From an uncultured virus (IMG/VR IMGVR_UViG_3300038345_000178) (taxonomy: Duplodnaviria; Heunggongvirae; Uroviricota; Caudoviricetes), in IMG/VR virus record IMGVR_UViG_3300038345_000178: a stretch of DNA of 60,788 bases. One strand, given 5' to 3'. The notes beneath the pieces are model-generated. The model made no database searches and had not been told where the DNA came from. It worked only from the letters and a program-made list of their open reading frames with translations. Of this stretch, positions 1 to 60,788 are shown one piece after another. Made by a program: the position numbers and the translations under genes. How positions within the stretch are numbered: position 1 is the first letter of the stretch; every line of letters starts with the position of its first letter.

Positions 1-641
1 TCTGCAGTAGTTAATAACTGATCCATAGCAGTTTCATCAAAAGCATTATGTACTACCTTGTTAATAGCTTTAATGTTTCCAACTGCCGCAACAAGTGCTT
101 TAGCAATTTCACGATAAATAGCCTCATCCATACCTTCAAGTACAAGACTATAATAATCATTCATAGTCATACGATTATCAAGTAGCTCTTCCCACTCAAC
201 TCTTGAAGCTCCGCCATAAGCAGCTGTCTGGATTTCCATTGAATATCCATCTAACTTAAAGATTTCGTATCTACCAGCAAGTCCAACTCTTGTAACAAAT
301 TGCTTTGCACGTTTCTTAGAAGCTTCACTAATTTTTACTTTATAAACAGGTTTTACGCCCTGAGCAAATTGCTGTACATCAGCAAACTGACCATAAGCCT
401 GAAGAACTTTTTGTGGTAAAACTTCTGTTAGACTAACTTCCATCAATGTATAAATTAAATTTTTATTTTCTCTGAAATCCTGTGGTGTTGCACCAAGTTC
501 ATTTAATTCTTTAACAAATGTTTTATTCAAAGCTTCTGCTGAAAGGTTCTCTCCATTAAATGAGAAACTCTTAGAAGGATTCAAAGATGCCTTAGCATTA
601 GCTCTTGCCAATTCAATAAGTTGTTCTTTATTTAATGCCAT
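1..641 (-). CDS. Major capsid protein (5' part; runs off the left edge)
   Basis: Open frame from ATG at 641 (MALNKEQLIELARANAK...FVTRVGLAGRYEIFKLDG...) with GGAGG SD and no in-frame TAG; last gene of the terminase-portal-protease-decoration order. Confidence 0.7.
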   Translation of the reverse strand, partial: MALNKEQLIELARANAKASLNPSKSFSFNGENLSAEALNKTFVKELNELGATPQDFRENKNLIYTLMEVSLTEVLPQKVLQAYGQFADVQQFAQGVKPVYKVKISEASKKRAKQFVTRVGLAGRYEIFKLDGYSMEIQTAAYGGASRVEWEELLDNRMTMNDYYSLVLEGMDEAIYREIAKALVAAVGNIKAINKVVHNAFDETAMDQLLTTA

Positions 642-659
642 ATCTTTTCTCCTCCTTTA

Positions 660-1262
660 TTACTGAACTCTTTGAATCTTTACGCCAGGTTGTGTTGTGT
701 CTGGCATAGTATATTCTTTTACAACTTTCCATACCATTCCTGTAGAAGGCATTGTTGTAGCGGCAGTAGCATTATTTCCCTCTCCTGTTGTAGCAAGAGT
801 TAAGAAACCATTACTACCAACCACTAAATAATTACCAACAGATAATGACATTGTTCCTACTTCGGCAGTATTAGAAGTATTAGGAACTGCAATAGTATTG
901 GTTGTAATAATATCACCAACTTCAGTTGCAATTAATCTTGGATAAATTTGCTCATCTGTAAAGTCAGCAATTTTATATACAAAATCTTTCATAGATTGAT
1001 ATCTTTCATCATATAATTTAATTTCGTTATAAACAAGCATAAATTCGCCATCGCCTGTGAAGTTTACCTTACCATTAGCATAATCATACTTTGCAAATTG
1101 TCCATTCTCAAGTTGAGTAATTCCTGTGTAAGTTGTTACACCATTTGCAGTAGTTTTTGTATACTGTGTTGGTAGCTGAGCATAAATTCTGCCCTCTACG
1201 ATACCAGAAAGGTGGTTGGCTTCAACTTGTCCATAACCTTTTCTTTTCATTACAAGTGCCAT
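660..1262 (-). CDS. Putative head decoration/capsid-associated protein
   Basis: 200-aa beta-rich ORF between protease/scaffold and capsid; assigned by synteny only. Confidence 0.45.
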   Translation of the reverse strand: MALVMKRKGYGQVEANHLSGIVEGRIYAQLPTQYTKTTANGVTTYTGITQLENGQFAKYDYANGKVNFTGDGEFMLVYNEIKLYDERYQSMKDFVYKIADFTDEQIYPRLIATEVGDIITTNTIAVPNTSNTAEVGTMSLSVGNYLVVGSNGFLTLATTGEGNNATAATTMPSTGMVWKVVKEYTMPDTTQPGVKIQRVQ

Positions 1263-1289
1263 TCGTTTTTATCTCCTTTACTAGTAAAA

Positions 1290-2615
1290 TTATTTCATTT
1301 CTTCTTTAACCATTCTTACCCAATCAGGAAGACTACCTGTTTCTGGAGCGAAAGAATAAGTTAATATACTTTCAGTTTTTTCTTCTTTGTTTACTGCAGG
1401 CTCTTCAGAAGCTGCCGAAAAATTAATCTTTTTATCAAAACAAATAACTGAAAGTTTTGCTTTAATTTCATCTAAGGTATATTTTTCTTTATTTGCAATT
1501 ACATCTGCCTTATCTTCATCTGCAAGCATATAGAACTCAGAAATTAGAGCATCTTTCTTCTGATTTTCAATTTCAGTTTTAAAACTTAAAAGTTCCTGAT
1601 ACTGAGTTTGAAGAGCGCTATAAGAAGTTTTTAATTCTTCAAGCTCTTGAGAAAGAAGTGTAAATTTTTTCTTATCGTCTTCATCATCTTTCTCTTCTTC
1701 GCCTTCATCTTCTTTAGCTTCATCCTTAGTGCCATCTTCTTCTTTATCATCCGCTGGCCTTTCGTCAGAAGTTTCTTTTTCTTTTTCATCGTCTTTTTTT
1801 GCAAAATCAGAAGAAACAGAAGTTTCATTAACAATAGGGGCCTCTTCAATTGAAGACTCTTCAACAACAGAAGCCTCTTGCTCTGTAAAAGTTAATGTTG
1901 TTTCATTTTCCATCTGTTTTTTCCCTCCATTTAAGACATTCTTTAAATCTTGCATCATGCTATAAAGAGTGTTCTTAAATTTATCATCTAATGTAAATTT
2001 TTTACTTATTTCTGGTTTTGTTACTGAAGCCCCCTCAAAACAAGGCTCAACACTATCACCAAGAATGCATAATTTTGAAACAATAGCATCATTAATTATA
2101 AAGTAATCCATTTCTTTATCATAATTATATTCCCATTGTCCATCAACTGATGCATCAAATAATTCCATAGATTGCGGACGCCCCTCATTTACAGGTAAGC
2201 TGGATTCTGGAAACTGAGAAGTCCAAAGATATCCAGTAGTCATTAAATAGGTATGAACTACTGAATTTCCCATATTATCATGGTCTTCAAAATCTTGGAA
2301 CCAAACCTTAGCATCAGGAGAAACAAAACCATAAGGAACAGTTTGACATTCAAAATGTATTCCCTCATCATCAATAATGAGTTTCTCTCCGTGGTCAGCA
2401 AAATCTTCTTTTGATTCTTTGTAGTAGCCTACGATTGGAGCCCCTCGAAGGGTTTCTCCAATCTTAGTTGCCACTTCTTTACTAATAAAGGAACGGTTTC
2501 TATTAGCACCTACATACAAAACTTTTATTTCACACTCAGACATTAAAGGATTAATATCTAATGGACGAAGATTTATAAACTCTGGAGAATCAATAGTTGC
2601 AATAGATTGATGCAT
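1290..2615 (-). CDS. Prohead protease fused to acidic scaffold domain
   Basis: N-terminal N-x-N...H...QSMEL...LCILG..VEPCFEGA pattern typical of phage maturation proteases, followed by a D/E/K-rich coiled-coil; lies between portal and capsid. Confidence 0.65.
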   Translation of the reverse strand: MHQSIATIDSPEFINLRPLDINPLMSECEIKVLYVGANRNRSFISKEVATKIGETLRGAPIVGYYKESKEDFADHGEKLIIDDEGIHFECQTVPYGFVSPDAKVWFQDFEDHDNMGNSVVHTYLMTTGYLWTSQFPESSLPVNEGRPQSMELFDASVDGQWEYNYDKEMDYFIINDAIVSKLCILGDSVEPCFEGASVTKPEISKKFTLDDKFKNTLYSMMQDLKNVLNGGKKQMENETTLTFTEQEASVVEESSIEEAPIVNETSVSSDFAKKDDEKEKETSDERPADDKEEDGTKDEAKEDEGEEEKDDEDDKKKFTLLSQELEELKTSYSALQTQYQELLSFKTEIENQKKDALISEFYMLADEDKADVIANKEKYTLDEIKAKLSVICFDKKINFSAASEEPAVNKEEKTESILTYSFAPETGSLPDWVRMVKEEMK

Positions 2616-2700
2616 AAACTATTTCTCCTTTTTCTATATATTATAAAAAATCTCAAAAAACTTTTAATAAAAGTCACCCAAAAATTTTTTAAATTTTTTA

Positions 2701-4269
2701 TTAATTCATGCTTTCTTTATTTTGAATAGTTTTTGTTGATTTTTCATCATTTGCCTTTTCTGGCCGGCCAGCCCCTTCATTATTACTACCACCATTTGCC
2801 GTTTTATTAAGAACGTCTACGTTCATTGTGCTTGACATTAATGGAGGAATAAATACATTAACTAAATCAAGAATGTCATTTTCAAAATAAGCATTTGCAA
2901 GAACTGCACTTTGGGCTTGACCAAGAGCAATTTGTGGTAACATTTTTGAATAGCCCAATTGAGTTTGCTCTTTATATAATTTAGCTAATTCTTTATAATT
3001 ATAAATTGTTGTTGGTAGAATTTGCGCTCTATAATAAAATCTTTTTGGATTTTTATTATAAGGGTTTAATAAAACATTAATAAAATTCTCAAACTGTTGA
3101 ATTAAATTCCACATTGAAGCTTCATCATTTAAAATAGATTTTTCAAGAGCAATATTACCATCGGTGTTAAATTGCATTTGAGAGACTCCAGCTTCATTAT
3201 AAACAGTTCTTTCAACTTTTTCCAGCCCATCAGTTGCGGTGCTTGTATAATTATCTGCCATATTTGCAACTTCAACATCCGCAAAAGTAGTTAATACATC
3301 AATACCAATAGCCTTAGATAACATTTGAACAGCGTTGTTATGTAATTGTTGGGCTTCATCAACGTCAAATACTAAATCGCCATTTTTATCAATAGGCATC
3401 TTTTGAATAATAATTTTTAAAAGCTGTTGTTGCATTTTTCTTCTATCTAAATCTTGTGCTGCATCTAAATCAATTATTGCAGGAATTACAGAAATAAATG
3501 GAGGAAAATCTTCATCATTTAGACTAAATTTCAATACAGCTCCGCTTGTTAATAAATACCATCCAGATTCATCTCCAGGAAAATCTGGCGGCAATTTTCC
3601 TTTTTTATATAATTTATAACCAATCTCAAATTCTGGTGGGAAAATTTTAAATACTTTTGCACGCTGCTCACTATTGGTAAACATATCATCAAAAAATCTC
3701 ATATTAAATTCAACCGCAGGTTGACCATTTAAATAAAAACGAGATCTGCAATACCTTGGTGGAAGCTATTGAAGAGCAGCGCTTTTTTCTTTTGTAATTA
3801 AATAGCCATAATAACAACCATTTTTAACAACCTTTAAAGCAATTTCACCAAAAAGTTTTTTTAAACCAAAATTATCTAAAAATAATAAAACTCGTTTAAA
3901 ATTTTCTAATAATTTTTTAGAATCTGTTCCATCTGAAAAATGTGGTGTAACTAGCCAATCATATCTATACATATAAGCCATATATCTACATAATCGTTGA
4001 TAAATACCGCTTATTTTATAAAAATAATTAGAAATCTATCGCATACGCTATAAATCCCCGCCATGGATAGCTCTTAGTATATTTACTTTATCACCTAGAG
4101 TTGGATTAACTTTTTTTAGGTCTCCAAGCTTTAAAATGGCGTCTGATACTGTTTTTACTCCTATTCGAACTTTAGAAAAATCAATAGGAACAAAACCATC
4201 ATTTAGGCTATCTGTTGCTTGAACCATATCAAAACCTTTTTGTTTTATATAAGCCATTCTATCAATCAA
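2701..4269 (-). CDS. Portal protein (522 aa, 3 in-frame TAG read through)
   Basis: ORFs 4048-4269, 3766-3981 and 2701-3702 share one frame, broken only by TAG at 4048-50, 4036-38 and 3766-68; size and position fit a portal. Confidence 0.7.
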
Positions 4270-4293
4270 AGCTTCAGATACCTCTCTTTCTCA

Positions 4294-4650
4294 TTACCAA
4301 CCTGCCGCGCCAATAATATAGTCATAAGTAATTCTTCCTTCGTCCCAATAAGGAATAATAACCAAATTAATATTATGTTTTTTACAATACTAACGTTTTT
4401 TCATATCATTATATTGCTGTTTACGTAAACCGCTTATACCACCAAATACTTCTTTTGGTTGATAATGTTGAATCCCTTGAAACTCAATCAAGAAATCTAA
4501 ATTTTGCTAATCATCAAAAACCGCAAAATCAAATCTTAGCGGGCGGCCAGTATTACTTACTAAATCTGGAAAAGAATATTCTTCTGCGAAACTCAATCCA
4601 GATGCCTTCAAAATTTCCTAAATCTTAATTTCTCCTCTTGAAGCTCGCAT
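4294..4650 (-). CDS. PD-(D/E)XK-like nuclease domain protein (118 aa, 3 TAG)
   Basis: MRASRGEIKI*EIL...LRFDFAVFDD*QNLDFLIEFQGIQHY...DMKKR*YCKKHNINLVIIPYW; S.GE / FDF / IE.QG.QH pattern of Vsr/DUF559-like nucleases; absent from the ORF track because of TAGs. Confidence 0.7.
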
Positions 4651-4717
4651 TTTGCATCTTTCCTTTCTATTTTATATAAAAATTCTCAAAATTCTTTTAA
4701 CAATTTTTGTCCTATGT

Positions 4718-7700
4718 TTATGAAGAGGTAAAAAATAAAAAATCTGTAATATTATATTTTTTCTTCTTTTTATTTAAATCTTCTTCTTTTTTTACATAAT
4801 ATAATCCATATAAAAAAGCTGAAAATTTATCTTTTTTTATACTTCTATTATTTTGTTTTAAAATAATATTAATTCCTTCATTTTCTTCTACTAAATTTAA
4901 CATTTGCTACTTTAATACAGAAGTCAAAATAAAAGGTCTTAAATACTCATTTCTTTGATCCATATCCATATTTTGTCCAACTTTGGTAGACATTAGTTTT
5001 GTTTTAGCTAAACTTTCATCTATTAAGAATCTAATTTTACCATTATACATTTGAGATTGAACATAAGAATACGCTTCTGTATTGATAGGTGCATTAGCTT
5101 TAATTAAAAATAATACATCTCTTTCTGTGTCTGGTGTAATAAATTTTTTATATTCTGGATATTCATCAGTATTATAAACACCAAAAGGCGGTAAAAACTC
5201 ACCATCGTCTGTGTCTTGAGCTTTAATTAAATAATCTACCAATCCAACTCCTACATTTGTATTCCATATAAGACGCTACCCTTATATGCGCTTTCGCTGC
5301 TTTATGTTTCCATAAAGATTAGACTATATCATTTCTTCCTTTTCTGCTTCGGATATCAATCGCTTATATCCTACTCTCTTTCGAGATAGTCGTTGAACCT
5401 TTGTTAATATTACTTAAAAGTTGCTTCCAGGTTTTTTTATTTTTAATTTTTCCAATAGTATCAGGATGAACATTAAATTCATTGCCTAATTTAATATTAG
5501 ATTCACCTTGATTTGATCTTATATAAATATCAATTACTTGTTCAGGAGTAAGTTTGGCAGCCCCATTAACAGAAGCTCTTAAATTATGTTCAATGGCATG
5601 AAGAATATTCTCTTTACAAGTAACCCATTCTAAATTCTATAAACAATTATTTCGTTTATTTCCATCTTTATGATTTACTTGATACGCTTCCATATGTTTA
5701 ATAGGACAAAAATTTTCCATAATTAATCTATGAACAGAATATCTATGTCTTTTTCCATCTTTAGAAATCATCTGAATTTTTTCATAACCATTTTTATCTA
5801 ATTGAGGATTTAAAAATTTTTGACTCCTTTCACTCCAAACTTTTCCATTATCAGTAACATAATAATTAAATTTTAAATCATATTTACATATAGTAATCAA
5901 CTTTTTCATAATTTTTCATAAACCTCCAATAAAGATTTTTTTAACACTTGGCTGCTGATTGCCCTCGCCTTTTTATCGTTAGGGTTTCCCAGCAATTCAA
6001 AAAATTTTACATGGGCTAGATGTAAAAATTAACCCATTGGCATCAATTGCTATCCGCCGCGGTTTATATTTATAATATAAATGCTTTATATGAATACATT
6101 GAGTTTCAAAATGCTATTCATTATATGAATATAAATTTACTAATGTCTTATGTGCAGGACCCTGAACCTGCGGCGTCACTTTAATAATACAAACTTCAGT
6201 AGTGCATCCAACCCTACCAACGTCAACTCCTAATACATAATAAGCGGTTTTTGATGATCTTCCGCTATACTCATACTACGGTTGTAATAATACTCGATAT
6301 TTATCAAATTTTTCAGAAGAGAAGAACGCGTTATTAACGTCTCCAGACCAAACTGAACGATATTCTCTATTAAAAGACTCTTCATTAAAAGTTCCCTGCA
6401 TACGAAGATTTTCAACAAAATTTTCATCTAATAAACCACATAATACTGGTGTTTCATAAGTTCCACCCATAATCATATATTCATCTGGTTCTAAAATAGA
6501 ATTAATCAAAATTTCAATAAGCTTGTGATAGGCAAAAGAGTTCTTCCAGCCCGCTGTTGTTCCTTTATATTCCATATAATTCGCTAAATTATATGCGTTC
6601 TCTAATGAACTGCTATATATTTCTATATAGAGTAGACTATATCTTCACCCTCTAAATTATTTATTAAGGGGGCCACCGCTTCCACTCGCTTGAGTGTACT
6701 CTTTTTCAAGATAGTCGTTGAACCTTCCCTGAAAGCAGGGCTTGGCTGCTGATTGCCCTCGACTTCAACGTTAGGGTGTCCCAGCAATTCAATGGCTTTC
6801 AATTATTCATTACTGAATAACGACACTATTTTTTGTTTTTCTTCGTTATTAAGTTTATTATATTCTAAATTATAATCTTTATAAGTTAGTCCTTTTTTTA
6901 TACAATCTAAAGTATAAGGGCTTGAAATATTTACTAATTCAGCCATTTTTTTACGAGATACAATTTTATTTTCAAAATTATATAAAATCATAAATACTTG
7001 CTCTTTTGTTAAGTGTCTCTTTGATTTTATAATAGTTTGACTAACTTTTTTTTCATAAAAATTAGAGCTGTCACAAAATATCTTATATATAGCTTTTCGC
7101 TCTTCTAATGACATTTTTTTATATTCATTTATATATTGATTATGATTAATCTCTTTTTTAATTCTACTCACGGTAGTTAATGAAATATTAAAAATTTTTG
7201 ATAACACCCCTCCTGGACGAGAACAAAATTCTAAAGCTGCACAAATATTATAGATATCTGATTGAGTTAAATGACTACCACCATTTGAAGGACCAAAATT
7301 TCCGCCTTCGTTTTGATTATATCCATTTTTATAACTATCATATTTTTTTATAAATTCTTGTTCTTTTTGTCCAATTTCTTGTTCTGAAATATCCCCTTTA
7401 AATTCTACTGTAAAAATAAAATTATTTTCTCCATAAATATTAAATTCTTTTTGAAGAAAATGATTATCATGCCGATTACATTTTAAATCGGTAAAATGTC
7501 TAGAACGTCTTCTTGCTATATTATTAGTTAAACCAATATAAATTTTATGATTTTGTAAATTTTCTATTTTATAAATATAATACATATAATAGAAACCTCC
7601 TTTTATTTTTTCTATTATATATAAAAATTATCTATATAACTTTATAACGCTTTGTCCAAAAAAGTTAATGTATATTTGACTCTTATTAACGATTTCTTCT

Positions 7701-8338
7701 GGATGTCTTGAACCATCTGACAGTCTTCTATCAACGTTTGTAGTAGGTATAATAACTTCATTAAGCATATCTCCGTCAATAAGGACACATTCTTCCATTA
7801 CTCCACCAGTTCGCCTTTGTCCTCTTGAAGATTGTCTTGCTGCAAGAATATCAATAGATGAATTGTTTTTAAATACATATTTTACGTTATCCTTTGATTT
7901 AGTAGAAACACCGCGGTCCCAATTAATCTCGTTAGATAACGCGGGGATTAATCTACAAATCTATTCAATTTTGGCAATAGTAATACTTGCCGCTTGCTAT
8001 TTACCACCAGTTGTAACAAATAATTGAGAATTAGGATATAAAATACATCGTAACATTAATGCCATCATTGATAAAAATGATTTAGAATATGCACGAGGAA
8101 ATACTCCATATACATATCTATGTCGCATAATTGCTCTTAAAAATATCCTTTGATAAAAAAGAAATTGAAATGTTGAATCTTTCCCCTTAATAAAATCAAC
8201 AAAAATATCAGGATACCATCTAAAAAAAGCAATTAACTCTCTTAATCCATCTAAATCTGTGTTAATTCTTTCTTCAGATAATCCTTGTTTTTTATATTCT
8301 CTATTCTAAGATAATTGTAATAATTCTTTTAAACTCAT
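4718..8338 (-). CDS. terL: Terminase large subunit; 3 exons (8338-7668, 6561-6032, 5253-4718; 578 aa), several TAG read through
   Basis: Spliced frame gives FPRAYSKS (Walker A-like), GVMEE (Walker B), YITTAG, the LGVDVG nuclease motif and IDANGLGVG; exon lengths sum to 1737 nt, a multiple of 3. Confidence 0.85.
5254..6031 (-). mobile_element. Group I intron 2 in terL
   Basis: Minus strand carries core elements TGAATTGCTGG, GGGCAATCAGCAGCCAAG, AGGTTCAACGACTA and GATATAGTCT; 5' exon ends in U (AUGGGU, pairing with intronic GCCCAU); intron starts TAA and ends in G; removal restores DANG-L-GVG. Confidence 0.85.
5364..5909 (-). CDS. HNH homing endonuclease in intron 2 (181 aa, 1 TAG)
   Basis: VHRL...VNHKDGNKRNNCL*NLEWVT..EN motif continues through the TAG at 5637-39 to TAA at 5364. 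Confidence 0.8.
6562..7667 (-). mobile_element. Group I intron 1 in terL
   Basis: Same P/Q/R/S-like core at about 6630-6792; 5' exon ends in U, intron starts TAA and ends in G; removal restores QIY-I-TTAGWK. Confidence 0.85.
6803..7585 (-). CDS. GIY-YIG homing endonuclease in intron 1
   Basis: YIYKI...KIYIGLT...R...H...E...GYNQ pattern followed by HTH-like repeats; GGAGG SD. Confidence 0.85.
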   Translation of the reverse strand: MYYIYKIENLQNHKIYIGLTNNIARRRSRHFTDLKCNRHDNHFLQKEFNIYGENNFIFTVEFKGDISEQEIGQKEQEFIKKYDSYKNGYNQNEGGNFGPSNGGSHLTQSDIYNICAALEFCSRPGGVLSKIFNISLTTVSRIKKEINHNQYINEYKKMSLEERKAIYKIFCDSSNFYEKKVSQTIIKSKRHLTKEQVFMILYNFENKIVSRKKMAELVNISSPYTLDCIKKGLTYKDYNLEYNKLNNEEKQKIVSLFSNE

Positions 8339-9654
8339 ATTTCAAATGACACCCTCCTTGATAAATATTCCTGTTCAATAGATTCATCTGTTAGGTTATC
8401 ATCTACCGCCTTCATATTAGCAAGCTATTCTTTATATTTTGCAAAATCTTCATCTTTTAATTCTACTTCTCTTTTTCCTTGCTTTTTAGCTTCTTCTTGG
8501 TCGCGTTTTCTTTCTTCCCTAATTCGCTTCTCTTGTAAATACTTTTCAATCTCTTGAGCCAATGATTTATCTTCATATATTAAAGTTCTATTATAATCTT
8601 TTAAATCTTGTAAAATTTTATCTACAACATCTTTTGGTTCTTTACAATGATAACGAGGAACTTTTCCAGTATGAGATTCTACATAATCAACAATAGCAGA
8701 AGCAGAATCTAGGGCGGACCCTTCTGATTCTTTGTTCTGCGCCTCTGTAAATTTTGCAGATTTCATCATAGAATCATAAACTCTTGATAATTTTTGATAA
8801 CTATCTATATCTCCGCTATCAATAGCCTAATCCATTTTCAAAGATGTTTTACAAATTTTCTTTAAAGTATCAATTCTTGCCGCCCCTTGAATATCAAATG
8901 AGTTCATAAATTCTGTATATAACTGCTCAAGAGCAACCCATTGCGCTGGAGTGTATAAACGTCCCCATTTCATTGCTAAATAAATTTTATCCTAATGGCT
9001 TAAATTCGCACTTGGATCTTCGCTTAATAATTCTTCTTCTGGTATAAAATTTTTTTCTTGAAAAGGATTTTTTAATTGATTAAGAGCCTACTCATAAGAA
9101 GTAACTTTACTGTTTTTTATAACTCCTGTAATTACATCCCCCTGTACTGGTGGCAGTTCTTTTGCTTGAGTTTCTGTACTAACTAAAGTTTTGTATTCTG
9201 CTTCAGTAATTTGTCCATTTTCAAATCTTTGTTTTAATTCTTTTTCATAGTCTTTTTTTTCTTTTTCTTTTTTTCCCGCCTTTTCTCCAGCTTGCTATTG
9301 AAGCATTTCACTATCTTTATATGAAAAATCTTTCCATTGTTTTAATCGCATTTTTGCAAGATATTTTCCAATTACGGTTGTTCCATTCATTTTATAAGGG
9401 TCTTTTGCAAAAGCTTTATCTCTAATAACGTTCCATTCAATAGGAACGTAAGGAACATCCATTGTTTCTAATACCCATAAAAATGTTTTTTCATCAAAAT
9501 TATCTATATGTGCGGTTAAGCATGCTTTACATAAATTACATTTACTACCGTCTTTATATTGATAAAAATTAATTTCTGTAAGTATCTTATTACATCGTTC
9601 GCACTTACATTTTCCATTTGAATTTGGTAATTGTCCACGTAATCCCTATGGCAT
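8335..9654 (-). CDS. Zn-finger protein overlapping the terL start; candidate small terminase/packaging factor (439 aa, several TAG)
   Basis: MP*GLRG...CERC...CKAC...; the frame continues through TAGs into ORF 8425-8769 and ends at a TGA overlapping the terL ATG (ATGA). Confidence 0.55.
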
Positions 9655-9658
9655 ATAA

Positions 9659-10744
9659 TCATCCTTTCTTAATTTTTTTCTGATTGCGGCAACATTTACA
9701 AATGCTATACCATCCATCTTTAGAAGTTTTATTTTTAGTAAAAAAATAAGGATGTGCTAATTTTATTTCTTGGCACTTTGAACATTTTTTCCATTTACCT
9801 TTTTCTTCAAAAGTGTAATGCCAAACAATCCAATCCTATTTAGCTTTATCTGCTAATAATTTTGGGATTTTTTTACGCCATAATATAGATATATATTCAG
9901 TAGAATAAGTATGTCCATATTTCTACAAAAGAACTTCCGCAATTTGTTTACTTGTTTTATCTTTGAATTTTAATTTTATTAAATCTAAATAAATAGCATA
10001 ATTGCCGCATAAAGTTTTATTTATTAATTTTTCAAAATCATTTATTAAATAATAAAAATCATTTTCAATTTTCCCTGATAATTCTTTTTTTAAATTAGTA
10101 TAATTACACAAAAGACAGCTAATATGAGTTGGATTAAATAAAGATATTAGTCCATCACTTTCCGGTTCGCCTTTTTCATTAATTGTTATATTTTCATTTA
10201 AATGTAATTTTTTTCCAAAATTTCTTATTACTTTTGTAACAACAACAGGTTGCTTAAAAGCATTTTTAATTACATACTGATCTTTTCTCATTTCAATTAA
10301 ATGCTTAGTTAATAATGCTTTTCTTCTACCTACTGCCGCATTTTTTTGTTTTTCAATTAAATCAATAGCTTGCCGCAACTCTGCTAATGGGGGGATGTCT
10401 TGAATATCCTGTTCAGTGATTTGAATTTTTGGAGTAAGGAGTACATTTTTATCTGCTTCAGTTATAAAATTATAAATCCCGCTCTCTTGATTTTCAAGGT
10501 TTTCCGCAAAACCCTAAAAAGAAATTTCTCTCTTATCAACAGTCACCATTCTATTGGGAGTAAGAATATATTTTCCTTTTTTCATATCTGCGGTTTCAGT
10601 TAAATAATTACTTAATTCTTCTAAATAAAATGTAGTTAATTTTTCTTTTGGCACGGTATCTATAATATTATTTACAATCTACTTACGTTTCTAAATATCA
10701 GTGATTGTTGTATCTAACTAAGGATATGGTCTATGTTTTTCCAA
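9659..10744 (-). CDS. HTH and Zn-ribbon protein, putative transcription regulator (361 aa, several TAG)
   Basis: TTG start after AAGGAGG; frame includes ORF 9923-10378 (TSKQIAEVL, HTH-like) and a C-terminal CSKC...CKCC; interrupted only by TAG. Confidence 0.6.
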
Positions 10745-10894
10745 TAAATTTTTCCTCCTTTCCGCCTTAATATCTATTTATATTATACCAAAAAATTTTG
10801 TCTTTGTCAACTGATTTTTGGGCACTTTTATTTGAAATTTATTAAAAAATTTTATATAATATATTATAGATATAAAAACAAAAGGAGGATAAAT

Positions 10895-11056
10895 ATGTGG
10901 TATGCAATATGTGCGGTTGGTGGAGCAATTTTTGGTACAGTAATAGGCATGTTTTTTGCCAGCGCTGGCCGCCAAAATAAGGAATGGGATGCGTTTAATG
11001 ATGGTTACCGCAAAGCAATAAAAGACATTGAAACAAAAAAGAAGGTTTTAAAGTGA
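10895..11056 (+). CDS. Small membrane protein
   Basis: GGAGG SD, hydrophobic N-terminus. Confidence 0.5.
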   Translation: MWYAICAVGGAIFGTVIGMFFASAGRQNKEWDAFNDGYRKAIKDIETKKKVLK

Positions 11057-11458
11057 TTGTTTTTATATTAGCAGCAGTTTGTACCGTCGGCTTAGGGATG
11101 CTTTGGTTAAGTTCCCGCGATGATGTTCCAATGAAAACCCGCATTAATTTATTAAGAGTTAATTATTTAATTTTATTGTGTGCATTTATAATTATACTTA
11201 CCGCGGAGGGAATTTATGACTATTAGTTATTTTGATAAAATTGCTATATTTCCTAAGAGATGTGATATATGTAATAGACTATTTTGGCTGGAATGGTATA
11301 ATCAATATGAAAAAATATATTTATGTATATCAGATTTAAAATTTATTAAATGTAAAAAATGCGTTGAAGGGGAGAAAAAAGAATGGGTTGAGGTAAAAGC
11401 AAAAATATGATATAAATATAATATTTTTGATTATTATTACGAGTGAGGGAAAGGCGGC

Positions 11459-11797
11459 TTGCAGATGACTAAAAAAGATTTTAAAGATTTAAGAATGTTT
11501 GCTGAAAAATGCGATAAAGTATTGATGAGTGATGATTTGACTTTTGAAGATTATGAGGCGGCAATTAAAGAACTAAATGATAATGATATTAAAGTGGGAG
11601 ATGTAGTCTGTCATGATAAAATTTTTGTGCTTGTAACTTATAAAAATGAATACGTTTGGGAGGGAATAGTAATTCCTGAAGGAAAGATTCTTAGATTTAA
11701 AAAGGCAGATGACTGGAAAATTTATAGAAGAACAACTCATATGAAAGATGTTTTGGAAGATTTAATGAAAACTGCGGAGCTTTATGCGGGTTTATAA
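11459..11797 (+). CDS. Hypothetical protein
   Basis: 112-aa ORF with plausible composition. Confidence 0.5.
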   Translation: MQMTKKDFKDLRMFAEKCDKVLMSDDLTFEDYEAAIKELNDNDIKVGDVVCHDKIFVLVTYKNEYVWEGIVIPEGKILRFKKADDWKIYRRTTHMKDVLEDLMKTAELYAGL

Positions 11798-11806
11798 AAA
11801 ATGGTC

Positions 11807-11950
11807 GTATTTAGATTTGAAATATTTTTTGGAGTAGATCTCGTGTTTAGATTTGAAATATTTTTTGGAGTGGGAAGTGTTTAAATTTAAAATATTTTTT
11901 GGAATGAATCTCTCGCATTTAGATTTGAAATATTTTTTGGAGTGGGAAGT
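11807..11950. repeat. About 36-bp tandem repeat x4
   Basis: TTTAGATTTGAAATATTTTTTGGAGT core repeated four times with short variable linkers. Confidence 0.85.
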
Positions 11951-12162
11951 GTGGTGGCGCAGCTCCTTCAAAAAATCGTTTGTGCAAAATTCCCAAAACA
12001 CACCCCCCTCTTTTGTGCAAAACAGAAAAATACTAAGTTGCCTAATTTTTTTCACAAAAAAGTGTTGACAGCTATTCTGTAGTATGCTATAATGATCATG
12101 CAAGGTTGAGGAAGGGACACCCCACAAGATACCTTGACATTATTAAAAAAGGGGTTTTTACT

Positions 12163-13128
12163 ATGGCAGTAAAACTGACAATCAATGGGCTGATTATTAA
12201 TTACGTTGCATCCTACGCGCTCACAAAAAAATGGCTTGTCGCAAAAAACGTACCCAATATAGGTTGGTGCTTTGAGGGTGCGAGTGACAACATGACTACC
12301 TGCACACAACTTTGTGCTCAGGTTGCTACAAAGCAAGGCTTTTCTACAGTCGTTCTCCCCGTTCCACGGGGAGACGACAACCACGCTCACTATGCGGCAG
12401 TTCTTGATACTGAATACATTGTTACGGATAACGGTTGGATGGTATATGACATAGGGCTTGTGGTGATGGATACGTCAACGGGGGAAATTATCAAATCAAT
12501 GGGATTCTTGATTGATGATACATTGTGTGAATATCGTGAAACATTCAAGCTTGATAGTTACTTAAAAGGTGATAAAAAAATCCCTTGTTACTATAAACAG
12601 AATACAGGATTTTATCTTGATAATATGGATTCAAGATACAATAGAGTATCATTTCAGGCGGCTATGGCTTATATGGAAACTATTCTTATACAGTATGAAA
12701 TCAAAGCACCGTATGCATTCTGCGGAATAGCTGATATTAAAGCTTTGAATGATACGGGTAATAAATTTAAAGTTAGTGTTCCACTGAATATTGAAGTTTT
12801 GAGTGTAACACCGAAAAAAACAAAAGTATGGATAGAAAAAAGATATGATGTGTTTGACCTTTATCCAGCTTGTAGAGAAGTTCTCTTGGCAACGGCAGCT
12901 TACAAACAGTGGTGCTTTGATTATAGATACCTTACAGGGAGGAATAATCCCTCATGTACAGCTGAATCAGTGTTCAGCTGGATAACAAAAAATCCAACAC
13001 ACAAAGAAATGCACAATGGATTACAAGACGCAATAGAAGAAGCAACCATCACAATGTGGGTACTCAATAATGGATACAAACTTGAAAAAAGAGTATCAAT
13101 AGATGATAGCAAGTATATCGAAAAGTAA
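12163..13128 (+). CDS. DEDDh-family 3'-5' exonuclease-like protein
   Basis: VLDTE ... D ... H.GLQD motifs; paralog of 21907-22557. Confidence 0.65.
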   Translation: MAVKLTINGLIINYVASYALTKKWLVAKNVPNIGWCFEGASDNMTTCTQLCAQVATKQGFSTVVLPVPRGDDNHAHYAAVLDTEYIVTDNGWMVYDIGLVVMDTSTGEIIKSMGFLIDDTLCEYRETFKLDSYLKGDKKIPCYYKQNTGFYLDNMDSRYNRVSFQAAMAYMETILIQYEIKAPYAFCGIADIKALNDTGNKFKVSVPLNIEVLSVTPKKTKVWIEKRYDVFDLYPACREVLLATAAYKQWCFDYRYLTGRNNPSCTAESVFSWITKNPTHKEMHNGLQDAIEEATITMWVLNNGYKLEKRVSIDDSKYIEK

Positions 13129-13210
13129 ACAAAAATGGCTCACTCATCAAAAGAGTGAGTGAGCCACAAAAATAAAAACTATTAAAACATAATGAAAGAG
13201 GTAATGACTT

Positions 13211-13420
13211 ATGAAAAAAACGACAATAATGCCAGTGGTATGCTACAGAACAAAAAGAGGTAACAAATATCTTGCATATTATCATCACAACAAAGAGATT
13301 GCACAGCATGAAGTCGATAAACTTAATAAATACAAACCACAAAAAATGTGGAATGGGGTAAAAATTGACTGGGATGACGTGGAGGAGTTTTTTGTAGATG
13401 AACAGGAGGAAATGTACTAA
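13211..13420 (+). CDS. Hypothetical protein
   Basis: GAGGT SD, 69 aa. Confidence 0.55.
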   Translation: MKKTTIMPVVCYRTKRGNKYLAYYHHNKEIAQHEVDKLNKYKPQKMWNGVKIDWDDVEEFFVDEQEEMY

Positions 13421-13541
13421 TAACAATAGCATATGGTTTCAGGGACTGCAGCAAGTCCCTGGAACGCATAGGCACGTAACGCAAGAATCGAAAGTAAGTT
13501 TTGAAAAAAACTAAACGGTGATAAAAAGGAGATAATACACT

Positions 13542-13817
13542 ATGAAAAACCTTAAAACCTACATACTGATAACTATTGGATTTATAATGTTCTTATATGT
13601 TCTTGGAAGAGTTGGATACGAAGAAGATCACTATACAAGAGAAGCAACAGTAACAAACATAAAGAATGAAGTAATATATGCAACAGATACAAGAGGCTAT
13701 TTATGGTCTTTTGAAAGCTCAGAGTTTAACATTGGTGATGAAATTGAAATGCTAATGTGTGCAAATCATACAGGAGATATTTCAGACGATACAATAGAAA
13801 AGGTTGTCCTGCGCTGA
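13542..13817 (+). CDS. Small membrane-anchored protein
   Basis: N-terminal TM helix, AGGAG SD. Confidence 0.55.
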   Translation: MKNLKTYILITIGFIMFLYVLGRVGYEEDHYTREATVTNIKNEVIYATDTRGYLWSFESSEFNIGDEIEMLMCANHTGDISDDTIEKVVLR

Positions 13818-13919
13818 GCAGGACATTCCTTTTTATAATAATAAATATTTATAATTTAAAATTGTAAATATAAAAATATTATTTTAATTATAAATATATA
13901 ATAATTCTATATACCCTAT

Positions 13920-14950
13920 TTTGGCGGTCGGCGCGGTTGCGGCAGTGAGCGCGCCGCCTCACATCCCGCGCGGGATGTGAGGTTTTTTCACTTTGTGCAA
14001 GTTGCACAAAAGTTTTCAACATAGGTTCCCAAAATTTAGAACTGTTGAAAACTTTTGTGCAAGTTGCACAAAGTGAACGGTCGTCACCTCTCCGTCGTAT
14101 TTTTGTGCAAAATGCACAAAAATTTTCCACTTGTGAAATCTTTTTTGTGCAACTTGCACAAAATCCCCGAAAATGTTGAAATGTTGAAAACTATGTGGAG
14201 AATGTTGAAATGTTGAAAACTATGTGGAGAATGTTGAAATGTTGAAAACTTTCGGCGCTTTGCACAAAGAGAAAATTAACCCTAATTTTTGTGCAAAATG
14301 CACAAATGAGGTTAATTAAATTTACGTATTCAGTCGGGCGGAGCCCGCAATTTGTGACCAAAATTCACATCACTTTTGTGAGATTGAATTTTGTGAGATT
14401 GTGAAATTTGGTCACATCCCAAAATTTTTGTGAAAAAAAATCACACACTTTAGCAAATTAAAGTAATAAAGAAAATGCAAGTTTGATACCTCTAACTTGC
14501 AAAAACTTTATTATGCTAAAGTCGTAAAGTTTTTGCAAGTTTAATACCTCTAACTTGCAAATGCAAGATTGACTTTTCAGACTTGCAAAAACTTTACTAT
14601 ACTAAAGTCTCACTTTTTTAAGATGTGAAAAAAGTTCACCCCGTTAATTTTTGCTAAATTTACCATTTTTTTCCAACCTCATTTTTTGGTATTTTTGGTA
14701 AAAAATGGTAAACCGTCATTCTGCATAAAAAACTTTATTAAAAATAATCATTATTCAGCATTTTGTCAAGCAAATACAGAAATGAGAATGTTTTTTGTAT
14801 ATTTTATACAACAAACTCAAAAAACACCGGTATTTTGCACAATTGTTTTATTTTCTATTTAGTAAAAACGACGAAAAAATGATTTTTTGCGTTTTTTTTG
14901 TGTAGTTTTACTAAAAATCCAACCGACTTTTTTGTAGTTTTTACCATTGA
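13920..14950. repeat. Non-coding block rich in TTGTGCA-N3-TGCACAA dyads, palindromes and a 29-bp tandem repeat
   Basis: Dyads at about 13994, 14055, 14103, 14145 and 14289; perfect 26-bp palindrome 13957-13982; AATGTTGAAATGTTGAAAACTATGTGGAG x2.7 at 14172-14250. Confidence 0.85.
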
Positions 14951-15260
14951 GAAATCTGAAAAAAGGGTTTATAATAATACCAGAGTCAAGCGAACGGCTC
15001 AAATAAATAAATGGAAGGTTTGGTAAATTATGGAAAATATCATCGGTTTTGAAGAGTGGGCTATGGATGAGAATTATGTAATTCTTTCGCCTGAAATCAA
15101 TGGAGTCCGCTACTTTATCGGTGCCGACTCTGATATCAGAGTTGCAAAGAGAATAGCAAAAAGCCATAACGGCGAAGTCTTTGATATCATTGACGTAGCA
15201 ATCTAAAATCAATAAGGGCGGCGGAAGCCGCCCGCAACAAAAGGAAGGAAGTTGTTTAGT

Positions 15261-15611
15261 ATGAACGAAAATCAGACCCTTATGAACATCAAGACCGCCA
15301 TTGATCAGTGTGACGGCGTAACGTGTGTTTACCTTGTCGCCACAAGAGCTGGTGACCAGTGTTACATCAAAGCAGGTAGAACGGCAAACCTCAAGAGAAG
15401 AATGCTTGACTATATCCGCCATAATCCCGTTGCAAGGCTGATTGCCTACAAGCCTACATCCTTTATAAACAGCTTTTCAGAAGAAAGATATTATCACAAA
15501 AGGTGCAAAGTCCTCGGATTTAAAAGGCACAAATTCAGTAAAGAATGGTACAAAGTGACCGCCGAGGAATACAAAATAATAACAGCTGAGGGTTTTAATG
15601 CCCTCGGCTAA
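15261..15611 (+). CDS. GIY-YIG/T5orf172-like nuclease domain protein
   Basis: VYLV...YIKAGRT.NLKRR...E...H...EWY pattern. Confidence 0.6.
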   Translation: MNENQTLMNIKTAIDQCDGVTCVYLVATRAGDQCYIKAGRTANLKRRMLDYIRHNPVARLIAYKPTSFINSFSEERYYHKRCKVLGFKRHKFSKEWYKVTAEEYKIITAEGFNALG

Positions 15612-15758
15612 TATGCACAAAAATAACATCCCAAATTTGACATCTAATTTTTAAAAACTTTTTCAAAAATGCTTGACATTTTTCTAAAGATGTGTTATTA
15701 TATAATCACAGGGAACGAAAGTAACCTAAAACAAAAACAATAGAAAGAGGTAGTCATT

Positions 15759-16898
15759 ATGAAAAAAACAGCTCAGAAAATTATGGTTCTTGGTGTTACT
15801 CTTGCGGTAGTTGCAACTCTTATCTTTTTGGCAGCAGGTAATTACATTCAGTGTTATAACAAGTATAATCACGGCACACATGAAAATTGCGGCGGTCGTT
15901 GGGTAGTAACGACACACACCAAAGCACAAGGAACTTTTTACACTTGTGATAAATGTCATGCACAGTTTAGCTCTTGGTTCGGAGCAATCTTCCACTAAAA
16001 AAATATCAAAAAGGGCTTGACAAGCTCAAGCCCTTATGATATAATGAATACATCAAATAAAGAAAGAGGTAATCAAAATGGTAGGACAGTATGTAGGACA
16101 GCACTATTCACAGTTTGCAGAGGAACTCGTTGCACAATACGGACAGTATGTAGCCGATCAGCTTGCCGAAATCGCTTTAGGCGAAGAAGCTGCTTATGAT
16201 GAAGTAGAGCTTTGTGAATCAGCCGAATCGGCTTACGGAGCACATGAAGTTTTACAGTTCAGTGAAGAGGGATATGTAGTAGGACAGTATTATGCAGAAA
16301 TAGAGGGTTGAGCGGAAACGCTCAATTCCTCTCAAAAAAAATTTTAAAAAACCTATTGACAAACAATAAAAAACATGATATAATATAGATACAATAAAGA
16401 AAGGCGGTAACTGCTATGAGAGTAACCTATTCAGATGATGAAAGATACCCAATTGAAATCTCTAACTCTTATGAAAAAGTCAGTATTGACATTTTTGCAA
16501 TACAAGACGATGACGATTGGAACGACTTCATAAATGCTCTAAATCAGCTTAGAGAGGGGGTTTTAAATGGTTATTATCAAAACTTTTCAAAAAAAATAGC
16601 AAAAAGGGGTTGACAAATCAACCCCGATATGCTATAATATAAGCACAGTAAAGAAAAAACCAAACAAAAGAGAGAGGTAATTAAAATGACAAACACAGAA
16701 AAAATCTTTGTTATGATGTTGGGAACAGCTATGCTGGATACACTCAGCTCTGGTCTCTGCGATGGTGTCTTAACAGAGACGGAACAGAGAGAGCTTACTT
16801 CCTTAGCCACTCAGTTTATACAGGGTGACCCAGCTGTAACACCGGAACAGGAAAAACTTGTAAACAAAATTATGGACAGAAATGGTATAGCTCACTAA
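15759..16898 (+). CDS. Four small early-type genes (15759-15998, 16078-16311, 16416-16613, 16686-16898)
   Basis: Each preceded by its own TTGACA-N17-TAT(A/T)AT promoter and SD. Confidence 0.55.
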
Positions 16899-17705
16899 TC
16901 AAAATTGTGCAATCTGACGAAAATAAAAATCGTCAGATTGCATAAAAACTTTTTTAATTTTTTGTTTATAATGCTGAAAATAAAAATCAGCAATTTGCAC
17001 AAAAATTTTTCAACATACCCTAATTTTTTGTGCAAATCGCCGGTGCGGTTGCGACTGGGAGCGCACCGCTTCGAAGCAACTGGCAAAGTGCACAAATTTT
17101 TATGTGGAATTTTGGTAGATCTGCACAATACCAAATTTTTCCCAAAAATTTTGTGCAATTTGCACAATGTCAAAATTTTGACCTTTAATTTGTGCAAATT
17201 GCACAAGTAAAATTCTAACCCCTCTTTTTTGTGCATTCTGACGAACGCCGCTCGCAGCCGATGGAGCCCGCAATTTGTGAATCACATTCACAAGGGTAAT
17301 TTTTTGGACAATTTTTCCGTTTGTGACTAAAACCCCACATTCCCGAAAGATAAACGGGTGTCTATTTTGCAAGTTTAATCTATTAAACTTGCAAAACCGG
17401 CTCTTCATGGCAAAATGCACAACCGAGAAGGCTATCAATTGTGCAATTTATACAACGTCAAAGACAATGTGCCTAAAAAAGTTACTGTAACTTTGTGCAA
17501 AATACCACTTGTATTTTCTGGAAATAAGAGTATAATAGTGTATGTAAGGTTGAGGGAACGAAAACAGGGTGCGAAACTCCTGAGCGTAGGCTCAAAAAAA
17601 AATTAAAAAAAGTTTCAAAAACCCCTTGACAAACCAAAAGCCTTATGATATAATATAGATACAGTCAAGCAAGACTGATATCAAAAAAGAAAGAGGTTAT
17701 GTCTT

Positions 17706-18059
17706 ATGACAAAAAGAGAAATGTTCACTGCTATGCTCGCAATCCCTGCAATCGCTGATAACGCTGAGATGACTGAGTTCATCAATCACGAGATTGAGCT
17801 TCTCGTCAAGAAAAGCTCTGCTGAGCGCAAGCCCACCAAGACTCAGGTTGAGAATGAAGCCTTTAAGACTGCAATCCTCAACTATCTGATAAAGGTAGAA
17901 GTCGGTCGCTGTATCAAAGACCTTCAGGTTGAAATCCCTGAGATTTCTGAGCTGAGCAATCAGCGTATTACCCACCTGATGACCGCACTGGTAAATTCTG
18001 GTAAGGTTACCAAGGAATATGTCAAGAAAACCCCGTTCTATACGGCGGTTCTTGACTGA
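17706..18059 (+). CDS. Winged-helix-like DNA-binding protein (copy 1)
   Basis: MTKREMF...SNQRITHLMTALV..GKVTKE; close paralog at 23551, distant paralog at 34025. Confidence 0.65.
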   Translation: MTKREMFTAMLAIPAIADNAEMTEFINHEIELLVKKSSAERKPTKTQVENEAFKTAILNYLIKVEVGRCIKDLQVEIPEISELSNQRITHLMTALVNSGKVTKEYVKKTPFYTAVLD

Positions 18060-18115
18060 AAAACTCAAAAAAGTGGGGCTGAAAAGCCCCACTCCCTCGG
18101 GGGAGGTGTTCACAA

Positions 18116-18517
18116 ATGACGATTGACTTTAATGGCAAAAAAATCCAAATTCCTAACGCTGAACTTGAAAAAAGTATGAAAATACTTGAAATCTCACAAG
18201 AGGAGGCAATCCAACTTTGGTTAGAAGATAATGATTTTTGTGAGAACGCAGAAGCCGAAGCACTCACAAAAAAAGCGAAAGAAAATCACACGGTTCAACA
18301 TTCGGCAAAATCCACAAAACCAAGAGCTGCCACAAAAAGAGAACGCAAGCCCGACACAGAAAAGGAGGATATTATTCACAAACTTGCGGATTTTCTTGCG
18401 GCAAACGGTTTTGAGTCCGTCGAAATCACCAATAAATCCAAACTCATTGAGTTCAAAATTGGTGAAAATCACTACAAGCTCGATCTGATTCGTCAAAGAG
18501 CACAAAAGAAGGGGTGA
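18116..18517 (+). CDS. Hypothetical protein (copy 1)
   Basis: Close paralog of 23938-24348. Confidence 0.65.
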   Translation: MTIDFNGKKIQIPNAELEKSMKILEISQEEAIQLWLEDNDFCENAEAEALTKKAKENHTVQHSAKSTKPRAATKRERKPDTEKEDIIHKLADFLAANGFESVEITNKSKLIEFKIGENHYKLDLIRQRAQKKG

Positions 18518-19020
18518 TTTTTATGTAGAATTTAGTTAATTTAACATTTGTGCAGGTTGCACAACAGCAACCTGCACAATCATGTTGAGAACTTTTTGTG
18601 TAAACTGCACAAAAGTTCTCAATTTTTTTATTATGCAAATTGCACAAAAAGTTTTCAACTTGTGCAAAATTTTTGTGCAATTCGACGGCGCGCGAGCGAA
18701 GGGAAGCGCGTCGTCATTTTGCACAAAAATACTTGCAAATTTTCTACATTCGTCATTTTGCACAAACTTTTTTCCACATTAATTCCCGATTTTGTGCAAA
18801 ATGACAACACTCTGCAAAAGTCAAGATGGCAAGTTGCACAAAGCTACCGCTGCATCTTTATCTATTTTGCCTATTGACATAAAAAATCAATTGTCATTTT
18901 GCACAAACCTTATGCCTACAATTTAACATTCGTCAAAATGACGAAATTGTAATTTTACTATTGATTTTTTATAAAATTTAATTTATAATATAAGTACAGT
19001 AAAGAAAGGAAGTGCTAAAA

Positions 19021-19458
19021 ATGAGAATCTGCTTTGACATGGACGGTACAATAGCCAATCTGTACGGCGTAAAAAATTGGCTTGAAATGCTAATCAATCA
19101 CGATGAAACGCCCTACAAAAATGCTACGGTACTTGTAAACATGAACGTGCTTGCAAGAATGTTAAACAAGCTACAGAAAAAAGGTTATCAGATAGGAATA
19201 ATCTCATGGCTTGCTAAAAACTCAAATGATGATTATGATACAAAAGTAACCAAAGCAAAAAGAGAATGGCTTACAAAGCATCTTCACAGCGTACAGTTTG
19301 ACTTTATTGAGATAGTCAAATATGGAACTCCGAAAAGTTTTGTAGCAAAAACAAAAAATGACATTCTATTTGATGACGAGATAGGCAATAGAATAGAATG
19401 GACAGGAAAAGCGTATGACGCTCACAATATCTTTGAGGTGTTAAGGTCTTTACCTTAA
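19021..19458 (+). CDS. HAD-superfamily phosphatase (5'(3')-nucleotidase-like)
   Basis: FDMDGT motif I and ILFDD motif IV. Confidence 0.75.
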   Translation: MRICFDMDGTIANLYGVKNWLEMLINHDETPYKNATVLVNMNVLARMLNKLQKKGYQIGIISWLAKNSNDDYDTKVTKAKREWLTKHLHSVQFDFIEIVKYGTPKSFVAKTKNDILFDDEIGNRIEWTGKAYDAHNIFEVLRSLP

Positions 19459-19562
19459 TACCCCCAAAAAAAAAGATAAAAAAATTTTCAAAAATCTATT
19501 GACAAATACATTCAGATATGTTATAATAAATACATCAAATAAAGAAAGGAAGTCGTTAAAAG

Positions 19563-19961
19563 ATGACAATAAGGTTTTACGGAGAACAAATAGAAAAAGC
19601 CTTTAAAGAAGGCGACTATGAAAAAGCCGAATCTTTAAGAAAAGACTGTATGGGAGAGCCAGGGTTTTTCGGGGCTTTTCATGAATGGTGGATAGGAAGG
19701 CACAAAAGGCATAAATACGGCTGGGATAAATTGGCTTTAGAAATTATTGAAAACTATGCACATAAAACTTTTACCGCAAAAGACTTAAACTGTAGCGGTA
19801 GCAAGTTAATCAATGCAGCTTATTGGATAGGCATTGATGATTTGACTACAGTTGGCGAAAGACCGCATAGATACAAAGTAAATCTTGGCGCTTTTTATAT
19901 TATTTTTCAGTTTTGCCCTGAAATAATGGAAAAGGTCATAAAAGCACTTAAAGAAATTTAG
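19563..19961 (+). CDS. Hypothetical protein ending at TAG
   Basis: Own promoter; TAG is directly followed by the hairpin GGCGGAAATTTTTCCGCC. Confidence 0.55.
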   Translation: MTIRFYGEQIEKAFKEGDYEKAESLRKDCMGEPGFFGAFHEWWIGRHKRHKYGWDKLALEIIENYAHKTFTAKDLNCSGSKLINAAYWIGIDDLTTVGERPHRYKVNLGAFYIIFQFCPEIMEKVIKALKEI

Positions 19962-20065
19962 GCGGAAATTTTTCCGCCTTTAATCTTAAAAAAAGTTTCA
20001 AAAACCTATTGACAAACTACAACAGATATGTTATAATAAAGATACTGAAAGAGAGGTTGATAATT

Positions 20066-21410
20066 ATGAAAAACAAAGAACTGCAAACCCAAGTCGACAA
20101 GGTAATGGATGAGCTTTACAAGCTCCATAAAATGCTACCAGAAGATGAGCGTACATTCTACTTTGATGAAGGCGAACAAAACCTGGTAACAGTAGCGCAA
20201 ATAATAAGCGTAAACATTAGCCTTGCAGAAACTGAAAAAGAGGTTATGGCGGAGATGGACTCCGCCTAATCTCAAAAAAATTTTTTCAAAAACCTATTGA
20301 CAAACTAAAAAGAGTATGCTATAATAAAGATACTGAAAGAGAGGTTGATAACTATGACGATTAAAGAAATGATGGAAATCTTTGAACTGCAAATTGCCGC
20401 TGGTAATTGGAATGAAGATGATGAAGTTTATGTATGTGATGATACTGGATTCTTTGATACAGTTAATTTTTTCCTCAAAGATTCTGACGGCGACATTAGA
20501 ATTTATTCAGTATAAACAAAACATACAGCAACTTGCATAAAAAGGAGGGAGAAAATTTGTGCAGGTTGCTAACTAAAAACCTATTGACAAATATATTCAG
20601 ATATGTTATAATAAAGACACTGAAAGAGAGGTATTAAAAATGATTACTTGTATCTTTGGAACAGGCTCAAACTGTACGTACTATAAAAAGGGATATTGTA
20701 CGCTGGAGGATGATTTTGGTGAACCTTGTTGTGTAGAATGCGATTCTAAAGAGGAGGAAAGTGAAGAAGATTATACTCTTGATTGAAAAAAATAAAAGGG
20801 GAAATTAAAAATTTCCCCTTGACAAACTAAAAGAAATATGCTATAATATAGATACAATCAAACAAGGAGGTCATAAATATGACAAATGATACTGCATTAG
20901 AAATATTGAAAGGGAGCCTTTCTTTCCTACCAGAGGACGAATTAACATCAATAATCACCGCTGTAAAAAATGAACAAAATGCACGAAAAAACAAGGATAA
21001 ATCAGAAGTGGGGGAGGATAACTGAAAATGATTATACTTAATTAAAAAAATAAAAGAGGAAATTTTAAATTTCCTCTTGACAAATCAAAAGAAGTATGAT
21101 ATAATAAATACATCAAATAAAGAAAGGGGTCATTCAAATGACGGAATACTCAAAGAAAATGATAACTTGCATGGAAACGCTTTCTCAACTTTCTCCGATG
21201 GAGCTGGCTGACCTTACGGAAGCTATCGAAAAAGAGCAGAAAGCAAGAAAGGACGCAAAATGCAAAGAAAAAATCCTTGCAGCTATGAACGCTTTTAAAG
21301 AACTGTATGATTATTACGACTACCTTGAAGTAGAACGTGAAAACGTGATGATGGATATCTACGTTACAGATATTCAAGAAGCCCTTGAAAAACTTTACTA
21401 CCTTTATTGA
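20066..21410 (+). CDS. Run of five very small genes, each with a repeated promoter (including 20066-20269 and 21138-21410)
   Basis: TTGACAAA-N15-TATAAT plus an AG-rich SD precedes each short ORF. Confidence 0.5.
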
Positions 21411-21906
21411 AACTGCACAAAAACCGAAAGTCAATAGGCAAAATAACCAAAGATAGGAGGCAAGATTTATTAATCTTGCCTATTGACTTTTGCGACTTGC
21501 ACAAAAATGCGGCGGCTGATTGGTCAAAATGCTATTGTGCAATTTGCACAAAAATTTTTCAACTTGTAGAAAATTTTTGTGCATTTTGCCGGGGCGTTTT
21601 CTCTCGCGGCGCCCCGAAATTCCATTATACCACACCTCGCCAATTTTGTCAATAGGCAAATTGCACAAACTTTCAAAAAAATTTTTTCCCGAATTTGTGC
21701 AAAACAGAGAAAATTTTTTCAGCAAGTTGCACAATTGCCGCCCCGCATTTTTGTTAATTCTTACAAACTTTTCTCTGTTTTGCACAAACTTACAATCAAA
21801 TCTTTGGTTATTTTACCTATTGCATTTTGTTTCTGGATATGGTAAGATATATTTGTCAGTGAGGGACAGGAAGCTAAACCCCGATTGACAGAAAGGATTT
21901 GATAAA

Positions 21907-22557
21907 ATGAACGAAAGATTTTTAGTGATTGACACGGAGACTACAAATTCCCTTGATGACCCTATCTGCTATGACATAGGCTTTGCCGTTGTAGATAAAG
22001 AAGGGAACGTGTATGAGACTCACAGTTATGCAATAGCGGATATCATTCTTGATTCTGAGCTGATGGATACCGCTTACTATGCTGAAAAAATCCCGTCTTA
22101 CTGGGCTGAGATTGAAAACGGCGAAAGAAAACTGAGAAAATTTCACACTGTAAAGTGCATAGTCGCTGATATCATCAAACAGTACAACATAAAGATAGTT
22201 GTGGCACATAACGCAAGGTTTGACTATCGTTCACTTAACTTAACACAAAGGTTTATTACAAGCTCAAAATTTAGGTACTTTTTCCCTTTTGGTGTAAAAA
22301 TTTGGGATACACTGAAAATGTCAAGAGAAGTGCTAAAAGGCTCTGACGCTTACCGCAAGTTTTGTGTAGACAATGGATATATCACAAAAAACAAACAAAA
22401 CCGTTTTACTGCGGAAGTTTTGTATAGGTATCTCACAAATGATACATCTTTTATAGAAGAGCATAAGGGCTTGCAAGATGTGTTGATTGAAAAGGATATT
22501 TTCGCCTACTGCATGAAAGAATATCCTGAAATTAACGGGGCTTTGTGGGACGATTAA
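21907..22557 (+). CDS. DEDDh 3'-5' exonuclease (DnaQ-like)
   Basis: VIDTET, AHNARFD and H.GLQD Exo I-III motifs. Confidence 0.8.
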   Translation: MNERFLVIDTETTNSLDDPICYDIGFAVVDKEGNVYETHSYAIADIILDSELMDTAYYAEKIPSYWAEIENGERKLRKFHTVKCIVADIIKQYNIKIVVAHNARFDYRSLNLTQRFITSSKFRYFFPFGVKIWDTLKMSREVLKGSDAYRKFCVDNGYITKNKQNRFTAEVLYRYLTNDTSFIEEHKGLQDVLIEKDIFAYCMKEYPEINGALWDD

Positions 22558-22655
22558 GCCCCACAAAGCAAAATAAAAAATTTTTCAAAAACCTATTGAC
22601 AAACAAAAGAAAAGGATGTATAATATAGATACAATCAAACAAGGAGGTAACTAAA

Positions 22656-22829
22656 ATGGTTACAGGTATTATCAGAAAAATGGAAAAGAATGGAATTGTA
22701 GCTATTCCTAAAACGTTTCGTCAGGCTCTTGATATCAAAGAAAATGATAATATCATTTTTGAGATTGATAGAAAAAAGGGTGTAATCATTATCAAGCCTG
22801 ATAAGCCTGATGATGAAAAAAACAAATAA
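22656..22829 (+). CDS. AbrB/SpoVT-type DNA-binding regulator
   Basis: MVTGIIRKMEKNGIVAIPKTFRQALDIKENDNIIFE resembles the AbrB N-domain (TGI.RK...G...IP...R..L.I.E.D); AGGAGG SD. Confidence 0.7.
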   Translation: MVTGIIRKMEKNGIVAIPKTFRQALDIKENDNIIFEIDRKKGVIIIKPDKPDDEKNK

Positions 22830-22833
22830 AAAA

Positions 22834-22933
22834 NNNNNNNNNNNNNNNNNNNNNNNNNNNNNNNNNNNNNNNNNNNNNNNNNNNNNNNNNNNNNNNNNNN
22901 NNNNNNNNNNNNNNNNNNNNNNNNNNNNNNNNN
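22834..22933. other. Assembly gap (100 N)
   Basis: Run of n characters. Confidence 1.
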
Positions 22934-23550
22934 GGCAATGTATGCAGACATCACAATTGACCCAGGGGGATGAAAATCCCCCTTATTTTTTGTGCAACTT
23001 GACGAATGTGCAAGTTGCACAATTTTTATTAACAATGTGGAAAACTTTTGTGCAATTTGACGGGCCGTCCGCAGACATATTTGGCCCGCAATTGTGATTC
23101 ACATTCACATAGGACATTTTTTTGTTCGGTATTTTGCACAAACTTTTCGACTAAAAAATCCCGATTTTTGTGCATTTTGCCTATTGACTTAGCAAAATGC
23201 ACAAACCTGCCGCAAAAAGTTTGTGCAACATTACTATTGACTTCAACAGATTGCACAAAAATCGATTTCGGTTTTTGTGCAACCTGCACTATTGACACAG
23301 CACTTTGCACAAAGAATCTTCTTTACCAGCAAAAATCTTTGACTTGACATTTTTTAAAATTTAATGTATAATATATATGTAAGGTTGAGAGAGGAGCAAG
23401 GCTACCAAGGGCGGTTGACCCAAAAAAAATACAAAGAGTATAAAAAAAGGTCTTGACAAATCTCTGAGTATATGCTATAATGTATATACAAGGTAAGGGA
23501 AAAAACCTAAACCTTGCAAAAAAATCACATTCTGAAAGGAAGTCGTTACT

Positions 23551-23898
23551 ATGACAAAGAGAGAAATGTTTGCCGCTATCCGTGAGGTCGTTATTGACAA
23601 TGCTGAAATGACCGCCTTTATTGACCATGAGATTGAACTTCTTGTCAAGAAGTCGTCTGTGGAGCGTAAGCCTACAAAGGTACAGCTTGAAAACACTCAC
23701 TTTAAGGAGGTTATCCTTGCTTATCTTATCGATGTAGGAGTCGGTCGTTGTATTAAGGACTTGCAGTCCGAGATACCCGAAATTTCGGGTCTGTCTAACC
23801 AGCGTGTTACCCATCTCATGACCGCTCTTGTAAACGAAAACAAGGTTACAAAGGAATACGTAAAGAAGACTCCGTTCTACGCTGCTATCGTTTGGTGA
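23551..23898 (+). CDS. Winged-helix-like DNA-binding protein (copy 2)
   Basis: Highly similar to 17706-18059. Confidence 0.65.
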   Translation: MTKREMFAAIREVVIDNAEMTAFIDHEIELLVKKSSVERKPTKVQLENTHFKEVILAYLIDVGVGRCIKDLQSEIPEISGLSNQRVTHLMTALVNENKVTKEYVKKTPFYAAIVW

Positions 23899-23937
23899 AA
23901 AAAGTGAGGGCTGTAAAAAGCCCTCACTCCGAAAGGA

Positions 23938-24348
23938 GTGATTTTTGTGAGATATACGTTTGAGGGAAAAACCATCACAATTCCCGATACCGAGCTTGAA
24001 AAAAGCATGAAGCTACTTGACATCTCAAAAGATGAAGCTATTCAGATGTGGCTTGAAGACAATGACTATTGTGAGAATGAAGAAGTTGAGATTCTCACGG
24101 CAAAAGCTAAAGAAAATAAGGCTGTACAGCATGGGGCTGTGAACGTTAACAAGTCAAGAACCGCCACAAAAAGAGAGCGGAAACCCGATGTTGAAAAAGA
24201 AGAGATTATCAGTAAACTTGCTGAATTTCTTGAAACTATCGGAACTTCCGTCAAAATCACCAACAAAAGCAAGCTAATTGAGTTTGAAATTGGTGAAAAT
24301 CACTACAAAGTAGACCTAATCAAGCAAAGACCGCCCAAAAAAGCATAA
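23938..24348 (+). CDS. Hypothetical protein (copy 2)
   Basis: Highly similar to 18116-18517. Confidence 0.65.
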   Translation: MIFVRYTFEGKTITIPDTELEKSMKLLDISKDEAIQMWLEDNDYCENEEVEILTAKAKENKAVQHGAVNVNKSRTATKRERKPDVEKEEIISKLAEFLETIGTSVKITNKSKLIEFEIGENHYKVDLIKQRPPKKA

Positions 24349-25092
24349 AAAACTGTGCAAATCGCTGAATTTCTGCGGGAGTTCGGCGATTTTTGCTTAT
24401 TTTTGCACAAAAATCAGCCTCAGTTTTTGTGCAAAATGCTAAATCAATAGGCAAAATGACGAAAAATGGGCGGAAATCAGCAAAAATTTCTACTTGACAT
24501 ACAAAATGCACAAAAATCATGCGGTTTTTGTGCATTTTTTCTATTTGGCATACATTTTGCACAAAAAGTTTTCCACTTGTTGAAAATTTTTGTGCATTTT
24601 GACGGTTCGCTAACACGCGGGGCTCACCGTGATTTGTGATTATTTTTCACAGTGATATTTTTTCACGCTTAATTCTTCTAAAGAAAAAACGCCATCTCTT
24701 CCCAAAAATAACTAATAGACGGCACGCCAACCGTAGGTTCAGTGCCGCTCTCCGCAACCAGTCTATATGGCGATTTTTTCTGGATTCTTTTGCCTCTATA
24801 GCGCGTTCGCCCCGGAATCCCATAAATAACACCCATATGCCTGTCGGCCCGGAACCAGTCGTGCGCAGGAAACCGCCAATCCCTTCACCTTTTTTATTTA
24901 TAACATGCGCACGCTGGACTGGTCCCGTCAAATCCTCAAAAGTCGAATGCGTCCTTGTTATTTACACAATTGACTTTTTAAAAAATTTTTGTTATAATTT
25001 AAAAAAAGACTTTTTTAGGATGCGCAGACTTGACAACCACAAAAATTTTTGGTATAATATAATAGATACAATAGAAAAGGAGATTTGATACT

Positions 25093-25506
25093 ATGGATTT
25101 TTATGACGCTATGAAAAAGGGAACTTCTGAGGAAGATCTTGTGAAAGCTTTTAACGAAGCTCTGAATGCAGCAAAGAAAAAGCTAGAAGATGAGAGACGC
25201 ACAAAAGAAGAGCAAGAGAAAGCTAAGAAAATAATTGATAATCGTAGAGCTCTTGCGGCTAACGCATTAACCAGTTATTTAACTGCGCTATGCCCCGAAA
25301 CTAAGATAACAAAAGAAGATGTTGAAAAGGCATTAAGTGATTCTGAAAAACTTTTTGGCTCCATGGGCGGTTTTCTTGCACAGTTCACTTCAACAATTAA
25401 AGACGGCAAAGCTAAGACTAATGTTAATTTCAAAAAGATTCTTAATGAAGATGATGATGATACAGCTTTGAATAAGTTCTTTGATGAATTAAATTGGATG
25501 TTTTAA
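25093..25506 (+). CDS. Hypothetical protein
   Basis: Promoter and AAGGAG SD; followed by the hairpin AAAAGACCCGATAC...GTATCGGGTCTTTT. Confidence 0.6.
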   Translation: MDFYDAMKKGTSEEDLVKAFNEALNAAKKKLEDERRTKEEQEKAKKIIDNRRALAANALTSYLTALCPETKITKEDVEKALSDSEKLFGSMGGFLAQFTSTIKDGKAKTNVNFKKILNEDDDDTALNKFFDELNWMF

Positions 25507-25675
25507 AAAAGACCCGATACCTTAATTGGTATCGGGTCTTTTTATTTTTATATTGTAAGATTAGTTTCGTAAATCGTTTTCCGTAAACAGTGTAGATAAG
25601 CAAGTACTGGTCCCGGCCTCCACACAATGACAATTTATCTGATCACAAAGACAATTTGTTTCCACCCATAGATAA

Positions 25676-25888
25676 TTTATCAAGAATACCAGTAATATAT
25701 CAAGAATACTAGTCATATATCAAGAATACCAGTCCAGTTATATATCAAAAATATCAGACACTTATTAAATACACCAGACACCTGTCAAAAATTCCAGACA
25801 TATATCAAAAACCCCAGTCATTTATCAAATACACCAGTCACTTGTCAAGAATGCTAGTCATATATCAAAAATCCCAGTCATATATCAA
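25676..25888. repeat. 20-bp direct repeat array (10 full copies), iteron-like
   Basis: Consensus TATATCAARAATACCAGTCA at a 20-bp period, with one 5-nt insertion at 25736. Confidence 0.85.
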
Positions 25889-26676
25889 CCATTAATAAAT
25901 TTTAACTTCCCCCAAGGATGTATAATAATCTCATCTTCCCCTTGTTTAACAGTATATCCATCCACTTCCATCTTTTTCCCATCCGCCAATTCAATTACAT
26001 ACTTATAAAGCCTTCTTTCAGTATGCCTATTTCCCCACCTATCTTCAAATACACACTCTTCCACATTATCAATTCTAAAAACCTCTTCTTTCGTATCTTT
26101 ATTATAAAAAACCACATTATCAATAGTCATATTTCTGCCCCTTTCTTTATCCTTCCACAGTAAGGACATCCCCAAACCGCATTTACTTTATTTTTGTCAT
26201 AAACATCAAGAGTCACAATTACCTCATGTTCTTTAGCCTCCCAAACGCATCCGCAATCACAAAAAAACCTAAACACTCTTTCAATATCTCTTCTTCCTTC
26301 TTTTATAATTCTCATACTTCTTTACTCCAATCCAATTTAATATCATCATTATTACAAATAAATCAATAGCAAACAATACTAACATTATAAAAATAGCTAC
26401 ACCAGCATAACTCAGCCAAAAAACTACTCCCACTTAATATACCCCCATTTTGCAGGGGCTAACGCCCCCGCACCCCCATTTTTTAAATTACTCCCTATAA
26501 AATTCAAGAAAATTAGCAACCTCTTCATGCACCCCCTCAAAATACTTCAGCTTCTCACCTTCAGATACCCCCTGATTTTCATTAAAAACCTCACAATGCG
26601 GCAAGCTATTTACAAAAGCCAAAAATTCACGTCTTTCTTTTTCGTAATCTTGATATGTCATCATCTTCTCATACAC
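25885..26676 (-). CDS. Small minus-strand genes (25885-26130, 26127-26315, 26488-26676)
   Basis: Co-oriented short ORFs; 26127-26315 has CDCGC...CPYC. Confidence 0.5.
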
Positions 26677-27086
26677 CCCCTAAACATTCTCTCTGGCACC
26701 CCACGGACGACAAAGCACGTCCATGGGATGGGGCTTCGCCCCATCCCATTAATTACCCAACGTCCAATTCAAGAAGCACTTTTTCAATACTTAAATATGA
26801 TGCAACCGCCTCACACCACCTAATATCAATTTAACATTTTCAACCGTTTTCAGAACTTTTGGTAAAGATAATATATACTATATATATCTTAACCAAAACA
26901 TTTAAAACCGGTTGAAGTTGATAATTTCTTTCGACTCCTCTTGGCGGCAGTTGCCAAATCATTATCACAGAAATAACTAAAATTACCATTTTCGACCGAC
27001 TTTGAGCATTTTTCTTTAAGATATATATAATATATATTATCTTAAAGAAAAGTACTACCAAACCGGTCGAAGTATCTAATTTTTAA

Positions 27087-27878
27087 TTATTTATCTTCAC
27101 TTAAATCATTATCATAGAAAACGTTTAAATCAACATTCATACCTAAACATTTCCAATAGCTACCTGCCCTATTAGATATAAAAATATCATTTGTTTCAAG
27201 TAATTTTTTTACATCTCTAATTTGTTTATAAGATAGCCCCGTCATATTTTGCAACTCCGCATATGTAAAAGGTTGATGCTATTCACAAATTCTAATAGCT
27301 TCCCAAACTTGTACCAATTGCGGCAGCTTCTTAAACTGCTTATTATTTTCCTACACAATCTTTCTACACTGTTTTAACATACTAATTCGTACACTATATT
27401 GTTCTTGTATATCAGTTTTTAATATTAAAGTAAAATATCCTTTATCATAAGTATCAACATCAAGAATACAGCCCTTCTTTTTTAAAGAAACAATAGCCTT
27501 ATCAATCAAATCGCAATTCTTTTTATTTACCTATGCACCCAAATACTTTAACAATTGCTAATGAGTACCCCTATAAACATTATGTTCAGATACAACAATA
27601 GCCAGAAAAATTAAAAACTAATATTCTTTCAAACTTAAACTCTTTATATTTATGCGGATGTCCCTTTTTTCCTAATAAATAGTTAAAGCTCTTTCTTCTT
27701 CATCAATAGAATAATAGACTTGTCCATCCTCAGCTTTAACTCTATATATATGTTTTATATTTGTATTTTTCTTTTTAATCGCCTACAAAGTCTTTTTAAA
27801 ATTAGCTTTAATACTCGTTGCAGAGTATCCAAACATCTTTCCTAACTATGCGGCGGTTAGCAGCTCACTGGCGTTCAT
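27087..27878 (-). CDS. HTH-containing protein, candidate replication initiator (263 aa, 8 TAG)
   Basis: Open from ATG 27878 to TAA 27087 if TAG is sense; HTH-like segments LTAA*LGKMFGYS and FTYAELQNMTGLSYKQIRDV; invisible in the ORF track. Confidence 0.55.
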
Positions 27879-28063
27879 AAGTCTACTGCCCCCTATCAAA
27901 AATTTGTTCTTCTATCATATTATCAATCTCTCCTGCATTAGCCAATATAGCAATCATAGTAAATATATCAATCCAAAAAGATTTCATCATACTAAAAAAA
28001 CACCAAAAGAGAAAGATAACTACTATACAGGCAGCAATGGCTAGCAAAAATACTAACCCCCGC

Positions 28064-28411
28064 TCAATTTTCTCCTTTACCCCATATTAACGCTCCCTTT
28101 TCTTCAAATTCTTGCTTTTTCTCTTGAACTTGTTTACGAAGTTCTGCAAGACCCTTCGTTGTTACATCTATATTTTTTAATGTTTCATCATAGGGTGCAA
28201 ACTTATTAAATTCAAAAAAATCAGGTATAAATATACCAAATATACCTCTTTTAATTAATTTCTTATTTATTCTTTCCACCTATTTTGCGGCGGTCAGCAA
28301 ATCTACCTAATTTGTTTTTATGGTAAAAATAGCAACATTGCCGGGTTTTACATCATAAGTCTTACCATCAAAAATAAACGGATAAGTAGTTTTTTTATTA
28401 TTTTCCGCCAT
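28064..28411 (-). CDS. Hypothetical protein (115 aa, 2 TAG)
   Basis: ATG at 28411 after AAAGGTG, in frame with ORF 28064-28279 through two TAGs. Confidence 0.5.
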
Positions 28412-28630
28412 TATATTACACCTTTCTTATTACGCAATAAGCGTGTGCAGATTCAAACGCTCTTCTTATCGTTTCTACTGCTTCATCAGTAAATGTTTCA
28501 TCTATTTCAATAAAATATAATGCCCCTGATTCAGGAATAATCTATACAATACTTTCCAAGCATGTTGGATTACCACCATTAATATTAATCATCATTTTTA
28601 TCCTCCATTTTCTTTTTATAATATTTATAA

Positions 28631-30332
28631 TTACTCTTCATTTTCTTCTATTATGCGGGCCCGCATTTTTACAACCATTTCAGGATGTATATCATATATA
28701 AAATCAGTATCGCCGCCTGCTCGCAACATATGAGACAGTCTAAATCTTGCAACATGAAGCGACTAAATTGCCATATCCATTTGATCTAAGTAATGTTCAA
28801 TTTCTTCATGTGAATAGATACAATCATACTTCTTCTATTGCTCTGCTAAATCTCCAGCCAATCTTTCATAATCTTGTGTGATACTATTGGCTATCCTTGC
28901 CATAATTAAAGCAGAATAATCATTTTTAAGATCAACCCATCTTTCTTCACTTTTCCCTTCCAATTTTACGCCCCCAGATTAGTTTTTTTCTTCATTTTTT
29001 ATAAATTCAAGCTGGTCTTTCAATATTTTCCTCGAAATTTCCTCTTTCGACTAAATTTCATTAAAATTCTACCATTTCTTCTTAAATGCGGTTTCCAGCC
29101 CCTAAGCCGCTTCACCCAACTGCCCTTTAATTACGTTTCTAAATGCTGGATATTTCTTGTACATCAATCTCCGCTGTTTCCTATTCATTTTTTACCCTCC
29201 TTTTCCTTCTAATTTTATCGAACAGGGCTTGCTCAATTTCCCACTATTTTTGTTTATCTTTATACTTCTCATATGTTTCATGGTCCTTACGAAAATTTAA
29301 GTTAATTTTGTCAATGTCATGCCGCATTTTAAACTAAAAGAAAACAACAAAACCAACTACAACAATGACAGCAATCAATACTACAGCCATCATAAATCTC
29401 TTCCTCCTAAATGGATATTATAATTATAATAAGGAACAACAGCCGCCATTTGTTCTTGCATTGCCTTATCTAATTCTACTTTTTGCCTTGCTATTGCCAT
29501 ATCCATTGCCATTTTCTGCTCTTCTAATGCTTGGTTTAATTCTATTTTTATTCCTTCAACACACTGCCCATATGTTTTCAATTCAACTATATCTTTGCAA
29601 CAGTGGGATCTATCATCATAAAACTTACACTCTTTACATTCACACTTTACTATTGGCATTTTAATTCTCCTCTTTTTCTTTGCTAAAATCAATAAGAACA
29701 CCATAAACGGTTTCTCCTTTTTCTTTTGCTAAGTCTATTGAAACAAAACCAACAGCCCCCTCTATAAGATCCATCAATGCGGCTGCCGCGTCTCTCACTG
29801 TCTTTTCTTTTGGGAAGACAATTCCCCAACCACTTTCTGGTGGTTCTATATAAACGGGGATTGAGGTAACTTCATTCTTCAGCTCTTCTATCTTTACATT
29901 CATCTTTTGTTTCTCCTTCATTTAATATTAAAATTCCATAAATAGTTTCACCTGTATCAGTATCATAAAAAGACATAACTTTACTATTTGGATACTGTCC
30001 TGAGAGCAATTCCGCACTTCGTGCGGAATTGTCTTCAGGAACAATTAATGTAAATATATCACTGCCAGAGTGACTTGTTATATTTATCTATCTTTTTTCC
30101 ATTATTTTTTATCTCTCCTTTGTTTTATTGCATAAATAGCATTAGCAACCGCTTGATCAATAGAGCCAGCATAATTAACTTCAACCGTATCTATAACAGT
30201 TCCATTCTTTTGCTTCACAATATCCCACCGATATTTTTCTTTTTTGTTTTCCCATATCTCAGGATCTATATGAATAACCGCACCATACCCGCTATTTCTA
30301 TTTGCATCAATAGTCATGATTTCTTCGTCCAT
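28631..30332 (-). CDS. Operon of small minus-strand genes, several containing TAG
   Basis: ORFs 30102-30332, 29661-29921 and 29390-29659, plus TAG-interrupted frames at about 28631-29393. Confidence 0.45.
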
Positions 30333-30497
30333 TATATCTACCCTACCCCCTTATTTTACTTTTCATTATTTTCTATATAAAGTATAACATAATTTTTTAT
30401 AAGTATCCAATAAAAAATTTCATTTTTGATTTTTTAAAAAATTTATGATATAATATATACATAATAAAAAAGAAAAAAAAAGAAAGGTTGTGGCTCC

Positions 30498-31400
30498 ATG
30501 GAGAAATTTAAGACTGCGGATGGTAGAGAATTTTATGTGGCTCCTTCTTATCAGAGCGATAGAAATAAGATATCAGGCGATGTCTTCTTTAATTCAAAAG
30601 GCAAGCTAAGCGTGAAGATGATAGCTCCATGCAGCCGCTGTAGCGGAACTGGTATTTTCCACATCTATGGCACCTGTTTTAAATGTAGCGGCGGCGGTAC
30701 CGAAACAGCAATAGTCCGCGCCTACACCGAGAAAGAATATGCTGCCCTGAAAAAAGCTGCCGCTAAGAGAGCAGAAGCAAAAGAAGCCAAGGAGAAGGCA
30801 AGAGTTGATGATGCTATTGCCAATGCTGATACTTATAAAGCGGAAATTGCTAAAAAGCTGGGCTTCGGCGATGATCTCTGTGCTTATTCTGTCTATGGTG
30901 ATGATACTTTTGTTATTAAGGATAAGTTAAAGGAAATGGGAGCAAGATTTAGCCCTGCAATGAAGTGGTATTTTGCAAATGAAGTTGAACTGCCTGAAGG
31001 TTACTTCCTCTGCAAGATTTCTTTTGATGAAGTCTTTGAGTACAAACCTCTTGCCAAGAGAGCAGATTACAGAGAAGATGCTCAGGAAATCGTTAACAAG
31101 AAAATAGCTGAGCTGAAAGGCCCTTCTGCCTCCGAGTTTTATCCTGCTCCTGAAAGCACTCGTATCCGCAACATTACGGCAAAAGTAAGCAAAGTAAGCG
31201 GTTTCGCAGGCATTTATGGCTATACTTATGTATATACATTTACTTCTGAAAACTATGTTTTCGTATGGATGACCACTGCTCAGCAGCAGTGCTCTGTTGG
31301 TGATCTGGTTGATTTAACTGGCACAATCAAGAAGTTTGATGAATATATGGGTGACAAAATTACTCATCTTAGTAGATGCAAGCTGATAAAAATTAACTAA
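30498..31400 (+). CDS. DnaJ-type Zn finger plus C-terminal OB-fold-like protein
   Basis: CSRCSGTG...CFKCSGGG; beta-rich C-terminus (VGDLVDLTGTIK). Confidence 0.55.
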   Translation: MEKFKTADGREFYVAPSYQSDRNKISGDVFFNSKGKLSVKMIAPCSRCSGTGIFHIYGTCFKCSGGGTETAIVRAYTEKEYAALKKAAAKRAEAKEAKEKARVDDAIANADTYKAEIAKKLGFGDDLCAYSVYGDDTFVIKDKLKEMGARFSPAMKWYFANEVELPEGYFLCKISFDEVFEYKPLAKRADYREDAQEIVNKKIAELKGPSASEFYPAPESTRIRNITAKVSKVSGFAGIYGYTYVYTFTSENYVFVWMTTAQQQCSVGDLVDLTGTIKKFDEYMGDKITHLSRCKLIKIN

Positions 31401-31414
31401 AATAGGAAAGAGGG

Positions 31415-31780
31415 ATGTATATGTATAATAAAGGCAGATACTATCTTGAAATCACTTTTGGCGATAATGATTGGTGTGAAGCTATGGAGCTGATTCTCCC
31501 CGCAATTAAAATGAATGTTGCTAATTTTAATGAGTATATTGACTACCTTACAGATGAAATTAACGATTTTTTTGAAGGTATCCGCAACTTGATCGTAGCG
31601 CAGTTGAATCTGCTCTGTCGGGTTATTGATCAGATTCGTTATGATTATACAAAGGATGCTGCCCGTATTAAATTTGCGGTAGTGCCAGAAGATAAAATTA
31701 AAACAGCTGATAATCTGGAAACCGCATATCTTCAGCTTTTTGGCTCTCCAAAGGACATAGGTAATTTCTTTATAGTATAA
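31415..31780 (+). CDS. Hypothetical protein
   Basis: Co-oriented 121-aa ORF. Confidence 0.55.
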   Translation: MYMYNKGRYYLEITFGDNDWCEAMELILPAIKMNVANFNEYIDYLTDEINDFFEGIRNLIVAQLNLLCRVIDQIRYDYTKDAARIKFAVVPEDKIKTADNLETAYLQLFGSPKDIGNFFIV

Positions 31781-31882
31781 TAACAATCGTCAACAGGCGT
31801 TCTGTGAGCGTCTGTTGATTTTTTTATAAAAATTTGTTATAATATATATAGAAAATAAAGAAATAAGGAAGGTTGTGTAGCT

Positions 31883-32653
31883 ATGAGATACAATAGAGAT
31901 GTTGCTATGAGGATTTTTGCGGTTCTTGAAGAATATCTTCCTGAAAATTTTGGCAAGATGCAAGATGATGACTTTATCGTAGATATGGGCGAAATAGAAG
32001 GTAGAATCTGGGCTATTGATCATACTGTAAGATTTTATTCTGGTATAAGTAAGCTGGCAATAGTTGCTGAATCTCTTGGAGAAGTAGCTATCAAAGTTCC
32101 TTTTAATGGTTGTTATGAATATTCTGATGAATACTATGATTATCAGCATAGTGATGAATATGATTATGACGATGATGATGATGAAGAATGGGATTTTGAC
32201 AGAAAATATTGTTTTGAAAAATTTTGTGGCGGCGGTGGCAAATATAACAATGACTATTGTGCAGAAGAATACGCCGCTTACAAAGAGCTGAAAGAACTTG
32301 GTTATGAGAAATTTGTAGCTGAAACTGAGCTGCTGGGCGGTATTAATGGAATGTATATTTTGGTACAGGAATTTGTTACTTCAATGAATGACTTTGATGA
32401 AAAAGTCATCAATTCTAAAAAGGCTATTGAAACATCTGAAAGAATTAGGGAAGATTATTGCACTGCAAATAATGTTGATGATGAGTGGGTTGCTGCTTGT
32501 GTAGAACATTATGGAGAAGAATTGTCTGAAAAGTTCTTTAACTATACAGAAGAAGATGGTTATTTTATTCTGGCGGATGCTCATTGGGGCAACTATGGTT
32601 ATAGAAAAGATGGTTCACCTTGTATTCTTGATTTTTCTGATTTCAGTGGCTGA
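31883..32653 (+). CDS. Protein kinase-like fold protein
   Basis: VAIKVP, DAHWGNYG and ILDFS match kinase subdomains II, VIb and VII. Confidence 0.65.
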   Translation: MRYNRDVAMRIFAVLEEYLPENFGKMQDDDFIVDMGEIEGRIWAIDHTVRFYSGISKLAIVAESLGEVAIKVPFNGCYEYSDEYYDYQHSDEYDYDDDDDEEWDFDRKYCFEKFCGGGGKYNNDYCAEEYAAYKELKELGYEKFVAETELLGGINGMYILVQEFVTSMNDFDEKVINSKKAIETSERIREDYCTANNVDDEWVAACVEHYGEELSEKFFNYTEEDGYFILADAHWGNYGYRKDGSPCILDFSDFSG

Positions 32654-32744
32654 ATAACTAAAACAAGCGGTTTCCGCTTGTTTTTTTTAAAAAATTTTGT
32701 TATAATATATATGTAAAATAAAAAAATAGAAGGAGCGTTACAAA

Positions 32745-33930
32745 GTGAGCAAAGACAGAGAAGTAGCTTGTATGTATTATATGCATGAGGGCGAGTGCTT
32801 AAAAGGAAGAAAAGGCACATTTTACGATGCTTGTCAAACTTGTAAAAAGTATGCCCCCCAAAGAGGCGGATTCCCTGCACGTAAGAATACAAAAAAGCAG
32901 AAACTTCGTGAGGCAAGAGACAGAGATAGCTATGATTTTTAAGGAGGTCGTATTATGAGTCGAAGCCCATATTTTTTCCTTGAAAAAATTAAAACAGATG
33001 GTTCAACAGAGCTTGTTGATATTCGCACAACAAAGAACATGGACACAATGCAGGATTTGTTTCCTTACAATGGCTGCCATAGTGTTTTTTCTATTGTTGA
33101 GCAGACCGCAGCTAATGAGGAGTATCCAAGAATGGCGGGCATTCATAGAGGGCTGCCATTTAATGTTCATCCTCTAATAAGAGCGGAAGCCGAGCACCTT
33201 GAGGGATATGATGTTAAACCAAGATGGTTCCTTTACTCTGACTTGCTTTTGTATCTAACTAAATATCCAAAAGTAAAAGATACTGACGACAATGGACGCA
33301 GAATAAAAATTGACAATCCGCTATTTACACTAAAAGATCGTATTGATTGCTTTATCAGCATTTGGGACGGCGGATGGGACGACGAAGATGATAACAATCT
33401 ATATAGAATTGTCTATTGGATTGACTACTAAGGAGATCTAATATATGTGGTTTTATCAGTATCAGATAAAAGTCGTGGAAGAGGATGAGACAATAGACCG
33501 CTATCAGTATAAAGAGGTCATAAGGAATGGCGTAGTTCCTGCAAACACTTATGTAGAAGCAATACAGAAAATTGTAAATTATTACGGCGATGACAACATT
33601 GTTGATATAATGCGCCTCAAGGCAGTTTTTGAAGGTGATGTTTTTGAGTTTGAAAACGCAGAAAAGGAACCTGATTTTAATTACAGAGTAGTAAAGAAGG
33701 GTGAATAAAGAAATATGGCAGGAAAAGTATCTATTCATAAGCGGTGTTTACTTAGTTCTATTGTTGCGGAATGGGCATGTAGATTTCCAGAAACGCCCCC
33801 GAATATGTATGAAGTAGAAGAAATGTTTCGTCTACATGGCGTCTATAAAGATCATTTGAATGAAGATGAATTACAGTATTTGAATGAGGAATTGCAAAAG
33901 AAAGCTAAAACAGCATTTGTTCTAAAGTAA
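32745..33930 (+). CDS. Operon of four hypothetical proteins (32745-32942, 32955-33431, 33445-33708, 33715-33930)
   Basis: Tightly packed ORFs with SDs after the repeated promoter. Confidence 0.55.
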
Positions 33931-34024
33931 AAAAACAAAATTGAAAAATTAAAAAATTTATTATATAATATATATGTAAGATAAAGAAAAAATAAAGTCA
34001 CTGAGTGAAAAGGAGAAGATAATT

Positions 34025-34450
34025 ATGGAGAAAAAGACAAAGGTTGTTTATTTTACAGAACTGAAGGACATCGTTACTAATGCTCTTGGAGCCGAAGCAG
34101 CAGGCGAGTATCTTGATTTCATTGATAGGGAGCTTGGCGCACTGGAAAAGAGGCGTGCAAATCAGAAGGTAAGAGAAGATAGACGAAAGGCTGAAAACGA
34201 TGAGATGGCAAGAGCTATCCTTGATATGCTGACTGATGAACCCGCAACTAATTCTGATATTCTTGAAGAAATCAATGATCCTGAAGCAACTCCCGCAAAG
34301 ATTACTGCTCGTCTGAGCAAGCTGGCAAGAGAAGGTCTGGTTGCTAAGGAAACCATTAAGGTTGATGGCAAGAAGAGAGTGGCATATACAAGAATCGGTT
34401 ATACTGATCTTCCCATGGAAGAGGGTCCTGAACTTGATCTTGAAGGATAA
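34025..34450 (+). CDS. Winged-helix-like DNA-binding protein (distant paralog)
   Basis: FIDREL...TPAKITARLSKLAREGLVAKE aligns with the 17706/23551 proteins. Confidence 0.6.
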   Translation: MEKKTKVVYFTELKDIVTNALGAEAAGEYLDFIDRELGALEKRRANQKVREDRRKAENDEMARAILDMLTDEPATNSDILEEINDPEATPAKITARLSKLAREGLVAKETIKVDGKKRVAYTRIGYTDLPMEEGPELDLEG

Positions 34451-34522
34451 ACTATAAATAAAAAGCAGGGGGGCTATTGCTCCCCTGCTTGTGCTATCTA
34501 AAAAAGGAGTGAAAATTATTTA

Positions 34523-35308
34523 ATGTTTTGTGTAGATTACTACCCCTATGAAACTTATATAAAAGATGCGGATGAGTTAAAAATCAAATATAATCCAACT
34601 GATACAACTCTTTCTGATTTTTTAAATAAGTACATTGAAAAATCAGTTATTATTGACGTTTCGGACAATTTTGATGAAGTTGACTGCCGCCTTTTTCAAG
34701 GACTATGTGAAAAGTTTAAAAACTTTAAATTGATTATTAAATATGAAAACACTAAGCACTTAGAATTGGTGCAAAAATATAATGTACCATTTTTCTTTAT
34801 AAATTTTGTTACAACAATGGATAAATTATATGGATTTTTAAAATATAGACCAACTGATATGTATATATGTGAAGATCTTGGATTTTCAATAGATAAAGTT
34901 AGTGAGATACTGCATAAAAATAATATAAAAGTCAGGGTCTTTCCTAATATTTGTCAATCAAGCTTTCCAGAAACACCGAGTCTCTTGACATTTTTTATTC
35001 GCCCAGATGATGTGCCTGCATACGAACCCTTTGTAGATGTTTTTGAGCTGGTTTCGGACAAAGATAGACAAGGCATCATCTTCAAAATTTATAAACAACA
35101 TAAGTGGTTTGGCGAAATTAGTGAAGTTATTCCCACATTCAAGAACCCTCTTGATTCAAGATTCTTATTAAATGATTTTGGTGTATTTAGAACCCGCTGC
35201 GGCAAGAGATGTTTATACAAGCCTGGAAGTTGTGATATATGCGGTCGGATGGTAGAACTTGCGGCGACCTTTAAGAAAAATAATATTGTTGCTATTCCGC
35301 AATATTAA
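34523..35308 (+). CDS. Hypothetical protein with Cys-rich C-terminus
   Basis: 261 aa; RCGKRC...CDIC. Confidence 0.55.
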   Translation: MFCVDYYPYETYIKDADELKIKYNPTDTTLSDFLNKYIEKSVIIDVSDNFDEVDCRLFQGLCEKFKNFKLIIKYENTKHLELVQKYNVPFFFINFVTTMDKLYGFLKYRPTDMYICEDLGFSIDKVSEILHKNNIKVRVFPNICQSSFPETPSLLTFFIRPDDVPAYEPFVDVFELVSDKDRQGIIFKIYKQHKWFGEISEVIPTFKNPLDSRFLLNDFGVFRTRCGKRCLYKPGSCDICGRMVELAATFKKNNIVAIPQY

Positions 35309-35383
35309 TTCTTTTTTGATTTTTTATAAAAATTATTATATAATATATATATAATAAAAAGTAAAAAAGAGAGGTAATAATGT

Positions 35384-36655
35384 ATGGCAGCTAAGGGATC
35401 AATTTTAAAGCAAGAGATAGCTCAGAAAATTTTGGAAGTATTTCCAAACTCATTTCTTTACAATGACGGAAAAGAAGTTCGTATTAATGGCATGGAAAAT
35501 GGTGTTCCCACACAGATAAAAATTACACTTACAGCGGCTAAGGTACCTGTTGAGGGCGGCAGCTCAGTAGTAACAAGCGATTCTACTGAAACAGTTGTTT
35601 CTGCTCAGCCCGCAGAAAAGGTTCCTGATGAACCAACTGCAGAAGAGCAGAAGCGTTTACAGGATTTGTTAGCAGGGCTTGGACTATAAGGAGGTCTTAG
35701 TATGGGCAAGGGGTTGCATTTGTATAAGATGACCTGCTGGTCAGATAATGGCGGAAGGTGGCATTGTAATGATGTAAATAATTTATCAGGCAAATCTGCA
35801 AAATGGTATACCCCTATGCGTATATTAGAACTTTCAGTTGAAGAATACATTTCTTTGCTGATTACTAAGTTTCATGCAACGGGTTTCCATTACCATCCTG
35901 CCGCAGAATATTTAGGTTTTCATTTTATAAAAGAAATGGATGCTAAAGCATTTTGTAGCTATGTAAACAAAGTGGCTCGTATTAAAAACTATAATTGTCA
36001 GTAAAGGATGATAATTATGTATGTAACGAATCAAAAGCCCAAATATTATATTTGGGATTTCAGAGAGGGAAAAAACTTCAAAACCTTTAACAATAAGATG
36101 GATTTTCTTACATTTATTGCAAAACAATTTAGAGAATACTCTACTATTGTTCTGAATGAAGTTGATCTTGATTTTAAAAAAGAAATTAGTAATTGGATAT
36201 TAAAATGCTGTATTTGTTCAGAAGGTGATTTAAATACGGCCTGTAGAAATGCATCATATCAGCTTTTTGATGAATATGATAGAATACTTTCTCCTGCCGA
36301 TGTATGGGATGAAGCTATAAAAATATGGGAAAAATACTATCGTGATCCTATTGTGAATTTAGAAAGAGAAAGAAGAGCATGGCAAAAGAAATACAGAAAT
36401 AGCCGCCCTGACAACTTTAGAAGAGGACCTGTTCCACGCACAGGGAAACATAACTTCCATTGGAGGATTGGCTTTAGAGCACCTAAAACCACTGCCATGA
36501 AGAGATTTTGTTGTGCTCCTGAACAAAAATGTTTTAATAGAGGAAGTTGGAAACATCTTCCCTCTCTTTATGATGATATTATTAGGGTTGAAGAGAGAAA
36601 CTGGAAATCACAAAGCAAGCGCCGCCACCAATGGAAACCAAAAAAGGATGGATAA
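35384..36655 (+). CDS. Three hypothetical proteins (35384-35689, 35702-36004, 36008-36655)
   Basis: Operon after the repeated promoter. Confidence 0.55.
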
Positions 36656-36657
36656 TT

Positions 36658-37014
36658 ATGAATTATTATATCTATATAGATGATATTCGTGAAGATAGCA
36701 GATGGTTCAATACTCACTTAGACGGTGAAATTTGGACTCCTTTCATCGCACGCAATTATGAAGATGCTATTGATTTTCTTACTCAAATAAGAGATTCTGA
36801 AGCTGAAGTTATACTCGATCTTGATCATGATCTCGGTGAGTTGGAAGAAATGAGCGGTGAGCCATTTAATAGCTTAAGTGGTTATGATATATGTAAATAT
36901 ATTGTAGAACATCACTATCCTCTTGTTGGTTTTCATATTCATTCAATGAACCCCGCAGGAGCTCAAAATATGAGACAAATTTTGACTCATGCGGGCTATG
37001 AAGAACTTTTTTGA
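36658..37014 (+). CDS. Cyclic-phosphate-processing receiver-like (cREC) domain protein
   Basis: YIDD.R...LDLDHDLG...GYD...IHSMNP.G signature. Confidence 0.65.
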   Translation: MNYYIYIDDIREDSRWFNTHLDGEIWTPFIARNYEDAIDFLTQIRDSEAEVILDLDHDLGELEEMSGEPFNSLSGYDICKYIVEHHYPLVGFHIHSMNPAGAQNMRQILTHAGYEELF

Positions 37015-37085
37015 TTTTTTAAAAATTTTATGTTATAATATATACATAAGGTTAAGAAAATTAAAAACTTTTAGGAGGATATTTT

Positions 37086-37967
37086 ATGAGACAGATTATA
37101 GCTGAAGTCGTAGAAGAGATGGAAGTGCCTGACTTAAATCCTACTATTGATAGCTCTGTAAAATTATATTTAAAAGAGGTAAGTAGATATCCTCTTTTAA
37201 CAGAAGCAGAGGAGAAGGAGTGTGCTTTGCAGGTTGCTAATGGAAGCAAAGAAGCAGAGCAGCGTCTTATTAATCATAACCTCCGCTTAGTTGTATCTGT
37301 TGCTAAACGCCATATGGGTAGAGGATTACAGCTTCTGGACTTAATACAGGAAGGCAATATGGGTTTAATTAAGGCGGTTGGCAAGTTTGATGCCACTAAA
37401 GGTTTTCGTTTCTCAACTTATGCAACTTGGTGGATAAATCAGGCAATTTCTCGTGCCATCAAGGAACAGTCTCGTAATATTAGACTGCCCATTCATATTA
37501 TTGAAATGATAAGCAACATCAGAAAGGTAGAAAAGGAGTATGCTCAGGCATATAACAGAATGCCTTCTATTGCTGAAGTAGCGGCAGCTCTGAAAATAGA
37601 CGAGGACAAGGTGAAACTTGGTTATAAATGGATAAATGATACATCTTCACTTGATGTATCTGTGGGAGACGATGAGGACACAACCCTTGGAGCTTTCGTA
37701 GAAGATGAAAAAGTGCAGGATGATTTTGCAGCTATTGAAGATGGAGACAGAACAGCTGCAATAGATACTGTATTAAGCACATTAGCCCCCCGTGAAAGAA
37801 CTGTAATAGAAAAGCGGTTTGGTTTGACGGGAATGAAACCAATGACTCTTGAAGAAGTTGGGACTGAATTAAAGTTAAGTAAAGAGAGAATAAGACAGAT
37901 TGAAGCAAAGGCTCTTGAAAAACTACGCAACCCCCGCCGTGCAGCTCTTCTGAAAGCATTTGTATAA
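37086..37967 (+). CDS. RpoD/SigA-like sigma-70 factor
   Basis: Regions 1.2 (YLKEV..YPLLT), 2 (NLRLVVSVAK, DLIQEGN.GL.KAV.KFD..KGFRFSTYATWWI), 3 and 4.2 (TLEEVG....SKERIRQIEAKAL). Confidence 0.92.
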   Translation: MRQIIAEVVEEMEVPDLNPTIDSSVKLYLKEVSRYPLLTEAEEKECALQVANGSKEAEQRLINHNLRLVVSVAKRHMGRGLQLLDLIQEGNMGLIKAVGKFDATKGFRFSTYATWWINQAISRAIKEQSRNIRLPIHIIEMISNIRKVEKEYAQAYNRMPSIAEVAAALKIDEDKVKLGYKWINDTSSLDVSVGDDEDTTLGAFVEDEKVQDDFAAIEDGDRTAAIDTVLSTLAPRERTVIEKRFGLTGMKPMTLEEVGTELKLSKERIRQIEAKALEKLRNPRRAALLKAFV

Positions 37968-37979
37968 TATACCGAAAAT

Positions 37980-38024
37980 TTGATTTTTTAAAAAATTTTT
38001 GGTATAATATATATGTAAGATAAA
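37980..38024 (+). promoter_or_regulatory. Representative copy of a repeated sigmaA-type promoter unit
   Basis: TTGATT-N17-TATAAT-ATATATGTAAGATAAA; similar copies near 30426, 31815, 35316, 37011, 38332, 41973, 42169, 43568, 44248, 44944, 45607 and 48110. Confidence 0.8.
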
Positions 38025-38237
38025 GAAAGACAGGAAACAGCAATTTTTCTATATAAAACAATTTTTCTATATAAAAATTTTAAATTTTTAAATTGTAGTA
38101 AAGAGAGGCTTATCCCATAATATGCTTTAATTGTTATGTTTTCTCATATTGTGGCGAAAATCTAAGAAAAGTGTGCCTGTCTTGGTTCTTGTGGTTTTTC
38201 ATAAAGTTATAACCCCCTTATTAATAAGGGGGCATAT

Positions 38238-38310
38238 GGCACGGTGGTCAAGCGGTTTAAGACGCCAGTCTCTAAAACTGGAAACTAGGGTTCGACTCCC
38301 TGGCGTGCTA
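38238..38310 (+). tRNA. Amber-decoding tRNA, anticodon CUA, tRNA-Glu-like body
   Basis: GGCACGG-TG-GTC AAGCGGTTTAA GAC-G-CCAGT CT CTA AA ACTGG-AAAC-TAGGG TTCGACT CCCTG-GCGTGCT-A; anticodon at 38272-74. Confidence 0.88.
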
Positions 38311-38454
38311 GTCAGCATTATAACAAAAAATTTGATTTTTTATAAAAATTTTGTTATAATATATATGTAAGATAAAGAAAGACAGTTACAGCAAAAACTT
38401 AAAAGCGTTTATTTAGGGAATAAAAGTGTTAAGATTAGCTGTCTTGAATATATG

Positions 38455-38526
38455 GCGGAAGGGTGAAACGGTTTCCATGCTTGGCTCATAACCAAGAGAC
38501 ATTAGGTTCGACTCCTATTTTCTGCA
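38455..38526 (+). tRNA. tRNA-Met/Ile2 (CAT)
   Basis: CTTGG CT CAT AA CCAAG arm and GGTTCGACTCC T-arm; D-arm imperfect. Confidence 0.65.
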
Positions 38527-38973
38527 ATTAACAGGCTATAGGCTACGCTCTTTGTCTGTATAAAATTAAAGATGCGGACGTAATCATATCAGCGTTAAAG
38601 ATGTGTGACTTGAATTGTTGAATAGAAACAATGTGGCGTTATGAGTTTGAACAGTAGATAACTCTTCGGTGCTGTACCGTGATGACAGTCGGTAGGAGTA
38701 GAGCCGCAGAATCTAACCTTCCTTGGGTGCTAGCAAAAACACACTGGAAAGCGAGAGCAAAAATGTGTGATGTAGGTTATAACCCTTCCTACATTTATAT
38801 TTTAATTTTTATCAGTAGCCATTCTACTTCTTTATGAATGGGGCGGTTTAGAAGTTTGTGCCAGAATGGAGAATTTCTTGACTTTGAAAGTGAATAGGTA
38901 ACTTTCCGTTGCCACAAACGAGAATGTGGTGGTTGTTTGATAGTTTCTTATCCCTAAACGAAGCTATCAATAT

Positions 38974-39044
38974 GCTTCCATAGTTTAATGGTAAAACGTG
39001 AGCCTTGTAAGCCCTTGTTCTCAGTTCGACTCTGAGTGGAAGCT
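38974..39044 (+). tRNA. tRNA-Thr (TGT)
   Basis: GCTTCCA/TGGAAGC acceptor, CT TGT AA loop; weak anticodon stem. Confidence 0.7.
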
Positions 39045-39105
39045 TTTAGTGTATCTCAGCTATAAATGAGAGATTTATACGATAATTTTGAAAGGGGTAG
39101 GGTTT

Positions 39106-39953
39106 ATGTCAACAGAACAGCTTATGGAAATTTTGAAGGTGCGGCAGGCGTGTGATACAAACCCTACCTCACAAAGCCTTCTTTATGAGCTTTCTATTGC
39201 TTTAGAGAGGCTAAAAAAGTATGAAGATGCTGAGGCTGCTGAGTTGAAAAAGGCAATTTCAGCTTATTTAACAGCACCACATTCTATTGAGTAACAGGAG
39301 GCTTATATGAGAGATGTAAATAGGATTCCTGTGTATATGGAACAGTTAAAAGAGCAATGGGAAAGGGTTCCTGATTGGCGGTTTGGTCAATTTATAGCTA
39401 ATGTTCTTGGTCCTGCGATGGTTCAGGCAAATTGTTCAAACCTTTTTATGATTGAAGATGAAGAATTATTTAAGGCAATTCAAGAGACAATGGACTCAAT
39501 TTGTGATTGAGTCTTTAAATGCGGGAGTGGTGAAATTAGCAAACACTCAGGTCTTAAAAACCTGTGACCACTGGTCTTGCGGGTGCAAGTCCCGTCTCCC
39601 GCACCATTAAATATAAAGCTATTTTTAGCCTTATGTTTTGATAGGTACAACTTATGTATACGCAGGGTAGTATGTTGAAAAAGAAAGGTGGATGTATTAT
39701 GAGTATGAATCAGACTTTTTATGAATTTTTGGAAGAGAGTACGACTTCTACGAATACTCGACTACAAAAATATGCTTCTGCACTTTACGGGTACATCAAC
39801 ACTCTGCCTAAGTTTCCCAAGAAGAATAAGGATAGGAAAACTGTGGAGCAGTCCTTAAAGGCTTCAATGGGGGAGACTTTTGACAGCTTTATGTTTGAGT
39901 ATGTATGGCAGGCGTATGAGCAGAAGAAAATGATGTCCGTGTTCTTTGACTAA
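39106..39953 (+). CDS. Small ORFs among the tRNAs (39106-39294, 39307-39510, 39699-39953)
   Basis: SD-led short ORFs; the last weakly resembles YozE-type helical proteins. Confidence 0.5.
39521..39606 (+). tRNA. tRNA-Leu (TAA)
   Basis: CAGGT CT TAA AA ACCTG, long variable arm, CCA. Confidence 0.85.
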
Positions 39954-40085
39954 AATAGTACGCAGACGCGTAGTATCGTTATGAGGTTATCAATGTCAAT
40001 TTTAAGGTTGCTATTAATTAGTAGCTTAATATATGGTTTAGATGGCTTTGCAAAGTGTTGATGATAACATTTTGTAAAGTTATAT

Positions 40086-40155
40086 GCAAGTATGGTGTAG
40101 AGGTAACATCTCAGCTTCCCAAGCTGATGTCACGGTTCAAATCCTCTGCCCCCGT
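40086..40155 (+). pseudogene. Broken/chimeric tRNA-Gly (CCC)
   Basis: 5' half and TCAGC TT CCC AA GCTGA arm are intact, but the 3' acceptor strand does not pair with GCAAGTA. Confidence 0.55.
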
Positions 40156-40521
40156 CCTGCTATAATTACTACATAACGATAATAGCTCAAGACGTAGAGC
40201 AGTTTGGTAAAACAGGCAGACTTTGGTGCAAATCCATATAAGCTATGTAATAATTCTGGTTTGTTGTAGCTTTTTAAAAGCTATTTTATATTAAAAACTG
40301 GTTCCGCTAAGATTCGGGCTTTGTAATAAAAGCTCAAGGGCAAATTGTGGCGTAGATTAAAGCGTGTGCAGTTAAGGGGGCATCGCCAGTTATAATTGAT
40401 TGTAAGTTAAGGAGACATCCATAAAAAATTAACTTAGAATCAGTCGGAGTTCTATTAACCGCAAGATAGATAGCTTCGCTTGGGAAGTGAGATGGCGGGA
40501 ACCCCCGCTACCAAGATATAT

Positions 40522-40596
40522 GCAGATATGGTGTAGTTGGTAACATCGCAGCCTTCCAAGCTGTTGTGGCGAGTTCGAGTCTCGTTATCTGCTCCA
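40522..40596 (+). tRNA. tRNA-Gly (TCC)
   Basis: Cloverleaf, CT TCC AA loop, TCCA end. Confidence 0.88.
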
Positions 40597-40754
40597 GGCG
40601 AGTTCAGTATAGATGAAAAGGAAAATCTTGTACTAAAAAATTATTTTCCTTCTGAAAGACAAGTAGACGTCCTATGCTTGTTAAGTAGGTAATACAAAAT
40701 TAGAGGGGCAGTTCCTCAGCTCGTTGCCATACTTTATAAAAGGAGTATTTTATA

Positions 40755-40958
40755 ATGGCGATTACAACAGAACATTCATCTGGTATTACAGAAGAAAACG
40801 TTGCTAAAATAGCAACCCTTATACAAGAACTTAAACAAGAGATTGCATCTGATAATGGCTCGTTTCCATTAAATAGCGTTTATATATCAATAACCCTAAA
40901 TGCAATAAATGACCAAATTCCAGAGCTTTCTATTGAAAAACGCTATGCTTTAATATAA
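40755..40958 (+). CDS. Hypothetical protein
   Basis: AAGGAG SD, 67 aa. Confidence 0.5.
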   Translation: MAITTEHSSGITEENVAKIATLIQELKQEIASDNGSFPLNSVYISITLNAINDQIPELSIEKRYALI

Positions 40959-41076
40959 TAATGTTTTCAAAGACGCTTGCAGCAAAATAATATAAGAAAT
41001 ACAAAGGTTGTATAATAGAATTTTAATCTATGATTGTGGGTTCGAATCCCACCTTATTAAAAGCGTCTTGTTATAT

Positions 41077-41151
41077 GGTCCATTAGTTCAATGGTAGAAC
41101 AGTCCCCTCATAAGGGATCAGTTCCAAGTTCAAGTCTTGGGTGGACCACCA
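41077..41151 (+). tRNA. tRNA-Ile2/Met (CAT)
   Basis: GTCCC CT CAT AA GGGAT, ACCA end. Confidence 0.85.
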
Positions 41152-41223
41152 CTTGAAAACTATTTCCAGTTTTCATAATCCTTTTCTGGTATTCGTAAAA
41201 CAAGAATGAAAAGGAGAATAAAA

Positions 41224-41940
41224 ATGAAGAAATTACTAATCAAGGTAACCACTACTTTGAGTGTAGTTGCACTCTTGTCTTTTTGCGGATGTACTAATAC
41301 ATCTAATAAAGCGACACTTGGGGAAGGAACAAAAATAATTGAAAGTTCTATTGCCCCAACGCCAGAGGTTTCAAAAGAAATAAGTAAGACAGAAGCCTCA
41401 AAAGAAGTAAGTAAAATAAAAGAAGTTTCAAAAGAAATCAGTGAGATTTCAAAACCAGTAGAATCCTCTGTAGAAGAGGTAGAAGAAAGTAAGGAAATAG
41501 AGTCCTCTATTGAAGAACCCTATGAAGAAGAGTTTAAGGATTATGATAATTATTCGTTGACTGTGACGTCAGATGATTATGATTATGCGGCAGCTCCTAG
41601 TATAGAATCTGAAGAAGAGGAGGAAATTATTTATGATTATACTTACTCGTATCCTACTTATTATACTCCTAATGAGTTTTATAATATGGGGATAATTGAG
41701 TGGGGCGGATGGTCTTGGACATATTATAGTGAAGTATATATGCCTGGTACTGAGTTGCCCATTCCTGGTCGTTGGACAGATGAAAATGGTTATGTTTGTG
41801 ATGAAAATAACTATATTTGTTTAGCTTCCAGCTCTCTATCAAAAGGCACTATTGTAGACACCCCCTTTGGGAAGATGGGAAAAGTTTATGATTGTGGCTG
41901 TCTAAGTTATATACTTGATGTCTATGTTTCATGGTATTAA
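41224..41940 (+). CDS. Lipoprotein-like exported protein with acidic linker and 3D/RlpA-like C-terminus
   Basis: Signal peptide with Cys, S/E/K repeats, KGTIVDTPFG..GKVYDCG....LDVY. Confidence 0.55.
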   Translation: MKKLLIKVTTTLSVVALLSFCGCTNTSNKATLGEGTKIIESSIAPTPEVSKEISKTEASKEVSKIKEVSKEISEISKPVESSVEEVEESKEIESSIEEPYEEEFKDYDNYSLTVTSDDYDYAAAPSIESEEEEEIIYDYTYSYPTYYTPNEFYNMGIIEWGGWSWTYYSEVYMPGTELPIPGRWTDENGYVCDENNYICLASSSLSKGTIVDTPFGKMGKVYDCGCLSYILDVYVSWY

Positions 41941-42074
41941 AATATAACTGGACGAAACAAATTAATCTTACATTGATATTTTTTAAAAAATATAGTATAA
42001 TATATATGTAAGATAAAAAGTAAAAAGAATACCAGAAAACCATAAGGGTGTCGTAAAAAAGGCGCCCTCTATAT

Positions 42075-42151
42075 AGGAGTATAGTGTAATGATAGCACGT
42101 TAGTCTCCAAAACTAAAAGTCATTTGGGTTTGATTCCCTGTGCTCCTGCCA
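42075..42151 (+). tRNA. tRNA-Trp (CCA)
   Basis: TTAGT CT CCA AA ACTAA, GCCA end. Confidence 0.75.
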
Positions 42152-42236
42152 AAAATAAAAATCTTTTATTGATTTTTTAAAAAATTTATAATATAATATA
42201 TATGTAAGATAAAAAATAATAAAAAATAATTTTTAT

Positions 42237-42318
42237 GCGGGAGTGGCGTAATTGGCAGCCGCGATAGATTTAGGTTCTATTGTCGAAAGGCGTGTGGGTT
42301 CGAGTCCCACCTCCCGCA
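42237..42318 (+). tRNA. tRNA-Leu (anticodon TAG)
   Basis: ATAGA TT TAG GT TCTAT, long variable arm. Confidence 0.85.
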
Positions 42319-42360
42319 TTAACAAAGAACAGGGACTACAATAGAAAGTAAGTGGTAAAA

Positions 42361-43269
42361 ATGTCAATCAAAGGTTACAAGGTTTTTGATCCAGATTGGA
42401 CTTGTAGAGACTTCAAGTATGAAGTTGGGAAAACGTATACTCATGATGGTAATATAGAAGTCTGTAAAGCTGGATTTCATTTTTGTCAAAGGGCAAGTGA
42501 TTGTTTTAATTACTATCGTTTTGATAGTAATAATAAAGTAGCCGAGGTCGAAGCCATAGGTCTTATAAAGACTGACAACGATAAGTCAGTAACGGATAAA
42601 ATTTTTATTAAGAGAGAGATCAAATGGAACGAATTGCTTGATATTGTAAATGAGGGGAGAAGTTGTACCGGTCTTTGTAACACAGGCAATTGGAACACAG
42701 GCAATTGGAACACAGGCAATTGGAACACGGGCAATCGTAACACGGGCGATTGTAACATGGGCGCTTGGAACACAGGCAATTGTAACACAGGCAATCGTAA
42801 TACGGGCAATTGGAATACGGGCAATCGTAACATGGGTAATTGGAACACAGGCAATTGGAACACAGGCGATTGGAACACGGGCGATTGTAACATGGGTAGC
42901 TGTAACACAGGTAGCTGGAATAAAAGTAATTGGTCATGTGGATTTTTTAATACAGCGGAGCAGCAGTTAATAGTCTTTAACAAACCGTTAAACATGGATA
43001 GAAAGGATTTTTTAAAAAATATAGGTGTCCAAGTTTTAGATTTACATTATACAGATAAATGGTGGATTTGTTCTGAAAATATGACAGATGAAGAAAAAGC
43101 AGCGCATCCTGAACATTTAACCACTGGTGGATATTTAAAAACAGTTGATTTTGAGACCGCTTGTAAAATGATGTGGGATAATCTTGACGATAAAGAAAAA
43201 GCGGCAGTAAAAAAAATTCCGAATTTTGATGCAGAAATATTTGAAGAAATCACGGGAATAAAAGTTTGA
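42361..43269 (+). CDS. Pentapeptide-repeat protein (N-T/M-G-x-W/C/R)n
   Basis: About 16 tandem 15-nt units at 42679-42925. Confidence 0.85.
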   Translation: MSIKGYKVFDPDWTCRDFKYEVGKTYTHDGNIEVCKAGFHFCQRASDCFNYYRFDSNNKVAEVEAIGLIKTDNDKSVTDKIFIKREIKWNELLDIVNEGRSCTGLCNTGNWNTGNWNTGNWNTGNRNTGDCNMGAWNTGNCNTGNRNTGNWNTGNRNMGNWNTGNWNTGDWNTGDCNMGSCNTGSWNKSNWSCGFFNTAEQQLIVFNKPLNMDRKDFLKNIGVQVLDLHYTDKWWICSENMTDEEKAAHPEHLTTGGYLKTVDFETACKMMWDNLDDKEKAAVKKIPNFDAEIFEEITGIKV

Positions 43270-43640
43270 TAATTATGTGAGTTCATCAATTTTCACCACT
43301 TGTATCAAAAAGAAGGAGACTATTTATATGGATAAAATTAAAAATATTTTTTCATATCAAATCGGCACCATTTTTACAGGCAAAGAAATAAAAGATTTTC
43401 TTGCTCAATGGGAAGCAAAAGGAAATAGTATGTATGGACTCCGCCAGTATTTAAAATGTATTGATGATTACCTTTATATGTTTTGTAATATTGGCGGAAC
43501 TGCTGCAGGTGATACAAAGAAGGCTTTTATTCGAGTAAATCCAAAAAAGCGTTAAGATAAACTTCTTTTGATTTTTTATAAAAATTTTGTTATAATATAT
43601 ATGTAAGATAAAAAAGAAAAAAGTTTATCGCTTTTTATGT

Positions 43641-43716
43641 GGGGGCTTAGTTCAGTTGGTAGAACAATAGTTTTGCAAACTATAGGTCATGAGTTCGATT
43701 CTCATAGCTTCCACCA
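43641..43716 (+). tRNA. tRNA-Ala (TGC)
   Basis: G3.U70 pair, TT TGC AA loop, ACCA. Confidence 0.88.
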
Positions 43717-44017
43717 TTCGATTTTATGGTGACCTTTAAGCGGAACCATGGAGAATCGCACCTTCTCAAAAAAGTGTTGGTATTCCAAATAGACCATTTA
43801 ATTTTGATGTTATGCTTGTTTGGAGCGGTTATTCAAAAATAAAAAACTATTTGGTGACTTTTGAGATGCGTTATGGATGCTCACTGTGTTTCAACATGAA
43901 ACTAAAGATATCTTCATACGTTCTGTTTCAAGCTGTCAAGTCAAGGAAGCTCTTTTAGCGTTAGGAAAGAGGTTAGGACACAGGCTGACCGCCTGTCTCG
44001 AGAAAAGGTCTTTATAT

Positions 44018-44092
44018 GTCCCAATAGCTCAAAGGATAGAGCAATGGGCTACGAACCCATAGATGAGAGTTCGAATCTTTCTTGGGATGCCA
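44018..44092 (+). tRNA. tRNA-Arg (ACG)
   Basis: ATGGG CT ACG AA CCCAT, GCCA. Confidence 0.88.
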
Positions 44093-44148
44093 ATAGCATA
44101 AAAACCATAGGTTTTTCGGGAGCTGGGGTACGCTCTGGTTCCTATTTT

Positions 44149-44231
44149 GCGGGAATGATGAAATTGGCAAACATGATGGCTTCAAATACCATTGCTTCGG
44201 CTTGTGGGTTCAAGTCCCACTTCCCGCACCA
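44149..44231 (+). tRNA. tRNA-Leu (CAA)
   Basis: TT CAA AT loop, long variable arm, ACCA. Confidence 0.8.
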
Positions 44232-44496
44232 GATAAAAAATCTTTCTTTGATTTTTTAAAAAATTTATAGTATAATATATATGTAAGATAAAAAATAACA
44301 AGAAAAGTTTTATGTGCCAAATGGTATTTTTAAAATTGTGCATTAGGTACTTCCGATAAAACGAATCTTCTGTCGATGGAGTGGTATTAAGAGATGTAGA
44401 TAAAATAGTTGTATTGGCAGCGGCTCGTAAGAGCGTCCGCAACGCAGACTGATTTTAAAAGCTCTCCCCTAATTCAAAAGGAAAGGTTGAACAACA

Positions 44497-44925
44497 ATGA
44501 AAGTAAAGCCTGTAATTCGTAATGAGCTATATGTTCGGCATACCTCATTTGTGGTTGATTTTAAAATAAAACAAAATATCACCTTTATCACTGGCGATTC
44601 TGGTTGCGGTAAGTCTACAATCTTTTCTTTTTTACAAGAGCTTGCTGCGATAGATAAAACAATCTGCTGTTATAACCGCCTTAATCAAAATTCTGATTAT
44701 AAGGCAACAATTACACATTCAGATGGAAAGTTGTTTATAATTGATGATGCGGATTATCTTATAGATGACAATTTGCGGCATTTTATAGCGACTGATTCAA
44801 AGAATCAGTATATTCTCATAGGACAAAATGCGGCTGGGTTGCTACTTAACTTGGACGAGATTATGGAACTTCAGCACGAAATGCAAGATAACCAAATTTA
44901 TTTTCTATTAAGTCCAATCTTTTAA
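44497..44925 (+). CDS. Small P-loop NTPase
   Basis: GDSGCGKS Walker A, FIIDD Walker B. Confidence 0.75.
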   Translation: MKVKPVIRNELYVRHTSFVVDFKIKQNITFITGDSGCGKSTIFSFLQELAAIDKTICCYNRLNQNSDYKATITHSDGKLFIIDDADYLIDDNLRHFIATDSKNQYILIGQNAAGLLLNLDEIMELQHEMQDNQIYFLLSPIF

Positions 44926-45662
44926 AAAATAAACAAAAAAACTTTGACTTTTTTATAAAAATATTATATAATATATATGTAAGATAAAAAATAATAAGAA
45001 AAGTTTTATGTACCAAATAGCATTTTTAAAATTGCGTATTAGATGGTTCTAATGATAACGCCTCCTTGTGGTAGAACTGGATTCGACAGAATGTTATCAT
45101 AAAATTTATTGCTATTGCTGCGAATATAGGCGGGGTAAAAATGTCAGATAAGAAAAACCTTCTTTAATTCAAATCCTCGTTAGAATGGAAACGTGAGAGC
45201 TGCTCCTATAGCTGAAGGCTCTTAATAGCAATTACATTTTTAAGGAATTGTTACCCTGTTCAAGTTGAAATGATATATACTTGTTCGGTACTGATACCTA
45301 TCAGGTAAAAATGTGACGTTACGTTGTCTACCGATACGTTAAATCGGGGAATTGTAATTAGGACAACATCAGCGGTTTGCTTAATTATTCTAAAGAATTT
45401 TACTAATGATTACACATTGGAAAGCTGTTGAAATAATTTAGAATAATTATGACGAATTAAGTAATAATATGGAATTAAGGCAAGTGGCGTGGGTGGCTAC
45501 ATTGACCAACTTATCAATAGTGTCAAGTGTAAAGTAAAGGAAATATTATTACTTAATATGTAGTCATTTATATAATGCCCCACTTCACGTATTAAAAAAT
45601 CTTTCTTTGATTTTTTAAAAAATTTATTATATAATATATATGTAAGATAAAAAAGAAAGGAA

Positions 45663-45878
45663 ATGATAAATATGATGCCTTATATGATGGATACTTCAGG
45701 AGCTTTTGGTAGTTATATAAACCATTTGGAAGAGCGAAGACAGATTCTTGAAGCAATAGCAAAGGGAGAAAACCCTTATGTAGGAGATTATTACTCTTGG
45801 ACAGAAATTGAAGAGTTGGAAGAAGCTCTTTTTGAGGACTACGGCATACATAAAGATTTATCATTTCTTCATAGTTAA
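45663..45878 (+). CDS. Hypothetical protein
   Basis: Follows the repeated promoter. Confidence 0.45.
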   Translation: MINMMPYMMDTSGAFGSYINHLEERRQILEAIAKGENPYVGDYYSWTEIEELEEALFEDYGIHKDLSFLHS

Positions 45879-45881
45879 TAT

Positions 45882-45957
45882 GCTGTGGTAGCTCAGTTAG
45901 CAGAGCACAAGATTGAAGCTCTTGGTGTCGGCGGTACGATTCCGTCCCGCAGCACCA
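45882..45957 (+). tRNA. tRNA-Phe (GAA)
   Basis: CAAGA TT GAA GC TCTTG, ACCA. Confidence 0.82.
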
Positions 45958-46167
45958 AATCCTAAGACTCACATAAAGGGATCCTGATGCAATGGGACAA
46001 TATGCTGGTCAGGCTGTGAGAGGTAACCTTGAAACATAGATGTTCGCTGTTTTGAGTTTAAAACAGCAAGGAAAATCAACTTATATATGAACGTTGTTTT
46101 GCCAAGAATGTTAATAAATTGTTGCTGGTTATTAACTGGATTTTGTTTGTTCATATTTTATATATAT

Positions 46168-46260
46168 AGGGGGATGGGTGAGTGGCTTAAACCGTCAGAT
46201 TGCTAATCTGTTGATCGCCTATATGGCGATCCGAGGGTTCAAATCCCTCTCCCCCTGCCA
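46168..46260 (+). tRNA. tRNA-Ser (GCT)
   Basis: TT GCT AA loop, long variable arm, GCCA. Confidence 0.88.
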
Positions 46261-46267
46261 AATATAT

Positions 46268-46345
46268 GGCTCTATCGTTCAGTTAGGTCTAGGACATCGC
46301 ACTGTCACTGCGAAGACACGGGTTCAAATCCCGTTAGAGCCGCCA
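46268..46345 (+). tRNA. tRNA-Asp (GTC)
   Basis: TCGCA CT GTC AC TGCGA, GCCA. Confidence 0.88.
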
Positions 46346-46689
46346 TAAATTTTTAATAAGGAGATGAAAAACCAATGCGATGTTGTTATGTGGATTGATT
46401 AATTAAATTAGTTCGACAGGCTGCAAAGAAAAAAGTGGAGGTAACAATTATGCGATTGGATTTCCGAGGGCGAAAGCCCTAAACATATCAATGATTAGAG
46501 ACGATTGGAGTGCTAATGAAAGGAGAAAGCGTCCTATGCAGCTAGACTTTCGAGGGCGAAAGCCCTGCTACTAATCAACGATTATAAAAATTAATGAGGG
46601 CATCGGATGTCCCACAAGTAAAAAGAGTTCGATTCTCTTTATTGACAGGTTCGACTCCTGTTAAGTTGGTGCTAAAACTTGATATATAT

Positions 46690-46762
46690 TCCCTCATAGC
46701 TTAGTTGGTAGAGCAAGACTCTGTTAAAGTCGAGGTCGTAGGTTCGAACCCTACTGAGGGAG
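46690..46762 (+). tRNA. tRNA-Asn (GTT)
   Basis: U1-A72 acceptor, CT GTT AA loop. Confidence 0.85.
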
Positions 46763-46816
46763 CTTTGGAGATTAGCCGTTAATCGCCATAAAGGATAAAC
46801 GGCGGCATAATAGTAG

Positions 46817-47027
46817 AAGCATAGGTAATAGTGGGGTTCGACGCCCTCGTCTGCGGACGGCTCAAGGGAAGCAAAAAAGCCTGTGCGATGTAAGCGATTG
46901 CCGACCTGTCAATGTCGTTAAACTTGCGTTAAACTTGGTAGCTGTAGCATAGCTGAAAGCATAGGTAAATAGTGGGGTTCGACGCCCCCTTCTGCGGAAG
47001 GCTCAATGGAAGCATAAAAGCCTATGT
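46817..47027 (+). ncRNA. Tandem pair of about 70-nt structured RNA units (46817-46886, 46957-47027)
   Basis: Closing stem CATAGG/CCT(G/A)TG, T-loop-like GGGGTTCGACGCCC, compensatory CGTC-tgcg-GACG vs CTTC-tgcg-GAAG. Confidence 0.6.
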
Positions 47028-47254
47028 AAAATGTGAATCCCAAGCAGTCGCCTCTCAGCACATAGGGGTATTTAGTAAAAACTGCAAAGGCTGAAAGTTA
47101 GTGCTGTAATGAGTAAGTCGAGACACCGTTGGGATGTCGGTGTCACTTATATTAATTTGATATGACGGAGGAAGGCGGCGGGTCTGCACGTCGAGGTCTT
47201 AGTCCATGGGATAAAAGCCCGAAAGTGCTGGTTCAAATCCTATCTCCGTATTAT

Positions 47255-47331
47255 GCAAATGTAGCTTAGATGGATAAAGCCCTCGACCGATAATCGAGAG
47301 ACCACTGGTTCAAGTCCAGTCATTTGCACCA
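47255..47331 (+). tRNA. tRNA-Ile (GAT)
   Basis: CTCGA CC GAT AA TCGAG (C33), ACCA. Confidence 0.82.
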
Positions 47332-47371
47332 TTAAAAATAAAAATAAAAATACTTTAAAGGAGAAGAAAAT

Positions 47372-47704
47372 ATGTCAAGGTACAGAACTTACACAGATGG
47401 TAAGGGTAAGGTAGTAGTGGTATCCACCTATGCAGGCAAGAATGTCCGAGGAGTTGCAAAGTGTCATCCAAGTGATACTTTTGATAATGAAAAGGGCGTA
47501 GAAATTGCTCAGGCTCGATGTGATTTGAAGATCGCTGAAAAGAGAGTTAAGAGAGCAAAAGAGAAGTACAACGAAGCGGTTGCTGCTTTTAATACCGCGT
47601 CTAAGAATGTTGACAAAGCTACTGAGTATGTGCTCCATGCAGAACAGCTTGCTCTTGAAGCCTGTAAAGCTCTTGAAGCTTGCGGTAAGGATATTACAAA
47701 TTGA
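47372..47704 (+). CDS. Hypothetical protein
   Basis: AAGGAG SD; GVAKCHPSDTFD...G..IA..R followed by a coiled-coil. Confidence 0.6.
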   Translation: MSRYRTYTDGKGKVVVVSTYAGKNVRGVAKCHPSDTFDNEKGVEIAQARCDLKIAEKRVKRAKEKYNEAVAAFNTASKNVDKATEYVLHAEQLALEACKALEACGKDITN

Positions 47705-48192
47705 CAAAACTCTCCTAATAAAATACTATAAGGAGAGATAATAAATTGAAGTCTTTACGTCAATACTTTCATATATCAGCCGCAACAATCATTTTGGCTT
47801 TATAGTCAACAGGAACAACAGAATAGGAATTATTTAAAAAGTTAATTAAAAAAAATATTCCTTTGTTTGAATGTTCCATTCCATATCAAATAAGTTCATC
47901 TCGATTAGAAAAAGTTAATGATGTGCTGTATATATTAGGTTGCGACGAGAACGAAATTATTTATATTGATTTTTGATATGATAGAATTTTTCGCTACAAT
48001 AGGAAATCAGATGGTGGAAGGAAATTTTTCTTTCGCCATCTTAGTTGTCGGCATTATACAGTGTATGCTGATGATAACAACTTTACTTACGAGAAAAAAA
48101 TAACATTTGTTGATTTTTAAAAAAAATTATAGTATAATATATATGTAAGATAAAAGAGAAAAGAAAAATAAAAAATCTCTTTTATCAAATAT

Positions 48193-48267
48193 AGCAGTAC
48201 AGAGCGTTGGTCGTTCAGCTTCCTCATAAGGAGTTTGGTGTAGGTCCGATTCCTACTACTGCTACCA
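48193..48267 (+). tRNA. tRNA-Met (CAT), atypical D-arm
   Basis: AGCAGTA/TACTGCT acceptor, CT CAT AA loop, ACCA. Confidence 0.6.
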
Positions 48268-48410
48268 CTTCGGCACTTGAGCTATATCTCAAGCCAATTT
48301 CACAAATATATAGTCGAAGAATATTTTTGTTATCAAAAAATAACTCTATTACATTTTTGTAAAGTTAGCGTTACTGACGTCATCTTAGTTTTTGGTAATA
48401 GAAGAGATAT

Positions 48411-48488
48411 CGGGGTATGGTCTAGTTTGCTTATGGCGCTCGCTTTGGGAGCGAGATATCGGGAGTTGAAATCTCCCTACCCCGACCA
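48411..48488 (+). tRNA. tRNA-Pro (TGG)
   Basis: C1-G72, CTCGC TT TGG GA GCGAG, ACCA. Confidence 0.85.
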
Positions 48489-48498
48489 CCTACTATAT

Positions 48499-48572
48499 TC
48501 CAGTATGGCGAAATAGGTAAAACGCAGGGTAGATATCGCCCTATATCATAGGTTCGAATCCTATTGCTGGAA
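48499..48572 (+). tRNA. tRNA-like gene with a non-canonical anticodon loop
   Basis: Acceptor, D and T arms intact; loop AGATATC lacks U33 and purine 37. Confidence 0.55.
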
Positions 48573-48576
48573 TTAT

Positions 48577-48661
48577 GGGGAGGTATTCCGTAAGTGGTAG
48601 CGGGGCGGTCTGTAAAACCGTTGCTTCGGCTCGGATGGTTCGACTCCATCCCTCCCCACCA
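48577..48661 (+). tRNA. tRNA-Tyr (GTA)
   Basis: GCGGT CT GTA AA ACCGT, variable arm, ACCA. Confidence 0.85.
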
Positions 48662-48750
48662 ACAAACCTTCCGCACATTTTATGTGACCCAGTGAAAGAT
48701 AGCAGGTGTGTCAACACACCCCCACAATTTTCATAAAAAGGAGTTTTCTG

Positions 48751-48975
48751 ATGAGAGCAAGATTGATTTTGGATACGGTTTCAGATGTAACGAGATTTGT
48801 TGAAATTACAAAAAAGCTTAAACAGCCCATTACAGTTACAGATGGAAACGGCTTGAAAGTAAATGCAAAGTCATTGATGGGTATGTTATATGCCCTTGAA
48901 TTTACAGATTTACTTTGCGAAACAGAAGATGACAATGATATATACATGGCAATAAAGGAGTTCGTCATTGAGTGA
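48751..48975 (+). CDS. HPr-family phosphocarrier-like protein
   Basis: VNAKSLMGML (Ser46 region) present; no GLHARP His15 motif. Confidence 0.7.
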   Translation: MRARLILDTVSDVTRFVEITKKLKQPITVTDGNGLKVNAKSLMGMLYALEFTDLLCETEDDNDIYMAIKEFVIE

Positions 48976-49095
48976 TGGACTCCTTTATTTTTATATTCTT
49001 TTATTTAGTTAAGAGAATTACAAAGTCTGGATGGTGCGAAAGCACCCGTTCATGTGAAATGAAAAGTGATTTTGGATTTTTTATTTTGAAATTAA

Positions 49096-49144
49096 GGTCA
49101 AAATTAGATAATAAAAAAACTCCTATTTTTATATAACATAGAAA
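49096..49144 (+). promoter_or_regulatory. Putative late promoter GGNCAAA-N23-TTTTTAT-N5-ATAGAA
   Basis: Same spacing at 60726-60774 (+), 7609-7657 (-), 4664-4712 (-) and 2631-2679 (-, degenerate upstream box). Confidence 0.6.
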
Positions 49145-49174
49145 GACACATATGGATAAAAAGGGAGGATTCTT

Positions 49175-49438
49175 ATGTTTTATAAATTGGATATAGCTTT
49201 TGAAAACGAAGAGGCTGCAACTGCCGCATTAGGTAATATTAAAATGTATTTTGTTGGGACGGGTGCAACAGGTCATATAAAAGAAGATGGTAAAAAATAT
49301 AGAGAATATATTTTAGCTTCTACTGATATAAATAAATTAAATAATATAACCAATGCGATTAGCGGTTCTAGGGCTTTTGTAGTTGATATAGATAAAACAT
49401 ATGTATTAAATAATGGGATTTGGACTGAACAGTCTTAA
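49175..49438 (+). CDS. Hypothetical virion-associated protein
   Basis: Paralogous to the N-terminus of 49468-50352 (I.MYFVGT...STD.NKL..ITNAI.GS.AF.VD). Confidence 0.6.
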   Translation: MFYKLDIAFENEEAATAALGNIKMYFVGTGATGHIKEDGKKYREYILASTDINKLNNITNAISGSRAFVVDIDKTYVLNNGIWTEQS

Positions 49439-49467
49439 TAAAAATATAAAAAGGAGAGAAAAGAATA

Positions 49468-50352
49468 ATGTATATTTACATGGGTATGTTCTTTAAATCT
49501 CCACAAGACGTTCCAGATTTTGGTAGCATAACAATGTATTTTGTTGGCACTAAGTAGCTGGGATATGTGGAAGAAGGACATAAAAGATTTAGAAAGTATG
49601 CCTTCCAGTCTACAGATTTGAATAAACTATCTTTAATAACAAATGCAATAGATGGCTCCGAAGCATTTGCTGTTGACACTGGAACTACTTATGTATTATA
49701 TGATGGATAGTGGAGTGTAAAAAGCTCTGAATTAAATCCAACAAAAATTGCGGAAATACTTGAAAATATTACTCAAATTGATTATCAAATAGTAAATTAG
49801 TTACCGCAAACTGGTGTAAAAGGAACAATTTATTTAATAGCGAACGAAACTGCATAGGGCGATTATTATGATGAATATATATATATTAATAACGCCTATG
49901 AAAAAATGGGGAATACTGCACCAGCAATTTCTACAATGACTGGAGCTACTGCCAATGCGGCTGGAGCTGCTGGGCTAGTTCCTGCTCCAACAAGCAGCGA
50001 AAAAGATTATTTTCTAAAAGGAGACGGAACCTGGTCACAAATAAATGTAACTAATACAGATACAACCTATACATTGGCTCAAGACCCCAATGATGGGCAT
50101 AAAATTACTTTTACTTCATCAACAGGAAGCGCAACTACAATTACAATTCCTGATGATGATACTACATATAATGCGGCGACCCAGCAAGCAGACGGTTTAA
50201 TGTCTTCAACAGACAAGACTAAATTAGATAACATTACTGTTGCAGATTTGCTAACAACCACAGATATTGTAGTATGCACTCAAGATCAATATGACCAATT
50301 ACAATCAAAACCTGCTTTATTATATTTTATTAAATAGGATGAAGGGGGTTAA
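49468..50352 (+). CDS. Tail-fibre-like protein (294 aa, 5 TAG)
   Basis: One frame through TAGs; GLVPAP...FLKGDGTW and ADGLMSSTDKTKLD fibre motifs. Confidence 0.7.
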
Positions 50353-50357
50353 TATAA

Positions 50358-53231
50358 ATGCCCATTTATTCTCAAAATAAACAAATTGTAAAAATAATGA
50401 ATAATAATAACGATGTTTTATTTAATGCAATAAAGAATATAAATGAAAAGTCTATGACAGGGGCGCCCTCGCTCCAATTTCAATCTAATGGAGATAATTT
50501 AACTAATTATACAATATATGGAAATAAAAATGGAGTAGGAGATTATAATTTAACAACATAGAAATATGATATTCCAATTACGGTTAGTAATAAAAATTTA
50601 TTTGATATGAGTAAAGTAGACCTTGTTAATTTAAATCCACAATTTGGAACTGGAAAAGTTATTCAATTTGATTCTTCTGTTTATAGTTTAGTTATGCCAT
50701 TAGAAGAAGGACTTTATACTTTTTCAATATTAGCTCCGCTTAATGATAATCTACGTAATAGACAAAGAATAGCTTGCTATAGTAGATATCCTCAATTAAA
50801 TGATGAAACATTGTCATGGACTGAAATTTCTCATAGAGAAAATGATGTTGGAGATATTCTTAGTGTTAGGTTTTCAGCGCCGCACGGGACTAAATATATA
50901 ATGATTTTTTTATGGTATAAAGATTATCCTCTTGAAACTATAACTTCTATCCTTGAAAGTATTCAAATTATGATTTAGCCAGGAGATGTTGTAACAAATT
51001 ATATTGCTCATAATAGTAATACAACAAATATTTAGCTTGATGCTCCATTGTCTTTTAATGATAAAAAAGAAATAAAAAATCATAATCTGCAAACATATTC
51101 GGGTTTAAATATTTTCTCAGTAAATACAGAAAAAAAACCTGTAGCTATAACCCTTAATAATGATAATTTTACATATATTAACTCTGGATTACAAAAGTTT
51201 TATATAGTACGTTATTATAATGAAGATGAACTTGTTTATACAGAATATGTTCCTGCTGATAAAAATGCTATGGGTTTAGCTGAAGAGGCTTCACCCAAAA
51301 AAATTAGTTCAGAACAATATGATTATATTTTTAAAGGCTGGAGTGCCATACCTAATCAATCTATTGTAAATGCGAATATATTAAACAATATTACTAATAA
51401 TAAGGATGTATATGCAGTTTTTGAACAGGTTGAAAGGACTTTTACTGTTTAGTTTTATGGTGAAGATATTAATACTCCAATTCAAACAGTTCAGAATGTA
51501 CCTTACGGCGGTACAGCAACTTACACAGGAGCGACACCAACAAGCTCTCAGGCAGGCTATATTTTTTCAGGATGGTCGCCGTCAAATACGAACATCACAG
51601 CAGATACAAGTTGTTATGCTCAATTCAAAGAGGATGAAATGTATGAATCAATAACGGACACTTGGTCGCAAATCATCGCAAATGTGAGCAATGGCACATA
51701 CTCAACAAAATATCAAGTCGGTGACACGAAGAAGATTGACTTAGGCACTGAGGGCGAAGTCATTATGACAATAGTTGGTATTGATGCCGATGACCTTGCA
51801 GACAACAGCGGCAAAGCTCCGATAACTTGGATAAGCAAACAATTGTTGAAAACCAACCACAGAATGAACCCAGAAGAGCAGAGTGGTACATCGGGTACAG
51901 GAATTATCGGAGGTTGGGAGGCTTGCGAGATGAGGAGTTATCTTATCAACACCATCAAGCCGCTCTTGCCGCCGGAAGTCCGTAATGCGTTGAAAACGGT
52001 CAAGAAGTATTCAAGAATATACAATACTTCTAAAACATCAGTTAATAATGTTGTGTCAAATGATGATATTTGGATACCGTCAGCTTATGAGGTGAATTTC
52101 TCAGGTCATGAAACTTCTGGCGTTACATATTCTACCGCATTCCCTGATAATGCAAGCCGAATTAAACACAAGGTCGGTGGCTCTGCGGCGTGGTGGTGGC
52201 TGCGGTCTGCCAGTTCCTACGCTTTCAGAGTTGTCGCCCCCGGTGGTAGTAACAATGGCGGCAGTGCCGCTACTTCAGACGGCGTGGCGGTCGGCTTCTG
52301 CTTAGGTGCACCAACATACACAGTAACATATTATTCACAAGATGGACAAGCAGTTCTCTCAACAGAAACAGTTGAAGAAGGTCATAATTGTATATATTCA
52401 ACTTCACCTACAAAAGAATCTGATACAGACTTTGATTATAATTTTGTGGGCTGGTCAACAGCAACAAATAGTACAACTGCAACCGCAGGAGCCACTGAAA
52501 ACATTCAACAAAATACCGATCTGTATGCTGCATTTAGCAAATCATTTAAAACAGATACTATTTCTGACTCTTGGGAAGAAATAATTGCTAACTGTGATAA
52601 TGGAACATATGCAAGTAAATATCAAGTTGGTGATTTAAAAACAATTAATGTTGGTACAGAAGGTCCTGTTCAAATGCAAATAGTTGCTATTGATACAGAC
52701 TTATTAGCATCTGATAATACCAAGAAAGCACCAATTACATGGATTAGTAAACAGCTATTAAATACTTATAAGGCTATGCATAGTACATCGTCTGGTTATT
52801 TACCAGATTGGGCTAATTGTGATATGAGAACTTATTTAAGAGGCACTATTCTACCAATGTTACCTTCTGTTGTTCAAAATGGAATTAAAGAAGTTACTAA
52901 ATATACTTGTAAACGTACTAGCTCTACAGCATATACGACTGTAAGTGCCACGGAAAATATATGGCTGCCTTCTTATAGAGAGGTTAGTAACAATACTTCA
53001 AACTGTGAGACCTCTGGTGTACAATATAATAGTATATTTACTGATAATGCATCACGAGTTAAATCTAAAGTTGGGAATAGCGCTTATTACTGGTGGACAA
53101 GATCAGCCTCAGGGAACTCGAATAGCGCCGCTTCGTAGCGTTTTGCTGGTATGGATAGCGACGGTACTGCGGGCTACTATGGCCGCATCTGCACCGGTTC
53201 CGTTGGGGTGGCTATTGGATTCTGTACATAA
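50358..53231 (+). CDS. Tail/receptor-binding protein 1 (957 aa, 5 TAG): InlB-B-like repeats plus two DUF6273/CLec-like domains
   Basis: ORFs 50358, 50607, 51048 and 51639 are in one frame broken only by TAG; WW.RS...GV..GFC domain ends. Confidence 0.75.
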
Positions 53232-53400
53232 TAAACCAGAAATGAAATAAAAGGAGTTTTAAAAAGTGTGTCTGTCGTAAAAAGTTAAAGAAAATTATCT
53301 AATTTAGAATATGTATTGGGAGCTATTTTTAAAAATGCAAAATTGGATTAACAGTTAAATGCTATATATATTTATTCTTTTTGGAGGTGAAATATAAATA

Positions 53401-54765
53401 ATGTCTTATCCTTTTTCACACACAATTATAAAAATATTAGACAATTCAGGTAATGAGATTTTACCATTGAAAAACATTACAAGCGTAAATACAATTGCAG
53501 GTTAGCTTCCTGTTATATTTACGTCTAATGGTTCTAATTTAACATATTATGAAATTTATGGAAATACAAATGGAGTTGGAGACTATGATTCAACTACTCA
53601 AAAATATATAATCCCAATTACAATATTTAATTCAGTTTCCTCGCCAACTTCTTCACACACAATTAGATTATCTTTAGATTCTGCATTAACCGCATCTCAA
53701 AAGATAACACTAGTTGATACAAATATTGATATTTCAACATACAGTGGAAAGAATTTAATTACAGTAGATACAACTATTAAACCATCTAAAATTTTAATTA
53801 AAGGGAATATTGATTTAATTAGTATGGGTCCTGAAGTAACTTATACTATTACTTATAAAAATTATGATGGTTCTGCGGTTTTAGATACAGAAACGATTAT
53901 CACCACTTTTGGAGTTAAAGCCAATGCAAGAGGCTATATTAATACTACTCCTACAAGAACTGGAACTGCAGATTTAAATTATACATTTGTAGGATGGTCA
54001 ACCGCCCCAAATCAAACGTCTCGAGCCGACGAAAGCGTGTTTCACAATATTCAAAATGATTTAACTTTATACGCAGCATTTCAAAAAACTTTTACAACAG
54101 ATACTATTTTAGATTCTTGGGAGCAAATTATTGAAAATTGTAATAATGGTACATATATGCATTATCAAATTGGCGATTTAAAAACTCTAGATATTGGCAG
54201 CTAGGGACCAGTTCAAATGGAAATTGTTGCTATTGATACGGACGATAAAGCTGATAATTCTGGCAAAGCCGCAATTACTTGGATAAGTAAGCAATTATTA
54301 AATACAGAACGCAGGATGCACTCAAGCTCTAATGGTTATGCAGCATGGTCTACTTGTGAATTAAGAGGTTATTTAAGAGGTGAATTTTTCTCAACGCTAC
54401 CAATTGTGGTTCAAAATGGTATTAAAGAAGTTACTAAATATACCTCTTAGAGAACTGGAGCCACAGATTGGGCAACTCATTCTAGCACTGAAACTATTTG
54501 GATTCCATCTTCTAAAGAAATTGACAATACTGTTGAAAATAATGGTCCATATTATTCATGTGCAGCTAGAACGACCCCCTGGAGGAGCAAAGACCAAGAT
54601 CCATCATCCTATTGGACATCCTATTGGTGGTTAAGAACCGCTTCTACAGGTCCGGCATATAGTGCTGGCTGCTATCAAAGGGTATTTAATTGCGATAAAA
54701 GCATTAACACAAACGGTGACTATGCCACAAAGTTAAATAAAATAACTTTTGGATTTTGCACATAA
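53401..54765 (+). CDS. Tail/receptor-binding protein 2 (454 aa, 3 TAG)
   Basis: GGAGGTG SD; same domain family; TAG at 53503, 54202 and 54448. Confidence 0.75.
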
Positions 54766-54871
54766 ATATTTTTTAATATATGCAAGAAGGATAACTTCTT
54801 GCATATATTAAATTGACTTTTATTAAAAATTTTGTTATAATAAAATTGGACTATAAAAAAGGAGTGATTAA

Positions 54872-55198
54872 ATGGGAACAATTTCAAAAGTAAAATTACC
54901 AAATGGCACTTAGTATGATATCATTGATGAGAAGGTCGCTCAAAATGCGGCACCTGCATCTGGTACTTTTGATTTATTATTAGCTAAAACCGCAAGTAGT
55001 CACACAGCAGAAACAAATACTACATACAAAAGCGGTTCTAATTTAAATTTTAATGCCGCCACTGGCCAATTAAACATTTCTGGCGGAGTGGCATTAACTT
55101 CAAATGATATAGTAATATGTACAGAAAGCGAATATGAAAGTATGCAATCAAGATCTGGGTTGTTTTATCTCATAAAGGAAGGGGTCCCTTCTCCATGA
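54872..55198 (+). CDS. Short fibre-related protein (108 aa, 1 TAG)
   Basis: C-terminus DIVICTESEYESMQSRSGLFYLIKE is paralogous to the end of 49468-50352. Confidence 0.65.
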
Positions 55199-57114
55199 GT
55201 CTTGTTTCTTCTGATAACAAAAAAATTACAGCAATAAAAGATAATCTTGGAAATGTTCTTATAGATTTTAGAAATACTATCATAGTTTAGCAAGAACTCC
55301 CTATTATGTTTAATTCTTCTGGATATAATTTAACAACATATACTATTGAAGGCAACTCTGGTGGAGTTGGAAACTATGATTCAATAACTCAAAAATATAT
55401 TATTCCAATTACAATTAAAAATAAAAATTTACTTAATTTAAATAATATTGATATTGTAGATTTCTACCCCGATAATGCAAATGGAACTTTAACAAATGCA
55501 ATAGCTAATTGCCACAGTATTGTGGTTCCAATTAAATAGGGTGTATACACTTTTTCAATTAACCATCCTAGTGGATAGCCAGTAAGAAATAGAAATAGAA
55601 TAGCTTGTTTTGAAAATTATCCTCAATTAGGAGATACTTGTTTAACCTGGACAGATACTGCCGTTCGTACTGGTGATATTGTTAGCATTAACTTTTCAGC
55701 CCCTACAAACACAAACTATGCTGTTATTTTTCTTTGGGCAGGAAACAATCCTTATACAACCGAATTAATTAATAATATTATCGTTAATAGATAGTTAATG
55801 ATAGAACCAGGAAGTGCTTTAACTACTTATGTTGAAAACGCGGAACAAACAATCGAATTGTCCTTAAACGATCCTCTATTTACGAATCAGTATGTTTCGG
55901 GTCCAATTGATAATAATACTATAATTCAAACCTATGAAGGATTGAACATATTAACAGTAGACACAACAATAAAACCCTTAACAGTTTTATTAAAAGGAGA
56001 TATTGATTATATAGATGCTGATAATCCTACAATATATAAAATAAGATATTATAATACAAATGGCAATCAATTACTATATACAGAATATATTCCAGCTGGC
56101 GGGAATGCAAATGGCTGGTTAAGAGCTCCATCAAAGCCAAAAGATCAATACGAATATACCTTTGTCGGCTGGAATTTATTAACAAATCAATCTACGGCAA
56201 CACAAAATGTGCTTAATAATATTACTTCTGATAAAGATGTATACGCAGCCTTTTCTGCGGTTGAAGCTTCTTATACAGTTAAATTTATTAATGGAACAAC
56301 TCTTTTGCAAACTGTTAACAACATTCCTTATCAAGGAACTGCAACATATACTGGTAGCACTCCCGTTCATCCAGAATCCCCAGAGAATTATATTTTTACG
56401 GGGTGGCTTCCTTCAAATACTAATATTGAAAACGATATGGTTTGTTATGCTCAATTTCAATATGTGCCTCAAACTATTGAAGATAGCTGGGAAACAATTA
56501 TATCAAATGTTAATAATGGAACTTATTTAAATAAATATCATGTTGGTGATTTGAAAACTATTACTGCTAACGATGGATCTGTATCTATAGATATGGAAAT
56601 TGTTGCTATTGATGCAGATGATAAAGCTGATAATTCTGGCAAAGCCGCAATTACTTGGATAAGTAAGCAATTATTACCATATCCTTATGCAATTGATTCA
56701 TCTTCTGACTTGAGTTGGGAAAATAGTGATATAAGAAGTTTTATAAGAGCAATTACTACAGCTTATTTCCCTTCTATCATACAAAACGCTATTGTCCCTG
56801 TTAAAAAATATTCGATTATTTATGATTCTGGAAATTATACAGAAGCACTTACAACCGACACTACATGGATTCCATCATATAGAGAGATATTTGGTGGTTC
56901 CGCTCATGAAACACACGGTCCAATTTATTCATAGATTTTTTCTAATAATACTTCTCGTATTAAAGTTATAGGAAATAATACTATAGGTTATTGGTGGTGG
57001 CTACGCTCTGTCGAGGGTTTTGATACTTATTATAGAGTTAGTGCAGAGGGTTCTAGTGGAGTTGGTTCTAATCATTAGACAACAGGAACTTTTGCAATAG
57101 GTTTTTGTTTTTGA
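55195..57114 (+). CDS. Tail/receptor-binding protein 3 (639 aa, 6 TAG)
   Basis: ATGA overlap with the upstream gene; single frame through ORFs 55306 and 55798 to TGA. Confidence 0.75.
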
Positions 57115-57151
57115 TATAAATTTTAATAGATAAAAAGGAGGGACGTATTTT

Positions 57152-59353
57152 TTGAGCATCGTTGAAAATGTTAATAATAATGAAACAATTATTATGATAA
57201 AAGATAAACAAGGAAATATTCTTGCTGATTTAAGAAATACTTCTATAATTAGTAAACAATATCCCATTATTTTTAATTCTTCTGGCAATGTTTTATCAGA
57301 TTATATTATTTATGGAAATACAAATGGAGTTGGAGATTATAATTCCACTTCCCAAAAATATATTATTCCAGTAACCATCCATTCAAAAAATTTATTTAAT
57401 GTAAGCAGCGCAACTCTAACAACTTCATATCCAGATAATATAAATGGACAATTTACAGATTAGCTTGATTATTGTCATAGTTTAATACTTCCATTTTCTT
57501 AGGGGGTATATACATTTTCATTAAATTCTCCTACAAATGAGGTACTAAGAAATAGAAACAAAAATAGAATAGCTTGTTATAGCAGCTATCCACAAGTTGG
57601 AGACAATTGTTTAGCTTGGACAGAAAATTATATAAGAGATGAAGATAGATTTAGTATACCATTTTGTGCCCCCGCAGGAACCGCATATATTTCTATTTTT
57701 TTATGGGCATCTAATACATATACAAATGCATATATCGCCGATGTTATTGCTAATAGCGAATTAATGATAGAGCCTGGTAATGAATTTACTTCATATATAG
57801 CTTATAATACTAATACAATAAATTTATCTTTAGATAGCGCACTAACTGCGAATCAAAATATTTCAAAAAAAGATATAAACACTTAGATTTCTACTTACAA
57901 AGGGACAAATTTATTAACAATAGGAACCACTGTGTAGCCTTCAAATGTATTAATTAAAGGAAATATTAATTATGCAGAATCTTCTTATTTTAATATGCAT
58001 AGAGTTCGATTCTATAACCAAGATGGAAGCCAATTATTATATACAGAATATGTGCCCGATGGGAAAAATGCTCATGGATGGGCACTAACTCCTTCAAAAG
58101 CAAGCACAAATCAGTATACTTATAATTTTGTAGGATGGAATATAGCTACAGGGCAAACTGCGGCGACTGCTAATGTACTAAATAATATTATTACTGATAA
58201 GGACGTATATGCTGCTTTTTAGCAAGTTGAAAGAACTTTTACAGTACAATTCTTTTATGATGAAAATGCTAGCACGCCACTTCAAACTGTTGAGAATGTT
58301 CCTTATGGTGGAACGGCGACATATACAGGAAGTACACCTACCAAAACTGACCATACATTTATTGGTTGGGATCCAAGTCCTACAAATGTTACAGAAGATA
58401 TAAGTTGTTATGCTCAATTCATCAAAGCGCCCTATATCACTGATAGTTGGGAAGTAATTTCTCAGAGGTCTGACGCAGGTACGGCACAAAATTATTATTC
58501 TGTCGGAGATTGCAAACCTGTTGTACTTAACGGAACTATGGGTACACTTGCTCTAAATACGACATTATATGTGTATATCTTAGGATTTAATCATAATTCA
58601 AATTTTGAAATACCAGATATAATACCAGATATTATAGCGTCTGGTGCAAAAGGTCCAGATCCAGTTCGACAAGCTTATACTTACTCAATCACATTTGGTT
58701 GTTTCAAAACTGCCGCAACTAATGGCATTGATGTGTGTTTGGTTGACAGTAAGTATAATTCATCCAACACCTCCGGCACAAAATATTTCAATATGTTACA
58801 TAGGGGCTATTACAACTACGGTGGTTGGGCTGGTTCAGATATGCGTTATGACATACTTGGCTCTACTGACGTTCAGCCCTCAGGGTACGGTTCCACTCCG
58901 ACAACATCAAAAACAGGTTATAACGCAACTTCTACGTGTGCAACAAGCCCTGTTGCCAATACGCTTATGTCATGTCTGCCGAGCGACCTGAGAGCCGTTA
59001 TGAAACCCATGACAAAATACACTGATAACAAAGGTGGCAATGGCTCAAATGCAGAGGCAAATGTTACTTCTTCCATAGACTATTTACCGTTGCTGTCTGA
59101 GTATGAGATTCATGGCGTGAGGAGCCATGCAAACCAATATGAGCAGAACAAACAGGCACGATACGCATATTATACTGCTGGCAATAGCAAAGTTAAGTAC
59201 CAACACAGCGCAACTTCGTCTACCGCCACTTGGTGGTGTCGCTCGGCTTGTTACAGCTACTCTCGCGCCTTCTGTCTTGTCAGCACCAGCGGTAGCGCGG
59301 GCAACTACGACGTCAGCAATTCTCGCGGCGTTGCCCCATGCTTCTTAGTGTGA
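57152..59353 (+). CDS. Tail/receptor-binding protein 4 (733 aa, 5 TAG)
   Basis: ORFs 57152, 57995 and 58538 are in one frame; ends WWCRS...GVAPCFLV. Confidence 0.75.
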
Positions 59354-59361
59354 GGTGAAGC

Positions 59362-59757
59362 ATGAAATATATTGTTCATACACGATTTAAAGCTAAAGCA
59401 ATATGTGGAGAAGTCAATCTTCCCGCATTAACTGAAGTCAATCTTAAAGATAATATGCTATATTATCAAGATAAACAACTATGCGTTATTACAAGTGAAA
59501 ACGCTCACAAATACTTTGCCCGTAATGATGATAATAATGGTATGGAACGAGGAAGGCTAACTCAATTAATTAAAAGCAGACTTGAAAAAAATGATGAAAA
59601 GCGTCAAGACAGATGGGATAAAATTTGGAAGGACAAATTGTGTCAAAAATATAAACGTATAGAATATGCAGACTATTGGTTGTGGAACACAGCATTTTTT
59701 AATGCACCAATAGAAGATTTGAAATATATATACAATTTAATTAAGGAGGAAAAATAA
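59362..59757 (+). CDS. Hypothetical protein
   Basis: GAGGTG SD directly after the CLec-like gene. Confidence 0.6.
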   Translation: MKYIVHTRFKAKAICGEVNLPALTEVNLKDNMLYYQDKQLCVITSENAHKYFARNDDNNGMERGRLTQLIKSRLEKNDEKRQDRWDKIWKDKLCQKYKRIEYADYWLWNTAFFNAPIEDLKYIYNLIKEEK

Positions 59758-59758
59758 A

Positions 59759-60085
59759 ATGAAAATTGTTCTTAATGATAATTCAGAAATTACAATAAAT
59801 AGTGCCACTTATGATGGACATTATATAGTAAATTGCGAAAGCACTGCTGCTTATCAAGCACTATGGAATCGTTTTACTGCAAACAATTTGGCGGATTTTA
59901 AATTATTAAATGATGATAATAAACTTGTTGAAAGGACATTATATATCAATCTTTTAAGCACACAAGCAATTTTAAATCCAGATGGAACCGTTACTGGTCA
60001 TTTTTATTTCAATGGTGGCACAAAAGTTCCAAATGAGCTTGAAGAAGCTGGAAGAATTTTATTAGGAGAGGATGAAGCCGAATGA
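59759..60085 (+). CDS. Hypothetical protein
   Basis: AAGGAGG SD, 108 aa. Confidence 0.6.
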   Translation: MKIVLNDNSEITINSATYDGHYIVNCESTAAYQALWNRFTANNLADFKLLNDDNKLVERTLYINLLSTQAILNPDGTVTGHFYFNGGTKVPNELEEAGRILLGEDEAE

Positions 60086-60498
60086 GTTTAATAGATAGAG
60101 CAAGAATATTAAGACCTATTATATAGTCATTAGCAGCTAATTTAGATGATGAAACTGCGCTCGCCGCGATTTAGTTATTTCAAAAATGGCAAACTAATAA
60201 AGAATATCAAAAAGATGAAAAAGTTCGTTATAATGATATTTTATATAAAGTTAATCAAACTCATACCTCTCAAGATGATTGGACTCCTGACATTGCAACA
60301 TCATTATTTTCAAGAGTTTTAATTCCAGATCCAGAACAAATTCCAGTATGGGAGCAGCCCGATAGTACAAATGGATATATGATTGGTGATAAAGTACATT
60401 ATCCTACAATTGAAGATTCAGTTTATGAATCTACAATTGATAATAATGTTTGGTCACCAGTATCATACCCTCAAGGCTGGAAGCTTGTGGAAGAATAA
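60082..60498 (+). CDS. CBM5/12-like carbohydrate-binding domain protein (138 aa, 2 TAG)
   Basis: MSLIDRARILRPII*SLAANLDDETALAAI*LFQKW...Y..DEKVRY...QTHTSQDDWTP...W.QP....GY..GDKV. Confidence 0.7.
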
Positions 60499-60788
60499 TA
60501 TAATAAATATATTATAAAGTTTTATAATCTCATAATATTTTTTTAATAACAATTTATTTTATTTAAATAGTGCTATTTAAAAATTTTTAATATAGATTAT
60601 TTAATTTATTGTATTGAAGCGTCTTTATGCAATTTTTGTAAATCATAATTTTAATTCTTTTATTAAACAAAATATCTTAAAAAAGAGACCTAATTTCTAT
60701 ATTATAGGGCTCTTTTTTTTCTTTTGGACAAAAATAAATAAAAATATTTTTTATTTTTTTATTTTTTATAGAATATAAAATAAAGAGG

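Follow-up and report, generated by a model that had tools for sequence, protein, structure and literature searches.

In-frame amber codons of an uncultured phage are probably decoded as glutamate

The phage represented by the 60,788-nucleotide stretch of DNA analysed here (the window; IMG/VR record IMGVR_UViG_3300038345_000178, Caudoviricetes) very probably reads the amber codon TAG as glutamate and retains TAA and TGA as its sole remaining stop codons. That TAG stands for Glu rather than Gln had been proposed in a first-pass annotation of the window, which compared its paralogous tail genes. The proposal is supported by the codons of orthologous genes, by two Gln-reading controls and by a suppressor tRNA of the tRNA-Glu type and, in these sequence comparisons, it rests on firmer ground than the paralogue comparison had given it.

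In-frame TAG codons occur in late genes

When TAG was taken as a sense codon, many window ORFs became longer or were fused, and 19 of the 44 ORFs contained in-frame TAG, with 66 such codons in all. Since the 44 ORFs were delimited with TAG as sense, their ends (TAA in 30, TGA in 14) are uninformative about TAG stops. The annotation's count of at least 14 genes that become continuous without read-through of TAA or TGA was borne out. In G005, a relative with the standard code, a TAG stop was present in just 3 of 80 long ORFs. Stops inside tblastn alignments amounted to 33 TAG, 10 TAA and 16 TGA with the window as subject and to 5 TAG, 16 TAA and 10 TGA with G005 as subject; the TAA and TGA background of these counts is due to off-frame ORFs among the queries, and TAG alone was enriched. 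Conserved genes, including those for the portal and the terminase, were full-length solely with TAG as sense, which is the hallmark of amber reassignment. Family or homologue support was obtained for 15 of the 19 TAG-bearing ORFs, namely the portal gene, three pieces of the large terminase gene, two HNH genes, the phrog_3314 gene, the sigma-factor-like gene, the gene at 27087-27899, five tail-module genes and the gene at 60082-60498.

In-frame TAG was present in late genes of the head, packaging and tail classes and in the late sigma-like gene. On the minus strand, the portal gene (2701-4269; phrog_2739, E-value 1e-79) carries three TAG codons (4050, 4038 and 3768), as does an HNH/homing-endonuclease-like gene (4294-4650; phrog_9084). 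The large terminase gene (4718-8338, minus strand; phrog_2, phrog_15503 and phrog_24618) consists of three pieces (7628-8338, 5997-6575 and 4718-5242) with six TAG codons. It is broken up by two inserts, one bearing a TAG-free GIY-YIG endonuclease gene (6803-7585) and the other an HNH endonuclease gene with one TAG (5364-5909), and a group I intron was located within the terminase region at 6613-6844 (97.9 bits); the terminase pieces are uninterrupted in the relatives G001-G004. The same strand carries the phrog_3314 gene (8335-9717) and the sigma-factor-like late gene (9659-10744; phrog_5767), with six TAG codons each, and a gene of unknown function (27087-27899) with eight TAG codons and tblastn matches in G001-G003. 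Three small minus-strand ORFs in the region 28064-29752 (28064-28411, 28631-28963 and 29390-29752), with two TAG codons each, are weakly supported as genes, and neither a family search nor tblastn against the relatives returned a homologue for them.

The plus strand carries a TAG-free block of 14 ORFs (30498-48661), which includes a sigma-70 factor gene (37086-37967) directly upstream of the suppressor tRNA, and a tRNA cluster (38238-48661). The tail or receptor-binding module (49468-60498, plus strand) contains seven TAG-bearing and two TAG-free ORFs. The former are a gene at 49468-50352 (five TAG codons), four paralogous fibre-like genes (50358-53231, 53401-54765, 55195-57114 and 57152-59353, with 5, 3, 6 and 5 TAG codons, respectively), an ORF at 54872-55198 (one TAG) and a CBM_5_12 gene at 60082-60498 (two TAG). 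No synthetase or release factor was found among 30 window ORFs or in any of five complete relatives. The proportion of GAG plus TAG in the late genes (1.93%) equals that of GAG in the TAG-free genes (1.93%), but this comparison was set aside as evidence because the two gene classes are not alike in their Q and E contents.

Orthologous genes carry glutamate codons opposite TAG

The residues at TAG columns were tallied against related phages, in a comparison of 25 head-module TAG sites with the DNA of 80 related loci. The majority residue was E at 13 of these sites, K at three, D, N, S and Q at two each and R at one, with per-site log-likelihoods of -50.9 for E, -73.6 for Q and -76.8 for K. The codons found opposite TAG were GAA (438), TAG itself (187), GAG (150), GAT (108), CAA (59) and CAG (10). 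Among the one-step neighbours of TAG, GAG was encountered 150 times, CAG 10 times and AAG 9 times; a change from T to C is a transition, which is the more frequent class of change. In control counts on the head alignments, E was the majority residue at 148 of 198 real E sites, and Q at 80 of 108 real Q sites, with an E majority at six of the 108.

At the portal site 3768, E was present in 66 of the 80 loci, TAG in 12 and D in two. The HNH-like gene had E 49, TAG 22, K 5 and I 4 at site 4392 and E 55 and F 11 at 4620, and the terminase sites 6278, 6116, 7999, 7963 and 4909 each had E in 37-57 loci and Q in none. The phrog_3314 gene had D 24 and E 22 at site 8994, a mixture of E and Q at 8829 (E 20, Q 18, TAG 14) and a Q majority at 9648 (Q 5, K 4). 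The phrog_5767 gene showed E 34 at site 9838, K 17 at 10681, mixed E 22 and Q 13 at 10516, and a Q majority at 10693 (Q 19). In the gene at 27087-27899, the counts were E 3 at 27560, E 2 and TAG 1 at 27281, E 1 at 27848 and K 3 at 27533.

Across the clade, 263 columns had TAG in at least one relative, and the majority residue was E in 147, D in 29, Q in 22 and K in 15; in the 91 columns conserved to at least 80%, E was counted 71 times and Q nine times. For a genome-wide comparison, the standard-code relative G005 served as the reference for five recoded genomes. The resulting 189 unique TAG columns were aligned with E in 85 cases, followed by Q (18), D (15), S (14), A (13) and K (11), and the log-likelihood was -402.0 for E versus -547.6 for Q. 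The same method returned glutamine where glutamine is expected: for phAss-1, Q was found opposite TAG in 79 of 80, 84 of 84 and 74 of 77 loci, and the TAG codons of L040, which lie at invariant Q columns, were scored as Q. The alignment of TAG columns with Gln that characterizes code 15 was therefore seen in phAss-1 and L040, but not in the phage studied here.

Paralogues and homologues of the tail module

The annotation had treated the window's paralogues as an internal decoder and had listed nine sites at which TAG faces E, all of which could be reproduced. Thus, 54202 is opposite E, E and G, 50976 opposite E and E, 55576 opposite E and D, 55792 opposite E and Q, and 53503 opposite E, Q, K and A. 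For 55537 and 57500, the paralogue at 50358-53231 has E, and the two sites face TAG in each other; 58220 faces E in one of four paralogue alignments and S, S and C in the rest; and the match of FIK-TAG to LIKE at 50335 was seen by comparing the translations by eye. The annotation had also named two sites clearly opposite Q. Of these, 50559 held, with Q in all three paralogues, whereas 51450 faces K, F, T and L. Site 57935 is opposite K and 51033 opposite S, three times each. With E 9, Q 5, S 5 and K 5 in the pooled paralogues, E does lead, but the log-likelihoods (-85.0 for E versus -88.0 for Q) scarcely separate the two residues, and the internal decoder is insufficient on its own.

In protein databases, the tail sites were tallied over distant homologues only, which gave E in 84 of 94 homologues at 54202 and in 8 of 10 at 50976. 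The other tail-module TAG sites are mostly in variable columns and weakly informative, and 150 representative homologues were left out of the tally as they mostly cover the TAG-free C-terminal domain. Among viral contigs, no relative was found for 55195-57114 or 27087-27899, and a query of metagenome contigs with a single tail protein yielded seven distant loci that cover nearly no TAG site. At 49855, CAG was present in contigs of four of four other runs (in one of them, X3, in one of two contigs), among the differences listed.

Many tail TAG columns displayed Q in the protein databases, a signal that came from the near-identical relatives P0001, P0002, P0007-P0012 and P0068. These rows were dropped as evidence because the collection contains translations of this phage with TAG as Q. 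Indeed, five of seven exact TAG=Q translations of this phage, and none of three TAG=E translations, were present in public protein collections. Homology-based checks of the code against such databases are circular as the phage proteins are stored with Q at TAG, and the false Q signal exemplifies this.

The suppressor tRNA has the body of a tRNA-Glu

An amber suppressor tRNA with the anticodon CUA is encoded on the plus strand at 38238-38310 (ARAGORN; Rfam RF00005, 52.8 bits). It is the sole tRNA(CUA) in the window, which is a genome fragment, and this count covers the window only. A tRNA at 38455-38526, detected with Rfam only, was rejected as a second suppressor on account of its anticodon CAU, and a tRNA-Thr that ARAGORN placed at 6145-6226 on the minus strand was discarded as it falls within a terminase exon and lacks Rfam support at E <= 0.01.

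The acceptor stem of the suppressor has G1.U72 as its first pair and contains a G7.G66 mismatch, and position 73 is A. The D stem comprises 3 bp within the D-arm GGTCAAGCGGTTTAAGAC, and the variable region is 4 nt long. Set against bacterial tRNAs, the suppressor has a tRNA-Glu body of the Bacillota type. Of the 113 bacterial tRNAs with the suppressor's D-arm, 112 were tRNA-Glu and none was tRNA-Gln, and the D-arm departs from that of 112 Bacillota tRNA-Glu solely by an additional T in the loop. In an identity comparison, which sorted phage tRNA-Gln and tRNA-Glu controls correctly, the suppressor was nearest to tRNA-Glu both as a whole and with its 3′ half alone, and tRNA-Gln was never in the top five; the reference tRNA-Glu set had been fished with the window's own D-arm, a bias that the 3′-half comparison only partly corrects, and the sets of other isotypes were small (1-8 sequences). 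A 'tRNA-Met' that topped the list of nearest tRNAs was disregarded, as it came from L144, a truncated locus of 118 bases.

According to the accessible text of PMC9976931, the determinants of E. coli tRNA-Glu include U11-A24, an augmented D helix and the absence of base 47, and the suppressor possesses all three. Counted by hand on the sequence and its Rfam alignment, the variable region has 4 nt, while ARAGORN draws three; in ARAGORN drawings, this region has 3 or 4 nt in bacterial tRNA-Glu and 4 to 6 in tRNA-Gln. The anticodon-loop determinants given by the same source are position 34, U35, C36 and A37, of which C36 is strong for GluRS in E. coli. The suppressor has C34, U35 and A37, but carries A36, which is needed for reading UAG.

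As for the acceptor stem, G1-C72 is a weak determinant of tRNA-Glu (PMC9976931), whereas U1-A72 is the first pair that bacterial GatCAB reads for amidation (PMC2811023; PMC9976931; accessible text of both). In the Rfam register, the suppressor has G1.U72 instead of the U1-A72 of tRNA-Gln. This G1.U72 pair is also found in 10 of 24 bacterial tRNA-Glu(CUC), and the suppressors of the relatives have C1-G72 or G1-C72. ARAGORN can place T-A as an eighth acceptor pair atop the suppressor. In its drawings, T:A is on top in two of six bacterial and three of four phage tRNA-Gln; the remaining four bacterial ones have an eighth pair T:G, and by hand reading of the sequences U1-A72 lies beneath it.

The anticodon loop CUCUAAA is common to all five phage suppressors. 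Each of the four complete recoded relatives, in which suppressors were located by ARAGORN on whole records, encodes a single tRNA(CUA) of the Glu type, and BLASTN of the window's suppressor against the relatives gave weak matches only.

Alternative readings of TAG

Some observations count against TAG=Glu. The suppressor has A36 in place of C36 and the acceptor-stem mismatch G7.G66, columns 10693 and 9648 have a Q majority, columns 8829 and 10516 are mixed, and 50559 is opposite Q in all three paralogues. If TAG stood for glutamine, which is its meaning in NCBI table 15 and in crAss-like phages, Lak and phAss-1, the E residues of the relatives would reflect tolerated E-to-Q replacements. Such a reading would accommodate the Q columns 10693 (Q 19) and 9648 (Q 5), the three Q residues at 50559, the change of TAG to CAG at 49855 in the contigs of other runs and the use of Q by the related phAss-1 and L040; the database translations with Q also conform to it, though they reflect a pipeline choice rather than evidence. 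We nevertheless consider glutamine very improbable, as it falls short of glutamate by 22.7 log-likelihood units at the head sites and by 145.6 genome-wide. Moreover, TAG is found at the invariant E columns 3768 (E 66, D 2), 6278 (E 57) and 7963 (E 44), GAG prevails over CAG by 150 to 10 among the one-step neighbours, an E majority is seen at merely 6 of 108 real Q sites, and the suppressor combines a tRNA-Glu D-arm with the lack of U1-A72.

Another possibility is that decoding is ambiguous, with mainly Glu and a minor share of Gln or other residues inserted by near-cognate reading, by incomplete amidation of the G1.U72 tRNA or by a second suppressor outside the window, or that some TAG codons are left over from a former TAG=Gln phase. 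The E share is lower at TAG columns than at real E columns (0.47 versus 0.65 for the head module, 0.45 versus 0.58 genome-wide), and the Q share is higher (0.10 versus about 0.04-0.055). A mixture of E and Q outperforms pure E by 5 log units and puts the Q-like share at 0.13 (bootstrap interval 0.03-0.23), the columns 8829 and 10516 are E/Q mixed, and the TAG=Gln lineage L040 stands beside the TAG=Glu clade in an unresolved fork of the tree. However, S and A are likewise in excess at the genome-wide TAG columns, so that the Q excess fits TAG at less constrained positions. Each of the four complete relatives has a single, Glu-type tRNA(CUA), and the TAG columns shared by at least three genomes had E in 12 cases and Q in three. 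On balance, ambiguity seems quite unlikely. We give next to no credence to the view that the in-frame TAG codons are artefacts, whether these come from errors in sequencing or assembly, from pseudogenes or from split genes with genuine stops, a view which could draw only on a 100-N gap in the window at 22834-22933 and on the three small TAG-bearing ORFs without homologues. As many as 35 of 79 independent contigs have TAG at identical columns, which argues against assembly errors; in-frame TAG is present in 45 of the 80 loci, and a 99%-identical contig (L001) retains eight of the window's TAG codons. In addition, alignments of two tail genes continue past their last TAG (57076 and 53136) to conserved GFCF/GFCT C-termini, against the idea of TAG stops, and a matching tRNA is encoded in the window.

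A possible decoding mechanism and its relation to known codes

For decoding of TAG as glutamate, the host GluRS would charge the suppressor with Glu, given that it appears to retain the tRNA-Glu-defining D-arm and the absence of base 47 and to differ from tRNA-Glu(CUC) only at position 36 (A for C). As the U1-A72 pair for GatCAB and GlnRS-type recognition is lacking, this Glu would probably not be converted to Gln. The charged suppressor would then compete with release factor 1 at TAG. A naive host could presumably translate the early TAG-free block with its sigma-70 factor and tRNA cluster, and since this block is TAG-free, the TAG-bearing late genes would become readable only after the tRNA has built up.

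Gut phages with TAG=Gln comprise crAss-like phages, Lak and phAss-1/Phassvirus (PMC10607447; bioRxiv 10.1101/2021.08.26.457843; PMC9523058; PMC8346664). The phage described here resembles them in that TAG accumulates in late and structural genes while the early block is free of it, and in having a phage tRNA(CUA), no phage synthetase or release factor and a host that presumably uses the standard code. It differs in the residue, as the same test yields Glu at TAG here and Q for phAss-1. The latter is a distant relative with a similar genome size and a portal that is 38% identical. In a rough identity comparison, the nearest isotype sets of its three tRNA(CUA) were Arg, Pro and Trp, and in no case tRNA-Glu; all have 4-bp D stems, as opposed to the 3-bp stem of the window's suppressor, and the variable arm of one is long.

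The annotation's premise that amber recoding in gut phages is to Gln agrees with the accessible text of three phage reports, which mention Gln only (bioRxiv 10.1101/2021.08.26.457843; PMC10607447; PMC8346664). In the accessible text of the first of these, the Borges preprint, the sole recodings noted for phages with a code unlike that of their host were TAG-to-Gln and TGA-to-Trp, and the accessible surveys report no phage recodings other than TAG=Gln and TGA as Trp or Gly. A literature search found no paper on TAG=Glu in phages. The NCBI tables confirmed that UAG=Glu is known from tables 30 (peritrich nuclear) and 31 (Blastocrithidia nuclear), as the annotation had stated, while TAG is Q in table 15. 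The phage shares UAG=glutamate with tables 30 and 31, yet these are eukaryotic nuclear codes in which TAA is also reassigned and, in table 31, TGA is Trp, whereas here TAG alone is reassigned and TAA or TGA ends 44 of 44 ORFs (delimited with TAG as sense). We know of no NCBI table with TAG=Glu alone. A precedent for the tRNA itself is an engineered human tRNA-Glu(CUC) turned into CUA, which GluRS charges as well as the native tRNA; decoding by this tRNA-Glu(CUA) depends on tuning of the anticodon arm (PMC12204705, accessible text). The window's tRNA displays the same CUC-to-CUA change on a tRNA-Glu body, but it is natural, phage-borne and at home in a bacterial host.

Implications for code evolution in phages

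Among close relatives, TAG means E, Q or, with the standard code, stop, which makes the family a natural system for studying code change. The amino acid at a captured stop codon appears to follow the body of the recruited tRNA. Speculatively, this Bacillota-type family with genomes of ~135 kb would assign Glu to TAG in two clades that lie apart on the portal tree, and Gln in L040 and Phassvirus, in each case in accordance with the suppressor body. In the boldest form of this scenario, which we regard as rather unlikely, a Gln-reading lineage switched to Glu and the ~13% of Q-like TAG columns are relics of that past; if true, an already reassigned codon would have been reassigned again. The public proteins of this phage, with Gln at every TAG, would, under TAG=Glu, be wrong at about 1% of late-protein residues. 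As a naturally occurring tRNA that would insert Glu at amber codons, the suppressor might also serve as a tool in Gram-positive hosts. TAG=Glu with TAA and TGA as stops would be a new natural genetic code for phages.

In-frame TAG codons in the window

The window is a portion of a tailed-phage genome. Relatives of its portal (phrog_2739), its split large terminase and their neighbours were located in IMG/VR contigs of about 130–145 kb, and the best 80 of 183 relative-encoding stretches (portal identity 55–99%) served as our comparison set. The closest named phages were an unannotated 'Bacteriophage sp.' record (64%) and phAss-1 (38%), followed by Enterococcus, Brevibacillus and Bacillus phages. 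When TAG was read as sense, 66 TAG codons were present in 19 of 44 ORFs, representing 1.07% of the codons in those ORFs, and family or homologue support was available for 15 of the 19. The ORFs ended with TAA (30) or TGA (14), TAG stops being invisible by construction in these 44 ORFs. Since G005, a complete standard-code relative, uses TAG to end just 3 of 80 long ORFs, TAG as a stop is already rare in this phage family.

The large terminase gene (4718–8338, −) consists of three coding pieces separated by two inserts. The first insert is a group I intron (6613–6844, −; Rfam RF00028, 97.9 bits), accompanied by a GIY-YIG endonuclease ORF (6803–7585). The second holds an HNH ORF (5364–5909) with a weak group I match, below threshold, on either side. 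The three pieces are contiguous in the complete recoded relatives G001–G004. Coding density is low at 11000–26500, a region with short ORFs only and no family matches, which includes a 100-N gap (22834–22933). The motif C-A/T-x-C-T-K recurs in its shadow-frame translations and may reflect a DNA element present in several copies.

Residues opposite TAG in relatives

Window proteins carrying X in place of TAG were aligned to DNA from the 80 related loci, and we tallied the codons that these loci have at the TAG positions. At the 25 head-module sites (2701–10744, −) the majority residue was E at 13, K at 3, D, N, S and Q at 2 each, and R at one. With one count per site, the log-likelihood was −50.9 for E, −73.6 for Q and −76.8 for K, which favoured the proposal of the first-pass annotation that TAG encodes glutamate and not glutamine. 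As a control, E was the majority residue opposite real E codons in the same alignments at 148 of 198 sites; opposite real Q codons (108 sites), the majority was Q at 80 and E at 6. The strongly conserved TAG columns of the head module are glutamate, as seen at portal site 3768 (E 66, TAG 12, D 2), at terminase sites 6278 (E 57, TAG 13), 6116 (E 53, TAG 14), 7999 (E 37, TAG 17), 7963 (E 44, TAG 14) and 4909 (E 47), and at site 4392 in the HNH gene (E 49, TAG 22). The codons facing head-module TAG were GAA (438), TAG (187), GAG (150), GAT (108), CAA (59) and CAG (10). Among the one-step neighbours of TAG, GAG exceeded both AAG (9) and CAG, the latter being reached from TAG by a transition, the commoner class of mutation. 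In a separate module, the gene at 27087–27899 had E opposite TAG at 27848, at 27560 (3/3) and at 27281 (2, plus one TAG); site 27533 faced K.

In-frame TAG was present in 45 of the 80 related loci. Across the 263 columns with TAG in any relative, the majority sense residue was E in 147, D in 29, Q in 22 and K in 15; 91 of these columns were at least 80% conserved, with E in 71 and Q in 9. Five complete relatives (G001–G005) were also compared, with G005, which has almost no in-frame TAG, as decoder. Where the window or G001–G004 had TAG (189 unique columns), the G005 residues were E 85, Q 18, D 15, S 14, A 13 and K 11, and the log-likelihood was −402.0 for E versus −547.6 for Q. Against the same decoder, real E columns gave E at 0.58 and Q at 0.055, and real Q columns gave Q at 0.54 and E at 0.067. 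A mixture of E and Q described these columns slightly better, gaining 5 log units at a Q-like share of 0.13 (bootstrap interval 0.03–0.23); ambiguous decoding is retained as a rival. S and A were in excess there too, and we therefore attribute the Q-like excess mainly to TAG at less constrained positions.

The glutamate reading had originally been drawn from paralogues inside the window. All nine sites listed as TAG facing E could be reproduced, as could Q opposite TAG 50559 (three times) and the mention of K at a few sites, 57935 facing K three times. TAG 51450, the other site assigned to Q, was not clearly Q on re-reading, and TAG 51033 faced S three times. Counts of E 9, Q 5, S 5 and K 5, and log-likelihoods of −85.0 for E versus −88.0 for Q with a substitution table from the same alignments, make the window paralogues a weak decoder of TAG.

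Glutamine in databases and in control phages

Homologues of the tail proteins in a 5.8-billion-protein collection carried Q at many TAG columns. These Q residues originated from near-identical relatives, namely the database proteins P0001 (96%), P0068 (94%), P0007–P0012 (81–89%) and P0002. Exact look-up retrieved TAG=Q translations, in public clusters from Logan and ENA sources, for 5 of 7 window genes (60082–60498, 4294–4650, 7628–8338, 8335–9717 and 50358–53231), and TAG=E translations for 0 of 3; JGI members of the same clusters were short fragments from standard-code gene calling. Pipelines have therefore translated this phage with code 15 (TAG=Gln), and as a product of that translation these Q residues were dropped as evidence for glutamine. 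Distant homologues were informative at just two tail columns, 54202 (E 84, Q 6, R 2, Y 2; n = 94) and 50976 (E 8/10), the remaining tail TAG sites lying in variable columns. Among the differences listed, 49855 read CAG in contigs of four other sequencing runs; run X3 had two contigs at this position, of which one read CAG.

The same comparisons can return glutamine. phAss-1 is TAG=Gln by its authors' annotation (PMC10607447), and NCBI files it under a 'code 15 clade'; its TAG sites faced Q in 79/80, 84/84, 74/77 and 19/19 of the same loci. The portal-family locus L040 (an IMG/VR contig of 8,966 bases) has 14 TAG, eight at Q columns (e.g. Q 73/73, 55/55 and 69/70) and one at a mixed E/Q column. 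Because its in-frame TAG stands at invariant Gln columns, L040 is a lineage with TAG=Gln next to the clade with TAG=Glu. In the related loci L080 and L073, TAG is at invariant E columns.

The suppressor tRNA

ARAGORN predicted 21 tRNAs in the window, one with anticodon CTA. This suppressor (38238–38310, +; Rfam tRNA model, 52.8 bits) has the anticodon CUA, with G1.U72, a mismatched G7.G66 pair and A73; its D stem is 3 bp long and its variable region 4 nt. A search for its D-arm across prokaryotes, with one genome per species and an extra T allowed for, returned at least 120 stretches. Among the matches listed, all records were of Bacillota type save one labelled Bacteroidaceae, and the 113 ARAGORN tRNAs with the pattern comprised 88 tRNA-Glu(UUC), 24 tRNA-Glu(CUC), one unclear case and no tRNA-Gln; eight loci, mostly cut, had no pattern-bearing tRNA. 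G1.U72 was found in 10 of the 24 bacterial tRNA-Glu(CUC), so a change of position 36 from C to A alone would convert such a tRNA to the suppressor. The Bacillota tRNA-Gln used for contrast have a 9-nt D loop; their sequences, read by hand, showed U1-A72 and a D-arm unlike that of the suppressor. Of the six drawn by ARAGORN, two have T:A as the uppermost pair and four have T:G as an eighth pair.

With the anticodon masked, the suppressors of the window and G001–G004 were nearest to tRNA-Glu (maximum 0.73–0.76; the phages' own tRNA-Glu, 0.77), and tRNA-Gln was absent from their top five matches. In the control, phage tRNA-Gln matched tRNA-Gln at 0.85–0.92. The tRNA-Glu result was unchanged with the 3′ half alone, that is, without the D-arm used to collect the references. 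phAss-1 differs in having three tRNA(CUA), none with tRNA-Glu as the nearest isotype set. G001–G004 encode one tRNA(CUA) apiece, adjoining tRNA-Glu(UUC) in three. Neither a GluRS/GlnRS catalytic domain nor a release-factor domain was found in the five complete relatives or in 30 window ORFs.

Three further tRNA predictions were noted. In G001, one tRNA (G001:C1:90222-90296) combines a tRNA-Glu-like D-arm with UUA, an anticodon that would pair with TAA; TAA within the G001 alignments was at background level (38 vs 187 for TAG). A tRNA-Tyr predicted by ARAGORN beside tRNA-Tyr(GTA) has an unusual anticodon, ATA (48498–48573, +; Rfam, 43.7 bits). A tRNA-Thr(TGT) predicted by ARAGORN at 6145–6226 (−) is probably false, being located within a terminase exon with no Rfam match at E ≤ 0.01.

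Charging, timing and evolution

TAG is a sense codon in this phage, the residue at its columns is glutamate, and a tRNA-Glu-shaped tRNA(CUA) is encoded. U11-A24, the D-helix and the missing base 47 are marks of tRNA-Glu (PMC9976931), and bacterial GatCAB requires a U1-A72 pair (PMC2811023). Since the suppressor retains all three marks and lacks U1-A72, published identity rules predict that the host enzyme should charge it with Glu, which should then stay Glu. Against such charging, E. coli GluRS takes C36 as a strong determinant (PMC9976931); in its favour, human tRNA-Glu changed from CUC to CUA is charged equally to the native tRNA (PMC12204705).

A TAG-free block extends over 30498–48661 (+), with a sigma-70 factor at 37086–37967 and the tRNA cluster. 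The sigma-70 gene (+) is full (regions 1.2, 2, 3 and 4), TAG-free and directly upstream of the suppressor. The block also encodes a cREC_REC receiver-domain protein (36631–37014, +; E 3e-17) and a DUF7666 and pentapeptide-repeat protein (42352–43269, +). The combination of a TAG-free early block, with its sigma factor upstream of the suppressor, and TAG-rich late genes would fit the timing model put forward for code-15 phages in the Borges preprint (bioRxiv 10.1101/2021.08.26.457843). A second sigma-type gene (9659–10744, −; phrog_5767, 'sigma factor') lies in the late module and contains 6 TAG, which suggests a sigma cascade with this second gene dependent on suppression.

The same preprint describes only TAG-to-Gln and TGA-to-Trp in phages with a code unlike that of the host. 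The Lak paper noted some E alignments at TAG, yet called Q (PMC8346664), table 15 was used in the phAss-1 paper (PMC10607447), and a 2026 jumbo-phage survey used codes 15, 90 and 91. In the openly available full-text literature, we found no report of TAG or UAG as glutamate (Glu) in phages.

A quick maximum-likelihood portal tree (82 rows, LG+G4, SH-aLRT only) was rooted on the long branch of phAss-1. The window's clade comprised 40 rows (support 99), 39 of them TAG=Glu; in the remaining one, just 2 TAG were counted. Four other TAG=Glu loci (L073, L074, L079 and L080) formed a second group, nested with seven standard-code loci (clade support 99), and the TAG=Gln locus L040 branched next to the main TAG=Glu clade at a fork that this tree did not resolve. 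The family thus includes phages with the standard code as well as phages with TAG=Gln and with TAG=Glu.

What the first reader, a model, noticed from the sequence alone, without database searches (positions are those of the whole stretch)
38238..38310. CUA suppressor tRNA built on a tRNA-Glu-like scaffold
Seen: anticodon CUA, D-arm TG-GTC-AAGCGGTTTAA-GAC, 4-nt variable loop, and under canonical numbering G1.U72, A73 and a G7/G66 mismatch. Established: the Bacillota tRNA-Glu D-arm reads TGGTCAAGCGGTTAAGAC; U11-A24 and absence of nucleotide 47 are GluRS identity elements; GatCAB amidates Glu-tRNA carrying U1-A72. Inference: a host non-discriminating GluRS or a phage synthetase could charge it with Glu and GatCAB would skip it, giving UAG=Glu. 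This agrees independently with the protein evidence. Caveats: including T38237 gives an alternative U1-A72/G73 Gln-like pairing, so the mature 5' end matters, and the anticodon loop also resembles tRNA-Trp. It is the first tRNA of the array, just after the sigma gene.
Basis: partly seen in the sequence, partly recalled or inferred. Interest (0 to 1): 0.92.

Follow-up and report, generated by a model that had tools for sequence, protein, structure and literature searches.

The report
Phage tRNA reading TAG as glutamate
A rumen phage carries a glutamate-type transfer RNA that pairs with the stop codon TAG, and its late genes use TAG where relatives have glutamate, a code change that the phage papers I searched do not report (they give only glutamine for TAG).

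Summary
The tRNA is real: Rfam places it at 38238-38310 (52.8 bits) and its anticodon is CUA.

The window is part of a roughly 140-kb rumen phage. Its late genes (portal, split terminase, tail fibres) hold 63 in-frame TAG codons.

Aligned to 80 related contigs, the window's TAG codons sit on glutamate. Over 25 columns the log-likelihood is -50.1 for E and -70.7 for Q. Against the 34 standard-code relatives alone it is -48.6 for E and -63.0 for Q. All five strongly conserved columns are E.

The tRNA scores 68.6 bits on a Glu model made here and 42.1 bits on a Gln model. It shares G1.U72, pairs 2-5 and A73 with the tRNA-Glu(UUC) of a 90%-identical relative.

A sister lineage with nearly the same tRNA body but a U1-A72 pair reads TAG as glutamine (Q -265 against E -357). 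All seven Glu-reading genomes have G or C at position 1.

No synthetase or release-factor gene lies on four related phage contigs, including a 90%-identical near-complete relative. Charging by a host GluRS and escape from GatCAB are therefore inferred, not shown. The papers I searched report only TAG=Gln for phages.

The parts
38238..38310 (+). Amber-suppressor tRNA(CUA) of glutamate type, numbered 1-73; no CCA is encoded (the tail reads GTC)
   Evidence: Rfam RF00005 52.8 bits; ARAGORN; Glu model 68.6 bits against Gln model 42.1 bits
38272..38274 (+). Anticodon CTA within the loop CTCTAAA
37980..38008 (+). Sigma-70-like promoter with an extended -10 (TTGATT, 17 nt, TG-n-TATAAT). It is the first of two identical copies of a repeated element
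   Evidence: conserved in the relative; the element sits in many different contexts in RNA-library contigs
38016..38237 (+). Leader of about 220 nt between the promoter and the tRNA. 38027-38034 pairs with 38177-38184, and a hairpin at 38214-38233 ends 4 nt before the tRNA
   Evidence: fold z-score -2.91, 0 of 200 shuffles as stable; 92% identical in the relative, with stems kept and the hairpin loop varied. Function not tested
37086..37967 (+). Sigma-70-family gene directly upstream; it contains no TAG
   Evidence: Pfam Sigma70 r1.2, r2, r3 and r4
2701..4269 (-). Portal gene with 3 in-frame TAG. The TAG at residue 168 aligns with E in 66 of 80 relatives, with TAG in 12 and with D in 2
4718..8338 (-). 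Large terminase in three pieces (7628-8338, 5997-6575, 4718-5242) with 6 in-frame TAG. Five of them fall on E-conserved columns
8335..10744 (-). Two late genes (phrog_3314 and phrog_5767 'sigma factor') with 6 in-frame TAG each
49468..60498 (+). Tail-fibre block: four paralogous DUF6273 genes and their neighbours, with 26 in-frame TAG
27087..28963 (-). Three small ORFs with 12 in-frame TAG and no usable homologues

Best explanation
The gene at 38238-38310 encodes a phage amber-suppressor tRNA that descends from a glutamate tRNA and inserts glutamate at UAG. It is transcribed from its own sigma-70-type promoter just after a phage sigma-factor gene. Host enzymes process it at the canonical G1 and add CCA. 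A host glutamyl-tRNA synthetase, most likely of the non-discriminating kind found in bacteria without GlnRS, charges it with glutamate. It keeps G at position 1 (G1.U72, as in this phage lineage's own tRNA-Glu) and a long D loop. It should therefore be a poor substrate for GatCAB and stay Glu-tRNA. Late genes (portal, terminase, fibres) carry TAG in about one in six glutamate positions and can be completed only once the suppressor is present. Early genes contain no TAG.

Shown: the tRNA and its features; TAG=Glu in the alignments; the Glu-type classification; the contrast with a U1-A72 lineage that reads TAG as Gln.

Inferred: which enzyme charges the tRNA, escape from amidation, the mature ends and the timing role.
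For: 1) TAG=Glu in the window.
- Over 25 TAG columns of curated genes against 80 related loci, the log-likelihoods are E -50.1, Q -70.7, D -74.8 and K -74.9.
- Against only the 34 relatives without any in-frame TAG, over 24 columns, they are E -48.6 and Q -63.0. E counts in the conserved columns are portal 168, 33 of 34; terminase columns 19 of 20, 23 of 23, 31 of 31 and 28 of 31.
- Of 1168 TAG codons in relatives, 576 align with E in the window, 191 with TAG, 58 with Q and 52 with D. A relative has TAG in 132 of 241 E columns and in 25 of 131 Q columns.

2) Glu character of the tRNA.
- The Glu covariance model gives 68.6 bits and is the best hit in the window. The Gln model gives 42.1 bits.
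- The tRNA has U11-A24, a 4-nt variable loop and A73.
- The 139.6-kb relative's own tRNA-Glu(UUC) shares G1.U72, G2-C71, C3-G70, A4-U69, C5-G68, A73 and the T loop TTCGACT with it.
- Among distinct tRNAs collected, Glu has G or C at position 1 in 19 of 20 complete genes, and Gln has an A/U pair at 1-72 in 14 of 15.

3) Natural contrast between lineages.
- Seven genomes that read TAG as E carry suppressors with G.U, C-G or G-C at 1-72: the window, G004:C44, G001, G102, G103, G104 and G105.
- G003:C2 has the same D and anticodon arms but U1-A72 and reads TAG as Q (-265.3 against E -357.0; conserved columns Q 34, E 2).

4) Presence tracks recoding. One tRNA(CUA) was found in 4 of 4 complete E-type relatives. 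None was found among the 59 tRNAs in the model-hit loci of 5 standard-code relatives.

5) No RF-1/RF-2 domain and no class-Ic synthetase lies on the four phage contigs searched.

6) Published rule (passages read, PMC2811023). Bacterial GatCAB recognises U1-A72 and rejects tRNA-Glu through G1-C72 and an extra D-loop base.

7) Codon usage, a soft point. GAG falls from 2.1% of codons in TAG-free genes to 0.8% in TAG-bearing genes, while TAG plus GAG makes 1.9%.
Against: - No aminoacylation, proteomic or end-mapping data exist. RNA-library contigs did not cover the tRNA body.
- ARAGORN prefers the shifted register U1-A72/G73. The canonical register has a G7xG66 mismatch.
- The CUA anticodon alters positions 34 and 36. 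I recall, and did not check here, that these are GluRS identity elements in E. coli.
- G1.U72 has not been tested with GatCAB: the string 'G1-U72' was absent from the one GatCAB paper I searched.
- The scaffold alone does not fix the amino acid. The Gln-reading lineage's suppressors also score slightly higher on the Glu model (67 against 62 bits). The same D arm also occurs in that phage's tRNA-Gln and tRNA-Cys.
- Two of the 24 window TAG columns favour Q among standard-code relatives (Q16/E4 and Q12/E5). Several columns are variable, with K, S or N.
- The host is unknown. The MAG bin holding the closest relative has no tRNA resembling the suppressor outside the phage contig.
- Contigs G097, G098 and G101 gave only 6-10 TAG columns and no decision; G097 and G098 carry the G1-C72 suppressor, G101 a G1.U72 one. 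For G097 the values are Q -24.7, K -25.1 and E -27.9.
- The two isotype models rest on only 10 and 7 tRNAs, mostly from phages.
Confidence: 0.82

Rival explanations
1. Standard phage 'code 15': the tRNA matures from U38237 as a U1-A72/G73 tRNA. It is charged with Gln directly by GlnRS, or by GluRS followed by GatCAB, so TAG means glutamine.
For: ARAGORN calls 38237-38311 with seven paired acceptor positions. The canonical register has a G7xG66 mismatch. TAG=Gln is the only phage reassignment of TAG in the papers read. A related lineage with a true U1-A72 suppressor does read TAG as Gln.
Against: The window's TAG columns fit E over Q by 14 to 21 log units, and all five strongly conserved columns are E. 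The Gln model scores only 42.1 bits even in the shifted register. U at -1 is generic here, in 18 of 20 tRNAs. In the 90%-identical relative the shifted 'discriminator' changes from G to T while A73 is kept. The shift would put an extra base between the T stem and the acceptor stem.
Confidence: 0.04
2. Ambiguous decoding: the tRNA is charged with Glu but is partly amidated, or is partly mischarged by another synthetase. TAG then gives a mixture of Glu and Gln.
For: G.U at 1-72 is weaker than G-C, and its effect on GatCAB is untested: the one paper searched does not mention it. Some variable TAG columns hold both E and Q. E and Q are often interchangeable.
Against: TAG sits in columns where standard-code relatives have E only, 31 of 31 and 23 of 23. 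A sizeable Gln fraction would be costly there. The phage lineage's own tRNA-Glu(UUC) has the same G1.U72, and it must stay Glu.
Confidence: 0.1
3. The tRNA carries another amino acid, such as Trp (similar anticodon loop) or Lys, or it is not the decoder and TAG is read by a host tRNA.
For: A few TAG columns show K as the most frequent residue.
Against: The log-likelihoods are K -74.9 and W -111.5 against E -50.1. It is the only tRNA(CUA) in the complete relative. Presence of such a tRNA tracks TAG recoding across relatives.
Confidence: 0.03

Closest known systems
Suppressor tRNA(CUA) of TAG-recoded 'code 15' phages (crAss-like, Lak, phAss-1; PMC10607447, bioRxiv 10.1101/2021.08.26.457843, passages read)
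   Same: A phage-encoded tRNA with a CUA anticodon. TAG is used as a sense codon in late and structural genes, while early genes and the tRNA region stay in standard code. No cognate synthetase is encoded.
   Different: Those tRNAs are typed as Gln and their TAG codons align with Gln. Here TAG aligns with Glu, and the tRNA has G1.U72, A73, U11-A24 and a 4-nt variable loop and scores as Glu.
Bacterial and phage tRNA-Glu(UUC/CUC)
   Same: The D arm is identical, apart from one extra U, to a chromosomal tRNA-Glu of a MAG titled Erysipelotrichaceae (L172). The top of the acceptor stem, A73 and the T loop are shared with a relative's phage tRNA-Glu(UUC). The variable loop has 4 nt.
   Different: The anticodon is CUA instead of YUC. 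Pair 1-72 is G.U rather than the bacterial G-C, although 8 of 20 complete Glu tRNAs collected here (21 distinct, one truncated; mostly phage-encoded) also have G.U. Pair 7-66 is a mismatch.
tRNA-Gln of the indirect pathway (non-discriminating GluRS plus GatCAB; PMC2811023, passages read)
   Same: It may use the same charging enzyme, GluRS. The D-arm architecture is similar.
   Different: It lacks the U1-A72 pair that bacterial GatCAB recognises, and its D loop is longer. The product would therefore stay Glu-tRNA.
Eukaryotic nuclear codes in which UAG means Glu (peritrich ciliates, Blastocrithidia; NCBI tables 30 and 31, recalled, not read here)
   Same: UAG is read as glutamate by a tRNA-Glu-derived suppressor.
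   Different: Those are cellular codes that also reassign UAA. Here UAA and UGA still terminate all 38 genes checked. The change belongs to a virus whose host presumably uses the standard code.
The sister lineage in the same phage family (G003:C2, L131/L132)
   Same: The D arm and the anticodon arm are identical. The genome size is the same and the portal is homologous (60% identity).
   Different: That lineage has U1-A72, the variable loop TTTC and a different T arm, and it reads TAG as Gln.

Membership tests
tRNA (Rfam RF00005) | Cloverleaf that scores above the gathering threshold of 29 bits | tested here: met
   52.8 bits over the full model length, at 38238-38310
Amber suppressor tRNA | Anticodon CUA in a 7-nt loop with U33 and a purine at 37 | tested here: met
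   The loop reads CTCTAAA
Amber suppressor tRNA | In-frame TAG in genes of the same genome that need read-through | tested here: met
   63 in-frame TAG in 17 ORFs. Portal, terminase and fibres are full length only when TAG is read through
tRNA-Glu | Best score on a Glu isotype model | tested here: met
   In-house models give Glu 68.6 bits and Gln 42.1 bits. The tRNAscan-SE isotype models were not available
tRNA-Glu | Augmented D helix: U11-A24, a non-Watson-Crick 13-22 pair, and nucleotide 47 missing (4-nt variable loop). This definition is recalled from work on E. coli GluRS | tested here: met
   U11-A24, A13/A22 and the variable loop AAAC are present. U11-A24 occurs in 13 of 21 Glu tRNAs collected and a 4-nt loop in 14 of 21
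tRNA-Glu | G1-C72 as the first pair | tested here: not met
   The pair is G1.U72. It is also G.U in 8 of the 20 complete Glu tRNAs collected (21 distinct, one truncated), including the relative's tRNA-Glu(UUC)
tRNA-Glu | Anticodon YUC | tested here: not met
   The anticodon is CUA
tRNA-Glu | Charged with glutamate by GluRS | not testable with these tools
   Only indirect evidence: TAG aligns with Glu
tRNA-Gln | Weak U1-A72 or A1-U72 first pair (14 of 15 Gln tRNAs collected) | tested here: not met
   G1.U72 in the canonical register. U-A arises only in the shifted register, which needs an extra base after the T stem
tRNA-Gln | G73 (12 of 15), C11-G24 (10 of 15) and a variable loop of 5-6 nt (9 of 15) | tested here: not met
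   A73, U11-A24 and a 4-nt loop
Code-15 phage (TAG=Gln) | TAG columns align with Gln | tested here: not met
   E -50.1 against Q -70.7; E -48.6 against Q -63.0 with standard-code relatives only

The most novel reading that the evidence does not exclude
Within one family of roughly 140-kb rumen phages, TAG has been captured several times, and its meaning is set by the top of the suppressor's acceptor stem together with the host's route to Gln-tRNA. In hosts without GlnRS (non-discriminating GluRS plus GatCAB), a Glu-type tRNA(CUA) with G or C at position 1 escapes amidation and TAG means Glu. With U1-A72, nearly the same tRNA body gives Gln. This would be a natural single-base-pair identity switch and a phage genetic code (TAG=Glu) that has no NCBI table for prokaryotes or their viruses.
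Probability: 0.45. Interest if true: 0.93.

Novelty: new variant of a known kind. Interest (0 to 1): 0.88.

Why it matters
- Annotation. Gene callers and databases translate TAG-recoded phages with table 15 (TAG=Gln). For this family that puts the wrong residue at about one in six glutamate positions of structural proteins.
- Range of phage codes. The survey I read states that only TAG=Gln and TGA=Trp were seen in phages that differ from their host. A TAG=Glu lineage widens what phages can do with host synthetases.
- tRNA identity. The Glu- and Gln-reading sister lineages have nearly the same tRNA body and differ at pair 1-72. That makes the question of how Glu and Gln identity are separated directly testable on natural sequences.
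- Tools. The tRNA is a candidate natural glutamate-inserting amber suppressor for Gram-positive hosts.

Tried and rejected
- Own genome: none is held for the window.
- GenBank phages: a megablast of 36000-48000 found nothing.
- End mapping from RNA libraries. Four metatranscriptome runs are kept only as contigs. They gave no cover over the tRNA body and no start or end information, so the mature 5' end stays open.
- Raw match counts between tRNAs were misleading, because long Ser and Leu tRNAs and a phage tRNA-Cys ranked first. I replaced them by a structural parse and covariance models.
- My first per-genome decoding run was contaminated by spurious overlapping ORFs and by the N run read as X: the window gave E -150.7 against Q -151.2, with 8 'L-conserved' columns. 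I fixed it by choosing non-overlapping ORFs greedily and requiring a real TAG codon.
- Decoding of contigs G097, G098, G100 and G101 gave only 6-10 TAG columns and no decision. G099 had none.
I replaced it by targeted family searches.
- A fibre protein found no match in five suppressor-bearing contigs.
- Host assignment from MAG bins is weak. The bin families do fit the model: the family holding C-G suppressors has GlnRS in 0 of 41 genomes and GatB in 40 of 41; the family holding the Gln-reading phage has GlnRS in 5 of 5 and GatB in 0 of 5; two others have GlnRS in 3 of 21 and 0 of 21. Binning of a phage contig does not show infection.
- Literature searches for TAG=Glu in phages found no such report. 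Supplements were not opened.

Full report
**The object.** The sequence at 38238-38310 is a tRNA gene. Rfam's tRNA model matches it over its full length with 52.8 bits. ARAGORN reports it one base wider on each side, at 38237-38311, with anticodon cta. Read directly, it has:
- acceptor strands GGCACGG and GCGTGCT, giving G1.U72, five Watson-Crick pairs and a G7xG66 mismatch;
- A73 as discriminator;
- the D arm TG / GTC / AAGCGGTTTAA / GAC;
- the anticodon arm CCAGT / CTCTAAA / ACTGG;
- the 4-nt variable loop AAAC;
- a standard T arm;
- no encoded CCA.

It lies 270 nt downstream of a sigma-70-family gene at 37086-37967 and opens an array of about 20 tRNA genes.

**Context.** No cellular genome is held for the window. 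The gene content is that of a tailed phage: a portal, a large terminase split by three homing-endonuclease insertions, and DUF6273 fibre genes.
- Under the standard code the late genes fall apart. With TAG read through they become full length.
- Seventeen ORFs hold 63 in-frame TAG codons. Twenty-one long ORFs of the early and middle region hold none. All 38 end in TAA or TGA.
- A 139,570-bp contig (G004:C44) is about 90% identical to the window and circularly permuted against it. It keeps the tRNA at 99% identity.
- Public runs that hold the region are labelled bovine or goat gut.

**What TAG means.**
- I translated the TAG-bearing genes with X at TAG and aligned them by tblastn to 80 related loci found through the portal. 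At the conserved positions the relatives have glutamate or TAG itself. Portal residue 168 shows E 66, TAG 12 and D 2. The terminase columns show E 37 with TAG 17, E 44 with TAG 14, E 59 with TAG 13, and E 55 with TAG 14.
- I then ran a test in the spirit of Codetta. Each column counts as one observation, and the substitution table comes from the same alignments. Over 25 columns it gives E -50.1, Q -70.7, D -74.8 and K -74.9.
- To avoid circularity I repeated the test with only the 34 relatives that have no in-frame TAG. Over 24 columns it gives E -48.6 and Q -63.0. Two columns lean to Q (Q16/E4 and Q12/E5), and several are variable.
- In the reverse direction, 1168 TAG codons in relatives align with E in the window 576 times, with TAG 191 times, with Q 58 times and with D 52 times. 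A relative has TAG in 132 of 241 E columns but in only 25 of 131 Q columns.
- Codon counts agree loosely. GAG is depleted in TAG-bearing genes, and TAG plus GAG restores its usual share.

**What kind of tRNA it is.**
I parsed them on the T loop and the anticodon.
- Gln tRNAs have an A/U first pair in 14 of 15, G73 in 12 of 15 and C11-G24 in 10 of 15.
- Glu tRNAs have G or C at position 1 in 19 of 20 complete genes (G.U 8, G-C 8, C-G 3), A73 in 19 of 21 and U11-A24 in 13 of 21.
- The window's tRNA has the Glu states throughout.
- Its D arm equals, but for one extra U, that of a chromosomal tRNA-Glu(UUC) in a MAG titled Erysipelotrichaceae (L172).
- The complete relative's own tRNA-Glu(UUC) shares with it G1.U72, the next four acceptor pairs, A73 and the T loop.
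- Two covariance models built here, Glu from 10 genes and Gln from 7, score the window's tRNA at 68.6 and 42.1 bits. It is the best Glu-model hit in the window. These are small in-house models, not the tRNAscan-SE isotype models.

**The alternative register.** Including T38237 gives U-A, G.U and five Watson-Crick pairs with G38311 as discriminator, and ARAGORN prefers this. Four observations speak against it.
- It needs an extra base between the T stem and the acceptor stem.
- T at -1 is the rule in this array (18 of 20 tRNAs), and T-1 together with A73 occurs in 11 of 20.
- In the 90%-identical relative, A73 is kept while the next base changes from G to T.
- Glu-type suppressors of other lineages cannot shift, because they have C73, U73 or A at -1.

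The mature end was still not observed.

**A natural contrast.**
- I fetched four whole related contigs and decoded each in the same way, using non-overlapping ORFs. G004:C44, with a G1.U72 suppressor, gives E -226.5 against Q -268.7 over 96 columns. G001, with a C1-G72 suppressor, gives E -168.7 against Q -182.8 over 67 columns.
- G003:C2 gives Q -265.3 against E -357.0 over 119 columns, with 34 Q-conserved and 2 E-conserved columns. Its portal is 60% identical to the window's. Its suppressor has the same D arm and anticodon arm as the window's but a U1-A72 pair.
- G002 carries a clearly Gln-like suppressor with U1-A72, G73 and a 5-nt variable loop. It leans to Q only weakly.
- Four further complete relatives read TAG as E, with E:Q counts of 14:0, 15:1, 17:1 and 27:2. 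Each carries one tRNA(CUA), with C1-G72 in three and G1-C72 in one. Their body resembles a second bacterial tRNA-Glu type (L171).
- Taken together, none of the seven Glu-reading genomes has U-A at 1-72, and both Gln-reading genomes have it.
- The G001 suppressor (CGCTCAG...ATGAGCG) and the G003:C2 suppressor (TGCTCAG...CTGAGCA) differ in the acceptor stem only at pairs 1-72 and 7-66.
- In five standard-code relatives, none of the 59 tRNAs in the loci hit by the Glu model has a CUA anticodon.
- On a portal tree of 84 rows, the window sits in a 41-row Glu-reading clade with SH-aLRT support of 99. A second Glu-reading clade of 4 rows and two Gln-reading branches lie among 37 standard-code rows.

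**Mechanism.**
- No RF-1/RF-2 domain and no GluRS/GlnRS-type domain lies on the four phage contigs searched. Host enzymes must therefore do the charging.
- The passages I read in PMC2811023 state that bacterial GatCAB recognises the U1-A72 pair. They also state that it rejects tRNA-Glu through G1-C72 and an extra D-loop base.
- The window's tRNA has G at position 1 and a D loop two bases longer than the commonest Gln D loop in my set.
- I infer that a host GluRS charges the tRNA and that it stays Glu-tRNA.
- The MAG bins that happen to hold these phage contigs fit this picture, but a bin does not show a host. The family holding C-G suppressors has GlnRS in 0 of 41 genomes and GatB in 40 of 41. 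The family holding the Gln-reading phage has GlnRS in 5 of 5 and GatB in 0 of 5.
- The effect of G.U at 1-72 on GatCAB, and GluRS tolerance of a CUA anticodon, were not tested here. The string 'G1-U72' was absent from the paper I searched.

**Expression.**
- A sigma-70-like promoter with an extended -10 lies at 37980-38008. An identical copy at 38332-38360 precedes the next tRNA.
- The 220-nt leader folds better than all 200 shuffles and is 92% conserved in the relative.
- A role for these elements in timing is inference.

**Novelty.**
- Five full-text searches found no report of TAG=Glu in phages.
- The phAss-1 paper types its suppressors as Gln.
- Earlier notes of this scan on other windows reached TAG=Glu for rumen phages. 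They agree with this report but are not independent evidence.
- The kind of system, a phage suppressor tRNA with late-gene recoding, is known. The amino acid, the Glu-type tRNA and the Glu/Gln split within one family are new.

Noticed in passing
window 4294-7585 (-): The large terminase is in three pieces (7628-8338, 5997-6575, 4718-5242). They are separated by a GIY-YIG gene (6803-7585) and an HNH gene (5364-5909), and a further HNH gene (4294-4650) follows. The two HNH genes themselves contain in-frame TAG. I did not determine whether the insertions are introns or inteins.
   Followed up: partly
window 38609-38941 (+): Contigs from three RNA-library runs match this gene-free stretch between two tRNAs without a single difference. 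They stop near a terminator-like hairpin at 38908-38933. Rfam gives no match, and the fold is no better than shuffles (z -0.22). It may be an abundant non-coding RNA.
   Followed up: partly
window 38455-38526 (+): A tRNA with anticodon CAT is found by Rfam (38.7 bits) but not by ARAGORN at default settings. It has its own copy of the promoter element (38332-38360).
   Followed up: partly
window 48498-48573 (+): ARAGORN calls this a tRNA 'Tyr' with anticodon ATA. The anticodon loop reads AGATATC, without the usual U33. Rfam gives 43.7 bits. Its meaning is unknown. A standard-code relative (G107) has a similar call.
   Followed up: no
window 6145-6226 (-): ARAGORN calls a tRNA-Thr(tgt) inside the second terminase piece, on the coding strand. 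It is probably a false call or part of an insertion element.
   Followed up: no
window 37978-38028 and 38330-38385: This roughly 50-nt promoter element occurs in many different sequence contexts in RNA-library contigs. It is therefore probably repeated many times in these phage genomes.
   Followed up: partly
L211 1500-1574 (G102): A complete Glu-reading relative also carries a tRNA with anticodon TTA, which would pair with the stop codon TAA.
   Followed up: no
relatives L003-L082: 73 in-frame TGA and 9 in-frame TAA codons appear inside tblastn alignments to the window's proteins. I did not check whether they are alignment run-over at gene ends or something else.
   Followed up: no
window 22834-22933: A run of 100 N marks an assembly gap.
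   Followed up: no
window 50358-59353 (+): Four paralogous fibre genes carry DUF6273 and Listeria-Bacteroides repeat domains. Between paralogues, TAG in one often faces E in another.
   Followed up: partly
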